Origin: Alkanindiges illinoisensis DSM 15370
GTDB taxonomy: Bacteria; Pseudomonadota; Gammaproteobacteria; Pseudomonadales; Moraxellaceae
Assembly (NCBI RefSeq): GCF_000619845.1
Contig: NZ_KK211037.1
Location: forward strand, 30,001 to 62,000
DNA: 32,000 nt
Direction: 5' to 3'
Shown: piece by piece, positions 1-32,000 of the stretch
Position numbering within the stretch: the stretch's first letter is position 1
How the letters are laid out: each line of letters opens with the position of its first letter
Translations under genes and position numbers: made by a program
The notes under the pieces: model-generated
What the model was told of the DNA's origin: nothing
The model's database searches: none
The model's input: only the letters and a program-made list of their open reading frames with translations

Positions 1-3
1 AAC

Positions 4-2700
4 ATGATCACTTGTAATACTAGAGCGACTTTTGGTTCCAGACGGTTTTTATGGGCACAACTGGGTCTGCTGGCGTTAAGCATTGGTAGCCTGTTTTGCC
101 ACGATGCACATGCTGCACCGCTGGCTGGCACGATTATCAGCAACATGGCTATTGGTGAATATAAGGAAGAAGGCTCAAGCGTGGTGCAAACCAGCCGCTC
201 CAACCTGGTTCAAACCACCATTATTCCGGTTTATACCTTTACCCTGACCGCCAACCGTAGCGTGCAAGCCACTGCGGGCCAGCGGGTATTTTTCTCGCAT
301 GAACTGAGCAATACCGGCAACAGCACGGATCGCTACAATTTAACTGCTGCCAACCTGACTGGTGATAATTTTGATTACAGCAGTATTGTGGTGTATCTGG
401 ATGCCAATCGTGATGGCATTCCTGATGGCAGTGCAATTAGCAGTTATAGCCTGGCCGCTGGTGAATCAATAGGTTTGCTGGTTGGTGCCACCATTCCAGC
501 CGGTAGCAGCAATGCGGCAACTGGTGATGTCCAGCTCACCGCCACCTCACAAACCAGCAGCCAGTCCCAGCAAAATACCGACCGCAGTACGGTGAGCAAT
601 CAAGCCGTGATTCTGGTGCGCAAGTCATTTTCAGTCAGCACCGTTAATCAAAACCAGATTGTGACGGTGCGGCTGGATTATGAAAATCCCGGCGTGGTGG
701 CCAGCGGGCAGGTTAGCATCAGTGATACCCTTAACGCTGCACAACTCTCCTATGTGAATGATGGCACTGAAAACTGGAATGGCCAGATTGTTGATCCTGC
801 TACTGGTAGCAATGATCCAACAGGGATTAATTATTATTTAAATGGCAATACTATCAATGCGGTATTAACCAGTGTCCCGGCAGGTAGTTCCGGTTTTATC
901 CAGTTTAAGGTTAAGGTGAACCAAGTATTACCCGGCCGTATTCCCAACACGGTGCAGGTGAGCTATGACCACGACAACAGTGCGGCCACCACCGATATTA
1001 GCACAAACAGTAACACGGCAATTTTAACCATTAATCCCAGTTATGGCGTGGAAATCAATGGCATTTCTACCAGTGCCAGCAGTGCTGCAGCCGATAATCT
1101 GGTAACAGCCCCTGCGGTCAGCTCCGGTGGCGAGCTGCTGTTTAGGAACTATGTGTGGAACACCGGCAATAGTGAAGACCGTTTTAATCTAAGCTTTACC
1201 AATGACAATTTCCCAACCCCGCATCAGGTGGAATTCTACCGTGCCGATGGCGTGACGCCGTTGCTGGACAGCAATGGCGACGGCATTACGGATACCGGAC
1301 TGTTACAGGCGGGTGAAAAACTGGAAATTGTGGTCAGGTTACGCACCCCAACCACCTTTGCAGCCAGCGCTACCACCAGCTATAGCCTGTTTCCAAAAGC
1401 GCAATCGCTGGGCAACAGCAGCAAAACCGATACCGTAGAAGATCGCGGCAGTATCATCATTACCGATGCCAGCCGACTGGTGGATTTAACCAACAGCCCG
1501 GAAACCAGCAACAACGGAACGGGCAATAGCAGTATCAAGAATGCAGGCAATCCATGGAAAACCCTCACCGGGAGCTCATCGGGCACGGTAATTTTTCCAT
1601 TGTCAGTCAAGCATATGGGGACGCCCACAGCGTATGCCTTGAGCGCCGATGCCGATGGCAATTTTACTACCGTGGACTTGCCGCAGGGTGTGGCTGCCAT
1701 TCGCTTTTACCAGTCAACCAGTAATAGCTGTACTACGCTGGGCAGTGAAATCCAGCAAACCCGCCTGCTGGCTGATGGTGAAAGCCAGTTGTACTGCGCG
1801 GTCGTGACATTAAAGGCTGATGTAGCCACTGCCAGCAATATTCCCGTGTATTTCAAGGTGGCATCCAGCACTTATGTAAGCAGTAATAACGCCAGCAATC
1901 CCGGCTTTGATACCCTGATGAATGCCATTAATATCAGCAGCCTGAATAGCACTGGCAGCGTGGTGCTAACACCGGATCTGCGCGGACAGATTGCCCCGAA
2001 TGGCACGATTGTGTATAGCCATAACCTGATTAATAACGCTGCAACAGCACTTAATGGTAACTATTATCTGGCCATTAGCAACGACCAGCCCGGTTTTGAA
2101 ACTACCCTGTATTATGACCTCAACAACAATGGCCAGCTTGACAGCACAGACCTGCTGATTAATGGCACCTACAACATTAATGGCAGCATGATTGCCGCAG
2201 GTGCCCAGTTGCGGATTTTCGCCAAGGTACAGAACACGGGTTACAGCGGGGTAGGGGTGGTCAATACCACCAATATCATCATGCGTGATGGCAGTAACAA
2301 CACCATTGATTCGGTCACTGACATTACCACCATTAGTGCCACCCAGATTCGCCTGTCAAAACTGCAAGCCAAGGATAATAACTGTGATGGCGTGGCTGAG
2401 GGCAGCTATACCGCTGCCACCTTAACCATTGGCCGCAATGCTAATGGTTCCGGCCAGTGTGTGCTGTACCGTGTGACCGTACAAAATCAGGGTGCACTCA
2501 ATATTGGCGCATTCAACTTCCGGGATACCACACCGGCTGCTACCGTAATGGTGATTGCGCCAGTGTGTAGCAGTTGCACTGCAAATACCATTAGCGCGCC
2601 TGCCATTGGCCAGTCCGGCAGTATCAGCGGCACCGTTCCAGCAGTTGCCAGCGGCGCAAGCCATGTCTTTGAATTCGGGGTGCGCTATGCCGGCCAATAA
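4..2700 (+). CDS. Secreted multi-domain Ig-like (DUF11/CARDB-type) fibre subunit, paralog A. It has an N-terminal orphan strand and a C-terminal truncated DUF11-like domain.
   Basis: Uninterrupted 898-codon ORF with ATG at nt 4. The frame is open to the window edge, so an upstream start cannot be excluded. Sec-type signal peptide MITCNTRATFGSRRFLWAQLGLLALSIGSLFCHDAHA/AP. T/S/N/G/A-rich protein with recurring beta-sandwich signatures (FFSHELSNTGNSTDRYNL, VWNTGNSEDRFNL, YSHNLINNAA) and DxNxDG loops (YLDANRDGIPDG, DSNGDGITD, DLNNNGQLD). Co-linear with the 900-aa ORF at 10180-12882. Confidence 0.8.
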   Translation: MITCNTRATFGSRRFLWAQLGLLALSIGSLFCHDAHAAPLAGTIISNMAIGEYKEEGSSVVQTSRSNLVQTTIIPVYTFTLTANRSVQATAGQRVFFSHELSNTGNSTDRYNLTAANLTGDNFDYSSIVVYLDANRDGIPDGSAISSYSLAAGESIGLLVGATIPAGSSNAATGDVQLTATSQTSSQSQQNTDRSTVSNQAVILVRKSFSVSTVNQNQIVTVRLDYENPGVVASGQVSISDTLNAAQLSYVNDGTENWNGQIVDPATGSNDPTGINYYLNGNTINAVLTSVPAGSSGFIQFKVKVNQVLPGRIPNTVQVSYDHDNSAATTDISTNSNTAILTINPSYGVEINGISTSASSAAADNLVTAPAVSSGGELLFRNYVWNTGNSEDRFNLSFTNDNFPTPHQVEFYRADGVTPLLDSNGDGITDTGLLQAGEKLEIVVRLRTPTTFAASATTSYSLFPKAQSLGNSSKTDTVEDRGSIIITDASRLVDLTNSPETSNNGTGNSSIKNAGNPWKTLTGSSSGTVIFPLSVKHMGTPTAYALSADADGNFTTVDLPQGVAAIRFYQSTSNSCTTLGSEIQQTRLLADGESQLYCAVVTLKADVATASNIPVYFKVASSTYVSSNNASNPGFDTLMNAINISSLNSTGSVVLTPDLRGQIAPNGTIVYSHNLINNAATALNGNYYLAISNDQPGFETTLYYDLNNNGQLDSTDLLINGTYNINGSMIAAGAQLRIFAKVQNTGYSGVGVVNTTNIIMRDGSNNTIDSVTDITTISATQIRLSKLQAKDNNCDGVAEGSYTAATLTIGRNANGSGQCVLYRVTVQNQGALNIGAFNFRDTTPAATVMVIAPVCSSCTANTISAPAIGQSGSISGTVPAVASGASHVFEFGVRYAGQ

Positions 2701-2734
2701 GTTTATGTCTAAAAATTTAGAAGGGTGCAACCGC

Positions 2735-5700
2735 ATGCCAGCCCAGCCTGTAACCGCCAGTCAAACTGGTCAGACTACTAAAGCGCCAGCCACTTCCCAT
2801 AGGTTGCTGTCGGTATGGCTAAAAACAGCCATGCTCGTCTTGCTGGGTGCAAGTTCCGGGCTGTATGCGGCACCGCCAACCATGGAGTTATTTACCGCAG
2901 GTGGCAGCACCACCGCAACTGGGCCTAGCACATCAGCACAAACCAATACCTATGCCTTTAACCCGGATAACCCATCAGGGACAACGGCATCCAGTACCTA
3001 TTATCCCAAGACAGCGGTTACCTATACCATTGAAAACCAGCAATACACTGGGACGCTGGCAAATACCGGTCTGGTGTTTGGTGGTGATGGTGACAATATC
3101 TATATTCCTTTAAGTGGACAGGGCTCACCAGCCGCTACAGATTTTACCTCCAGCCGTTTAAATGCAACACCCGGTACTGGTATTGATATCAATAATAACT
3201 ATGGCACCCGCTTCTTATTAAGGGCAGGCAGACTTGATAATAATAGTACGCATAATACAAGTACTGTAAATGGTGGCTTAGGCCATTATTTTGGCGATAT
3301 TGTGGTGGCCTGGAACCGGCCGGTTTTTAATCCTATTATTAATATTTCTGGCTTGGGCGGAACATCAAGTAATTTGGGTTTTGCAGCACAATTCCAGCTA
3401 AGCAGTCCGCCAACAGGCACAACCATTAGCCGGCTCTCTGGCCGTAATATGGGTGTGTCAGGTTTTAATATTACCAATACCGCTGCTGATATTGGTGCAA
3501 CCGCCAGTGCTGGAGGTTCTAGCGGCAGTATTCAGGTTTTAAACGATAACCCGATTACTACCTTGCGCTTTAGGGTGTATGTCCGCAGTGATAGCACTAC
3601 CAATAGTACAGACTGGGGCAGTACTACTGCCGCCGATGCCTTTGTATTTAGTGCTTCCAGTGTGGATTCTACCGTTGGTGATTTATACGTTAGCAAAACC
3701 AATAACACGACATCTGTCGTGCAGGGTGGCAGTACAACTTATACCGTACGTGTGACCAATGCCGGGCCAAGTACTATTGCAACACCTATTTTAAAAGACA
3801 GTAGTAGCACAGGATTGACTGCAACGGCAGTGGGCTGTAGTAGTGCCAGTGGTAACAAGTGTACCACCACACCCACCTTAGCCAGTTTAAACAGTGGCAT
3901 TACCATTGCCTCACTGGCCAGTGGCGAATTTTATGAAATTCTGGTGACATCCAATGTTACGGCTAGCAGTGGCAACGTCACCAATACGGCCACGGTTGAA
4001 TTACCTAACTTTGCCTCCTCAACAGGTGAAAGCTGTGTGACGTCTAATGGCATTACCCGTAGTTATAATCAAACGACAGGGACTTGTACCACTACCGATA
4101 CCGACAGCGTAACACCTGCGACCAACTTGGCTATTACCAAAACTGGAACAACTTCTGTCAAGGCAGGCCAGCCAGTTAGCTATACCATTAAGGTCTGGAA
4201 CAAGGGACCTGCAGCAGTCACTGATGCGGTAATGACCGATAATGTGCCGGCCAATATTTCCGGGCCAATTCTAACCTGTGTGGCCAGTGGCACGGCAACC
4301 TGCGGTACATTCAATACCCATGTTGCAGGCAGCAATGCCCGTAGCGCAACAGGGATTAGTCTACCTGTGGATAGCACGGGCAATACCAGTTATGTGACCT
4401 ATACGGTCACAGGTTTGGCTTATCAAACCGGAACATTTACCAATACAGCAACCATTAGCTCAGCTTCTGTGCCAGAAACTGACAGTTCAGACAATAGTGC
4501 TTCCAAAAGCACAACCATAACTGTGGATGCGCCTGTCACCAGTGGCACTGCATCCAATCAATGTAGTGCGGCACAGGCAGTGAACATTCTCACGCCAACA
4601 GCATTTACGGTATTTGACGGTGATGGCACTGGTGCCAGTTTTACCGGAACGCTGGCGGCAACAGTCAATAATACCGGAACAGTCTATGGCACCGGCACCA
4701 ATGGCGCGATTGTGTTGAGTGGCAAGTTGTCATGGTCTTATGGTTCACCCATCGTAACTGGCTCAACGCTAAGTATTAGAGTTAATGGCGTTGACTATGC
4801 TGTTCTAACCACGCCTGGAGCTTCCAGCAACGGGTCAGCCAGTTCCAATGCAGGCACTGCTACCCTAACTGCTTTAAACGGTGCTTCGGTAACGCCAGCA
4901 ACCTTAACTATTGATAATACCTATACCAGTTATACTGGCCGTGCTACCTTTACACTGACCCTGCCTACCGGAGTAACTTCCATTACCAGTGCGCAGGCGG
5001 TTTATCAAAATAATAATCCACGCACACCAACTGGCAGTACCGGTGATGACTTTGGGGTATCGCTGGATTCAGCACTGCAATGTCAAAAGCCGATTGTTAA
5101 AATTGCCAAGATTTCCAATGGCGGTGTAGGCACATTTGGTTTTACTGGCTTAAGCAACCTGAGCAATGCCAGTGGTACAGCCGTTACTACCGATAGTGTA
5201 AGCACCACCACAGCAGGCACGGCTGTCACCTCTGCGCAGGTGAACTACGCCACAGCCAACAGCACAGCAGTAGGAATCACTGAAAGTGCAGTGTCCGGTT
5301 ATAACCTGACAGCAGCCAGCTGTACTGATGCCAATAGCGCTGTTACCAGCAATACCGGGAGTTTTGGTAGCCTGTCCGGCAACACCTTAACCATTCCCGC
5401 TGCCAATGTGAAATACGGTGCTAACCTAACCTGTACTTTTAACAATACCAAACAGCGTAACCTGACCTTGCGAAAAATCTGGGTCAATGCACGCATCAAT
5501 GATGCAGCGACCATCACGGCAACAGGCCTAAACAGCTTTGTCTCCACAGCCAATACAGCCAGTGAAACCGATACTGCCAGTGCACAAGCAGTAACTGTGG
5601 GCAGTACAGTAACTCTGGGTGAAAATATTTCTACCGGCGCAGGCTATTATAATGCGGTACTAAGTTGTACACGCGATAGTGACAATGCAGCCGTTAGTAT

Positions 5701-8700
5701 AACTGGCAACAACCTGATCATGCCGGATGCTGATGTCACCTGTGGTTATACCAATAGTCGCAAGTCTGCCAGCCTGACCCTGCAAAAAATCTGGGCCAAT
5801 GCCAAGCTTAATGATGCGGCAACCATTACCGCAACTGGCCTGACCAGCTTGTCGGCTGTTGCCAATACTGCTAGCGAAACTGATGTAGCAGCAGGCCAGA
5901 CGGTCTATGCCGGTGACAGCATTACACTGGGTGAAACATTCACTACAGGCAGTATCAGCAACTACACCAGTAGTCTGGCGTGTACAGGTAATGCCACCGC
6001 GCTCACAGGCTCTACCCTGACGGTAAATCCTGCTGACACAGCCATTACCTGTAGTTATACCAATAGCCGGATTGCCCAGCAGTTAAGCCTGTCCAAGCAA
6101 TGGCAAAATGCAGTGAACGGGCATACTGCAACAGCTACCACCACAGGCGGCACCAATAATGCAACGTTTAGCTCAACCTCAACAGGTAATAACAGCACTA
6201 ACGGTAGTGCAGTCACGATGTATGCCGGAGATGTGGTTACCTTGCCAACTGAAACCCTTGGCGGTGGCGCCAGTGCTGCACAATACAACAGTACACTGGC
6301 CTGTAGCGGTGGCACCACCTTGGCCAGTGGCGCAGTGGCACGAAGCATTACCATTAGCAACAGCACCACAGCAACCGTGTGTACTTACACCAATGCGCGC
6401 AAGTCTGCCACATTAACCCTAAGTAAAATCTGGTCTGCAGGCAGTATTGCGGGCAACACAGCTACTGTTACAAGTAGTGGTTTTGGCAACAATGCAACCT
6501 CTGGAACTTCCACTGCAACCACAGCAGGTAATACCACAACCGGCACTAGCGTTACCGTATATGCCGGCGAAAGCGGTACCATTAGTGAAACTTTTGGTAC
6601 AGGCAATGCCAGTAACTACAGTGCTACGCTGGCCTGTAGTGGCAACAGCACTGCGCTCAGTGGCAATACCCTGAGCATTAATCCGGCTGACACGGCCATT
6701 AGCTGTAGCTATACCAACACTGTTGCTGGCACAGATCTTGCCATTGACAAGACTGGAACCAGTAGCGTGACGCAAGGCAACAATGTCAGCTATAGCATCA
6801 AGGTCTGGAATAAAGGGCCGGGTGCAGCCAGCAGCAGCACGTTCACTGACACCGTACCCAGTGCCCTGACCAATGTAAGCTGGAGCTGTAGTGCCAGTGG
6901 TAGCGCTGTTTGTGGTACAGCCAGTGGTAGTGGCAACAGCATTAGCGTGGCAACAGGCACACTGCCAGTTAATGCCAGCAGTACGGCACCAACCAGTGGC
7001 AGCTACCTGACCTTTACGGTAAATGGAACAGCCAGTAGCTCGGGTAATATTACCAACACGGCCACCATTGCCGTGACTTCAGGTGCTGATCCGGTCAGCA
7101 GCAATAACAGTAGCAGTGCCAGCACTACAATTAGTACGCCGGCGGCGATCATTGCCGACACACCGCAAAAAGAAGCACGGTTTGTCATTACTCCTGATCT
7201 GCCCACCATTTATCGCGGGCAGTCTGGCACCCAGCTGATTAGCATTACCAACCAGGGACCGGATGATGCCAGCGGGACTGTGGCTGTTTTCAAACCGCGA
7301 ACCCAGACTGGGGTTACGGTCACCAGCGTCAAGATTGTCAATGGTGCCAACTGTAGCCTGTCTTCCGGGGAGTGGTCATGCCCGGTGGGTAGCATTGCCA
7401 ATGGCGGCAGTTTCCAGCTGCAAGTAGGTTATGACACCACGGCATCCTCTACACTCGGTACTGCTATTCAGGCCGATATCCGGGTAGGGAGTAATGAATT
7501 CAACCCGGGTAGTGGGGTCGGTGAATCACTTTATAACGTCTGGGGAAGTACCAACCCTAATGGCAATAGCCAGTTTAATGAAATCCGTCCTAATGGTGCA
7601 TTTGCGCTGAGTTATGGCACTGCAAATGGCAGTGAAAATGTTAATCTGTCAACTGTATGGTTACCCACTCAGGTTAATCCTACAGGTGCTTATCTGACCC
7701 AGGCAGCTATTGGCGGCAATAACAGTGTCTTTGGCCCTTCAGGCACTTATAATCCAATGATTAGCCGCATCATTACCAGCTTAAACACCGACACAGCCAA
7801 ATCACAGACCCTGCTGGCACTGGATCCTGCTACTCAGGCAGGTGATAACCGCCGGGTATGGCAACTAATTACAGGTATTTATGTGCCTGCCAACAGTACA
7901 GCTTCATTATGTATCGGTAATGCTGGCAGTCAGCTGGATGACGGCGCTTACATCATGCTTAATGGTAGTCAGGTCGGGACAGATGGCAAATGGAGCTCAA
8001 GCCCGTTCATTCAAACCAGTGTGCCTTTAAATACAGGCTACAACCGGATTACTTACCGTATAGCAAATCGCAATACCCCAGGTAGCAATGAAGATTATGC
8101 GCAAGGTCTGTATGGCGAAATCGGCTTGTCAATCAATGGTGGTGCCTGTACCGCAGCTAGTCTGGATGCAACAGCACGGCTACAAATCCCAGCCAGCATC
8201 AACATTGTTGAAAAGCAGGTTGTCAACATTAGCGGGCAAGTATTTGAAGACAACAGTGGCAGCACCGCAGTCAACAGCAATGCTTACAATGGGGTTAAAA
8301 ATATCGGTGAAGCAGGAATTACAGGCAGCTCAGTCAGCATTACCAACTGTAATAGCACGACTGTTGCCACTACCAAAACTGATGCCAATGGTGAGTATAG
8401 CTTTAGCCTGTCACCTACTGATTTGCCAGCAGGCAGTTTCTGTATTGCCCAAACCAACCTAACCGGTTATTCCTCAGTTAGCGGCACGACGGGTTATAGC
8501 CGTGCCACCGACCGAATTACAGTGAGCAATACCGGTGCTAGCAGCTATAGCAACCACAATTTCGGGGATGCACGCTTAACTGCATTGCTCAGTGAAGATG
8601 GCCAGCAAACCATTACTGCCGGCGGCGTGGCTGATTATCCGCATCGCCTGACGGCTCAAAGTGTGCTGACCATCAACAGCCTGAACCAGACCCCCTCACA

Positions 8701-9325
8701 GCAACCCGCCAACAGTACCGACCAGAACTGGCAAGCCGTGGTGTACCGCGACAGCAACTGTAATGGCAAGGTAGATAGTGGAGAAAGCCTGTTTAGCCAA
8801 AGCCTGCCCCTAAGCCTGAAAAATGCGGAAGAAGCTTGTCTGGTACAGCGGGTTTATGCGCCGGCAACCGCCAGCATGGGCGCGCAGCATCTGGGTCAAT
8901 TGCAGGCCAGCTTTAGCGTGACGCTTGCTGACAATAGCCAGATTACAGGCAGCACCCTGCAACGTCAGGACACCACGTTACTGGGCAGTGCAGGTTTAAC
9001 CATGCAAAAAGGCGTGCGCAGTGTGGCCAGCTGTCCATCCACAGCCGCAGATACTGGCAGCTTTGGCGTGCAGAATCAGGTGCAAAATGGGGGGTATCTG
9101 GAATATGAAATTACCTACCGCAATAACACCACCAAAAACCTGATTGATGTCAGCATTAAGGATAGTGTGCCTACTGGAACAGTTTACAAGACTGCCTCCT
9201 GTACGAGCACGCCGTCTGGTAGCTGTAATGCCAGTCATACAAATGGCGCATTGCTGTGGCAGACTGGCGGCACCCTGTTGCCAAACCAGCAAGGGAAAGT
9301 CCGGTTTTGTGTTCAGGTACCTTAA
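2735..9325 (+). CDS. Giant (~2196 aa) secreted adhesin-like protein and candidate fibre tip. Domains in order: T/S/N/G-rich N-terminal region, several DUF11 repeats, five tandem ~100-aa Ig-like repeats, PA14-like segment, SdrD-B/CnaB-like domain, C-terminal truncated DUF11-like domain.
   Basis: Single ORF ending at the stop at 9323-9325. The ORF-track start at 2555 overlaps the upstream gene by 146 nt. In-frame ATGs lie at 2687, 2705 and 2735. I prefer 2735 because GAAGGG lies ~10 nt upstream and it falls after the upstream stop at 2698-2700; 2705 is an alternative. A signal-like segment HRLLSVWLKTAMLVLLGASSGLYA/AP follows a long n-region. Canonical DUF11 signatures are present: DLYVSKT..YTVRVTNAGP..NVTNTATVE; NLAITKTG..YTIKVWNKGPAAV..DNVP..FTNTATIS; DLAIDKTG..YSIKVWNKGPGAA..DTVP..ITNTATIA. 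SdrD-B-like segment: ISGQVFEDNSGS...TDANGEYSFSL. Confidence 0.85.
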   Translation: MPAQPVTASQTGQTTKAPATSHRLLSVWLKTAMLVLLGASSGLYAAPPTMELFTAGGSTTATGPSTSAQTNTYAFNPDNPSGTTASSTYYPKTAVTYTIENQQYTGTLANTGLVFGGDGDNIYIPLSGQGSPAATDFTSSRLNATPGTGIDINNNYGTRFLLRAGRLDNNSTHNTSTVNGGLGHYFGDIVVAWNRPVFNPIINISGLGGTSSNLGFAAQFQLSSPPTGTTISRLSGRNMGVSGFNITNTAADIGATASAGGSSGSIQVLNDNPITTLRFRVYVRSDSTTNSTDWGSTTAADAFVFSASSVDSTVGDLYVSKTNNTTSVVQGGSTTYTVRVTNAGPSTIATPILKDSSSTGLTATAVGCSSASGNKCTTTPTLASLNSGITIASLASGEFYEILVTSNVTASSGNVTNTATVELPNFASSTGESCVTSNGITRSYNQTTGTCTTTDTDSVTPATNLAITKTGTTSVKAGQPVSYTIKVWNKGPAAVTDAVMTDNVPANISGPILTCVASGTATCGTFNTHVAGSNARSATGISLPVDSTGNTSYVTYTVTGLAYQTGTFTNTATISSASVPETDSSDNSASKSTTITVDAPVTSGTASNQCSAAQAVNILTPTAFTVFDGDGTGASFTGTLAATVNNTGTVYGTGTNGAIVLSGKLSWSYGSPIVTGSTLSIRVNGVDYAVLTTPGASSNGSASSNAGTATLTALNGASVTPATLTIDNTYTSYTGRATFTLTLPTGVTSITSAQAVYQNNNPRTPTGSTGDDFGVSLDSALQCQKPIVKIAKISNGGVGTFGFTGLSNLSNASGTAVTTDSVSTTTAGTAVTSAQVNYATANSTAVGITESAVSGYNLTAASCTDANSAVTSNTGSFGSLSGNTLTIPAANVKYGANLTCTFNNTKQRNLTLRKIWVNARINDAATITATGLNSFVSTANTASETDTASAQAVTVGSTVTLGENISTGAGYYNAVLSCTRDSDNAAVSITGNNLIMPDADVTCGYTNSRKSASLTLQKIWANAKLNDAATITATGLTSLSAVANTASETDVAAGQTVYAGDSITLGETFTTGSISNYTSSLACTGNATALTGSTLTVNPADTAITCSYTNSRIAQQLSLSKQWQNAVNGHTATATTTGGTNNATFSSTSTGNNSTNGSAVTMYAGDVVTLPTETLGGGASAAQYNSTLACSGGTTLASGAVARSITISNSTTATVCTYTNARKSATLTLSKIWSAGSIAGNTATVTSSGFGNNATSGTSTATTAGNTTTGTSVTVYAGESGTISETFGTGNASNYSATLACSGNSTALSGNTLSINPADTAISCSYTNTVAGTDLAIDKTGTSSVTQGNNVSYSIKVWNKGPGAASSSTFTDTVPSALTNVSWSCSASGSAVCGTASGSGNSISVATGTLPVNASSTAPTSGSYLTFTVNGTASSSGNITNTATIAVTSGADPVSSNNSSSASTTISTPAAIIADTPQKEARFVITPDLPTIYRGQSGTQLISITNQGPDDASGTVAVFKPRTQTGVTVTSVKIVNGANCSLSSGEWSCPVGSIANGGSFQLQVGYDTTASSTLGTAIQADIRVGSNEFNPGSGVGESLYNVWGSTNPNGNSQFNEIRPNGAFALSYGTANGSENVNLSTVWLPTQVNPTGAYLTQAAIGGNNSVFGPSGTYNPMISRIITSLNTDTAKSQTLLALDPATQAGDNRRVWQLITGIYVPANSTASLCIGNAGSQLDDGAYIMLNGSQVGTDGKWSSSPFIQTSVPLNTGYNRITYRIANRNTPGSNEDYAQGLYGEIGLSINGGACTAASLDATARLQIPASINIVEKQVVNISGQVFEDNSGSTAVNSNAYNGVKNIGEAGITGSSVSITNCNSTTVATTKTDANGEYSFSLSPTDLPAGSFCIAQTNLTGYSSVSGTTGYSRATDRITVSNTGASSYSNHNFGDARLTALLSEDGQQTITAGGVADYPHRLTAQSVLTINSLNQTPSQQPANSTDQNWQAVVYRDSNCNGKVDSGESLFSQSLPLSLKNAEEACLVQRVYAPATASMGAQHLGQLQASFSVTLADNSQITGSTLQRQDTTLLGSAGLTMQKGVRSVASCPSTAADTGSFGVQNQVQNGGYLEYEITYRNNTTKNLIDVSIKDSVPTGTVYKTASCTSTPSGSCNASHTNGALLWQTGGTLLPNQQGKVRFCVQVP
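5090..6720 (+). repeat. Five tandem coding repeats (about 101-122 aa each) inside the giant adhesin gene. The repeat is visible at protein level; the DNA copies are diverged.
   Basis: In-frame repeat starts at nt 5090 (PIVKIAKIS), 5456 (RNLTLRKIW), 5759 (RKSASLTLQKIW), 6068 (RIAQQLSLSKQW) and 6398 (RKSATLTLSKIW). The repeats share the pattern L(T/S)L.K.W ... GD..TL.E ... Y...L.C ... C.YTN, and the first copy is more divergent (CTFNNTK). Confidence 0.85.
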
Positions 9326-9407
9326 TAGAGCCTATATGCGAACCAACATAATTATAGCTCTATATCTTTAGTCTTAGAGGACTTGAAAATTTATTAAAAG
9401 AACTGAC

Positions 9408-9434
9408 GAATTTGCCCCAAATTGGGGCAAATTC
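9408..9434 (+). terminator. Perfect 11-bp stem / 5-nt loop hairpin downstream of the giant adhesin gene. Candidate terminator or RNA-stability element; it has no U-tract.
   Basis: GAATTTGCCCC-AAATT-GGGGCAAATTC lies 83 nt after the stop at 9325. It is followed by AACCGATG rather than a T-run, so intrinsic-terminator status is uncertain. Confidence 0.35.
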
Positions 9435-9544
9435 AACCGATGAGTAATCAAAATAAGCCGCTTATCTGTATATTATTTGTGTAGTTAAGTAACAGTAGAA
9501 ATTTTTTTGTTAAAAAGATATATTAGTTCGTAATATTGTGACGG

Positions 9545-9563
9545 ATGCAACATTTTGTTGCAT
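9545..9563. promoter_or_regulatory. 19-bp palindrome ATGCAACA-TTT-TGTTGCAT in the AT-rich intergenic region. Candidate operator for the downstream four-gene unit.
   Basis: Perfect 8-bp arms separated by 3 nt, ~90 nt upstream of the ATG at 9651. The 325-nt non-coding stretch at 9326-9650 is AT-rich, and a promoter is expected there. Confidence 0.3.
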
Positions 9564-9650
9564 ATTAAAGACTTTTTTATCAATAAAGCGCTAGGTTCCT
9601 AAGGTAGCAGGTGTTTTTTGTTATCGTAATGCTTAGCCTTGGGAGTAGTT

Positions 9651-10145
9651 ATGCGTGCATTGAGTTACATTGCAACAACAATAGCAGCAATTGCATTCAT
9701 GTCTGGCACAGCACAGGCTGAGGCGCCAGCGGGCAAGCCACCAGTGTCAGTTGAGCTGTCTGCCTACCAGATTACGCTGAATCAAAAAGGCGAATCATCA
9801 GCCAAGCTCGTCAAGCAGGCCAAGCCAAACGACATCATTGAATATCGTGCTACCTATACCAACAATACCGCAAAAAATGTGAAAGGACTGGTAGCCACCC
9901 TGCCTATCCCTGCGGACACCCAGTTTTTAGCAAAATCAACACCAGCACAGGCTCAAGCCAGCACTGACGGGGTGAATTTTGCTGCGATGCCATTAAAACG
10001 TAAAACAGGCTCGCAAACCGTAAATGTACCTTTGCAAGAGTATCGTGCATTACGCTGGACCATTGCTGAACTTCCTGCTGGAAAATCCATCACTGTGACA
10101 GCTCAAACCCGTGTCAACAGCACTATTGGTGCCGTTGGTCAGTAA
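9651..10145 (+). CDS. Small secreted single-domain DUF11-like protein (164 aa, ~141 aa mature). It consists only of the truncated acceptor-type domain.
   Basis: ATG at 9651 preceded by GGGAG with 5-nt spacing; the ORF-track start at 9639 is a TTG inside that RBS. Signal peptide MRALSYIATTIAAIAFMSGTAQA/EAP. The core IIEYRATYTNNTAKNVKGLVATLPIPADTQF ... LPAGKSITVTAQTRVNS aligns with the C-terminal domains of the three larger secreted proteins. Confidence 0.8.
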   Translation: MRALSYIATTIAAIAFMSGTAQAEAPAGKPPVSVELSAYQITLNQKGESSAKLVKQAKPNDIIEYRATYTNNTAKNVKGLVATLPIPADTQFLAKSTPAQAQASTDGVNFAAMPLKRKTGSQTVNVPLQEYRALRWTIAELPAGKSITVTAQTRVNSTIGAVGQ

Positions 10146-10179
10146 TTTACCCGTCTAACAAACAACTAGGGGCAACAAG

Positions 10180-12882
10180 ATGTCAAAGCACATCGCATTA
10201 CCGCGCTTAAATCAACTGGCTGCGTCCATTGCAGTGGTTGTCGGGGGTCTGGCGCTTGTACCTGCAGCACATGCTGCAGCACCAGCAGCAGGAACCAACA
10301 TCAGTAATATTGCAACTGCAAGCTATACCGATGCAACCAATACACCACGTACTGTGACTTCCAATGAAGTAAAAACCACTGTACTGCAGGTTGCCAGCTT
10401 CACTTTAACGGCTGATCAAACCACTACAGCAAATCCAAATGGACAGGTGAGCCTGGCACATACCCTGACCAATACGGGTAATGGTGCTGATACATTCAAG
10501 GTTGATCTGGCCAACGTTGGTGGGGATGACTACAACTTCAGCAATATTCATGTATATCTGGATGCCGACAAGAATGGCGTACCGGATAATAGCACTGACA
10601 TTAATGGCACGACGATTAGCGTCGGCGCAGGCCAGTCTGTTGGGTTGATTGTGGTTGGTACGACATTAAATACTGCAACCAATGGTCAGGCTGGTAAATT
10701 ACTGGTTTCTGCCACCAACGTATTTACTGCAACCGCAGCAGGTGGCAGCAATACCGCAACTACCGCCAATAATACGGATACCGTTAATATTGTTGCCGGT
10801 GCAGTCATTCAGGTGACTAAATCTGCCAACGTGACCAGCGTAAACCCAACTGGAACTAATCTCCAGCGTACCGTTGAATATACCCTGACCTATAAAAACA
10901 CCGGTAATGCGACAGCAACCAACGTTACTTTAAAAGACGTTCTGCCAGCCAACGTGGCTTATGTTGTCGGTTCTGGTGTATGGAGTGGTTCTGCCACCCC
11001 CCGTACCGATGCTACAGCTGATGAAGCAGGCGCCGCATACGATTTCACCAGCAATACTGTGAATTTTGTTTTAGGTAGTGTTGCACCAAACACCACTGGT
11101 ACTTTGAAATTTAAAGTTGTGGTTAATGCCAATACACCAGCAGGTTCGATTGCCAACACCGCAACCTTTGACCCGGATGGCCCAGGTACTGGTACTCCAG
11201 AACAGCCAACCAACACCACCATTGTAACCGTCAACTCCCTGTACGTCGGTACAATCAACGACTCGCAAACTGATGCCTATGCCGATGCTGATAAAGTAGC
11301 GGGTACTGCTGCAAAAGATGACGTGATCAGTGCAACCACGCAACAGGGCGTAGCCGTTAACTTCGGTAACAACGGTGGCGAGAAGATCTGGATTCACAAC
11401 ACGGGCAACGTATCAGAAACCTACAACATTGCCGTGAATAAAGCTGGCTTACCAGCCGGTAGTATTGTTGAGCTGTTAAAAGCAGACGGTGTAACACCAC
11501 TGACTGATACCAACAGTGATCCAGTTGTGGATTCTGGCCCGGTTGCTGCCGGTTCTGCCCAGCAGATCGTGGCACGTGTAACGCTGCCAAGCACCTACAC
11601 TGGCCCTGCACCAGTTAGCGCAATCCTGACCATTACGCCTGTATCCAATAACACTGCAACTGATACCGTGACGCTGACCATTAGCAGTATTACTGCATCC
11701 AAAGTGGATCTGAGCAATGGCAAAGGTGACAAGGACGGCGTTAAGAACGATACACCAAATGCAGGTGAAGGCGCCTATGTTGCTGGTGACATCATTGACA
11801 CCAAGACAACCAACCCGGCAACACCAGTAACGTTCCCGCTGGCTGTAACCAATTTTGGCAGTACTTCTGACAACTTTAACATCAGCTCAGACCTGCCAAC
11901 TGGCTGGACTGTGAAGTACTATACTTCTGATGCTACTGGCAACTGCTCTACCAACCAGGTCACCAACACAGGCAACATTGCTGTAAATGGTACTGCTTAT
12001 CTGTGTGCGGTAGTGACTTCACCAGCCAATGCAACCCCAGCTGATAGCCGTGACATCGTATTTGCAGTGACTTCTTCAGGTACTGGTTTAACTGATTCGA
12101 TCAAAGACCGTATTACCATTAACGAAGTACGCAACCTGTCATTCACCCCAGATCGTACTGGTCAAATCGCCCCAGGTGGCACAGTTACTTACATCCATAC
12201 CCTGATCAACAACGGTAACGTGACTGAAGGTGCTGGTGCCAACACCCTGCCATTTGCAATTACACATGCTGGCAATCTGGGCGCAACCACTTCTATATAT
12301 GTTGACCTGAACAATAACGGTCTGGCTGAAAATACAGAACTGGTTACGGGTACTGACTTAACTGCATTGCTGGCCACTGGTACAGCAAATGGTGCCGGTC
12401 TGCAACCCGGTGAATCTGTTACCATTCTGGTAAAAGTAGAAGCACCGAGCAACGCAACTGCAGGTCAGGCTGATACTTCAACTGTGACCATTACACCAAC
12501 TGCTGGTGCTGTGGTTCATATTGATGATACCAGTACTGTCAACATTGGTCAGGTACGTTTGACCAAGCAACAGGCAGCCGATGCCAACTGTGATGGAACC
12601 CCAGAAGGTTCTTATACTCAAAACGCCATTCAGGCCAAGCCAGGTACTTGTATCAGCTATCAGATTACTGCAGCAAACGACGGTAATGCCGGTGTTAGCA
12701 ATGTAGTGATCAGCGACGCGGTACCTGTATATACCACGCTGCAACCAGCACCAGCACCTGCCCTGACACCAGCGGCCAAAGGTAGTGTGACGGTTAATGG
12801 TAGTGCACTGGCCAGCAGCGCGTTTACTCTGGCGCCAACTGAGTCTGTAAACCTTAACTTTACTGTGAAAATCAATAACTAA
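10180..12882 (+). CDS. Secreted multi-domain Ig-like (DUF11/CARDB-type) fibre subunit, paralog B. It has an N-terminal orphan strand and a C-terminal truncated DUF11-like domain, and is a candidate major shaft subunit.
   Basis: 900-codon ORF with AGGGG 7 nt upstream of the ATG. Signal peptide MSKHIALPRLNQLAASIAVVVGGLALVPAAHA/AAP. Recurrent motifs LAHTLTNTGNGADTFKV, IHNTGNVSETYNI and YIHTLINNGNV. DUF11 core YTLTYKNTGNATATNVTLKDVLPANV...IANTATF. DxNxDG-like loops YLDADKNGVPD and DLNNNGLAE. Confidence 0.9.
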   Translation: MSKHIALPRLNQLAASIAVVVGGLALVPAAHAAAPAAGTNISNIATASYTDATNTPRTVTSNEVKTTVLQVASFTLTADQTTTANPNGQVSLAHTLTNTGNGADTFKVDLANVGGDDYNFSNIHVYLDADKNGVPDNSTDINGTTISVGAGQSVGLIVVGTTLNTATNGQAGKLLVSATNVFTATAAGGSNTATTANNTDTVNIVAGAVIQVTKSANVTSVNPTGTNLQRTVEYTLTYKNTGNATATNVTLKDVLPANVAYVVGSGVWSGSATPRTDATADEAGAAYDFTSNTVNFVLGSVAPNTTGTLKFKVVVNANTPAGSIANTATFDPDGPGTGTPEQPTNTTIVTVNSLYVGTINDSQTDAYADADKVAGTAAKDDVISATTQQGVAVNFGNNGGEKIWIHNTGNVSETYNIAVNKAGLPAGSIVELLKADGVTPLTDTNSDPVVDSGPVAAGSAQQIVARVTLPSTYTGPAPVSAILTITPVSNNTATDTVTLTISSITASKVDLSNGKGDKDGVKNDTPNAGEGAYVAGDIIDTKTTNPATPVTFPLAVTNFGSTSDNFNISSDLPTGWTVKYYTSDATGNCSTNQVTNTGNIAVNGTAYLCAVVTSPANATPADSRDIVFAVTSSGTGLTDSIKDRITINEVRNLSFTPDRTGQIAPGGTVTYIHTLINNGNVTEGAGANTLPFAITHAGNLGATTSIYVDLNNNGLAENTELVTGTDLTALLATGTANGAGLQPGESVTILVKVEAPSNATAGQADTSTVTITPTAGAVVHIDDTSTVNIGQVRLTKQQAADANCDGTPEGSYTQNAIQAKPGTCISYQITAANDGNAGVSNVVISDAVPVYTTLQPAPAPALTPAAKGSVTVNGSALASSAFTLAPTESVNLNFTVKINN

Positions 12883-12926
12883 TTTCTGGTTATTGACCTC
12901 ATAGTCTTTAAGTTTGTTGTTTTTAA

Positions 12927-12953
12927 TGGAAGCCGGTCTAGTACCGGCTTCCA
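12927..12953 (+). terminator. Intercistronic stem-loop (perfect 11-bp stem, 5-nt loop) between the 900-aa subunit gene and the barrel-fusion gene. Candidate attenuator or mRNA 3'-end stabiliser.
   Basis: TGGAAGCCGGT-CTAGT-ACCGGCTTCCA lies 45 nt after the stop at 12882. The downstream sequence TCCGAATTAAAACTTTATTC has only a weak T-run. Confidence 0.4.
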
Positions 12954-12986
12954 TCCGAATTAAAACTTTATTCAAGGTATATTGCT

Positions 12987-15900
12987 GTGTTGCGACATAC
13001 GAAAAATAACGCATACCAAGCGACATTCTTACTTTCTACACTTGCAGCGTCTATTGTGATGGCTCAGCAGGGTTACGCGGTAACACCCGTAATTCCAGTG
13101 GCTGGTGTGGCAATCAAGAATACAGCATACGCCACCTATCTTTCGCCAGAAGGCCAAACCCGTAATACCGAATCCAATACCGTTCAGGTTGAAGTAGCAG
13201 CCCTGTACGCCATTTCGCTCACCCAGCCTGCAACCCAGGAAATAGAAGCCGGTGCCCGCGTGGTGTGGCTCAACACCCTGACCAATACCAGCAATACCCA
13301 GGCCAGCATTAATATTGAAAAACTGGTAGCCAGTGGCTTAAGCAATATCAAGATTTATGTTGATAAAAACAAGAATGGTGAGTTTGACGCCAGTGATGAA
13401 GTCCTGAGCGGTTCCATTGTACTGGATCGCCTACAATCCATTAATCTGTGGGTGGTGGCAACAGCATCAGCTAACCTGCAGGATAAGCAGCAATTAAACC
13501 TGCCCATCAAGGCTGTTGTGGTTGAAGACCCGAATGTCACTGCCACAGCAACCGACAGTCTGGTGGCTTACCTGCCAGAACTTACCGCCAGCAAAACGGT
13601 TGATCAGGAAACCTTTACGCCCGGTAGTGGCAAAAGTTATGACCTGAACTACACCCTGACCCTGGAAAACAAAGGCTCACAGGCCATTCGTCCAACCCGT
13701 GTATTTATTGACGGACAGGCGCAGGACATGGTGGTGATGATAGATTCACTGCCGGCCAACACCATTTATAAAAGTGCCCAAAGCAATAATCCCAATGCGC
13801 TGATCCTGTTTAAAACCGGTGACAACAGCTATACCCGCCAGCAGCCGGCTGACCTCAAAAGCATTAATGATGTCGTGGTGGCCTATCCTGCCATTGAAGC
13901 GCACAGCGTTGAACGGGTGCAGCTTAGTGTTAGCATGAACAACAATATTGCCAGCACCACTTTAAATAACCAGTTTGCGGTCAAATACCAACTGGCCACC
14001 GGTGAAAAAACCACCCTGTCTAATATTGCCAAAACCGTGGTATCCGGCAAGTCTGCCATTAGTAATAACACCGGCAATTACAACCAGATTCTGGCTACTG
14101 GTAGCCTAAACAAGCCCTTGTATATTTCTGCCGACAGTGCGGTGTGCAATGCCAGCCGCGCTATCAGCGATCAGGTAAAAATCCGGGTTAAATCCACAGT
14201 TACCGGAGATGTGGTTGAAGTGATTGGTGTGGAAACTGCACCCAACAGCGGCCTGTTTCACTACCAGCTGGCCACGGTTGAAAGCACCACGGCCAATCCG
14301 AATGACCAAATTCTGCAAACAGTCAAGCGGGACAAGGTGCTGGTTAGTCTGGTGAACTGTCTGGATGCCAGCGGCAACCCGACAGCAACCATTAATGATG
14401 TCAACACCAATGTGCTGATTGACCCATACGGTATTGTATTTGATGCCAAGACTGGCAAGCCGGTTGTTGGTGCCAAAGTGACCCTGATGGATGCCAGTGG
14501 CAATCCGGTAGGCAACAATGTGGCCTTTAATGTGAATGCTGAAACTGGCGAGCTGATTTCCATTCCTGCCACGCAGCTCACCAATGAACTGGGTGAGTTT
14601 ATTTATCCGCAGGTGATTGCTGGTAACTATAGCCTGCAAGTGGACACGTCCACCATTCCCGGTTCAACCAAGTACACCTTTGTCAGTGACAAAACCGTTT
14701 ATCCCAGTTTTTCTAGTGATAAAGCCGTTCATCCGCAGTGGTCGTATGGCGGCAACTTTGCCCTGAATAATGGCGACCCGGCGTTAAATATTGATATTCC
14801 AGTTGATCCGGTACTGTCCACGCCAACCTCACCGCTGTTTGTGAAGAAAACCGCCACTCACACCACTGCCGAGCTGGGTGATTTTGAAGAATACACCGTG
14901 ACCGTGGCCAACCGTGGCGAAACGGTAGCGCAGGAGGTGTCCATTAAGGATACCCTGCCACGCGGCTTTATTTATGTGGCGGGCACGGCGCGGGTTAATG
15001 GCGTTAAGGTGAGTGATCCGCTGGGTGGCAAAGGCCCGTATCTGACCCTGGGCTTGGGTAATTTGGATGCCAATAAAGAAGTTAAAATCCAGTACCGTGT
15101 GCAGATTGGTCCCAATGCCTTGAATGGCGATGGTATTAATCGCGTACGCGCGCGCGATGCCAGCGGCGTGGAATCCAACGAAGCTTCGGCCAAAATTGAA
15201 GTCACGCCCGGCGTACTGATGTCGGATGCATTTATTGTGGGCAAGGTCTTTATGGACTGTAACCGCAATGGCATGCAGGATGTGGGTGAGCGCGGTGTGC
15301 CCGGTATCCGCCTGTTCATGGAAGATGGCAGCTATGTCATCACTGACCGTGAAGGCAAATATGACTTTTATGGCGTGAGCGCCAAAACCCATGTGTTAAA
15401 GCTGGATCGCAGCACCCTGCCGGGCAATGCTGAAATGGTATTGCTGGGCAACCGTAATGCCGGTGATGCCGGTAGCCGTTTTGTTGACCTCAAGCGTGGC
15501 GAACTGCACCGTGCCGATTTTGCCATTGCGGATGGCGCAGGCACCTGTACCCAGCCGCTGGTTGAACAGGTTGACAAGCGCAAGGAAAAGATTGAAGAAC
15601 AAAACCTCAATCTGGAACAGGTACTGCGTGCCGACCTGTCATTAGACCCGCTGCGTTATAGCGTGGGCGATGTGCGCAGCCAGCCAGCCAGTGGCTGTAT
15701 CAGTGCGCAGGGCGTTACTGCCAACTGTAATATTGAGCTGTCCAAAGACCAGATTAAAGAGCTGCGTGCGGCACAAATTGAACCCGTCAAGGCACCAGTA
15801 CTGGTTGATCTTGAGCAGGCACTGGCTGAAGCCAATAGCAATCAACTGGCCATTTTAAACTTAAAAGACGGGCAAACCCTGCCGTATGCACAAACCACCG

Positions 15901-18900
15901 TTCAGGTGAAAGGCGTGGCTGGTGCAATGATTGAGCTATGGGTCAATGGCCAGCACATTGATGACAAGCGCATTGGCAAAAAAGCCATTCTGCCGGATTT
16001 CCAGATTGCCGGTTTTGACTATATTGGTGTAGACCTCAAGCCGGGCAGTAACCAGATTGAAGTGCGCCAGCTGGACAGCATGGGTAACCTGCGTGAACAG
16101 CAAAAGATTCAGGTGATTGCTCCGGATCAAATGAGCAAGCTGGCCTTGAGTGCACCCAGGCAGGAAGCACAGGCTAACGGTTCTGATGTGTTCAGTGCTG
16201 TGCTGAAAATTGTCGATCACAATGGCACCATGGTGGCCAGCCGTACCCCGATTACGCTGGAAAGCACCATTGGCAAGGTTGAGATCAAAGACCTGGATCC
16301 TGCTCAGCCCGGCATTCAGGTGTTTGTGGAAGGCGGCACGCTGCTGGTGCCAATTACTGCACCCAGTGAGGCGGGCGAAGGCACCTTAAACGTCACCAGT
16401 GGCATTTATAATGCCAACCTGCCAGTGCGCTTCCTGCCGGCACTGCGTCCAATGATTGCCGCCGGTATTGTCGAAGGGGCGATTTCCTTCCAGAAATTTG
16501 ATCCCAAGCAACTGAGTCAGGTGAACCGCAACGATGGCTTTGAAGAAGAGCTCAACGACATTGCATCCAGTAATGGCGGCAAAACCAACACCACGGGTCG
16601 TGCGGCATTATTTTTAAAAGGTAAGGTAAAAGGCGAATACCTGCTGACGCTGGCTTATGACTCCGACAAGGACAAAGACCAGCGCCTGTTCCGTGATATC
16701 CGTCCTGATGAATATTATCCGGTATATGGTGATGCCGCCGCCAAGGGCTTTGATGCGCAATCCACCAGCAAACTATATGTGCGGGTCGACAAGGGCCGTT
16801 CCTATGTTATGTATGGTGATTACGTTACCCGCACCGACAATGATGACGGCTTGTCTTTAGGCCAGTACAACCGCTCTTTGACTGGCGCGCGCACCAGCAT
16901 TGAAACCGATCGCACCAAAATCACTGGCTTTGTGGCGCAAACCAATGCCACCCAGATTACCAACGAACAGCGTGGCTTGGGCATTACCGGCCCGTATTCA
17001 CTGGGTCAGGTCAGCAGCGATGATGTGCTGCGCAATAGTGAAAAAGTGGAAGTGATTGTGCGTGACCGCAATAATCCGGGTCTGATCATTTCCCAGCGTA
17101 CACTGGCGCGGTTTACCGACTATGAAGTGGATACCTTCAGCAACAGTATTTATTTAAAAGAAGCCGTTTCCAGCGTTGATAGCAACTTAAATCCGGTTTA
17201 CCTGCGTATTACTGTAGAAGCCGATCAGGGCGGTGAAGAATATACCGTGGGCGGGGTGTCCGGCTCGGTAAAAGTCACCAGCAAGGTGCAAGTGGGGGGG
17301 TCTTACGTCAAGAGTGATGACCCGCTCACTGATGAGCAACTGGCCAGTGTCAATACCGTTATCAAGCTGAATGACCGTGCTAAGCTGGTGGCTGAAGTGG
17401 CCCGTAGTGAAAACACCATTGATCCAGCCAACAGCTTATCAAACATTAATGCCAGCACATCGGCCACGGGTGAGCAGTCCGGCACTGCTGGCCGCATTGA
17501 GCTGGATTACAGCATCAACAATATTGAATTGCGTGCTTACCACAATCAGGCCGACAGCGGTTTTTACAACACGGCTTCACCAATTACTGCCGGACGCAAG
17601 GAAAGTGGTATTAAGGCACAGGCACGGGTGGAAAAACTGGGCTTAACCCGTTTTGAAGCCATTCGTACCGAAGACCAGGCCAATCAGGGCGTGCGTCAGG
17701 GCATTTCCGCCAGTGTGGAACGTGCCTTGAACCGCCTGATGTCACTGGAACTAGGTGTGCGCTATTACGAAGAAACCGTGAGCGCTGCTAGTGCCACCAG
17801 CCAGCAGGTAACCCCGTATGATGGCACCACAGTACGCGCCAAGCTAAACAGTGCGCTGCCCTGGGAAGGCTCCAATGCCTTTATTGAATACGAGCAGGAT
17901 ATCAGTGATGCGGATCGCCGGATTTTTGCGCTGGGTGGCAATTACCAGATTAGTCCAAAAGCCCGCCTGTATGCCCGTCAGGAAATTATTTCCAGCATCA
18001 ATGGCCTGTATGAACTAAACGATACCCAGCGCCGCAACACCACCGTGGTGGGGATTGACAGCAATTACAGTCAGGATGGTTCGGTGTTTAGTGAATACCG
18101 GGTACGTGATGGCATCAGTGCGCGTGAAGCCGAAGCGGCGATTGGAACCCGCAACCGCTGGCAAGTGGCCAAAGGAATTTATGCCAACACCAGTCTGGAA
18201 AAAGTCAAGGCGATTGCTGGTACTGACAACCAGTCACTGGACAGCACGGCAGCCTCGGTTGGTCTGGAATACCTGACCAATCCGGACTGGAAAGGGGTAG
18301 CGCGTTTGGAAATGCGCTGGGCTGATCAGTCTGACACCTTGCTCAATACACTGGGTCTGGCTTACAAGCTCACCGATGATGTCACCCTGTTGACCAAAAA
18401 CGTGTTTAGCCAGATTGACAACAAGGGCGATACCACCGGCGATCGTGTAATTGACCGCTTTCAGGTTGGTGCAGCCTACCGTGACTTTGACCAGAACCGC
18501 TTTGATGCGCTGACCAAGCTGGAATACCGTTATGAAAATGACGAAACCAACCTGTCCAGCCCATATCTGCGCAATGTGTATATTTTGTCCAACCATGCCA
18601 ACTTTCACCCGAATCGCAAAACCACGCTGTCTGGTCAGTATGCAGTGAAGTATGTCAAGGCAGACTTTGAAGGCATCAAGTCCACAGGTGCTACCCAGTT
18701 GCTGAGTGGCCGTGCCATGTATGACATCAGCGAGCGCTGGGATGCAGGCATTAATGCCGGCCTGCTGTGGAGCGATGCCAGCGAAGGCCGTCGCCTGCTG
18801 CTGGGCGGTGAAGTCGGCTATTTGTTGGCCGCCAATTTATGGCTGTCTGCCGGTTATAACTTCTCCGGCTACAAGGACAAGGATCTGGCAGATAGCAGCA

Positions 18901-19013
18901 CCACTATTCAGGGGCCTTATTTACGCTTCCGCTTCAAGTTTGATGAAGACCTGCTGAACTTTGATCACAGCAATGTCAACAAATCGCAGGAGCCAGACGA
19001 TGCAGGCCATTAA
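12987..19013 (+). CDS. 2008-aa outer-membrane protein and candidate fibre anchor or pore. Domains in order: signal peptide, orphan DUF11 strand, Ig-like/DUF11/CnaB-like/SdrD-B/Big-like domains, ~830-aa C-terminal beta-barrel-like region.
   Basis: GTG start at 12987 with AAGG 9 nt upstream; TTG at 12990 is an alternative. Signal peptide MLRHTKNNAYQATFLLSTLAASIVMAQQGYA/VTP. DUF11 unit LFVKKTA..YTVTVANRGETVAQEVSIKDTLPRGF..KIQYRVQIG..SNEASAKIEVT. SdrD-B-like GKVFMDCNRNGMQDVGERGVPGIRLFMEDGSYVITDREGKYDFYGV. Prealbumin/CnaB-like DPYGIVFDAKTGKPVVGAKVTLMDASGNPV. Big_1-like ANGSDVFSAVLKIVDHNGTMV. From ~nt 16440 the sequence shows alternating amphipathic strand pairs with aromatic and G/N/D/S turns (e.g. 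RIELDYSINNIELRAYHN, RFQVGAAYRDF..LTKLEYRYEN, LLLGGEVGYLLAANLWLSAGYNF). This region ends in the beta-signal-like GPYLRFRFKF at 18915-18941. Confidence 0.9.
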   Translation: MLRHTKNNAYQATFLLSTLAASIVMAQQGYAVTPVIPVAGVAIKNTAYATYLSPEGQTRNTESNTVQVEVAALYAISLTQPATQEIEAGARVVWLNTLTNTSNTQASINIEKLVASGLSNIKIYVDKNKNGEFDASDEVLSGSIVLDRLQSINLWVVATASANLQDKQQLNLPIKAVVVEDPNVTATATDSLVAYLPELTASKTVDQETFTPGSGKSYDLNYTLTLENKGSQAIRPTRVFIDGQAQDMVVMIDSLPANTIYKSAQSNNPNALILFKTGDNSYTRQQPADLKSINDVVVAYPAIEAHSVERVQLSVSMNNNIASTTLNNQFAVKYQLATGEKTTLSNIAKTVVSGKSAISNNTGNYNQILATGSLNKPLYISADSAVCNASRAISDQVKIRVKSTVTGDVVEVIGVETAPNSGLFHYQLATVESTTANPNDQILQTVKRDKVLVSLVNCLDASGNPTATINDVNTNVLIDPYGIVFDAKTGKPVVGAKVTLMDASGNPVGNNVAFNVNAETGELISIPATQLTNELGEFIYPQVIAGNYSLQVDTSTIPGSTKYTFVSDKTVYPSFSSDKAVHPQWSYGGNFALNNGDPALNIDIPVDPVLSTPTSPLFVKKTATHTTAELGDFEEYTVTVANRGETVAQEVSIKDTLPRGFIYVAGTARVNGVKVSDPLGGKGPYLTLGLGNLDANKEVKIQYRVQIGPNALNGDGINRVRARDASGVESNEASAKIEVTPGVLMSDAFIVGKVFMDCNRNGMQDVGERGVPGIRLFMEDGSYVITDREGKYDFYGVSAKTHVLKLDRSTLPGNAEMVLLGNRNAGDAGSRFVDLKRGELHRADFAIADGAGTCTQPLVEQVDKRKEKIEEQNLNLEQVLRADLSLDPLRYSVGDVRSQPASGCISAQGVTANCNIELSKDQIKELRAAQIEPVKAPVLVDLEQALAEANSNQLAILNLKDGQTLPYAQTTVQVKGVAGAMIELWVNGQHIDDKRIGKKAILPDFQIAGFDYIGVDLKPGSNQIEVRQLDSMGNLREQQKIQVIAPDQMSKLALSAPRQEAQANGSDVFSAVLKIVDHNGTMVASRTPITLESTIGKVEIKDLDPAQPGIQVFVEGGTLLVPITAPSEAGEGTLNVTSGIYNANLPVRFLPALRPMIAAGIVEGAISFQKFDPKQLSQVNRNDGFEEELNDIASSNGGKTNTTGRAALFLKGKVKGEYLLTLAYDSDKDKDQRLFRDIRPDEYYPVYGDAAAKGFDAQSTSKLYVRVDKGRSYVMYGDYVTRTDNDDGLSLGQYNRSLTGARTSIETDRTKITGFVAQTNATQITNEQRGLGITGPYSLGQVSSDDVLRNSEKVEVIVRDRNNPGLIISQRTLARFTDYEVDTFSNSIYLKEAVSSVDSNLNPVYLRITVEADQGGEEYTVGGVSGSVKVTSKVQVGGSYVKSDDPLTDEQLASVNTVIKLNDRAKLVAEVARSENTIDPANSLSNINASTSATGEQSGTAGRIELDYSINNIELRAYHNQADSGFYNTASPITAGRKESGIKAQARVEKLGLTRFEAIRTEDQANQGVRQGISASVERALNRLMSLELGVRYYEETVSAASATSQQVTPYDGTTVRAKLNSALPWEGSNAFIEYEQDISDADRRIFALGGNYQISPKARLYARQEIISSINGLYELNDTQRRNTTVVGIDSNYSQDGSVFSEYRVRDGISAREAEAAIGTRNRWQVAKGIYANTSLEKVKAIAGTDNQSLDSTAASVGLEYLTNPDWKGVARLEMRWADQSDTLLNTLGLAYKLTDDVTLLTKNVFSQIDNKGDTTGDRVIDRFQVGAAYRDFDQNRFDALTKLEYRYENDETNLSSPYLRNVYILSNHANFHPNRKTTLSGQYAVKYVKADFEGIKSTGATQLLSGRAMYDISERWDAGINAGLLWSDASEGRRLLLGGEVGYLLAANLWLSAGYNFSGYKDKDLADSSTTIQGPYLRFRFKFDEDLLNFDHSNVNKSQEPDDAGH

Positions 19014-20148
19014 GTTAAAACTGGCGCTGGCAGCCTGTCTGGTCAGCGGTTTGGCATTGGCCATGCCTGCCATGAGCCAGCCTGTAGCCAATCAGTCTGA
19101 TAACCCGCTGGAACAAAATAGCGTGGCGGCGTTACAACAGCGGGTTCAGCCATTTTTGCAAAGTAATGATGTGCTAACTCAGTACCATGCCCAAAAAGCG
19201 CAAATGTGGCTGACTTATGCGGCCAACCAACACAGTGAGGGCAGCTCCACGGCGGCTGAACAGCAGGCACAGGCGCAAGCCTTACAACTCATTGAACAGT
19301 TGGAACAACAGCAGCCTGTTTCTACTACCACGCCAGTGATTCAGGCTTCCAAAGTCATGCGCCGCGATTTATGGGTCAATGCCGAGTTGCTTAAACAGCA
19401 AGCAGGTTTTGACTGTGCAGCCACTGAAATTGCACAGGCGGAAGTCATGCTGGTGTGGGCTGCTGCCGAACATTGTGAGCTGGGCTGGCGACATTCGCGG
19501 GAGCTGTTTGCGGCGGCTGAGCGCTTGATTGACAAGGCCAATTATCAGGCAGCCAATTGCCATGCTACGGCGCAATCACTGGCCGCCCAGCCCTTACCAG
19601 CATGGAACAAGGCTAATTATCCCAGTCTTGAGCAGTTAAATGGCCCTGAAAAAGGCTGTCATGGTGTGGTTGGCCCATGGCCATTGGTGAGTGCCACAAC
19701 AGTTGCGCCAGTAGTTTCCCAGCCTGTTAATCCAGTAGCTGAACCAGCAACGCAGGACGTTCTACCCAACGTGGTACATTTTGCGCTGGATCAGGCCAGC
19801 TTGTCGCAAGCCTCACAGCAGGTGCTGGGTGATATTGCCACCGTGCTGGGCAAAAATAGCAATTATTCACTGACCCTGTATGGCTATACCGATGCCCGCG
19901 GCAGTCAGGCTTATAATCTGGACTTAAGTCAGCGCCGTGCCAAAACCGTTGAAAACTTTTTAATTCAGCAGGGCGTGGATGCCAGCCGGATTGCCACGGT
20001 GGCTGCCGGTGAGCAGCAATTGATCAGCGATCCAAAAGCGGTTGTGGGTCATGCCTTAAGTCGCCGGGTAGTGCTGGTGTATGCCAGCCCGGATGGACAG
20101 GAAATTAAAACCACATCCCAGACCAGTGACTTACAGCCTGAACATTAA
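19000..20148 (+). CDS. Periplasmic OmpA-C-like (peptidoglycan-binding) protein with a Cys-containing helical N-terminal domain.
   Basis: ATG at 19000 with AGGAG 7 nt upstream; the ORF-track TTG at 18961 was rejected. The start overlaps the 3' end of the upstream gene by 14 nt. Signal peptide MQAIKLKLALAACLVSGLALAMPAMS/QP. The C-terminal OmpA-like motif is VHFALDQASL...LYGYTDARGSQAYNLDLSQRRAKTVENFLIQQGVDASRI..AGEQQ...RRVVLV. Confidence 0.85.
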   Translation: MQAIKLKLALAACLVSGLALAMPAMSQPVANQSDNPLEQNSVAALQQRVQPFLQSNDVLTQYHAQKAQMWLTYAANQHSEGSSTAAEQQAQAQALQLIEQLEQQQPVSTTTPVIQASKVMRRDLWVNAELLKQQAGFDCAATEIAQAEVMLVWAAAEHCELGWRHSRELFAAAERLIDKANYQAANCHATAQSLAAQPLPAWNKANYPSLEQLNGPEKGCHGVVGPWPLVSATTVAPVVSQPVNPVAEPATQDVLPNVVHFALDQASLSQASQQVLGDIATVLGKNSNYSLTLYGYTDARGSQAYNLDLSQRRAKTVENFLIQQGVDASRIATVAAGEQQLISDPKAVVGHALSRRVVLVYASPDGQEIKTTSQTSDLQPEH

Positions 20149-20164
20149 TTCAGGCTGTTTTTTT
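20133..20164 (+). terminator. Rho-independent terminator of the adhesin/fibre cluster.
   Basis: ACAGCCTGAA-CATTAA-TTCAGGCTGT followed by a T7 run. The TAA stop of the OmpA-like gene lies in the loop. Confidence 0.85.
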
Positions 20165-20237
20165 GCCTTCAATCTTTTAGTTCAATTTTCTGGCTTGAAA
20201 TTCTGATAGCTTGTCCAGTTGTTCTCACAATTGAAAA

Positions 20238-20271
20238 TCAGGCACGTTTCTTATTGTTTTAATGTGCCTGA
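20238..20271 (-). terminator. Hairpin terminator candidate for the minus-strand 170-aa gene; possibly bidirectional.
   Basis: TCAGGCAC-18 nt-GTGCCTGA. It is followed by TTTT on the minus strand and by ATTTTT on the plus strand. The large loop lowers confidence. Confidence 0.45.
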
Positions 20272-20297
20272 ATTTTTAACTTTTTCTTTTAATAGCT

Positions 20298-20810
20298 TTA
20301 CTTGCATGCCCTGGCTTGCTGAATTACCTGTAATGCAGCCAGTTGCTGGTTAAGTTCAACCACATTTTGTGGTGCTGCGGTAGAAGTATTGGCCGCCAAT
20401 GAGTTGGCTTGCTGCGCCATTTGTCCTGCTTGCTGCACCGCCCGGACATCCACCCCTGCCAGTGCACCCACTGAGGCAAATAGTCCGCCAGCCTTGCCCA
20501 GCATGCCTGCGGTTTTGCTCACCTGATTTTCCTGCGGTACGGCCTGTAACTGCTGCGCCAGTGTATTTGTCAGGCTGTTGCTCATGGCCTGCAAGCTGGC
20601 ACAATCCAGCGCGGCATAGCTTTGCATCAGTTGTGAATGGTCAGCAGCCAGTTGCGCCGGGGCAGGCGTTACCACTGGAACATTGGCACTATTGCCACGC
20701 ACTGTATTAACCGCCTGATTGACCTTGCTCAAGGTATCCAGCAATCCGGCATGTGCCGTGGTTGAGCCTGCCAGCACGAGCGTCATGGCAGCAAGAAAAG
20801 ACTTATTCAT
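20298..20810 (-). CDS. Small secreted Q/A-rich hypothetical protein (170 aa).
   Basis: I prefer the ATG at 20810 (MNKSFLAAMTLVLAGSTTAHA/GLLD), with AGGA ~8 nt upstream; the ORF-track start at 20900 adds 30 non-signal residues. The mature part is low-complexity Q/A/N-rich with two Cys. I recognised no family. Confidence 0.6.
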   Translation of the reverse strand: MNKSFLAAMTLVLAGSTTAHAGLLDTLSKVNQAVNTVRGNSANVPVVTPAPAQLAADHSQLMQSYAALDCASLQAMSNSLTNTLAQQLQAVPQENQVSKTAGMLGKAGGLFASVGALAGVDVRAVQQAGQMAQQANSLAANTSTAAPQNVVELNQQLAALQVIQQARACK

Positions 20811-20942
20811 CGAGTTCATCCTGAACGGTTGGGTTACAAGAATGGTACGGCGCTGCCAGAAAATTGCTATCCCCTGAATAGGGGAGAAACTCGCACGCAC
20901 TATTAATTTTTATAAATTTTGCCAGCAAGCGCGCCAAAGTCT

Positions 20943-21875
20943 TTACAGGAAATTTGGATTCCCTTCACGGATTTGTATTGCCAGTTGAAGCAAATTGCGT
21001 GCTGAAGGTGGGGCATTGTGCGTGTGTAAAACCAGTCCTGTTTCCATCATTGGCGCGTCTCCACATAAGGCCTTATAAACAACGCCAGTCCGCTGCAAAG
21101 TCCGCATTGAATCAGGCACCAGGGCAAAACCCATTCCCGCAGAGATCAGTCCAATCATCGTTTGCATCTGGATGGCCTGCTGACCGAGCAAGGGTTCGAT
21201 GCCAAGCTGTGCATAATATCCAATGATGAGATCGTGCAGGGCTGGTGAACTTTCGCGGGGAAAAAGGATTAAGGGTAAATGTGCCATATCACGCAGATTG
21301 ACGGTGTCACTATCGCCAATTTTATTTTTTTCATTAAGCCATGTCTGCGGTAGCGCAATGATCAGCGGTTCAGAGGATATCGGGTGATAATCAAGGTTTG
21401 GCGGAAAATCCCGATGGGTCGGGGCAATCACTAGTCCAATATCAATCTCATGGTTTAACAGGGCCTGCACCTGAAGGTTGCTTGTGGCTTCTTTTAAGGT
21501 GATTTCAACATCAGGAAAAGCCATTGAAAAACGGCTGACCAATTCTGGCAAGAGTCCATAGACAGTACTACTGACAAAGCTTAAATGAAGCGTTCCAATT
21601 TCGCCGCGCGCTAATCGTTGGGCAACTTGCGGTAAAGCCTCGGTCTGGTCCAGAATTTGACGGACATGCGGTAACCATAATGCCCCAACCGGGGTTAGGC
21701 TGACACTACGGTTGGTACGGTTGAATAAGACAATGCCTAACTCTTGTTCCAGTGCCTGAATACTTTGACTTAAAGGCGGCTGTGTCATATGTAGACGTGC
21801 CGCCGCCCGCCCGAAATGCAGCTCTTCCGCCACTACAACGAAGTGTCTAAGCGATCTTAGTGTTGCTGTAGTCAT
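20943..21875 (-). CDS. LysR-family transcriptional regulator.
   Basis: The N-terminal HTH LRHFVVVAEELHFGRAAARLHMTQPPLSQSIQALEQELGIVLFNRTNRSVSLTPVG is the classic LysR signature. The protein is 310 aa and is divergent from the dehydratase gene. Confidence 0.95.
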   Translation of the reverse strand: MTTATLRSLRHFVVVAEELHFGRAAARLHMTQPPLSQSIQALEQELGIVLFNRTNRSVSLTPVGALWLPHVRQILDQTEALPQVAQRLARGEIGTLHLSFVSSTVYGLLPELVSRFSMAFPDVEITLKEATSNLQVQALLNHEIDIGLVIAPTHRDFPPNLDYHPISSEPLIIALPQTWLNEKNKIGDSDTVNLRDMAHLPLILFPRESSPALHDLIIGYYAQLGIEPLLGQQAIQMQTMIGLISAGMGFALVPDSMRTLQRTGVVYKALCGDAPMMETGLVLHTHNAPPSARNLLQLAIQIREGNPNFL

Positions 21876-21952
21876 ATATTTTTAGACCTATTCTGATATG
21901 TTTAATATATTTTACTCGATACAAGGCAGCAGGTATGCTGTTTATAAGATGT

Positions 21953-21983
21953 TATGCCTTTCCCTTAATCCGCTTAAGGCATA
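21953..21983. promoter_or_regulatory. Inverted repeat TATGCCTT-N15-AAGGCATA in the LysR/dehydratase divergent intergenic region. Candidate regulator binding site.
   Basis: Perfect 8-bp arms located 78-108 nt upstream of the ATG at 22062. The assignment to the LysR protein is inference only. Confidence 0.25.
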
Positions 21984-22061
21984 GAATTATCCCCAATTTG
22001 TAAAACATGCTACCCACGCTATTGGCGCAGGCACATCCCAAGCACAGACTAGGAACATCCC

Positions 22062-23768
22062 ATGAGTAATGACAGCAATAACAATCAGAACAACCTTAAT
22101 CTACGCAAGCATTCATCACAGGTGGTCGATGGCGTGGAATGCGCCCCGGCCCGTGCCATGCTACGTGCGGTAGGCTTTACTGATGAAGATTTCAAAAAAC
22201 CACAGGTGGGCATTGCATCCACCTGGGCCAATGTCACGCCGTGCAACATGCACATTGACGGCCTGGCGCGCAATGCTGAAAGTGGTGTTAATGCAGCAGG
22301 CGGCAAGGGTGTCATTTTTAACACCATTACCATTTCCGACGGCATTGCCAATGGCACCGAAGGCATGAAGTATTCCATGGTATCGCGTGAAATTATTGCC
22401 GATTCGATTGAAGCTGTCGCCGGCTGTGAAGGCTTTGATGCACTGGTTGCCATTGGTGGCTGCGACAAAAATATGCCGGGCTGTATCATGGGCCTGGCGC
22501 GCCTTAACCGTCCGTCCATTTTTGTGTATGGTGGTTCCATTCAGCCGGGCAAGGGCCATACCGATGTAATTTCCGTATTTGAAGCCGTTGGCCAGCATGC
22601 CAAGGGCGAGCTGAATGAAATTCAGGTCAAGCAAATTGAAGAAGTGGCCATTCCGGGGCCAGGTTCCTGCGGCGGCATGTATACCGCCAATACCATGGCG
22701 TCTGCTATTGAAGCGCTGGGCATGAGCCTGCCGGGTTCCAGTGCGCAGGATGCCGTGTCACAGGAAAAACAGGATGATTGTACCCGTGCCGGTGAAGCTG
22801 TGTTAAATCTGCTGCGTCTGGACATTAAACCCAGCGACATTATGACCAAGGCTGCGTTTGAAAACTCCATTAAAGTAGTGATTGCGCTGGGTGGCTCTAC
22901 CAATGCCGTGCTGCATTTAATTGCCATGGCGCGCACCATGGATGTGGACTTGAGCCTTGATGACTTTGTGCGTGTGGGCAAGGAAACCCCAATGCTGGCG
23001 GACGTGCGTCCATCCGGCAAATACATGATGAGTGAGCTGGTGGCGATTGGCGGAATTCAGCCTTTAATGAAGCGCATGCTGGATGCCGGCATGCTGGATG
23101 GTTCTTGTTTAACCGTAACCGGTAAAACGCTGGCCGAAAATCTGGCAGATGTGCAGGACTATCCAAGCGACCAGCAAATCATCATGCCGTTTGATGCGCC
23201 GATCAAAAAAGATTCCCATTTGGTGATCTTAAAGGGCAACCTGGCCTCAGAAGGCTCGGTGGCCAAGATTACCGGCAAGGAAGGCTTGCGCTTTGAAGGC
23301 CCTGCGCGCGTATTTGAAGGCGAAGAAGGCGCGATGGCGGGTATTTTAAATGGTGAAGTGCAAGCCGGTGAAGTCGTAGTGATTCGCGGCGAAGGCCCGA
23401 AAGGCGGCCCCGGCATGCGTGAAATGCTCAAACCCACCTCGGCCATTATGGGCAAGGGGCTGGGTCAGTCGGTGGCACTGATTACTGATGGCCGTTTCAG
23501 TGGTGGTAGCCATGGTTTTGTGGTGGGTCATGTCACCCCGGAAGCCTTTGAAGGCGGGCTAATTGGCCTGGTCAATACCGGTGATCGTATTAGCATTGAT
23601 GCAGAGACCCGTGAAATTACCCTGCATGTGGATGAGGCGGAACTGGCCACCCGTCGTGCCAACTGGACGCGTCCGGCGCCTAAATATACCCGTGGCGTAC
23701 TGGCTAAATATGCCCGTCTGGTGTCCAGTGCATCAACTGGTGCATTAACGGATGTTAATCTGGACTAA
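22062..23768 (+). CDS. ilvD: IlvD/Edd-family dehydratase, short form (568 aa). Most likely dihydroxy-acid dehydratase.
   Basis: Family motifs are present: [29 protein letters not shown] and [29 protein letters not shown] lies 7 nt upstream of the ATG. A sugar-acid dehydratase paralog cannot be excluded from the sequence alone. Confidence 0.8.
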
Positions 23769-23804
23769 ATTGTCCTAAAGGTCTGGTGCTAAGCGGCCAT
23801 TCCC

Positions 23805-23844
23805 AAAATGCCCTGTTGGATTGATGCTGACAGGGCATTTTTTT
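23805..23844 (+). terminator. Rho-independent terminator after the dehydratase gene.
   Basis: AAAATGCCCTGT-13 nt-ACAGGGCATTTT running into a T7 tract. The A-run on the left arm could allow use from the minus strand as well. Confidence 0.8.
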
Positions 23845-23914
23845 AGCTTAAGGTAAGATTTATGAGCAGAGCTTACGAAACTGGCTTTGCTAGACTAACT
23901 TTACGAAAGCGCTT

Positions 23915-25036
23915 TTACTTGAGCCGCACAGTTTTAACTTGTTGTGCAGGTTCCAGATCAATCCCCTGACGCAATTGCCCGATGGTCACCTGCAAGGCTT
24001 CGGCAACCATCACCGCTTCATTCTGTACCGCCTGATCACGATCCAGCGCTTCATGGCTTTCAGCATAGGATTCATAATAACCAATATAGCGGTCCAGCCG
24101 GCCCTTAAAACCAGCTGCAATAAAGCCCATCCAGTCCAATTGATCGCACAGGTTACGCCGTTGCGCTTCAACCCCTGCCACATCGCCGTGTACGATGACG
24201 GCATAGGCGCGGCCTGCCAGATGTTTGGGATAATCCCAGCCAGCCAGTTCAATCTGTTTGGCCTCAATGGCTTTTTTGCCATGCGTGCTGGTGGGATCAG
24301 GATTACCGCCATCGAGGCACACTAGCCGGTCCATCAGGTTTTTTAACCCACCCGGCGACTGATACCAGTAGGTTGGCGATACAATCAATAATCCATGTGC
24401 CGCTGCCAGTTTGGTATAAATTTCATTCATCCAGTCGCCGGTCTGGTTGAGCGAATGATTGGGATAGCAGCTACAGGGAAAATGGCACAGCGGCATGGCA
24501 GTTGCTACGCAGCCCTTGCAGGGGTGAATATTCAGGCCGTATTCGGAAGTCAGGCGGCTTAAATCAATCACCTCGCACACGGTTCCCTCACGTTCAAGCT
24601 GTGCTTTGGCAATATTGGCCAGCCGCCAGCTTTTGCTGACTTCACCGGGGCAGGTGTCATCATTACGATGGCTGGCAATAATAATCAGTACCTGATCTGG
24701 CGTGCTGCGATCCTGCTGGGTTTGCTTGGCGGTTTCAATGGCAGCTTTGGCATCCAGCCATTCCACAGCAATTTCATAATCCGGGTCAGCATAGCCTTCA
24801 CCTGCCGCACGGGTAATTGGGGCTTTGCGGCCATCCTGATAATTTTTCCAGGCAATGTCTTCCAGTAGGGCAATTTGGGTTTTGGCCTGCTCAAAGCGGG
24901 GGTCAGCAAAGGACTGGCGAAAGCGCTGGCCAAAGGTAGCCCGATCCAGATGACCGGAGCCTTGACCAGTACGGGGAACAGGCGTGGCGCGGACTGTTGT
25001 ACTTGAGGATTTGGCAGGTGAATCAGGTAATGACAT
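23915..25036 (-). CDS. Flavodoxin-like NAD(P)H-dependent FMN reductase / iron-sulfur flavoprotein-like protein with a ~120-aa N-terminal extension.
   Basis: The core VLIIIASHRNDDTCPGEVSKSW...GLLIVSPTYWYQSPGGLKNLMDRL resembles the FMN-reductase fold. Cys cluster HPCKGCVATAMPLCHFPCSC. The start is uncertain: ATG at 25036 or TTG at 25051, and neither has a clear RBS. Confidence 0.65.
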   Translation of the reverse strand: MSLPDSPAKSSSTTVRATPVPRTGQGSGHLDRATFGQRFRQSFADPRFEQAKTQIALLEDIAWKNYQDGRKAPITRAAGEGYADPDYEIAVEWLDAKAAIETAKQTQQDRSTPDQVLIIIASHRNDDTCPGEVSKSWRLANIAKAQLEREGTVCEVIDLSRLTSEYGLNIHPCKGCVATAMPLCHFPCSCYPNHSLNQTGDWMNEIYTKLAAAHGLLIVSPTYWYQSPGGLKNLMDRLVCLDGGNPDPTSTHGKKAIEAKQIELAGWDYPKHLAGRAYAVIVHGDVAGVEAQRRNLCDQLDWMGFIAAGFKGRLDRYIGYYESYAESHEALDRDQAVQNEAVMVAEALQVTIGQLRQGIDLEPAQQVKTVRLK

Positions 25037-25277
25037 AACAGGTTCAATCAAGTAAAGAGATTATTGTTATCACAATCTGAAAACTGCCGGGTTACCAGCC
25101 ACGTCCGGTAAGAAATTGTTGTGGTTAATCAATACATTTCCAACTGAATAGTGAACCAGTGCTTTGCCTTGTTAGTTTTTTCATCAGGTTTTTGCACACA
25201 GTAAACTTGCGTCCTTGCCATTAGTATTCTAGATTGATAACCCTTAACAACTCCTGTGTGATTGCAAGGAAATATTC

Positions 25278-26582
25278 ATGTCGCTGGCGCGAAGGTGGTT
25301 AGACCCGATCCGTTCCCGATGGTTTTTCAACCGGCCTTACCGGCAACGGCACCTGTCCTCACGCAATGGCATTACGGTTTACCTGCGGTTTGATGATGTC
25401 TACAGTTATCTGTTGGTGCAGCTTTTGCCGCAACTGGAAGAACTGCTGATTCCGCGCTTAAAACCACTGAAGATTGTCATTTGCACACAGGCCAGCCCAC
25501 CGCCCAATCATTTAAGTGCCGCTGCCTGGCAGCAGTATATGCTGGATGATGCCACTGTACTGGCTGCCCAGCACCGCTTTGTCTTTGAAGTTAGTGAAAC
25601 AGTTCGCGCCAGTTTGCCCAGCCCGGCACTTATTCAGCAAGCCACCACTGTTTTAAAAACTTCGCCTTTGCGCGGCATGGATTACCTGCATTTGTTGCAG
25701 GATATTTTTCACATGCTGTGGCAAAACCAGCAAGGCAAGCTCAATACCCTGCATTACATGGCCACGCGGCGCCCATCTCTGGCGTCTACCAGCAATGCAG
25801 CGCCTGATTTAGCTGCTATCCGCTTTGTGGATGAACCGATTGCCAGCGGATTTTTATTATTTGGCGGGCGGCATTACCGTGCCATTGATGATTTTTTACG
25901 CCTGACCCGGCGCCTAAAACAACAAAAATTACTGAATAACGAGCCAATTTTTTTAATCAACCATATTGAATGGGGCGAGCATCTGGTCAATGACCCGGAA
26001 AACCTCAATGAAATACAGGCGCTGCATGCCCGACTGGACATTTATCTGGCGCTGGAAGACCCGGTGAGCTGGCTGATTCTGGCCTATATCAAGCGCGAGC
26101 TGGTGGATTATTATAATCTCACGCTAAGGGTGCATCCGTTGCCGTATCAGGGACGTGATGACTTTGACTGGGGCCTGATTGCGCGTTTATCACGGCGTAC
26201 CGAGGTCAGCATTGCGCCATTTTGCCGTCCAACGCAGGCGGCTACCCTGAATCTGGCGCGCATCCTGTATAGCGTGGATGAGGAACAGCGCAGTGAAGTC
26301 CTGCTGGATTTGCTTAAATGTGTCTGGTGCAAGGGGCTGGATGCCAGTTTTGCACCGCATGTCCAGCGCTTAATGACAATGGCACTTGAGCAGCAGCAAC
26401 TGATTGATTTACCAGAAACCGAAGCCTGGCTGGCGTCCAATCAGGCCACCTGTGAGGATTATCAGCAGCCGGATTTGCCAGTAATGGTATTACAAATTGG
26501 CGAACAACAGCAGGTGTTTAACAGCCTGTACCGGGTCTGGCGTATTGAAAGCCTGCTGGCTGAGGCACTGGAAGAACATTAA
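25278..26582 (+). CDS. Hypothetical protein, possibly a tandem DsbA/2-hydroxychromene-2-carboxylate-isomerase-like fold without catalytic Cys.
   Basis: 434-aa ORF with AAGGAA 8 nt upstream of the ATG. Two segments resemble the N-terminal signature of HCCA-isomerase/DsbA-like proteins ((I/V)xFYxDFxSPxSYL): ITVYLRFDDVYSYLLVQL and LDIYLALEDPVSWLILAY. The functional call is weak. Confidence 0.55.
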   Translation: MSLARRWLDPIRSRWFFNRPYRQRHLSSRNGITVYLRFDDVYSYLLVQLLPQLEELLIPRLKPLKIVICTQASPPPNHLSAAAWQQYMLDDATVLAAQHRFVFEVSETVRASLPSPALIQQATTVLKTSPLRGMDYLHLLQDIFHMLWQNQQGKLNTLHYMATRRPSLASTSNAAPDLAAIRFVDEPIASGFLLFGGRHYRAIDDFLRLTRRLKQQKLLNNEPIFLINHIEWGEHLVNDPENLNEIQALHARLDIYLALEDPVSWLILAYIKRELVDYYNLTLRVHPLPYQGRDDFDWGLIARLSRRTEVSIAPFCRPTQAATLNLARILYSVDEEQRSEVLLDLLKCVWCKGLDASFAPHVQRLMTMALEQQQLIDLPETEAWLASNQATCEDYQQPDLPVMVLQIGEQQQVFNSLYRVWRIESLLAEALEEH

Positions 26583-26760
26583 ACCCAGAATGAATTGCCT
26601 GAATTTCAAGTTAAAATTGTTATACCCAGCCCACCTGATACTGGGTTCTTTATATTGAAATACTGAACGCAGCAGTCAACAAACATTTTTGATCGTTTAT
26701 TGCAGCATTATCCTAAATCTTTTAAATTGGTTCGCATGTGAAATAAATAGTACCGCCAAG

Positions 26761-27186
26761 ATGCGTCAGCAACCGTTTTTCATCTTTCTGCTAAACAGTA
26801 GCCAGCGCCGTTTGCAACGCTGGATTGAGTCACACCGGCAGCCGGACTTTCAGGTGTCAGCTGCACAGGCCGGGGTATTGTTTGTGCTGGAAAAACAGGA
26901 TGGCGCACTGGCTGGTGATATTGCCCAGACACTGGATCTGGTGCCGTCAGCCGTGTCTGGCCTGATTGACCGCATGCAGCGGCAACAACTACTGGAACGC
27001 AAAAAATGCCCTCAAGATGGCCGCGCTACCCGCTTGTGGCTGACGCCCTTGGGCAAAGACCAGCTGACGTTATTCAAGACCCAGCTTGCGGCACTTAATC
27101 TGCGGCTCACACAAGGGTTTACCAGCGATGAGCTGGCTATTGTTGAACGCTGGTTAAACCATATCCGACAGGAATTTCAGGACTAA
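26761..27186 (+). CDS. MarR-family transcriptional regulator (141 aa).
   Basis: Winged-HTH core LAGDIAQTLDLVPSAVSGLIDRMQRQQLLERKKCPQDGRATRLWLTPLGKDQL. I prefer the ATG at 26761 over the TTG at 26689 because of the typical MarR length. The stop lies 4 nt before the next gene. Confidence 0.85.
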   Translation: MRQQPFFIFLLNSSQRRLQRWIESHRQPDFQVSAAQAGVLFVLEKQDGALAGDIAQTLDLVPSAVSGLIDRMQRQQLLERKKCPQDGRATRLWLTPLGKDQLTLFKTQLAALNLRLTQGFTSDELAIVERWLNHIRQEFQD

Positions 27187-27190
27187 TTCA

Positions 27191-28093
27191 ATGAACAAAC
27201 CTATTACTCCTCAAACTGTCCATATCATTGCTGAAGATGGCTATGCCTTGTCTGGCCATTTTTTTAAGGCAGAGGACTCACAGCAAAAACAACCTGTCCT
27301 GTTGTGTCCGGCAACCGGTATTTTGCAGCAGTTTTATTTCAGGTTTTGTGAGTGGTTAAGCCAGCAAGGTCATGCGGTGCTGGTGTTTGATTTTCGCGGC
27401 ATTGGCCAGTCACTGCATGAGCCGGTGAAATACAGTAACGCGCGTATTCAGGACTGGGGGCAGCTGGATATTCCTGCCGCACTGGACTGGCTCACCCTGC
27501 ATACTGGTCAGCCGCAAGTGATTTTAATTGGCCATAGCGCTGGCGGTCAGCTTACCGGGCTGGTGCGCAACCACCAGAAAATTGCACAGGTGATTGCTAT
27601 TGCTGGCTCGACAGGCCATGTCAAAGGCTTAACCGGTAAAACCAAATGGCTGGCACCTGTGTTGTTTAATGTCTACATGCCACTGAATATCCGACTATAC
27701 GGGCATGCCAACAACAAGAAAATTGGCTGGGGCGAAAATCTGCCCAAAGATGTGGCGCGCCAATGGGCGGACTGGTGCAGCAAGCCGGGTTATGTGGCTA
27801 ATGCATTGGGCAAAAGTATTGACCAGCATTATCATGCCGACATTCGCTGTCCGGTAACGGCTATTCATGCTAGTGATGATGAAATTGCCACGCCGACCAA
27901 TGTGGCAGACCTGTTGCGCCTGTATCCCAATGCCGTGCAGCGCACCATTTGCCTTGAGCCAGCCACAGAAGGCTTTCAGCAGATTGGCCACATGGATTTA
28001 TTTAGAAGTTCGCACCAGCGCTTATGGCCTGTGGTGCTGGATGTAATTACTCATTCGCGTTCCGAATCTCAACAGCATGCTGACAGTCTTTAG
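27191..28093 (+). CDS. Alpha/beta-fold serine hydrolase.
   Basis: Nucleophile elbow GHSAGG, a late acidic residue (HASDDEIATP) and a His (QQIGHMDLF). CAGGA lies 9 nt upstream of the ATG. Likely co-transcribed with the MarR gene. Confidence 0.85.
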   Translation: MNKPITPQTVHIIAEDGYALSGHFFKAEDSQQKQPVLLCPATGILQQFYFRFCEWLSQQGHAVLVFDFRGIGQSLHEPVKYSNARIQDWGQLDIPAALDWLTLHTGQPQVILIGHSAGGQLTGLVRNHQKIAQVIAIAGSTGHVKGLTGKTKWLAPVLFNVYMPLNIRLYGHANNKKIGWGENLPKDVARQWADWCSKPGYVANALGKSIDQHYHADIRCPVTAIHASDDEIATPTNVADLLRLYPNAVQRTICLEPATEGFQQIGHMDLFRSSHQRLWPVVLDVITHSRSESQQHADSL

Positions 28094-28445
28094 AAGAAGC
28101 GTATGCAAAAACGGATAGCTGATCTGTTTCGAGAACGATAGCATTGAGTTCAGCACTAAATGCATTTTGTGACACTGAGCATTTAAACTGTTTTAAGTGA
28201 AAATCTCTAACTGGCTGGCAGCTTGCTTCAGCTGTACCCTCTGTAAAACCAGTGAGCGTTTTCAGGTCTAATCGTTCACAACTATTATTTAAAGTGCTGA
28301 GTGTATTGGAATGAACTGGTTCAGCTATTTCAGATTTCACTTTATTATCATCAGACAATTCGGCTTTCGCATCAGAACCAGTTTTGGTACAGCCACTCAA
28401 TAGCAAACTGACCAGTATAACTGCCAGCACGATTAATTGTGTCAT
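28047..28445 (-). CDS. Small lipoprotein (132 aa), function unknown.
   Basis: The signal MTQLIVLAVILVSLLLSG/C has a lipobox LSGC. The mature part has four further Cys. The 3' end overlaps the convergent hydrolase gene by 47 nt. Confidence 0.65.
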   Translation of the reverse strand: MTQLIVLAVILVSLLLSGCTKTGSDAKAELSDDNKVKSEIAEPVHSNTLSTLNNSCERLDLKTLTGFTEGTAEASCQPVRDFHLKQFKCSVSQNAFSAELNAIVLETDQLSVFAYASSKDCQHAVEIRNANE

Positions 28446-28482
28446 GAACGATCTCAGATTATTATTTTAGGTCGCGATTTAA

Positions 28483-28887
28483 TTATTCCTCTAGCCGGGC
28501 AATCATTGCTTCGACATTTGCGCGCCAGTTGGGATATTCCACATTATTTTCCTGCCACAGTTCGTTCAGTTCTGACTGGTTAGACAGAACAATTTTAAGG
28601 CCTGCCAGTACTGCGGTCTTAAACTGATTCAAATCATTCCTGCTTTGCTGTTCCAGCCATTGTTCAAAGGCTTCGTCATTGTGGTCATACACTGTGCCAT
28701 TGAGCAGGTAATCCAGTATCACCCCGGCAATAATGATTTGATGCGCGCGATCATATTCCAGATATTCTTCATCGTCCTCCGTGAGAATAACTTGTTGCAA
28801 AAAATCTACTGCCGTGCTGTCAATCGCTTCTTCCATGGCATCCAGTGCCGTGTCATCCTCAAAAATTCCAGTGCCCCATGCGCCCAT
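28483..28887 (-). CDS. DUF4259-family protein (134 aa).
   Basis: The N-terminus MGAWGTGIFEDDTALD matches the characteristic start of DUF4259 proteins as I remember it. Strong RBS AGGAG 7 nt upstream. Acidic helical protein with no signal peptide. Confidence 0.7.
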   Translation of the reverse strand: MGAWGTGIFEDDTALDAMEEAIDSTAVDFLQQVILTEDDEEYLEYDRAHQIIIAGVILDYLLNGTVYDHNDEAFEQWLEQQSRNDLNQFKTAVLAGLKIVLSNQSELNELWQENNVEYPNWRANVEAMIARLEE

Positions 28888-28980
28888 ATCATTCTCCTCT
28901 TATGAAATTTAAGTCCATAAAACCATAATAAATCATGTAATTGCATGAATTAACCCTATCTGGTTTTAATGTCTTCTACG

Positions 28981-31791
28981 TTAACCTGTGTTGCGCAGGC
29001 CTGCGGCAATGCCAGCAATGGTGACCATCAAGGCATGGTCATAGGTACTGTCGTCTTGCTCGCGGCGGCGCTGCATCAGTTCGGCCTGCAACAAATGCAG
29101 CGGCAAAATATATGGCGTGCGCACATTGATTGAGCGTTTGAGCATGGATTCATGCTGCAACAGGGCAGGCTGGTTAATGACTTCCAGCAGGGTTTGGGTG
29201 GCGCTGTCCAGCCTGCGCCGCAATTCCTTGCCTAGATCAATCAACTGCGCATCATGGGTTAAGCGCGATTCATAATAGGCCGCAATGGCCGGGTCTGCCT
29301 TGGCCAGCACCATTTCCAGCATGTCCAGCAGGGTCTGAAAATAGGGCCAGTGCTGCATCATGTCGTCAATAGTGGTGCGCTGGCCTTCTGCCAATGCCGT
29401 GCGCAAGGCTCGTCCAGTGCCAAGCCAGGCTGGCAGCATCAGGCGCACCTGGGTCCAGGCAAATACCCATGGAATGGCCCGTAGCGATTCGATGCCACCA
29501 CTGACCTTGCGGCGTGCCGGACGTGAACCCAGCGGCAGCATTTGCAGTTCCAGCTCAGGCGTTACAGTGCGTAGGTATTGAATAAATACCGGATTTTCGC
29601 GCACGGTTTGCCGATAGGTGCCAACTGCCACTTCAGTCATGCTGTCCATCAGGGTGCGCCACTCCGGCTTGGGGGCTGGCGGCGGCAACAGGGTGGCTTC
29701 CAGTGTGGCACTGGCATACAGCTCCAGATTGCGCAGGGCAATACCTTGCATGCCAAACTTGAAGCGGATCATTTCGCCTTGTTCGGTCACGCGGATTTTG
29801 CCTTTCACCGAGCCCGGTGGTTGTGAGAGCAGGGCCTGATAGGTGGGCGCACCCCCACGGCTAATCGACCCGCCACGACCATGAAACAGGGTGAGCTGGA
29901 TACCATGCTGCTCAGCCACCTGCGTGAGTTGTTCCTGCGCACGGTACTGTGCCCAGTTGGCAGCCAGAAACCCGGCATCCTTGGCCGAGTCGGAATAGCC
30001 AATCATGATCTCCTGTTTAGCCTGACCGTTACTGTCAGTAATGGCCTGCTTATACCAGTCAATTTCCAGCAATTGCTGTAAGCTGCTGGCGGCATTGTTC
30101 AGGTCTTTTAAGGTTTCAAACAACGGCACCACGCGCAAGGGCCTTGGCATTTCAGCTTCTTTTTGCAGCAGCATTACTGCCAGTACATCACTGGGATATT
30201 CCGCCATTGAAATTACGTAAGCCCCCAGTGAGTGATGCGGCTGACGGGCCAGCATGTCAAAGGTGGCCAGTACTTCCTGTACGTTATCCGACCAGCCACT
30301 ATGCGATTGATCCACATGCAAACCATGCGGCAACAGCGGGCGCGGATTATTCAGTTCCTGCAACAAAAACTGCTGGCGTTTCGCTTCATCCCAGTCCAGA
30401 TACGAGCCGAGTTTTAAATATTCGGTAATGGCATTGAGCGCTTCACGATGGCGGCCGGATTCCTGCCGCACATCCAGCTTAAGCAATTCAATGCCAAAGC
30501 AGGCCACCCGGCGGATCAAATCCAGCAGCTCGCCATTGGCGACATCCTGCATGTTGCAATCCACCAGCGACTGGTAGCACAGCAGCAGCGGCTGCATCAG
30601 TTCATCGGTATTATGGTAAACCGCGCTGCGATCAATGGCTGAGCTATTGCTGGACGGATCAGAAAAACTACTGTTTGTACCCTGATCTACACGCTGATCT
30701 GCACCGCGAATCTGGGCATGCAGCCAGTTGCGGGTATGTTCCAGCCGGGTGCGAACTGTGCGCAAAATATCACGGTAGGGTTCACGGGAACGTTCACCCA
30801 CCACCTCACGTAAGGCTGCATTGCAGTCTTCCATTGATAAATCCCAGCGCAGGGCATCGACATCGCGCCAGTACAAATCAGCGGCCTGCCAACGTGCCAG
30901 TAGCAGGACTTCCTGCGTCACCTGATGGGTCACATTGGGGTTGCCATCGCGGTCACCACCCATCCATGAAGCAAACCGCACTGGGGCATGAGTGAGCGGC
31001 AAATGCCTGCCCGTGTGTTGCAATACCACTGCATCCAGTTCACGCATAAACTGCGGAATGCTAAACCACAGGGTTTGTTCAATCGCAGTAAAGCCCCATT
31101 TGGCTTCATCCACGGGGGTGGGTTTGTGACTGCGGATTTCATCAGTGTGCCACGCTGCAATAATCTGGCGCTTAAGCCGATCTAGCACCGCCTGTTTTTC
31201 CTGCACGGTTAACTGTTGCTGATCCAGAATTTGCAGGCATTCGGCAATCTCATCATATTTTTGAATCAGGGTACGGCGGCTGATTTCAGTGGGATGCGCG
31301 GTCAGCACCAGTTCAATATCCAGTTCCAGCACGGTTTGCCATAGCTGGTCGGGCGTACAATTGGCCGCCAGCAAACGTGGAATCAGCTCTTGTAGTGACC
31401 CGGCCTGCGGTGGTGTGCCTTCACGGCTTTGCCAGTCACGGCGGCGGCGCACCCGGTGATACTGCTCGGCAATGTTGGCAAAGTTTAAAAACTGGGTAAA
31501 TGCCCGCGCCACTGGCAACAGTTCCTGTTCAGTTAAATTGGACAGCACGGCATCAAGCTGGTTTTTGGCTTGTTCATCACCATCGCGGGTTTGCTTGGCC
31601 AGATGCCGGATTTGTTCGACTTTTTCAAATAATGCCTGCCCAACCTGCTGCTTGAGGGTATCACCCAGCAAATTACCCAGCAGGCGCACATCATCACGCA
31701 GGGGCGCGTGCGGATCGGTTTGCTCACCAGATTGTGGGTTGGCGCTGATTTGACTAGCGTGGAAATCAGCAGGGTCATTGGCGTTAAACAT
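28981..31791 (-). CDS. ppc: Phosphoenolpyruvate carboxylase.
   Basis: Hallmark motifs VLTAHPTE, MIGYSDSAKDAG, FHGRGGSISRGG and the C-terminal AGLRNTG. I prefer the ATG at 31791 (GGAG 5 nt upstream) over the ORF-track start at 31833. Confidence 0.97.
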   Translation of the reverse strand: MFNANDPADFHASQISANPQSGEQTDPHAPLRDDVRLLGNLLGDTLKQQVGQALFEKVEQIRHLAKQTRDGDEQAKNQLDAVLSNLTEQELLPVARAFTQFLNFANIAEQYHRVRRRRDWQSREGTPPQAGSLQELIPRLLAANCTPDQLWQTVLELDIELVLTAHPTEISRRTLIQKYDEIAECLQILDQQQLTVQEKQAVLDRLKRQIIAAWHTDEIRSHKPTPVDEAKWGFTAIEQTLWFSIPQFMRELDAVVLQHTGRHLPLTHAPVRFASWMGGDRDGNPNVTHQVTQEVLLLARWQAADLYWRDVDALRWDLSMEDCNAALREVVGERSREPYRDILRTVRTRLEHTRNWLHAQIRGADQRVDQGTNSSFSDPSSNSSAIDRSAVYHNTDELMQPLLLCYQSLVDCNMQDVANGELLDLIRRVACFGIELLKLDVRQESGRHREALNAITEYLKLGSYLDWDEAKRQQFLLQELNNPRPLLPHGLHVDQSHSGWSDNVQEVLATFDMLARQPHHSLGAYVISMAEYPSDVLAVMLLQKEAEMPRPLRVVPLFETLKDLNNAASSLQQLLEIDWYKQAITDSNGQAKQEIMIGYSDSAKDAGFLAANWAQYRAQEQLTQVAEQHGIQLTLFHGRGGSISRGGAPTYQALLSQPPGSVKGKIRVTEQGEMIRFKFGMQGIALRNLELYASATLEATLLPPPAPKPEWRTLMDSMTEVAVGTYRQTVRENPVFIQYLRTVTPELELQMLPLGSRPARRKVSGGIESLRAIPWVFAWTQVRLMLPAWLGTGRALRTALAEGQRTTIDDMMQHWPYFQTLLDMLEMVLAKADPAIAAYYESRLTHDAQLIDLGKELRRRLDSATQTLLEVINQPALLQHESMLKRSINVRTPYILPLHLLQAELMQRRREQDDSTYDHALMVTIAGIAAGLRNTG

Positions 31792-32000
31792 AAGCACTCC
31801 GGCAATCAGAACTTTCAAACCACTTTGACGCATCTGGTTTGAATATATGCCAGTTTTAGGCCAGCTTAAGTTTTTAATTGCAAATTATTTTTACCAGCAC
31901 GGCCACCTGTCACTATCCGGCATGATCAGTAGCCAGTTTTCCAACAGGCTTGTTTTTTAAAGCCCATAAGCCAAATTTAATTTTTAGAGTAATTACTCTA

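Follow-up and report, generated by a model that had tools for sequence, protein, structure and literature searches.

A split CLIPPER (DUF11) domain and a predicted inter-subunit isopeptide bond in a putative surface-fibre operon of a diderm bacterium

The locus and its gene products

Six open reading frames, P1 to P6, were re-found on the + strand of the window (the whole stretch of 32,000 nucleotides that was analysed) with the coordinates and quoted termini of the original prediction (Table 1). Read by eye, each has at its start a leader of hydrophobic residues and an AxA-type site. The number of genes, given before as six, has to be corrected: a seventh gene of the operon, P0, lies outside the window, just upstream of its edge. 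P0 is a paralogue of P1 and P4 with the same termini, namely a CLIPPER domain without the last two strands at its end (the acceptor) and those strands at its start (the donor). The P5 and P6 genes overlap by 14 nt, from the P6 ATG to the P5 stop. An SD-like GGGAG is located 6 nt ahead of the P3 ATG. The AT-rich spacer between P2 and P3 may be an internal promoter driving the core module P3–P6, as judged from consensus matches alone.

DUF11 is now named CLIPPER and is CnaA-like. The DUF11 folds claimed for this cluster were recovered as Pfam DUF11/CLIPPER matches in P2, P4 and P5, and as a sub-threshold match in P3. P2 has five CLIPPER repeats in addition to SpaA_4 and SdrD_B domains (Pfam), and the internal strand quoted for it earlier was located at residue 566. 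P1 matches the RrgB isopeptide domain weakly; its homologues are annotated just as "DUF11 domain-containing" or "hypothetical".

Table 1. Genes and features of the locus (aa, amino acids; roles are predicted).
Feature	Position (nt)	Strand	Basis or remark
P1, 898 aa; N-terminal donor hairpin, C-terminal acceptor domain; fibre subunit	4..2700	+	confirmed ORF
P1 donor hairpin, residues 38-74; predicted isopeptide Asn N47 (nt 142-144), second invariant Asn N67; IISNMAIGEY..SNLVQTTI	115..225	+	
P1 C-terminal truncated CLIPPER acceptor; K786, D841	2326..2697	+	profile 10-76 of 114; 10-101 with donor
P2, 2196 aa; giant adhesin, acceptor-only; predicted distal tip	2735..9325	+	Pfam domains; N-terminal donor motif absent
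P2 C-terminal truncated CLIPPER acceptor; K2092, D2143	8957..9322	+	profile 11-84 of 114
P2-P3 AT-rich spacer element (hairpin and sigma-70-like site)	9407..9524	+	
Perfect hairpin in spacer, 13-bp stem	9407-9435	+	
Sigma-70-like site in spacer	9496-9524	+	consensus match only
P3, 164 aa; secreted truncated CLIPPER-like protein without reactive Lys/Asp	9651..10145	+	hhalign
P4, 900 aa; donor and acceptor; predicted main polymerising shaft subunit	10180..12882	+	ORF, Pfam, conservation
P4 donor hairpin, residues 33-69; N43 (nt 10306-10308), N62	10276..10386	+	HMM positions 116-151, 13.7 bits
P4 internal complete CLIPPER domain; K214, D253, N326; unsplit reference for the split domain	10792..11241	+	
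P4 C-terminal truncated CLIPPER acceptor; K796, D846, Cys pair	12532..12879	+	profile 8-85 of 114
P5, 2008 aa; donor-only stalk fused to giant outer-membrane barrel; predicted terminator/anchor, probable translocon	12987..19013	+	
P5 donor hairpin, residues 33-70; N45 (nt 13119-13121), N64; AIKNTAYATY..SNTVQVEV	13083..13196	+	
P5 internal complete CLIPPER domain; K621, D655, N718	14796..15221	+	alignment to PDB 9IFR
P5 conserved C-terminal module, 908 aa	16287..19010	+	AF2, Foldseek, homologue clusters
P6, 382 aa; periplasmic helical domain and OmpA-like peptidoglycan-binding domain; predicted barrel-to-cell-wall tether	19000..20148	+	
Terminator-like hairpin then T7, at P6 stop; operon end	20133..20165	+	

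Complementary termini and reactive residues

The C-terminal CLIPPER domains of P1, P2 and P4 end at approximately position 85 of the 114-position Pfam profile; that of P3, covering positions 12-87, is similarly short. In P1, P4 and P5 the missing piece follows the signal peptide directly; it carries the motif I-x-N-x-A…SN-x-V. This piece had been taken for the last strand alone. It is actually the penultimate strand together with the last, a hairpin of about 35 aa, and the position of the break is one and the same loop in all proteins and loci. The proposal of complementary termini itself was upheld: the acceptor and donor halves sum to one CLIPPER domain, and the pattern recurs in about 80 loci. 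For example, 'LKFKVVVNANTPAGSIANTATF..TNTTIVTV' of the internal CLIPPER domain of P4 corresponds to 'LNFTVKINN*' joined with 'AAPAAGTNISNIATASY..SNEVKTTV'.

When a donor was appended to the acceptors, the end of the Pfam alignment moved from 76-87 to 96-111 of 114, with small gains in score (1.4-2.5 bits). The P2 acceptor with the P1 donor was covered to position 96 (29.5 to 32.0 bits), and the P4 acceptor with the P5 donor from 8 to 111. A 152-position HMM made from complete internal CLIPPER domains served as the test of the split domain. Acceptors aligned to positions 17-111 (26.6 bits) and donors to 116-151, with a median of 11.6 bits; shuffled donors had a median of 2.4 bits and reached 6.7 at most. 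Acceptor-donor chimeras aligned to 17-151 with 39.6 bits, compared with 24.0 for chimeras with shuffled donors. Scores against shuffled donors thus place the N-terminal donor motif above chance, and it is regarded as genuine. In hhalign, the chimera profile matched the complete CLIPPER profile of P5 across the junction (Prob 95.7%, E 3.7e-9), with the strand of the acceptor Lys left unaligned. The single-sequence structure model of an acceptor-donor chimera had a pLDDT of 36.6.

The same termini are common to 73 P4-like and 60 P5-like proteins from the loci mentioned above, in Moraxellaceae, Beta- and Gammaproteobacteria, Geobacteraceae and Verrucomicrobia. Every locus examined has both roles, donor and acceptor, and the role matrix proposed from this one cluster is found across several phyla.

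The internal CLIPPER domain of P5 matched PDB 9IFR, a CLIPPER/DUF11 fibrillar adhesin of the same domain family (Acinetobacter silvestris B9T28_05395), with an E value of 1.5e-7. K715, D748 and N806 of 9IFR, all of them matched, are its isopeptide residues; the bonds described there are intramolecular and occur in single-chain adhesins only, with no split domain, polymerisation or barrel (bioRxiv 10.1101/2025.04.25.650565). Since the chimera profile reached no direct match to 9IFR, the split domain is linked to the solved isopeptide by two alignments. The catalytic Asp of the acceptor is conserved in 135 of 135 sequences; the Lys is aligned in 123 of them and visible by eye in the remaining 12. 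The donor Asn is conserved in 132 of 133, the single exception being Asp, and is present in all 60 P5-like proteins. In the acceptor domain, L-x-K-x-Q, C..C and D are invariant among the 73 P4-like homologues. Between the first-strand Lys of the acceptor and the next strand there are some 15-20 residues more than in a canonical CLIPPER domain, because of an insertion with the Cys pair.

The donor hairpin includes the strand of the isopeptide Asn, and the inter-subunit link is therefore probably covalent. The residues point to an autocatalytic Lys-Asn isopeptide between subunits, probably a natural counterpart of SpyTag/SpyCatcher. Such a covalent link was not foreseen in the original prediction, and the division of the triad between acceptor and donor is new here.

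P3 had been listed with the other acceptors but differs from them. The truncated fold is kept (hhalign against the complete CLIPPER profile: Prob 93%, E 3e-7, template columns 27-114 of 155), but the conserved Lys is absent and Leu occupies the column of the catalytic Asp. Because both reactive residues are missing, P3 seems to be an acceptor of another type, which probably acts on donor hairpins as a non-covalent chaperone or cap. A P3-like gene lies directly 5' of the P4-like gene in 63-66 loci.

The same fibre might instead be held by purely non-covalent insertion of the hairpin, the classical donor-strand complementation known from chaperone-usher pili, the Lys, Asp and Asn being structural leftovers of the CLIPPER fold. 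Isopeptides are absent from some CLIPPER domains (bioRxiv 10.1101/2025.04.25.650565), the Lys strand is shifted by the insertion and fails to align in hhalign, and P3 indicates that the fold is possible without Lys and Asp. However, it is in the split domain that the triad shows 99-100% conservation across phyla, and P3, the expected reversible binder, has lost exactly the Lys and the Asp. Purely non-covalent assembly is thus considered rather unlikely.

The P5 barrel and its neighbours

The C-terminal module of P5 consists, in order, of Big_1/invasin-like Ig domains, the invariant motif RLFRDIxPDEFYPVYGDSS, long antiparallel strands and a terminal YLRFRFKFDE. An AF2 model (pLDDT 76.3) places about 32 such strands from about nt 17193 onward, in agreement with the very large beta-barrel that had been proposed. 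Foldseek returned generic large outer-membrane barrels only, at TM-scores of 0.36 or less, and no specific structural relative was found by this search. Homologues of the module form 1375 clusters at 50% identity (E≤1e-30). P5 resembles autotransporters in that an N-terminal passenger and a C-terminal barrel are on one chain; the autotransporter barrel has 12 strands, whereas that of P5 spans about 900 aa and a predicted 32 or so strands, and an autotransporter Pfam domain is absent.

P6 gave a Pfam OmpA match (76.2 bits; nt 19780-20046), as its proposed OmpA-like nature implied. A P6-like gene is immediately 3' of the barrel gene in 51 of 77 loci, and the barrel C-terminus carries a fused OmpA domain in P0336 and P0360. 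P6 resembles TpgA, the downstream-encoded peptidoglycan-binding partner of AtaA in Acinetobacter sp. Tol5. The NCBIfam TpgA match is weak and confined to the generic OmpA domain (49 bits, where the cutoff is 350).

Recurrence across taxa is limited to the barrel, P3-like, P4-like and P6-like families. P4-like genes are conserved beside P3-like and barrel genes, and P3+P4+P5(+P6) is the sole conserved gene set, in at least 576 species; no paper describing this set was found in the literature. Neither the window nor the DNA upstream of it nor the conserved neighbours contained a sortase, LPXTG, PapD-like chaperone or usher. The reported lack of such genes therefore stands, though for the usher with respect to homology only, as the P5 barrel is an obvious candidate for a functional equivalent.

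Barrel-only variants adjoin giant CLIPPER adhesins without a donor, one such adhesin per locus, which suggests that the barrel handles donor-less adhesins in trans. This pairing would also suit independent, monomeric fibrillar adhesins that are exported or anchored by P5, with the hairpin packed on a domain of the same subunit or cyclised head to tail with the C-terminal domain of that subunit, and the truncated domain a stable variant. CLIPPER-stalk fibrillar adhesins are commonly single chains (bioRxiv 10.1101/2025.04.25.650565), and self-complementation is formally possible for P0, P1 and P4, which have both halves. Yet the donor-only P5 and the acceptor-only P2 and P3 at least need a partner in trans. 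The constant loop break, the summing of two halves to one domain and the co-occurrence of both roles at every locus also argue against monomers, which we regard as unlikely.

An envelope-spanning or periplasmic assembly (for example a covalent tether from outer membrane to wall, or an envelope lattice) with P5 as membrane anchor only and P6 as wall anchor would suit the absence of a recognised secretion system for P1–P4, the OmpA-like partner, at times fused, and the fact that we infer export via the barrel, but seems very improbable given the large adhesin-type N-terminal regions of P2-like proteins with SpaA-/SdrD-type domains typical of surface proteins, a predicted barrel much larger than an anchor requires, and subunits of 900-2200 aa that, as chains of rigid Ig-like domains, would be too long for the width of the periplasm.

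A possible fibre and its relation to known systems

We consider it fairly probable that the product of this operon is a surface fibre of a diderm bacterium, in which donor hairpins complement a split CLIPPER (DUF11, CnaA-like) domain and an autocatalytic isopeptide locks the subunits together. Once exported by Sec, a subunit would insert its hairpin into the C-terminal domain of its distal neighbour and so complete the CLIPPER fold. The rebuilt Lys-Asp-Asn triad would then form the inter-subunit isopeptide autocatalytically ("exchange and lock"), so that a sortase would be unneeded. The order would be P2 (acceptor only) as adhesive tip, P0 and P1 as adaptors, the P4 polymer and finally P5 (donor only). 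The P5 barrel would anchor the fibre in the outer membrane and most likely be its export channel too, the functional equivalent of an usher, and P6 would tie the barrel to peptidoglycan. P3 would most likely be a periplasmic chaperone that holds donor hairpins reversibly until their handover to a reactive acceptor. We infer both the crossing of the outer membrane by the subunits and the restraint of acceptor reactivity in the periplasm.

This arrangement is reminiscent of chaperone-usher pili (type 1 and P pili: FimA/PapA, FimC/PapD, FimD/PapC). Common to both are Sec signals on the subunits, an incomplete Ig-like fold finished by the N-terminal extension of a neighbour, an acceptor-only tip adhesin and a base terminator in the same tip/adaptor/rod/terminator matrix, and a large outer-membrane barrel gene within the operon. 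However, homology is absent (no PapD-like or usher Pfam match; Foldseek TM against FimD/PapC ≤0.36). Here two strands, as a hairpin, would complete the final domain in a multidomain subunit of 900 aa, and the link is probably covalent. The usher barrel has 24 strands; the barrel predicted here has about 32 and is fused to the terminator subunit. The chaperone of those pili is a strand donor, whereas the putative chaperone P3 is an acceptor mimic.

Sortase-assembled Gram-positive pili (SpaA, RrgB, Spy0128) share multidomain CnaA/CnaB-type subunits with Lys-Asn isopeptides and a covalent fibre, the latter predicted here. In the present system, sortase, LPXTG and the pilin-motif Lys are absent, the C-termini stop directly after a beta-strand, the host is diderm, and the predicted autocatalytic bond is within a reconstituted domain. 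It is known that in SpyTag/SpyCatcher, SnoopTag/SnoopCatcher and isopeptag/pilin-C, one partner supplies the Lys and the catalytic acid and the other the Asn/Asp strand, and that the two ligate spontaneously when they dock; split domains of this type are laboratory constructs derived from Gram-positive adhesins. The split principle is the same, but here the split would be natural and in a polymerising operon, and the predicted tag is the N-terminal hairpin.

Strand complementation with an isopeptide lock has precedents in two sortase-free systems. The archaeal thread (Saci_0406) combines an N-terminal donor strand with a spontaneous intermolecular isopeptide (PMC9715654), and C. perfringens BsaA, of the TasA family, uses donor-strand exchange and lock (bioRxiv 10.1101/2024.11.04.621531). 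Their folds are unrelated to CLIPPER (thread head domain; TasA/peptidase-M73-like), and they occur in monoderm or archaeal hosts and lack an outer-membrane barrel. Their chemistry is also unlike that predicted here: a bond from Asn to the N-terminal amine between subunits n and n+2, and an N-E-K triad, respectively.

Split CLIPPER domains at the protein termini

The original prediction described a cluster of six co-directional genes, P1 to P6, encoding proteins built from DUF11-type domains. All six ORFs were present on the + strand at exactly the coordinates listed in the table, and the DUF11 fold was confirmed by PF01345 matches above the cutoff of 24.6 bits in P2 (117.6 bits; five domains according to Pfam), P4 (46.0), and P5 (45.5). 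P3 scored 22.2, just under this cutoff, and 25.2 with TIGR01451 (cutoff 24); the match of P1 was weak. SpaA_4 and SdrD_B domains were also matched by Pfam among the operon proteins. PF01345 has been renamed CLIPPER, with a CnaA-like fold in which an Asp catalyses an intramolecular isopeptide bond from a Lys of the first strand to an Asn of the penultimate one (bioRxiv 10.1101/2025.04.25.650565). In the PDB entry 9IFR, these residues are K715, N806, and the catalytic D748 (bioRxiv 10.1101/2025.04.25.650565).

The C-terminal domains of P1 to P4 ("acceptors") covered only part of the 114-position PF01345 profile: 10-76 in P1, 11-84 in P2, 12-87 in P3, and 8-85 in P4. The N-terminal hairpins ("donors") alone were undetected with this profile. 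When a donor was appended to an acceptor to give a chimera, the alignment extended to positions 96-111 with small gains in score for P4 (31.7 to 33.1 bits), P1 (16.0 to 17.6), and P2 (29.5 to 32.0), and the score of P3 fell from 23.0 to 19.4 bits. A 152-position HMM was also built from the complete internal CLIPPER domains of 38 P4-like proteins. With this HMM, acceptors alone occupied positions 17-111 (median 26.6 bits) and donors alone 116-151 (median 11.6 bits; 190 shuffled donors gave a median of 2.4 and a maximum of 6.7). The chimeras occupied 17-151 with a median of 39.6 bits, compared with 24.0 with a shuffled donor. In addition, hhalign aligned the chimera profile (A2) with the profile of the complete P5 CLIPPER domain over 143 columns spanning the junction (Prob 95.7%, E 3.7e-9); the donor 'IsNiA' fell on 'GINRa', which contains the isopeptide Asn, and the acceptor 'isDatP' on 'l.D.LP'.

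The correspondence can also be seen by eye in P4, where the internal domain reads 'LKFKVVVNANTPAGSIANTATF…TNTTIVTV' and the split version 'LNFTVKINN*' plus '(signal peptide)AAPAAGTNISNIATASY…SNEVKTTV'. This means that the missing piece comprises both the penultimate and the last strand. The predicted complementarity of the termini thus stands, as acceptor and donor halves of one CLIPPER domain, whereas the proposal that the last strand alone is missing does not. An unsplit version was sought with a 156-aa chimera among only 133 scored candidates; each match spanned the acceptor (up to 74%) or the donor (22-26%), and none included the two halves together. An AF2 model of the P4 acceptor fused to the P5 donor, made from single-sequence input, had a pLDDT of 36.6. 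The sequences are strongly complementary, and the fold of a subunit may be completed in trans by the N-terminal extension of its neighbour. The division of roles also held: P1 and P4, and P0, a paralogue outside the window, carry both donor and acceptor; P2 is an acceptor only; P5 is a donor only, with a barrel in addition.

The split-domain termini, the barrel, and the OmpA-like gene recur together across taxa. When the neighbours of about 80 loci were clustered, only four families were common across taxa: barrel (80 loci), P3-like (66), P6-like (58), and P4-like (39+32). Acceptor-only large adhesins of variable sequence are encoded on one side or the other of this core. The same termini are found in Oleiharenicola (Verrucomicrobia), a Geobacteraceae MAG, Usitatibacteraceae, Polaromonas, and Chthoniobacteraceae.

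Isopeptide residues and the role of P3

The three residues of the isopeptide triad are divided between the two halves. The catalytic Asp is present in all 135 acceptors, of every class. The Lys is aligned in 123 of these, and the other 12 show an unaligned canonical 'L.L.K' first strand; the strand bearing the Lys is displaced by an insertion. Within 73 P4-like acceptors, the motif L-x-K-x-Q has K in 99% and Q in 100%, and neither the 'isDatP' Asp (100%) nor the Cys pair varies. The first Asn of the donor is N in 132 of 133 sequences and D in one, and the second is N in all 133. Since one partner supplies Lys and the catalyst and the other the Asn, an inter-subunit Lys–Asn isopeptide bond is predicted to form autocatalytically. 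Engineered split-isopeptide pairs, such as SpyTag/SpyCatcher and isopeptag, divide these residues in this way. A Verrucomicrobial P5-like donor has Asp in place of the isopeptide Asn (IVSDAEFGY); judged from its sequence, a Lys–Asp isopeptide would still be chemically possible there.

P3 differs from the other acceptors in these residues. The family (64 ORFs in 63 loci) is always encoded directly 5' of a P4-like gene, and across template columns 27-114 of 155 its profile matched that of the complete CLIPPER domain (Prob 93%, E 3e-7); therefore, P3 breaks off in the loop where the other acceptors stop. The column of the catalytic Asp is Leu ('aTLPIP'), no Lys is conserved, and an insertion specific to P3 is present ('AqAStDGknfa.mPL.RK…YRaLRW'). 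Of the claim that P3 is an acceptor only, the truncated fold is thus upheld and the equivalence to the other acceptors is not. The simplest reading of the sequence is that P3 is an acceptor unable to lock. Whether it acts as a periplasmic chaperone that reversibly holds donor hairpins is a tentative proposal, a little short of an even chance. A distal cap is a second possible role, less likely than the chaperone. In Psychrobacter loci (L035 and others), two tandem P3-like/P4-like pairs are found, with shorter P4-like subunits of about 670-720 aa. This one-to-one pairing points to a separate P3 for every shaft subunit.

The P5 barrel and P6

The last ~900 aa of P5 belong to a large unnamed family with more than 680 matches at about 40% identity. 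A set of 1.84 billion representatives contains 1375 clusters of this family (50% identity, E≤1e-30), and GTDB species representatives contain at least 576 loci. Over this C-terminal region of P5, the window is about 98% identical to Alkanindiges illinoisensis (Moraxellaceae). The very large C-terminal β-barrel foreseen for P5 agrees with the AF2 model and with Foldseek. In the model, which was calculated from a 44-sequence alignment (pLDDT 76.3), 32 strands were counted from the DSSP list between fragment residues 303 and 885, so that the barrel would have about 32 long antiparallel strands. Foldseek matched the model only with generic large outer-membrane barrels (SlpA, SprA, FimD/PapC, MtrB, LptD, and TonB-dependent transporters; TM ≤0.36). 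The best-conserved motif of the family, RLFRDIxPDEFYPVYGDSS, precedes the barrel in a region of pLDDT <50, and its possible roles include those of a plug, a latch, or a binding site for a partner.

P6 is OmpA-like, as expected: residues 261-349 matched PF00691 with 76.2 bits (cutoff 27.2), and no specific equivalog was reached in NCBIfam. The ORFs of P5 and P6 share 14 nt. In 51 of 77 loci, the gene after that of the barrel is P6-like. In two proteins (P0336 and P0360), the OmpA domain is fused to the C-terminus of the barrel. This natural P5–P6 fusion ties barrel and P6 together and places the C-terminal end of the barrel in the periplasm. Another barrel protein (P0282) has C-terminal TPR repeats in place of OmpA. 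Pfam matched nothing in the N-terminal half of P6. This half contains a helical region of the type 'Y..AKAQ.WL…Y.ENDR', common to the OmpA-like partners in three distant loci (L056, L085, and L086), and is a candidate barrel-binding domain.

In some loci (L085 and L086), the P5-family member consists of the barrel only. Just upstream of each such gene, and overlapping it by 4 nt, lies the gene of a giant CLIPPER/SdrD_B adhesin that lacks a donor and ends in a Cys-containing tail; an OmpA-like gene follows the barrel gene. Passenger and barrel are thus separate polypeptides. Therefore, the barrel can serve a separate polypeptide, and this arrangement favours a putative role as translocon and anchor rather than simple attachment to the membrane.

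The internal CLIPPER domain of P5 was the only query that reached 9IFR (E 1.5e-7), with K621, D655, and N718 on K715, D748, and N806, and the link of the split domains to this structure runs through it. Among PDB sequences, 9IFR was not reached by phmmer with the chimera or the P4 internal domain, or by a 16-sequence chimera profile. 9IFR is the only solved CLIPPER domain. It derives from the A. silvestris protein B9T28_05395 (2129 aa), which has an OmpA-like end and tandem CLIPPER repeats. In the local ORF set, matches of the 9IFR fragment (25-35% identity) were confined to P5-like barrel proteins, in their one internal CLIPPER. The source protein might itself be a member of the barrel family.

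Proposed assembly, known systems, and gene context

The following assembly is proposed. All subunits would be oriented with the N-terminus away from the cell, and each hairpin would insert into the C-terminal acceptor of its distal neighbour, in the chain order P2, P0/P1, P4(n), P5. As in chaperone-usher pili, the fibre would grow from its base, with the isopeptide rendering each step irreversible. Reaction of the P5 hairpin would stop growth; the P5 stalk would follow the fibre out, and the linker would stay in the lumen. P6 would anchor the barrel to the wall, and P3 would keep periplasmic donors unreactive. The candidate route of export is the P5 barrel itself. T1SS, T2SS, T9SS, TPS, and sortase routes were rejected, since genes for none of them are conserved in the neighbourhood of the barrel.

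In its logic the system resembles chaperone-usher pili, and in its chemistry Gram-positive pilin domains, but the defining components of the systems compared are absent here. In agreement with the original prediction for the window, no PapD-like chaperone was matched in the window ORFs (PF00345/PF02753 and NCBIfam) or is found among the conserved neighbours, P5 has no usher match (PF00577), and no sortase is present in the window or flanks. The C-termini (..RYAGQ, ..CVQVP, ..AVGQ, and ..VKINN) have neither LPXTG nor a hydrophobic tail. An usher has a 24-strand barrel together with a plug, an NTD, and CTDs. The TM values of P5 to FimD/PapC (0.21-0.36) do not exceed those to other large barrels. 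Classical autotransporters (type Va) have a 12-strand barrel, PF03797; P5 lacks this match, and its model has about 32 strands over ~600 residues. Type V pili of Bacteroidota consist of lipoprotein pilins with a proteolytically removed N-terminal strand and C-terminal donor strands. In contrast, the leaders here appear by eye to be of the SPI type with AxA sites, the donor is N-terminal, and no window ORF has a FimA/Mfa Pfam match. "Exchange and lock" has precedents in an archaeal thread (PMC9715654) and in C. perfringens BsaA (bioRxiv 10.1101/2024.11.04.621531). TasA/BsaA fibres and archaeal threads have a TasA-like/thread fold with an N-E-K triad or a bond from Asn to the N-terminus; the proteins here have the CLIPPER fold and a K-D-N triad, with no match to TasA/peptidase_M73 or related Pfam families. 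The CLIPPER paper describes only intramolecular bonds in single-chain adhesins (bioRxiv 10.1101/2025.04.25.650565). Published matches to "DUF11" and "donor strand" concern unrelated structures, namely DUF1102 tafi and endospore appendages. In the literature outside most subscription journals, neither a covalent strand-exchanged Gram-negative pilus nor this system was found.

The system would accordingly rate as a new kind of fibre assembly, known here from computation alone. The chances seem evenly balanced that it represents an unrecognised, widespread class of diderm pilus (at least 576 species and 1375 clusters), in which an N-terminal hairpin enters a naturally split CnaA-like CLIPPER and is welded by an autocatalytic Lys–Asn bond, without sortase, PapD-type chaperone, or classical usher. 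A ~32-strand barrel fused to the last subunit would export, terminate, and anchor such a pilus, with P3 as a catalytically dead acceptor-mimic chaperone. If so, it would be a covalently linked, sortase-free pilus of Gram-negative bacteria and would bear on the longstanding question of whether bacteria other than Gram-positives have isopeptide-stabilised covalent fibres and how these could be built across an outer membrane. It would also be a natural counterpart of SpyTag/SpyCatcher, from which many evolved, orthogonal tag/catcher pairs could be drawn, and the barrel would define a new giant outer-membrane family, translocon and anchor in one. Since the loci occur in environmental and host-associated Moraxellaceae, they may be relevant to adhesion and biofilms. 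Culturable candidate hosts are Acinetobacter johnsonii, Moraxella osloensis, and Psychrobacter.

The window begins inside the operon, because P0 (881-892 aa) lies directly 5' of the P1 homologue (87% and ~52% identity to P1) in close relatives. No exact record of P1 itself was found, and this upstream context was taken from the homologues P0123 and P0185. The P0 donor reads 'LPLAGSQITNIASGDY..SNPVSLTI' and its acceptor 'LRLTKAQA..IQDMVP..LYFSIRVNP*'. In those relatives, P0 is preceded by fmt/rsmB or a SNF transporter, and no chaperone-, usher-, or sortase-like gene was found upstream of P0/P1. The hairpin and promoter-like site in the P2–P3 spacer suggest that P3-P6 may form a separate transcription unit, for which they may be an internal promoter or regulatory site. 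An Rfam search of the window gave no match.

Features of the operon, its homologues, and the flanking region
Feature	Coordinates	Strand	Remarks
P1	4-2700	+	putative reactive residues N47, K786, D841
P2	2735-9325	+	putative reactive residues K2092, D2143
P2–P3 spacer			326 nt, AT-rich
Perfect inverted repeat	9407-9435		within spacer; 13-bp stem (GAATTTGCCCCAAATTGGGGCAAATTC)
Promoter-like site	9496-9524		within spacer; sigma-70-like
P3	9651-10145	+	
P4	10180-12882	+	putative reactive residues N43, K796, D846
P5	12987-19013	+	donor residue N45
Conserved barrel-family motif	16686-16740	+	P5 residues ~1234-1251
P6	19000-20148	+	
P6 N-terminal half	19000-19780	+	residues 1-260
Terminator-like hairpin	20133-20165		at P6 stop; strong; seven-T run
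ORF without Pfam match	20298-20900	-	200 aa
ORF without Pfam match	25278-26582	+	434 aa
ORF without Pfam match	28047-28445	-	132 aa
P0	L083 7298-9973; L084 7340-9985		donor and acceptor paralogue
Barrel-only P5-family members	L085 1701-14355; L086 5667-14538		own signal peptide, no donor, N-terminal Cys pair
Verrucomicrobial P5-like protein	L001 10001-14698		Asp for isopeptide Asn
Tandem P3-like/P4-like pairs	L035 1571-7357		Psychrobacter

Beyond the operon, the window from 20.3 to 32 kb contains unrelated housekeeping genes (LysR, IlvD/Edd, FMN reductase, MarR, hydrolase, and PEP carboxylase). Among the three ORFs without a Pfam match, that of 434 aa is kept in one homologous locus (L003).

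Follow-up and report, generated by a model that had tools for sequence, protein, structure and literature searches.

A locus in Alkanindiges illinoisensis DSM 15370 raises the question of why several of its secreted proteins begin, right behind the signal peptide, with a segment that elsewhere in the same locus closes a complete DUF11 domain. We analyzed a stretch of 32,000 nucleotides (the window; NZ_KK211037.1, positions 30,001 to 62,000), and all coordinates below are relative to it. A preliminary description of this DNA read the N-terminal segments as candidate donor strands. Our analyses support this reading and extend it with truncated acceptor domains, a split residue triad, natural tandem fusions, and the barrel region of P5, while donor function in trans is predicted computationally. 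Altogether, we consider it likely that the locus encodes a modular, self-ligating head-to-tail fiber whose assembly relies on completing a split CLIPPER (DUF11) Ig-like domain in trans.

N-terminal tags and truncated C-terminal domains

The same segment opens the mature forms of P1 (residues 38-74, nt 115-225), P4 (residues 33-70, nt 10276-10389), and P5 (residues 32-72, nt 13080-13202), and both the coordinates and the sequences first given for it are correct. The segments directly adjoin the signal peptide ends, which are AXA-type sites (AHA↓A in P1 and P4, GYA↓V in P5) that we assigned by the -3/-1 rule and conservation. If the true cleavage site lay downstream, the segment would be removed; the sequences suggest otherwise, as the conserved part starts right at the canonical AXA site. 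Here, we refer to this conserved stretch of ~40 residues, immediately downstream of the signal peptide in P1, P4, and P5, as the tag.

A tag HMM (40 residues), trained on P4/P1-family sequences only, matches P1 at residues 37-77 (E 2e-16), P4 at 33-72 (E 4e-22), and P5, which was outside the training set, at 36-71 (E 1.6e-8). The resemblance of the three segments thus exceeds chance by a wide margin. The HMM finds nothing in P2 and P3, in agreement with the original observation that these two proteins lack the segment, and a scan of P6 also gave no match. The same pattern is seen among relatives: 140/145 P5-family proteins carry the N-terminal tag, compared to 0/30 P2-family and 0/79 P3-family proteins. 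Across 378 P4/P1-family proteins, the tag glycine has a median position of 38, straight after the signal peptide. No other stretch of the subunit is as well conserved as the tag.

Multiple alignment and profile-profile comparison agree that the segment represents the closing part of complete DUF11 units, as proposed. For the profile comparisons, the internal complete CLIPPER domain of P4 served as the template for the intact fold and triad. The N-terminal segments match solely the C-terminal columns of the 150-column complete-domain profile (hhalign with the tag profile: columns 112-150, E 3e-5, probability 72%). We checked whether these residues map elsewhere in the fold and found no such mapping; comparison of the tag profile with four other subunit domains and the C-terminal domain yielded E values of 0.06-0.5, i.e. 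no match.

The C-terminal domains of P1, P2, and P4 are CLIPPER domains that end exactly before the two tag-type strands, and P3 also lacks these strands. These acceptor ends of P1, P2, P3, and P4 were overlooked in the first reading and considerably strengthen the donor-strand case. The P4 acceptor profile covers columns 2-112 of the 150 columns of the complete-domain profile (98% probability, E 2e-14 by hhalign), so by sequence and profile, acceptor (2-112) and tag (112-150) are exactly complementary. All 378 P4/P1-family proteins end 6-14 residues past the last acceptor strand (median 6), and the C-termini in the window consist of a beta-strand followed by 2-6 residues.

The Pfam DUF11 model (PF01345) gives a similar picture. 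P2, P4, and P5 pass its threshold; with the acceptor domains scanned alone against the 24.6-bit cutoff, P4 scores 31.5 bits and P2 29.7 bits, and P1 is sub-threshold at 16.1 bits. None of the terminal domains of P1-P4 holds the complete fold in one chain: they stop at approximately columns 76-87 of 114 (Pfam) or 112-118 of 150 (local profile). The P4 acceptor matches columns 8-85 of 114, with the match ending at the protein end, and lengthens to column 111 of 114 in a chimera with the P5 tag. The P2 match breaks off with the protein at column 84 of 114, and appending the P1 tag takes it to column 96. For P1, the match extends to column 76 of 114 (E 0.014), and to column 84 with the P1 tag, where the score changes by just 0.3 bits and the match stops short of the appended tag. 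The score gain from appending tags is small (1-3 bits). Over their full length, chimeras of acceptor and tag can be aligned to six complete domains of the locus without a gap at the junction.

Table 1. Coordinates (nt, window-relative) of the features of the locus in A. illinoisensis DSM 15370.
Feature	Position	Strand	Details and basis
P1 signal peptide	4..114	+	Residues 1-37, ends AHA; hydrophobic core and AXA end from sequence
P1 N-terminal donor tag (candidate)	115..234	+	Residues 38-77; tag HMM, alignment to last two strands of complete domains
P1 candidate isopeptide Asn47	142-144	+	Inside P1 tag
P1 C-terminal truncated CLIPPER/DUF11 acceptor domain	2341..2697	+	Residues 780-898; weak Pfam DUF11 match
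P1 acceptor Lys786	2359-2361	+	
P1 acceptor Asp841	2524-2526	+	
P2, candidate tip adhesin, no tag	2705..9325	+	2206 aa; no tag HMM match
P2 C-terminal acceptor domain	8990-9322	+	Lys2102 at 9008-9010, Asp2153 at 9161-9163
P3, small secreted stand-alone acceptor-like domain	9648..10145	+	hhalign; lacks last two strands, Lys, and Asp
P4 N-terminal donor tag (candidate)	10276..10395	+	Residues 33-72; tag HMM, alignment, profile comparison
P4 candidate isopeptide Asn43	10306-10308	+	Conservation among homologues
P4 internal complete CLIPPER domain	10801..11238	+	Residues 208-353; Lys214, Asp253, Asn326; Pfam DUF11
P4 C-terminal truncated acceptor domain	12547..12879	+	Residues 790-900; Pfam DUF11, hhalign
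P4 acceptor Lys796	12565-12567	+	
P4 acceptor Asp846	12715-12717	+	
P5 N-terminal donor tag (candidate)	13080..13205	+	Residues 32-73; tag HMM, Pfam chimera test
P5 candidate Asn45	13119-13121	+	Inside P5 tag
P5 C-terminal region, predicted outer-membrane beta-barrel	16431..19010	+	~860 residues; Pfam DUF2490
P6, OmpA-like peptidoglycan-binding protein	19000..20148	+	Pfam OmpA, E 3e-21
Terminator-like hairpin and T-run	20133..20168	+	At P6 end

A split Lys/Asp/Asn triad, natural fusions, and alternative readings

CLIPPER domains form a Lys-Asn isopeptide bond catalyzed by Asp (PMC12617251), with the Lys on the first strand and the Asn on the penultimate one. The published triad is Lys715/Asp748/Asn806, in which the Asn lies 22 residues before the domain end; this distance is 17-25 residues across the related families checked (PMC12617251). 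In P4, the triad is split: the acceptor holds Lys796 and Asp846, and the tag holds Asn43, which lies 27 residues from the tag end. Conservation in the P4/P1 family is near complete for Lys796 (375/378), Asp846 (376/378), and tag Asn43 (367/369 ungapped), equal to that of the intact internal triad of the same protein (372-376/378). The acceptor Lys and Asp are likewise kept in 30/30 P1-family and 30/30 P2-family proteins. A search for a conserved cis Asn partner among the near-invariant acceptor residues found none; the only near-invariant acceptor Asn is N833, whose counterpart in the internal domain is N240, not the isopeptide Asn. The CLIPPER triad is present, though split over acceptor and tag. 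Asn62, in a TSN motif, is a less likely candidate for the reactive Asn than Asn43, since it is only ~8 residues from the end and the published range fits Asn43.

In the AlphaFold2 model of full-length P4, the tag has pLDDT values of 84-96. When P4 was modeled without the acceptor domain, with the same homologues, the tag blocks dropped to 74-84 and still formed a hairpin, while the other blocks were equal or higher, except for the low-confidence loop 521-530, which fell by 6 points. It is only through these pLDDT changes that the models suggest contact between tag and acceptor. Mean-field DCA (333-378 sequences, ~178 effective) gave mostly gap artifacts and, after filtering, noise with many impossible pairs between domain 1 and the acceptor, in which contacts between tag and acceptor were not visible. 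Direct PDB sequence searches with the chimera and a complete P2 unit found nothing, and a Foldseek search with the full-length P4 model returned only generic multi-Ig proteins (alpha-2-macroglobulin, complement, ciliary central-apparatus proteins, and PrgB).

Nature provides its own chimeras in two metagenomic proteins, P0121 (3865 aa) and P0139 (2023 aa), each of which strings whole modules together in tandem. At five of their junctions, the next tag follows the acceptor immediately, without signal peptide or linker, and ordinary complete domains result. We also considered whether the proteins of the locus could be fragments of one broken giant gene and rejected this, as every one of them starts with a signal peptide and identical gene boundaries are found in 80 loci of several phyla.

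There are other ways to read these data. The N-terminal hairpin could complete the C-terminal domain of its own chain, which would give an intramolecular bond and a looped protein but no polymer. Both P4 and P1 do contain tag and acceptor, and the single-chain AlphaFold2 confidence in the tag depends on the acceptor of the same chain; however, intermolecular covariation is commonly satisfied intramolecularly in single-chain predictions. In addition, P5 has a tag without an acceptor, and P2 and P3 have acceptors without a tag, consistently in relatives; such unpaired parts require partners on other chains. In the natural fusions, it is the tag of module n+1, and not the module's own, that completes the acceptor of module n. 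We find self-complementation in cis quite improbable. Alternatively, the segment may not be a donor at all: it could be a hairpin of the first domain, or an export or recognition signal read, e.g., by the P5 barrel or by P3, with the C-terminal domain a compact seven-strand CLIPPER variant. The hairpin is indeed kept at pLDDT 74-84 without the acceptor, strong conservation of the tag could fit a sorting signal, and the C-terminal domain also matches the more compact DUF7507/CLIPPER_2 family. Yet DUF7507 domains have their own Asn strand (PMC12617251), whereas the acceptors here have none. A signal or first-domain hairpin would also leave the conserved Lys and Asp without a cis partner unexplained, as well as why the tag matches just the columns that are missing and nothing else, and the fusions show acceptor and tag as one ordinary domain. 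A non-donor role is, in our assessment, highly improbable.

Tag and acceptor could also dock in trans without forming a bond, as in the donor-strand complementation of chaperone-usher pili, with Lys, Asp, and Asn serving just in folding or hydrogen bonding. The CLIPPER survey reports DUF11 domains in which isopeptide bonds are absent (PMC12617251). P3 acceptors are conserved despite the complete absence of Lys and Asp, so binding of tags without a covalent bond is evidently of use here, and a few relatives lack the tag Asn (e.g. P0170, P0269, and the P5 homologue in locus L066). Against this, all three residues are ~99% conserved at the exact positions of the experimentally verified CLIPPER triad, and in two proteins, Lys and Asp are lost together. 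Engineered splits of isopeptide domains (SpyTag, SnoopTag, isopeptag) react spontaneously in trans, which also counts against a purely non-covalent join. We therefore think that docking without a bond is unlikely, and we favor the covalent, trans-complemented fiber.

A putative self-ligating fiber and its distribution

In the proposed mechanism, the shaft subunits P4 and its paralogue P1 carry at their C-terminus an acceptor that lacks its last two beta-strands and, once the signal peptide is removed, start with the same two strands as a hairpin donor. The tag would insert into the acceptor of the subunit ahead and complete its fold. With reactive Lys and catalytic Asp on the acceptor side and the Asn on the tag side, docking should trigger an autocatalytic Lys-Asn isopeptide bond that welds the subunits, like a natural SpyTag/SpyCatcher. 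As far as the sequences indicate, subunits probably plug together head to tail and lock covalently without any enzyme. Docking and bonding in trans are inferred, as are the order of the subunits, their exposure at the surface, their passage across the outer membrane, and the function of P3.

The fiber would run from the tip (P2) through the shaft (P1 and P4) to the anchor (P5). P2, which also carries SpaA_4 and DUF11 matches, has an acceptor without a tag and so would act as the adhesin at the distal tip. P5 combines a tag with an outer-membrane barrel in place of an acceptor, so it would serve as chain terminator and anchor. Its C-terminal region alone scores 31.9 bits against the Pfam DUF2490 threshold of 29.8, relatives also match Porin_4, OMP_b-brl, YaiO, and Phenol_MetA_deg, and the protein ends in a conserved RFKFDE motif; a PDB profile search with this region found no solved relative by sequence. 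The barrel is a candidate anchor, terminator, or pore, and among the window proteins, we found no dedicated secretion component besides it. P6, whose start overlaps the end of the P5 gene, is an OmpA-like lipoprotein with a lipobox-like LAAC near its start (read from the sequence), and it may tie the fiber base to peptidoglycan. The hairpin and T-run at the P6 end likely mark the end of the transcription unit.

P3 aligns as an acceptor-like domain, both against the complete domain (columns 8-118 of 150, E 1e-10) and against the acceptor-domain profile (columns 9-113 of 113, E 3e-9; hhalign). Its relatives have neither Lys (0/79) nor Asp (0/79), with Leu in 75, and a PDB profile search with P3 found no solved relative by sequence. 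P3 looks like an acceptor but has no Lys and Asp, and it may bind tags reversibly, which makes it a candidate chaperone in the periplasm or a candidate cap that forms no covalent bond.

The cassette has a conserved core of P3-P4-P5, usually then P6, and is found in several diderm phyla. Its hosts belong to Moraxellaceae, Burkholderiales, Desulfuromonadales, Thermodesulfovibrionales, Acidobacteria, Verrucomicrobia, and Eisenbacteria; P3 is present in nearly every related locus, and P6 follows P5 in most. At least 480 protein clusters have a representative that matches at E < 1e-30, and within a one-genome-per-species collection, 384 matches could be confirmed. The hosts include the opportunistic species Acinetobacter junii, A. 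lwoffii, A. ursingii, and Moraxella osloensis.

We found no description of a split DUF11 system in the literature searched (full text, with incomplete coverage). In our view, the chances are about even that these loci represent an unrecognized class of diderm surface fiber, defined by a naturally split CnaA-like isopeptide domain (tag and catcher), self-ligating subunits, a barrel-fused terminus, control by P3, and several pairs. Such a fiber would self-ligate without sortase, chaperone-usher machinery, or ATP; P3, as a catcher mimic without Lys and Asp, would control premature ligation; and a single operon would encode several tag/catcher pairs of natural origin, which might be orthogonal. 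If confirmed, this would be a fourth pilus route in Gram-negative bacteria, sharing no ancestry with chaperone-usher, type IV, and type V pili, and the first predicted self-ligating covalent pilus in outer-membrane bacteria. It would explain why proteins annotated as "DUF11 / SdrD B-like domain-containing" always end mid-domain. Giant single-chain adhesins and multi-subunit pili would be interconvertible through fission and fusion at a domain loop, and the three tags and three reactive acceptors of the operon would offer biotechnology natural tag/catcher pairs for protein ligation.

Comparison with known systems

The model resembles chaperone-usher pili (type 1 / P) in its mechanics. In both, an incomplete Ig-like fold is completed by the N-terminal extension of the next subunit, which donates into the previously placed one; the tip adhesin lacks the extension, the terminator has it and is unable to accept, and an outer-membrane barrel sits at the base. 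This likeness is an analogy of mechanism only, not membership, and the fold family is unrelated. No window protein has a Pfam or NCBIfam match to a PapD-like chaperone or FimD/PapC-like usher. The subunits here are multi-domain rods of ~900 aa compared to pilins of ~15 kDa, the donor is a two-strand hairpin instead of one strand, and the join is predicted to be covalent. The putative chaperone P3 would mimic the acceptor and donate no strand, and the barrel forms part of the terminal subunit itself.

Type V pili of Bacteroidia (FimA/Mfa1) share Ig-like strand exchange and an anchor subunit at the base with the model, but they use C-terminal donors and protease-activated lipoprotein precursors and form no covalent bond; we saw no lipobox in the sequences of P1, P4, and P5. 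Type V secretion would call for a C-terminal autotransporter barrel of 12-16 strands or a TpsB/Omp85 partner; the autotransporter and POTRA/Omp85 families had no match among the window proteins, and the ~860-residue P5 region is instead weakly DUF2490/porin-like. Sortase-assembled pili of Gram-positive bacteria are also covalent isopeptide chains, in which Ig-like pilins with multiple domains make up tip, shaft, and base, and their subunits contain intramolecular isopeptide domains, as P2 does with SpaA_4 and DUF11. However, no sortase family match was found in the window proteins and no LPXTG at their C-termini; here, the linkage is predicted to be autocatalytic through fold completion, and the host has an outer membrane.

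A covalent precedent is archaeal. Threads of Sulfolobus acidocaldarius (Saci_0406) join head to tail through an N-terminal donor strand and an inter-subunit isopeptide bond, with no sortase known (PMC9715654). The thread bond is non-canonical, connecting the N-terminal Asp24 alpha-amine to Asn57 between subunits n and n+2 (PMC9715654). In contrast, the present locus has a canonical CnaA-like Lys-Asn-Asp triad split between neighbors, with a predicted Lys-Asn bond between adjacent subunits, and its mature N-termini are Ala or Val rather than Asp. Fold and subunit size differ as well, and the hosts are diderm bacteria, with an outer-membrane anchor present.

Fibrillar adhesins with CLIPPER/DUF11 domains (PDB 9IFR; PMC12617251) and giant bead-on-a-string DUF11 fibers, e.g. 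GhlA, a grappling-hook-like protein (bioRxiv 10.1101/2025.08.19.671072), share the domain family, triad positions, and role as surface-fiber stalk. In these described proteins, domain and bond lie within one polypeptide, whereas here the terminal domain is split across two, so the bond, if formed, would be intermolecular and would drive polymerization. A reactive Asn/Asp strand that is separate from the Lys and catalytic acid is also the principle of SpyTag/SpyCatcher, SnoopTag/SnoopCatcher, isopeptag/pilin-C, and DogTag/DogCatcher. These pairs are laboratory constructs from Gram-positive adhesins, with CnaB-type domains in the case of SpyTag and SnoopTag, whereas the split here would be a natural one in a CnaA-like CLIPPER domain, with three tags and three reactive acceptors in one operon.

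Candidate donor tags and truncated acceptors in the locus

Six genes, P1-P6, all in the same direction, fill nt 4-20148 of the + strand, and signal peptides are present on P1, P2, P3, P4, and P5. Pfam and NCBIfam assign DUF11 (now CLIPPER), DUF7507, DUF7619, SpaA_4, and SdrD_B domains to the locus proteins, with no match to chaperone, usher, sortase, or autotransporter families. The window begins at the P1 start codon; the P1 homologue of a related locus, L001, starts two codons earlier (MNMITC...). A terminator-like hairpin lies 3' of P6, and the window from 20.3 to 32 kb holds housekeeping genes unrelated to the fibre locus, among which are two ORFs without a Pfam match. The 320-nt gap between P2 and P3 contains a perfect 13-bp GC-rich palindromic hairpin, and the P3-P6 core cassette may be transcribed or regulated apart from P1-P2.

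Genes of the proposed fibre locus and other features in the window
Feature	Position (nt)	Strand	Length	Content
P1	4-2700	+	898 aa	tag + acceptor
P2	about 2705-9325	+	2206 aa	acceptor, no tag
P2 tandem units	5072-6730			residues ~790-1342
P2-P3 gap hairpin	9407-9435		13 bp	palindrome
P3	9648-10145	+	165 aa	acceptor-like, without Lys or Asp
P4	10180-12882	+	900 aa	tag + acceptor
P4 Cys804/Cys824	12589-12651			acceptor insertion
P5	12987-19013	+	2008 aa	tag + C-terminal barrel
P5 conserved stretch	16431-17200			residues ~1149-1400
P5 end, at overlap with P6 frame	18961-19013			
P6	about 19000-20148	+	about 382 aa from internal Met	OmpA-like
ORF, no Pfam match	20298-20900	-	200 aa	downstream of operon
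ORF, no Pfam match	25278-26582	+	434 aa	downstream of operon

The preliminary description proposed that an orphan last-strand motif of DUF11, found at the mature N-termini of P1, P4, and P5, provides candidate donor strands. The three segments (hereafter tags) lie where it placed them, each starting one residue past an AXA-type cleavage site. A 40-residue HMM, trained on P4/P1-family tags with P5 left out of training, matches P1 (E 2e-16), P4 (E 4e-22), and P5 (E 1.6e-8) and nothing in P2, P3, or P6, which agrees with the reported lack of the segment in P2 and P3. The tag is kept in 140/145 P5-family proteins and never occurs in the P2 or P3 families. Within Moraxellaceae, it ranks with the more conserved segments of the subunit, and its consensus (AAPxAGTxIGNQASATYTDxxGxxRTxTSNxVxTxVxQVA) is recognisable in cluster representatives with only 31-45% overall identity.

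The terminal DUF11 domains of P1, P2, and P4 (the acceptors) give Pfam matches that break off near column 76-85 of 114, which is precisely the C-terminus of the protein. Every one of the 378 distinct P4/P1-family chains terminates 6-14 residues (median 6) past the last acceptor strand. With a tag appended, the Pfam match extends to column 101 (P4 acceptor with P4 tag), 111 (P4 acceptor with P5 tag), or 96 (P2 acceptor with P1 tag). Such chimeras align end to end with six complete domains of the locus; in this alignment, the loop before the Asn strand is rebuilt jointly from a few C-terminal acceptor residues and five N-terminal tag residues. Profile-profile comparison likewise placed the tag in the C-terminal columns, as the preliminary description predicted: on a 150-column profile of the complete domain, the acceptor covers columns 2-112 (98% probability, E 2e-14) and the tag columns 112-150 (about 73% probability, E 3e-5), compared with E values of only 0.06-0.5 for the tag against other domains of the subunit. 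In the P4 acceptor, an insertion between the Lys strand and the one after it holds an invariant cysteine pair (NCDG...C), also seen in the P1 acceptor and absent from the internal complete domains, which may form a disulfide that pre-organises the incomplete domain.

A split isopeptide triad and natural fusions

In the CLIPPER crystal structure (PDB 9IFR), a Lys715-Asn806 isopeptide bond is catalysed by Asp748, and 22 residues separate the Asn from the domain end (17-25 in related families checked; PMC12617251). The intact internal domain of P4 carries this triad as Lys214, Asp253, and Asn326 (conserved in 372-376/378). In the terminal domain, Lys796 (375/378) and Asp846 (376/378) belong to the acceptor, and the sole equivalent Asn is Asn43 of the tag (367/369). 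Both Lys and Asp are kept in the P1 acceptors (30/30 relatives) and P2 acceptors (30/30 relatives), and both are gone from two outlying homologues, P0183 and P0262. A Lys and an Asp so strictly conserved, yet lacking a cis partner, are difficult to account for other than by a partner supplied in trans. In a few tags, the conserved Asn is replaced by Ala or Ser (GTMISASASATF), as in a Polaromonas P5 homologue (L066:12631-18687) and in the homologous proteins P0170 and P0269; their junctions may be non-covalent.

Whole ~870-residue modules are fused in tandem in two proteins of metagenomic origin, P0121 (3865 aa) and P0139 (2023 aa; the only contig found is a short metagenome fragment). At five fusion junctions, the acceptor runs directly into a tag and then the next module, with no signal peptide or linker, and the Lys/Asp/Asn triad is in place, with Glu instead of Asp at one junction. 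In a single chain, the acceptor and tag halves thus make one ordinary domain, and an acceptor is partnered by the following module's tag rather than by that of its own module. Dockerin-like repeats (DPNCDGxVxxDDLTIVTxxFG) close the fused proteins (P0121 and P0139; L081:1606-7677), which suggests a different, non-barrel anchoring in their metagenomic hosts.

Full-length P4 was predicted by AlphaFold2 (86 homologues) with a mean pLDDT of 89 and the tag as two long strands (pLDDT 84, 96, 90, and 94 over the blocks of residues 31-70). When the acceptor was deleted (P4 1-787, same homologues), these blocks fell to 74, 80, 78, and 84, while the non-tag blocks kept their values or gained at most 8 points, except for the already low-confidence loop 521-530 (51 to 45). 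This tag-specific drop is indirect evidence, read from pLDDT changes, that fits a tag-acceptor contact; as a single chain was modelled, it is compatible with both cis and trans docking.

Closure in cis, with each tag completing the acceptor of its own subunit, would thus accord with the structure prediction, but it is contradicted by the existence of orphan donors and orphan acceptors and by the topology of the fusions. A hairpin with a role other than strand donation is contradicted by the same fusions and by the specific profile match of the tag. Complementation without a covalent bond is possible, yet it leaves the conservation of the triad unexplained. The profile match, split triad, and fusions support the donor-strand reading and extend it to a split isopeptide domain. 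We consider it likely that each truncated C-terminal domain is completed in trans by the tag of a partner subunit, and we lean towards a covalent inter-subunit junction.

Accessory proteins and distribution of the cassette

P3 is one single truncated DUF11 domain. Its profile covers the full length of the acceptor (columns 9-113 of 113, E 3e-9) and aligns to columns 8-118 of the complete domain, so P3 likewise is without the last two strands. In the P3 family, the Lys is found in 0/79 relatives and Leu occupies the Asp position in 75/79, which makes P3 a non-reactive acceptor. It would probably bind tags in a reversible manner and act either as a periplasmic chaperone, keeping ligation from occurring too early, or as a non-covalent cap. 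P2 includes four or five tandem ~105-residue prealbumin-like (SpaA_4/CnaB-type) units, each with a first strand LxLxK(I/Q)W and a last strand C(T/S)YTN(S/A)R, and each probably with its own intramolecular isopeptide bond.

Over its last ~860 residues, P5 resembles outer-membrane barrel families in Pfam: DUF2490 passes its threshold if this region is scanned by itself, Porin_4 reaches E 2e-10 in P5 relatives, and OMP_b-brl and YaiO are also matched. The barrel region ends with an invariant RFKFDE motif. Across phyla, the best-conserved part of P5 (LFLKGKVKGEYLLTLAYDSDK...LFRDIxPDEYYPVYGDxxxKGFDAQSTSKLYVR) is found immediately ahead of this region or at its start; it has no family match and might serve as a plug or as a module for periplasmic docking. 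The reading frame of P6 overlaps the terminal part of P5. A lipobox-like LAAC downstream of the probable P6 start (MQAIKLKLALAAC) makes this protein a probable lipoprotein, with an OmpA-like domain at its C-terminus.

At E below 1e-30, P4 is matched by representatives of at least 480 clusters (50% identity), and a one-genome-per-species collection yielded 384 confirmed matches; the database names read only "DUF11 / SdrD B-like domain-containing protein." Comparison of 80 fetched loci shows P3-P4-P5 as the conserved core, usually with P6 next, in Moraxellaceae, Burkholderiales, Desulfuromonadales, Thermodesulfovibrionales, Acidobacteria, Verrucomicrobia, and Eisenbacteria. Only the Moraxellaceae loci have P1, P2, and a further shaft-like paralogue upstream of the P1 homologue (~886 aa; e.g., L009:1322-3982 and L017:695-3355), an equivalent of which may lie just beyond the left edge of our window. 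Two Burkholderiales (Azoarcus) loci, L052 and L070, have the order P4-P3-P5 and a longer P4 homologue (~1180 aa).

Proposed assembly and relation to known systems

We propose a fibre in which the tip would be an acceptor-only subunit, either P2 or, as a cap covering the free tag at the distal end if P2 is absent, P3. The shaft would be built from the donor-plus-acceptor subunit P4, with P1 perhaps an adaptor with its own tag variant (ISNMAxGEYxEEGS), and the donor-only P5, fused to its own barrel, would be the terminator, braced to peptidoglycan by P6. Each subunit join is predicted to turn covalent via an autocatalytic Lys-Asn bond, and folded subunits may cross the outer membrane through the large P5 barrel to become surface-exposed. 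Whether the product is an outer-membrane-anchored surface fibre with this subunit order is, in our judgment, evenly balanced.

No account of a split DUF11 system turned up in the full-text literature searched. Since the genes and motifs that define chaperone-usher, sortase, type V pilus, and autotransporter systems are absent, the locus falls outside these families. The nearest counterparts of the proposed mechanism are chaperone-usher donor-strand exchange and archaeal threads, the latter of which combine complementation with a non-canonical isopeptide bond (PMC9715654). Chaperone-usher pili share the assembly logic of an acceptor-only tip, donor-plus-acceptor shaft, and donor-only terminator; here, however, the proposed terminator carries a barrel of its own, fused to it, and covalent joins are predicted. 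Giant DUF11 fibres have the same domain, as do CLIPPER adhesins, although the bond of the latter is intramolecular (PMC12617251), and the chemistry predicted here is that of engineered split isopeptide pairs of the SpyTag/SpyCatcher type.

Follow-up and report, generated by a model that had tools for sequence, protein, structure and literature searches.

The window analyzed here, a 32,000-nucleotide stretch of DNA from Alkanindiges illinoisensis, carries the genes for the proteins that we refer to as P1 to P6 (Table 1). P5 is encoded at nt 12987 to 19013 (+) by an open reading frame that begins with GTG and specifies 2008 aa. In order, these form a signal peptide, an N-terminal motif of 40 residues, an Ig-like part of ~1100 aa, and a C-terminal region of ~830 aa. 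A first-pass annotation, made before the present analysis, had proposed this open reading frame and the order of signal peptide, surface-type domains, and C-terminal barrel, and both were borne out in silico. It had also called the protein a chimera, which was not borne out, because the architecture of P5 is the norm for its family, in which a protein of ~2000 aa with the same domain order is the commonest form.

Table 1. Coordinates of the genes and features discussed in the text
Feature	Position (nt, strand)	Residues	Basis or detail
P1, putative second shaft subunit, P4 paralog	4..2700 (+)		Donor motif nt 124-246; C-terminal acceptor nt 2344-2685
P2, putative tip-type subunit, no donor motif	2705..9325 (+)		Probable start ATG 2705; C-terminal acceptor nt 8990-9319
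P3, small secreted stand-alone acceptor-like CLIPPER without catalytic Asp	9639..10145 (+)		DUF11 profile positions 12-87/114
P4, putative shaft subunit	10180..12882 (+)		Donor motif nt 10285-10407; C-terminal truncated CLIPPER acceptor nt 12547-12879
P5 signal peptide	12987..13079 (+)	1-31	Read from sequence, without predictor
P5 N-terminal donor motif, AGVAIKNTAYATY...ESNTVQVEV	13092..13220 (+)	36-78	Donor HMM, 48.8 bits
P5 Ig-like D1, homologous to first domain of P4 and P1	13221..13526 (+)		BLASTP
P5 CLIPPER-like D2, apparently intact	13533..14051 (+)	~183-355	Acceptor-type HMM at 183-319, 34.3 bits
P5 prealbumin/CarboxypepD_reg-like domain	14418..14816 (+)	~478-610	PF13620
P5 intact CLIPPER (DUF11) with Lys/Asp/Asn triad	14838..15182 (+)	618-732	Pfam, E 1e-11
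P5 SdrD_B-like domain	15219..15596 (+)	~745-870	PF17210
P5 linker	15597..15911 (+)	~871-975	Comparison with locus L002
P5 Ig-like D7 and D8 (Big_1/invasin-like), adjoining barrel	15912..16439 (+)	~976-1045 (D7), ~1050-1151 (D8)	AF2, Pfam
P5 predicted giant outer-membrane beta-barrel, ~36-38 strands	16455..18941 (+)	1157-1985	AF2, Foldseek, covariation
Most conserved family motif, RLFRDI.PDE.YPVYGD...GFDAQST	16686..16772 (+)	~1234-1262	Alignment A1
Beta-sandwich (~90 aa) inserted between two adjacent barrel strands	16947..17225 (+)	1321-1413	Covariation, AF2
P5 C-terminal tail, predicted to be periplasmic; conserved turn KFDE.L[FL]	18942..19010 (+)	1986-2008	Alignment A1
P6, helical N-domain and OmpA-type peptidoglycan-binding domain	19000..20148 (+)		Pfam OmpA 274-362, E 2.8e-21

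At the N-terminus of P5, MLRHTKNNAYQATFLLSTLAASIVMAQQGYA followed by VTP resembles a Sec signal peptide by inspection only, with a basic n-region, a hydrophobic core, and the site between GYA and V likewise judged by eye. The first-pass annotation had described an orphan strand here that recurs in the shaft subunits. The segment is indeed common to P5, P1, and P4 (residues 40 to 176 of P5 align with residues 38 to 178 of P4 at 30% identity; BLASTP E = 1e-10), but it comprises two strands rather than one. The Ig-like part contains two domains of the CLIPPER/DUF11 type, one prealbumin-like domain, one SdrD_B domain, and two Ig domains. In D2, the completing segment LNNQFAVKY...SNIAKTVV comes after the acceptor-type match (by eye), and the Lys, Asp, and Asn of the intact CLIPPER align onto K715, D748, and N806 of PDB 9IFR, the residues given for that structure in PMC12617251.

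The DUF11 unit had been anticipated, as had three further units that we recovered with varying strength. The prealbumin-like unit corresponds to a PF13620 match at residues 482 to 555 (E = 1.7e-5), although this lies under the curated cutoff; homologs carry such a domain at the equivalent position. The SdrD-B-like unit expected at nt ~15235 to 15420 coincides with a PF17210 match at residues 753 to 805 (nt 15243 to 15401; E = 6e-11). For the Big_1-like unit at nt ~16130 to 16440, Pfam gave a weak Ig-like match at residues 1052 to 1138 (nt 16141 to 16400; E = 0.0026, under cutoff), while homologs have Big_1 or Invasin_D3 matches at the D8 position, and the family profile matches Invasin at E = 0.027. 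The D7/D8 part was modeled by AlphaFold2 (AF2) as a beta-sandwich (model residues 1 to 112; pLDDT ~85 to 90), and only 5 residues separate D8 from the first barrel strand. The linker that precedes D7 includes stretches prone to helix formation, and a Cys-x(n)-Cys loop is conserved in it.

Among the neighbors, P4 matches both the donor HMM (59.9 bits) and the acceptor HMM (94.1 bits), and its acceptor by itself reaches only position 85/114 of the DUF11 profile. P1 is likewise matched by both HMMs and is 31% identical to P4 across the full length (E = 1e-89). P2 contains five DUF11 stretches, SpaA_4, and SdrD_B (Pfam) and ends in an acceptor (78.4 bits), with no donor-HMM match. At the column of the catalytic Asp, P3-like proteins have Leu in 54/62 and Asp in 0/62. 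Unlike P1 to P4, P5 has no acceptor domain at its C-terminus according to the acceptor HMM, as had been claimed.

By sequence, the donor motif corresponds to the two final strands of a CLIPPER. The Asn of its I-N-x-[AV] core is the isopeptide Asn in an alignment to 9IFR (PMC12617251). Conversely, in the C-terminal domains of P4, P2, and P1 the DUF11 match breaks off at position 76 to 85 of 114, and in P1, P2, P3, and P4 a stop codon directly follows the cut-off CLIPPER (position ~85/114). When a donor motif was appended to an acceptor, the DUF11 match extended to position 95 to 111, with a small gain of 1 to 4.4 bits. The donor consensus is nearly invariant (Asn 99%, Ala 99%, and Ser-Asn 99% in 137 unique N-terminal donors). 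The donor HMM matches at N-termini in 143 of 183 cases, and 38 of the 40 internal matches begin directly behind an acceptor-HMM match. In the acceptors of large subunits, Asp is present in 115/115 and the first-strand Lys in 100/115 by alignment, with 13 more recovered by a motif pattern search. This Lys is ~16 residues more distant from the core than in an intact CLIPPER because of an inserted D.N.DG..[DE]G.Y loop, and only motif similarity supports its putative identification as the isopeptide Lys. Since the acceptors of P1, P2, and P4 keep Lys and Asp but lack the strands with the Asn, the triad is complete only between subunits. That the donor is the missing end of an isopeptide domain suggests a covalent rather than a merely non-covalent linkage.

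The C-terminal region of P5 was modeled by AF2 as all-beta with 44 strands (mean pLDDT 79.7, pTM 0.73), and the best Foldseek matches of the barrel were SlpA (30 strands), SprA (36 strands), MtrB, FimD, and LptD, with a probability of 1.0 but TM-scores of ≤0.25. Covariation analysis (mfDCA, 311 sequences, Meff 249) showed ladders of antiparallel hairpins in two runs, strands 1 to 7 and strands 14 to 44; for pairing of the first with the last strand, which would close the barrel, the same analysis gave no signal. Our estimate is that the region forms one giant outer-membrane barrel of ~36 to 38 strands. Both this count and the lumen content were estimated from AF2 secondary structure and covariation, without inspection of coordinates. 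The first-pass annotation had placed the barrel at nt ~16440 to 18941, in good agreement with the all-beta span found here, whose best Foldseek matches are the largest outer-membrane barrels, and its statement that the barrel far exceeds the 12 strands of an autotransporter and the 24 of an usher was upheld. GPYLRFRFKF, named as the end of the protein, is the last strand as claimed but is followed by a 23-residue tail, in which alignment A1 columns F946, D947, and E948 are conserved. In silico, every testable part of the earlier reading is supported.

The barrel region contains no Cys, matches DUF2490, an outer-membrane barrel family, below threshold (Pfam), and has a wall-strand beta-moment of 1.03, a modest excess over the 0.73 of shuffled sequences. 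No homology of P5 to ushers, LptD, BamA, or intimin was found, nor did Pfam report the autotransporter domain PF03797. The ladder that pairs strands 7 and 14 across the inserted domain scored 4.05, and one between strands 9 and 13 scored 3.88, where the background was 1.07 ± 0.30 (mfDCA); folded alone, the insert reached a pLDDT of 92 (AF2), and it showed no match to the usher plug. The most conserved motif of the family has invariant alignment A1 columns (R197, D198, Y205, G209, D210, and A218) and falls in an AF2 segment with pLDDT below 50.

In homologs, domains fused behind the barrel indicate its orientation. P0197 and P0206 have an OmpA domain directly after the barrel, and P0146 has a TPR domain there. 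The OmpA fusions imply that the barrel ends in the periplasm, and the stalk of P5 should therefore cross the membrane via its own barrel. We propose that both barrel termini are periplasmic and that the ~1100-residue Ig-like stalk would reach the surface through its own lumen, as in autotransporter topology. From barrel geometry, we infer that a 36- to 38-strand pore should admit folded Ig domains. P6, whose reading frame probably starts inside that of P5 (a 14-nt overlap up to the P5 stop) and which is a conserved neighbor of the barrel gene in most loci, may tether the barrel to peptidoglycan. A terminator-like site lies at nt 20133 to 20158, near the end of the P6 gene.

The family comprises at least 3242 clusters at 50% identity and occurs in at least 590 species genomes. 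Among the fetched loci that we surveyed, the N-terminal donor motif was present on 68 of 86 full-length barrel open reading frames. Loci with a donor-bearing barrel almost always encode neighbors with a terminal acceptor, up to 5, whereas most motif-less barrel genes lack donor or acceptor neighbors, a pattern that fits a P5-type barrel as a chain-terminating anchor. A distant, different-phylum-like locus (L007) holds the same set of small protein, shaft, barrel, and tip, the first being a P3 homolog. In a class of ~1450 aa, the donor motif directly follows the signal peptide. In a short class, the gene is split in two at the P5 linker, which corresponds to the boundary between adhesin gene and barrel gene in L002; barrel proteins of this class have no donor motif and a separately encoded adhesin, so the donor is not essential for the barrel family overall.

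We think it likely, without experimental support at any step, that a surface fiber of several subunits, probably covalent, has P5 as its base in the outer membrane. We found no published description of such a fiber. The P5 donor would insert in the C-terminal CLIPPER of a shaft subunit, P4 or P1, completing its fold, probably with a spontaneous Lys-Asn isopeptide bond between the chains. As P1 and P4, the presumed shaft, bear both donor and acceptor, they can chain head to tail; P2, with an acceptor only, would sit at the distal end as the tip, and P3 might serve donor strands in the periplasm as a chaperone or cap. Because P5 has a donor but no acceptor, the chain would end at the cell, fixed in the membrane. 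The domain map, barrel fold class, inserted domain, gene-neighborhood pattern, and OmpA fusion, together with donor/acceptor homology and conservation, are borne out in silico. That the fiber is sortase-free, probably covalent, and head to tail is inferred, as are membrane location, surface exposure, the covalent bond, assembly order, and a conduit for the other subunits.

An alternative that we judge quite improbable is that P5 is a self-contained giant adhesin of autotransporter type, exporting and anchoring only its own stalk, with an N-terminal motif that merely belongs to a first domain common to these proteins and links nothing, and with P1, P2, and P4 secreted or surface-located independently of it. 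Its signal peptide-passenger-barrel order is that of an autotransporter, and the short or split class manages with one giant adhesin and a barrel, without donor or acceptor. Against this, P1 to P4 end in CLIPPER domains that are unable to fold alone, the missing segment occurs only at N-termini or behind intact internal domains, barrel proteins that carry the donor tend to have acceptor-ending neighbors, and PF03797 is absent from the Pfam results. Harder still to credit, to the point of being highly improbable, is a reading in which the C-terminal region takes up nutrients, as a transporter of the TonB-dependent or another type with an N-terminal CarboxypepD_reg extension, and does not belong to a fiber. 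Neither P5 nor the protein annotated as a receptor has a Plug or TonB_dep_Rec match (Pfam, NCBIfam), the strand count is far over 22, and the annotated receptor also adjoins a DUF11 protein; the idea draws on distant relatives annotated as "TonB-dependent receptor" or "carboxypeptidase-like regulatory domain-containing protein" and on Foldseek matches that include TonB-dependent transporters, at the low TM-scores noted above.

Two further alternatives concern parts of the fiber model. Strand complementation could work without a covalent bond, like that of chaperone-usher or type V pili, with Lys, Asp, and Asn kept for fold stability or as relics. Isopeptide bonds are indeed missing from some DUF11 domains (PMC12617251), the inserted loop displaces the acceptor Lys, and P3-like proteins retain the fold without Asp. 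We nevertheless consider this unlikely, as the triad is near-invariant where it can be completed only in trans (Asn 99%, Asp 115/115, Lys ~113/115), and only the small P3-like proteins have lost Asp, which is what a need for catalysis in the large subunits would predict. It is possible, though we lean against it, that the barrel is an anchor only and that other subunits cross the outer membrane elsewhere, for example by type II secretion, or are released and then assemble on the surface. Direct evidence for translocation via the barrel is absent, the inserted beta-sandwich and Ig domains may fill the lumen, and the insert is unlike an usher plug. Yet neither the operon in the window nor the conserved core of distant loci includes another secretion component, ~38 strands go far beyond what an anchor requires, and the periplasmic termini make the stalk of P5 itself cross through the barrel.

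The proposed P5 fiber resembles known polymers in its logic of strand exchange. In chaperone-usher pili, too, the distal subunit has an incomplete Ig-like fold that is filled in by the N-terminal extension of its proximal neighbor, the tip subunit is acceptor-only, terminators (FimI/PapH) cannot accept a further strand so that growth ends at the cell, and ushers (FimD/PapC) are large outer-membrane barrels whose early wall strands have a beta-sandwich inserted between them. No homology to usher PF00577 or PapD-like chaperones was found, however. The P5 barrel has ~38 strands rather than 24, its inserted domain is unlike the usher plug, terminator, anchor, and barrel lie on one polypeptide, the donated segment has two strands, and the link is probably covalent because strand insertion would complete an isopeptide domain of the CnaA type. 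Type V pili of Bacteroidota (FimA/Mfa1) are also strand-exchange polymers with a dedicated basal anchor (FimB/Mfa2) that terminates elongation, but their subunits are protease-activated lipoprotein precursors that donate a C-terminal strand and their anchor is a lipoprotein, features not seen in the P5 system. Archaeal threads (Saci_0406) and Tat-fimbriae (tafi) use donor-strand complementation without a chaperone-usher machine; threads have isopeptide bonds between subunits (PMC9715654), and a membrane-anchored terminator, TafF, has been proposed for tafi (PMC11821415). Their folds differ from that of the P5 fiber, neither involves an outer membrane or barrel, and the thread bond joins an N-terminal amine to Asn between subunits n and n+2.

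With regard to chemistry, sortase-assembled Gram-positive pili (SpaA, RrgB) share the tip-shaft-base plan, Ig-like domains, and Lys-Asn isopeptide bonds, and P5 residues 618 to 732 form a bona fide CLIPPER, with a triad that aligns to that of 9IFR. No LPXTG motif was found and no sortase among the 15 largest open reading frames (Pfam scan); the bond in the P5 fiber would be autocatalytic, in a fold common to two chains, and the anchor would be in the outer membrane rather than on peptidoglycan. The donor/acceptor pair also resembles SpyTag/SpyCatcher, in which an isopeptide domain is divided so that the catalytic residue and Lys lie on a large part and the partner residue on a short strand, and the two pieces reconstitute and ligate spontaneously, as proposed here. 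SpyTag/SpyCatcher, however, is an engineered split of CnaB2 with Lys-Asp chemistry, whereas ours would be a natural CnaA-type Lys-Asn split for polymerization, proposed and not demonstrated.

As a membrane protein, P5 is comparable to classical type Va autotransporters in having a signal peptide, surface passenger, and C-terminal outer-membrane barrel on one chain and a passenger that must traverse its own barrel; the P5 family, too, has a split, two-gene version. It differs in a barrel ~3 times larger and unrelated to PF03797, in two Ig domains between linker and barrel, and in an Ig-like-domain passenger that would link to further subunits. Its strand number is comparable to those of SlpA and the T9SS translocon SprA, the latter of which passes folded proteins; no sequence similarity to either was detected, and Foldseek TM-scores did not exceed 0.25. 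Unnamed 38- and 40-strand barrel families were predicted by Solan et al. 2021 (PMC8346858), who assign them neither function nor gene context. The 38-strand family may be the P5 family. At a predicted ~38 strands, the P5 barrel would be among the largest single-chain membrane barrels predicted so far.

P1 to P6 are consecutive genes that form one same-strand row (table), and the ORF of P5, the protein under study, is present as the first-pass annotation described it. The positions given there for its N-terminal units and its C-terminal region hold as well. Pfam matched a sub-threshold prealbumin-like unit (residues 482-555), a CLIPPER (DUF11, PF01345) domain (618-732; 45.5 bits against a gathering cutoff of 24.6), an SdrD_B unit (753-805), a sub-threshold Ig-like unit (1052-1138), and, near the C-terminus, an outer-membrane-barrel family at a sub-threshold score. 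The CLIPPER region also matches TIGR01451, with 55.4 bits. Residues ~880-975, for which there is no model, are a helix-prone linker, with two Ig domains between it and the barrel. The exact P5 sequence had no match in the contig collection. The window is 98% identical to NZ_SNTY01000036.1, which assigns it to Alkanindiges illinoisensis or a near relation.

Genes of the P1-P6 row and inferred roles of their products. Donor, N-terminal two-strand motif; acceptor, C-terminal CLIPPER (DUF11) domain without its last two strands.
Protein	Position (nt)	Strand	Length	Donor	Acceptor	Inferred role
P1	4..2700	+	898 aa	yes	yes	shaft
P2	2555..9325 (ORF; probable start 2705)	+	2256 aa (ORF)	no	yes	distal tip adhesin
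P3	9639..10145	+	168 aa	no	yes, without the Asp	chaperone or cap candidate
P4	10180..12882	+	900 aa	yes	yes	shaft
P5	12987..19013	+	2008 aa (GTG start)	yes	no (barrel instead)	terminator and anchor
P6 (OmpA protein)	18961..20148 (ORF; probable start 19000)	+	395 aa (ORF)			

The N-terminus of P4 has its homolog in residues 40-176 of P5 (30% identity, E = 1e-10), and P1 is a paralog of P4 (31% identity). In P4, P2, and P1, the C-terminal domain matches Pfam DUF11 only as far as position 76-85 of 114, at which point the protein ends; when the donor motif is added to the acceptor, the match reaches 95-111 of 114 and its score rises by 1-4.4 bits. The donor consensus from 137 unique N-terminal examples is ag..I.NiA.AsY.d..g...tvtSN.V.v.V, with the Asn, the Ala, and the Ser-Asn each 99% conserved. 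A donor HMM gave 183 matches in the ORFs of 87 fetched loci and the window, 143 of them within the first 120 residues of the ORF. Among the 40 internal matches, 38 begin right behind an acceptor-type match, which is the position of the last strands in intact domains and ties the donor to the CLIPPER domain. We read the donor, from these alignments, as the missing end of a CLIPPER domain. The first-pass annotation had P5 start with the same orphan strand as the shaft subunits; the sharing holds, but what is shared comprises two strands of an isopeptide domain, not a single orphan strand.

When the intact CLIPPER domain of P5 was aligned to the structure 9IFR (phmmer), the Lys of VKK, the Asp of IKDTLP, and the Asn of GINRV fell on K715, D748, and N806, the isopeptide triad of that domain (PMC12617251). 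The P5 Asn lies within an I-N-x-V motif that has the same form as the donor motif. All 115 C-terminal acceptors examined in large subunits have the catalytic Asp; alignment found the first-strand Lys in 100 of them, and a search for the first-strand motif added 13. Since the Asn is on the donor and the Lys and Asp are on the acceptor, the triad would be completed only when the donor of one chain enters the acceptor of another. The acceptor Lys is assigned as the isopeptide Lys by motif, without a model; in terminal acceptors, a ~16-residue D.N.DG..[DE]G.Y loop sets the Lys strand apart from the core, and the control with internal CLIPPER domains, which lack this extra loop and leave the first HMM columns unaligned, was uninformative. 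An acceptor-donor chimera searched against the PDB with phmmer returned nothing useful. The fiber is probably covalent, given that two strands of an isopeptide domain make up the donor; bond formation is inferred, and our preference for a covalent linkage between subunits is a modest one. The loop of the terminal acceptors, conserved in the form D.N.(C/L)DG..(D/E)G.Y, lies at ~797-812 of P4, ~790-805 of P1, and the C-terminus of the gene product of L007:7294-9882 (from a distant locus) and looks like a calcium-binding loop. P1, P4, and P5 have a similar loop, YxDxNxNGxxD, in their first Ig domain.

P3 is a small, secreted, stand-alone truncated CLIPPER domain with a homolog at L007:6778-7266, and its position just 5' of the shaft gene is conserved even in that distant locus. 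At the catalytic column, 54 of 62 members of the P3-like class have Leu and none has Asp, which makes P3 a candidate for a non-ligating donor-strand binder, with binding inferred. The donor and acceptor assignments also confirmed that P5 has a donor and no acceptor. In a census of barrel loci, 68 of 86 full-length barrel ORFs had an N-terminal donor; the donor-bearing loci had up to five same-strand, acceptor-ending neighbors, usually including one with both donor and acceptor, and most barrel genes without a donor motif had no donor- or acceptor-bearing neighbors. We consider it quite likely that P5 is the anchor and terminator of the fiber. The interpretation of P5 in the first-pass annotation is thus supported in silico overall, with refinements.

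With residues 1150-2008 of P5 as the query, more than 1000 proteins were retrieved, each with ~98% query coverage and 37-56% identity. An exhaustive HMMER scan of 1.84 billion cluster representatives gave 3242 clusters at E <= 1e-3, of which 1358 also passed E <= 1e-30. The commonest length among family representatives is ~1950-2400 aa, with the barrel C-terminal. The earlier label "chimera" is wrong, as the lengths and domain order among the representatives make P5 a typical family member, and P5 is predicted to be the usual base module of this very large family.

An AlphaFold2 model of residues 1040-2008, built on a 73-sequence alignment (pLDDT 79.7, pTM 0.73), is all-beta, with one Ig domain followed by 44 strands. 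The top-ranking Foldseek matches in the PDB were SlpA (30 strands), SprA (36), MtrB (26), the FimD usher (24), LptD (26), and TonB-dependent transporters, all with probability 1.0 yet with TM scores of no more than 0.25 and identities of no more than 11%. In the model the fold class is clear, but the matches are only generic ones to large barrels, without a solved relative. The first-pass annotation had suggested a comparison with usher, LptD, BamA, and intimin; no such barrel appeared in PDB sequence searches with P5 or the family profile, in which the only barrel was a weak porin match (E = 0.006) and the only other matches were the CLIPPER domain 9IFR and a weak invasin Ig match.

Strand pairing was derived from mean-field DCA (311 sequences, Meff 249), without reading the model coordinates. 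Antiparallel hairpin ladders for strands 14-44 mostly scored roughly 2 to 4, well above the background of non-adjacent strand pairs (1.07 +/- 0.30), and those for strands 1-7 were present but weaker. Among non-adjacent strands, the two strongest ladders joined strands 7 and 14 (model residues 271-280 and 380-390; score 4.05) and strands 9 and 13 (score 3.88), indicating that P5 residues 1321-1413 form a small beta-sandwich inserted between two neighboring wall strands. The wall is therefore estimated at about 7 + 31 = 38 strands, or 36-38 if strands are split or merged; no covariation between the first and last strands, which would mark barrel closure, rose above the DCA background. Modeled alone, the insert reached a pLDDT of 92, and Foldseek matched it best to Ig-like domains of phage tail tubes (TM 0.45-0.47, E = 2e-3). 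No usher plug was found for the insert model by Foldseek, and its resemblance to an usher is topological only. The barrel strands are weakly positive for beta-amphipathicity, and the last strand, GPYLRFRFKF, resembles a C-terminal beta-signal. The earlier description of the C-terminal region as barrel-like is upheld by the all-beta model, the large outer-membrane barrels among its best matches, and the hairpin ladders. These predictions support a giant outer-membrane barrel with respect to its meander and fold class; membrane insertion is inferred. Unnamed outer-membrane barrel families of 38 and 40 strands have been predicted from contacts (Solan et al. 2021, PMC8346858), and the P5 family, whose count of ~36-38 strands is compatible, may be among them. 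The barrel family is most conserved in the motif RLFRDI.PDE.YPVYGD...GFDAQST, which has several invariant residues, is encoded at 16686-16772 (P5 residues ~1234-1262), and sits in a loop left unplaced by AlphaFold (pLDDT < 50). What the family shares with distant relatives that carry the annotation "TonB-dependent receptor" is the N-terminal stretch of the barrel region that holds this motif.

Two retrieved homologs (P0197 and P0206) have an OmpA peptidoglycan-binding domain fused immediately behind the barrel, and a TPR domain takes this place in a third (P0146, 2393 aa), so that the predicted periplasmic partner differs between lineages. The OmpA fusions place the barrel C-terminus in the periplasm, and, given an even number of strands, the first barrel strand must also begin there. 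In the AlphaFold2 model, only a 5-residue join separates the first barrel strand from D8, the Ig-like domain just before the barrel. With both barrel ends periplasmic and a stalk made of surface-adhesin domain types, we infer that the stalk crosses the membrane through the lumen. By barrel geometry, the lumen of a 36-38-strand barrel would be several nanometers wide, with room for folded Ig domains. Whether the barrel also serves as the conduit for the other subunits, whose export is inferred, we regard as evenly balanced. Two modes of growth are conceivable: joining of the chain in the periplasm followed by threading to the outside, or outward extension from the exposed donor of P5.

P5 resembles a type Va autotransporter in having a signal peptide, a passenger, and a C-terminal barrel in one chain, but it has ~36-38 strands and no match to the 12-strand beta-domain PF03797 (Pfam, NCBIfam). 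The polarity and termination logic of the P1-P6 system are those of chaperone-usher pili, as is an N-terminal extension that would complete the incomplete Ig fold of a neighbor, for which the evidence is at the sequence level only. However, P5 has no match to Pfam PF00577, FimD is only a generic match to its barrel (TM 0.20-0.24), and no PapD-like chaperone was found among the operon proteins (Pfam, NCBIfam), P3 being a CLIPPER-like domain. In type Ve intimins and invasins, the 12-strand barrel (PF11924) is N-terminal and Big_1 is C-terminal; P5 has the reverse order and no PF11924, and only its barrel-adjacent Ig domain resembles invasin or Big_1. The 36-strand type IX translocon SprA/Sov gave TM scores of 0.18-0.20 at 6% identity in Foldseek and no PDB sequence match.

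Sortase pili share the domain chemistry, but P1, P2, and P4, each closing with a truncated CLIPPER domain, carry no LPXTG at their C-termini, and Pfam detected no sortase among the 15 largest ORFs scanned. The split-domain idea is that of SpyTag/SpyCatcher. Strand donation and inter-subunit isopeptides also occur together in archaeal threads, although the fold and the bond differ there (PMC9715654). The P1-P6 system belongs to none of the systems compared, and we found no description of it in the full text of open-access papers. A further-reaching reading, put forward tentatively and as somewhat short of an even chance, is that it represents a new class of Gram-negative pilus. Polymerization would proceed without sortase, usher, or PapD, through a CLIPPER domain split between neighboring subunits and an autocatalytic Lys-Asn lock, as in a natural SpyTag/SpyCatcher. 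P5 would be terminator, anchor, and export pore, with a ~38-strand barrel among the largest single-chain barrels known, and P3, a catalytically dead acceptor, would be a periplasmic donor-strand chaperone. If this reading is true, it adds a fifth diderm route to surface fibers beside chaperone-usher, type IV, type V, and curli, and unites donor-strand completion, spontaneous isopeptide ligation, and autotransporter-like anchoring, known only separately. It would also give a function to a ~38-strand barrel family found in at least 590 species (including Acinetobacter, Moraxella, and Psychrobacter), raise the question of how BAM would build such a barrel, and provide natural, evolved Tag/Catcher pairs for protein engineering.

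Barrel ORFs are ~2000-2040 aa long in most Acinetobacter and Alkanindiges loci and ~1700-1800 aa in Psychrobacter. In a class of ~1450 aa, the signal peptide is followed by the N-terminal motif, CLIPPER, SdrD_B, the linker, Ig, and the barrel, and a ~1060-aa class has nothing ahead of the Cys-loop and Ig. The gene upstream of the ~1060-aa class encodes a 2654-2767-aa adhesin ending in CLIPPER and SdrD_B domains homologous to P5 residues 618-870; one module is therefore sometimes divided between two genes. The distant L007 locus encodes a P3-like protein (162 aa), a shaft (862 aa), a barrel protein (1426 aa), and a tip-like protein (863 aa), and its donor sequence is almost identical to that of P4; P3, shaft, and barrel genes are adjacent there as well, and an OmpA gene is absent. 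The mobilizable 302-kb plasmid p4 of Acinetobacter haemolyticus (CP085288.1) carries a complete-looking copy of the system at 8243-20608 of the fetched locus (L088), with a 2008-aa barrel protein, an OmpA protein, and DUF11 proteins; it adjoins transposases, and its upstream shaft region is fragmented into several short CDSs. At L005:8448-13735 and in L006, from a Psychrobacter-like genome (P0014), the barrel gene begins abruptly inside the SdrD_B unit, immediately 3' of a resolvase gene and an IS605 OrfB/TnpB gene, and appears to have been cut by the insertion element; donor or acceptor genes are absent nearby.

Public annotations name the family "DUF11 domain-containing protein" or "OmpA family protein," and distant relatives "TonB-dependent receptor." One such receptor, a 1243-aa protein encoded on a Pseudochrobactrum plasmid (L089:5134-8865) after the gene for a DUF11 protein, has zero Pfam matches and resembles P5 only over the initial ~255 residues of the barrel region; it is probably a misannotated distant member of the P5 barrel superfamily. 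The reading as a TonB-dependent receptor was rejected, with no match to the plug (PF07715) or the 22-strand barrel (PF00593) in either P5 or the relative so annotated.

The probable start of P6, a separate gene in the window, gives a 14-nt overlap with the P5 stop. A strong terminator-like hairpin with a T-run (20133-20158) lies 3' of P6, and past it are the unrelated housekeeping genes LysR, IlvD/Edd, and PEP carboxylase. The listed P2 ORF begins within P1, and its likely start is the ATG 5 nt past the P1 stop; from there, the signal peptide has ~35 residues ahead of its hydrophobic core and resembles the extended signal regions of very large exported proteins. There is a palindromic terminator-like hairpin 3' of P2 (9407-9435) and a promoter-like site 5' of P3 (9496-9524), so P3-P4-P5-P6 may be transcribed apart from P1-P2. 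The 108-nt P4-P5 spacer (folding z = -4.4) contains a perfect 12-bp stem-loop at 12927-12955 (GGAAGCCGGTCTAGTACCGGCTTCC), with no T-run behind it, which could be an mRNA stabilizer or a partial attenuator that fixes the shaft-to-anchor ratio.
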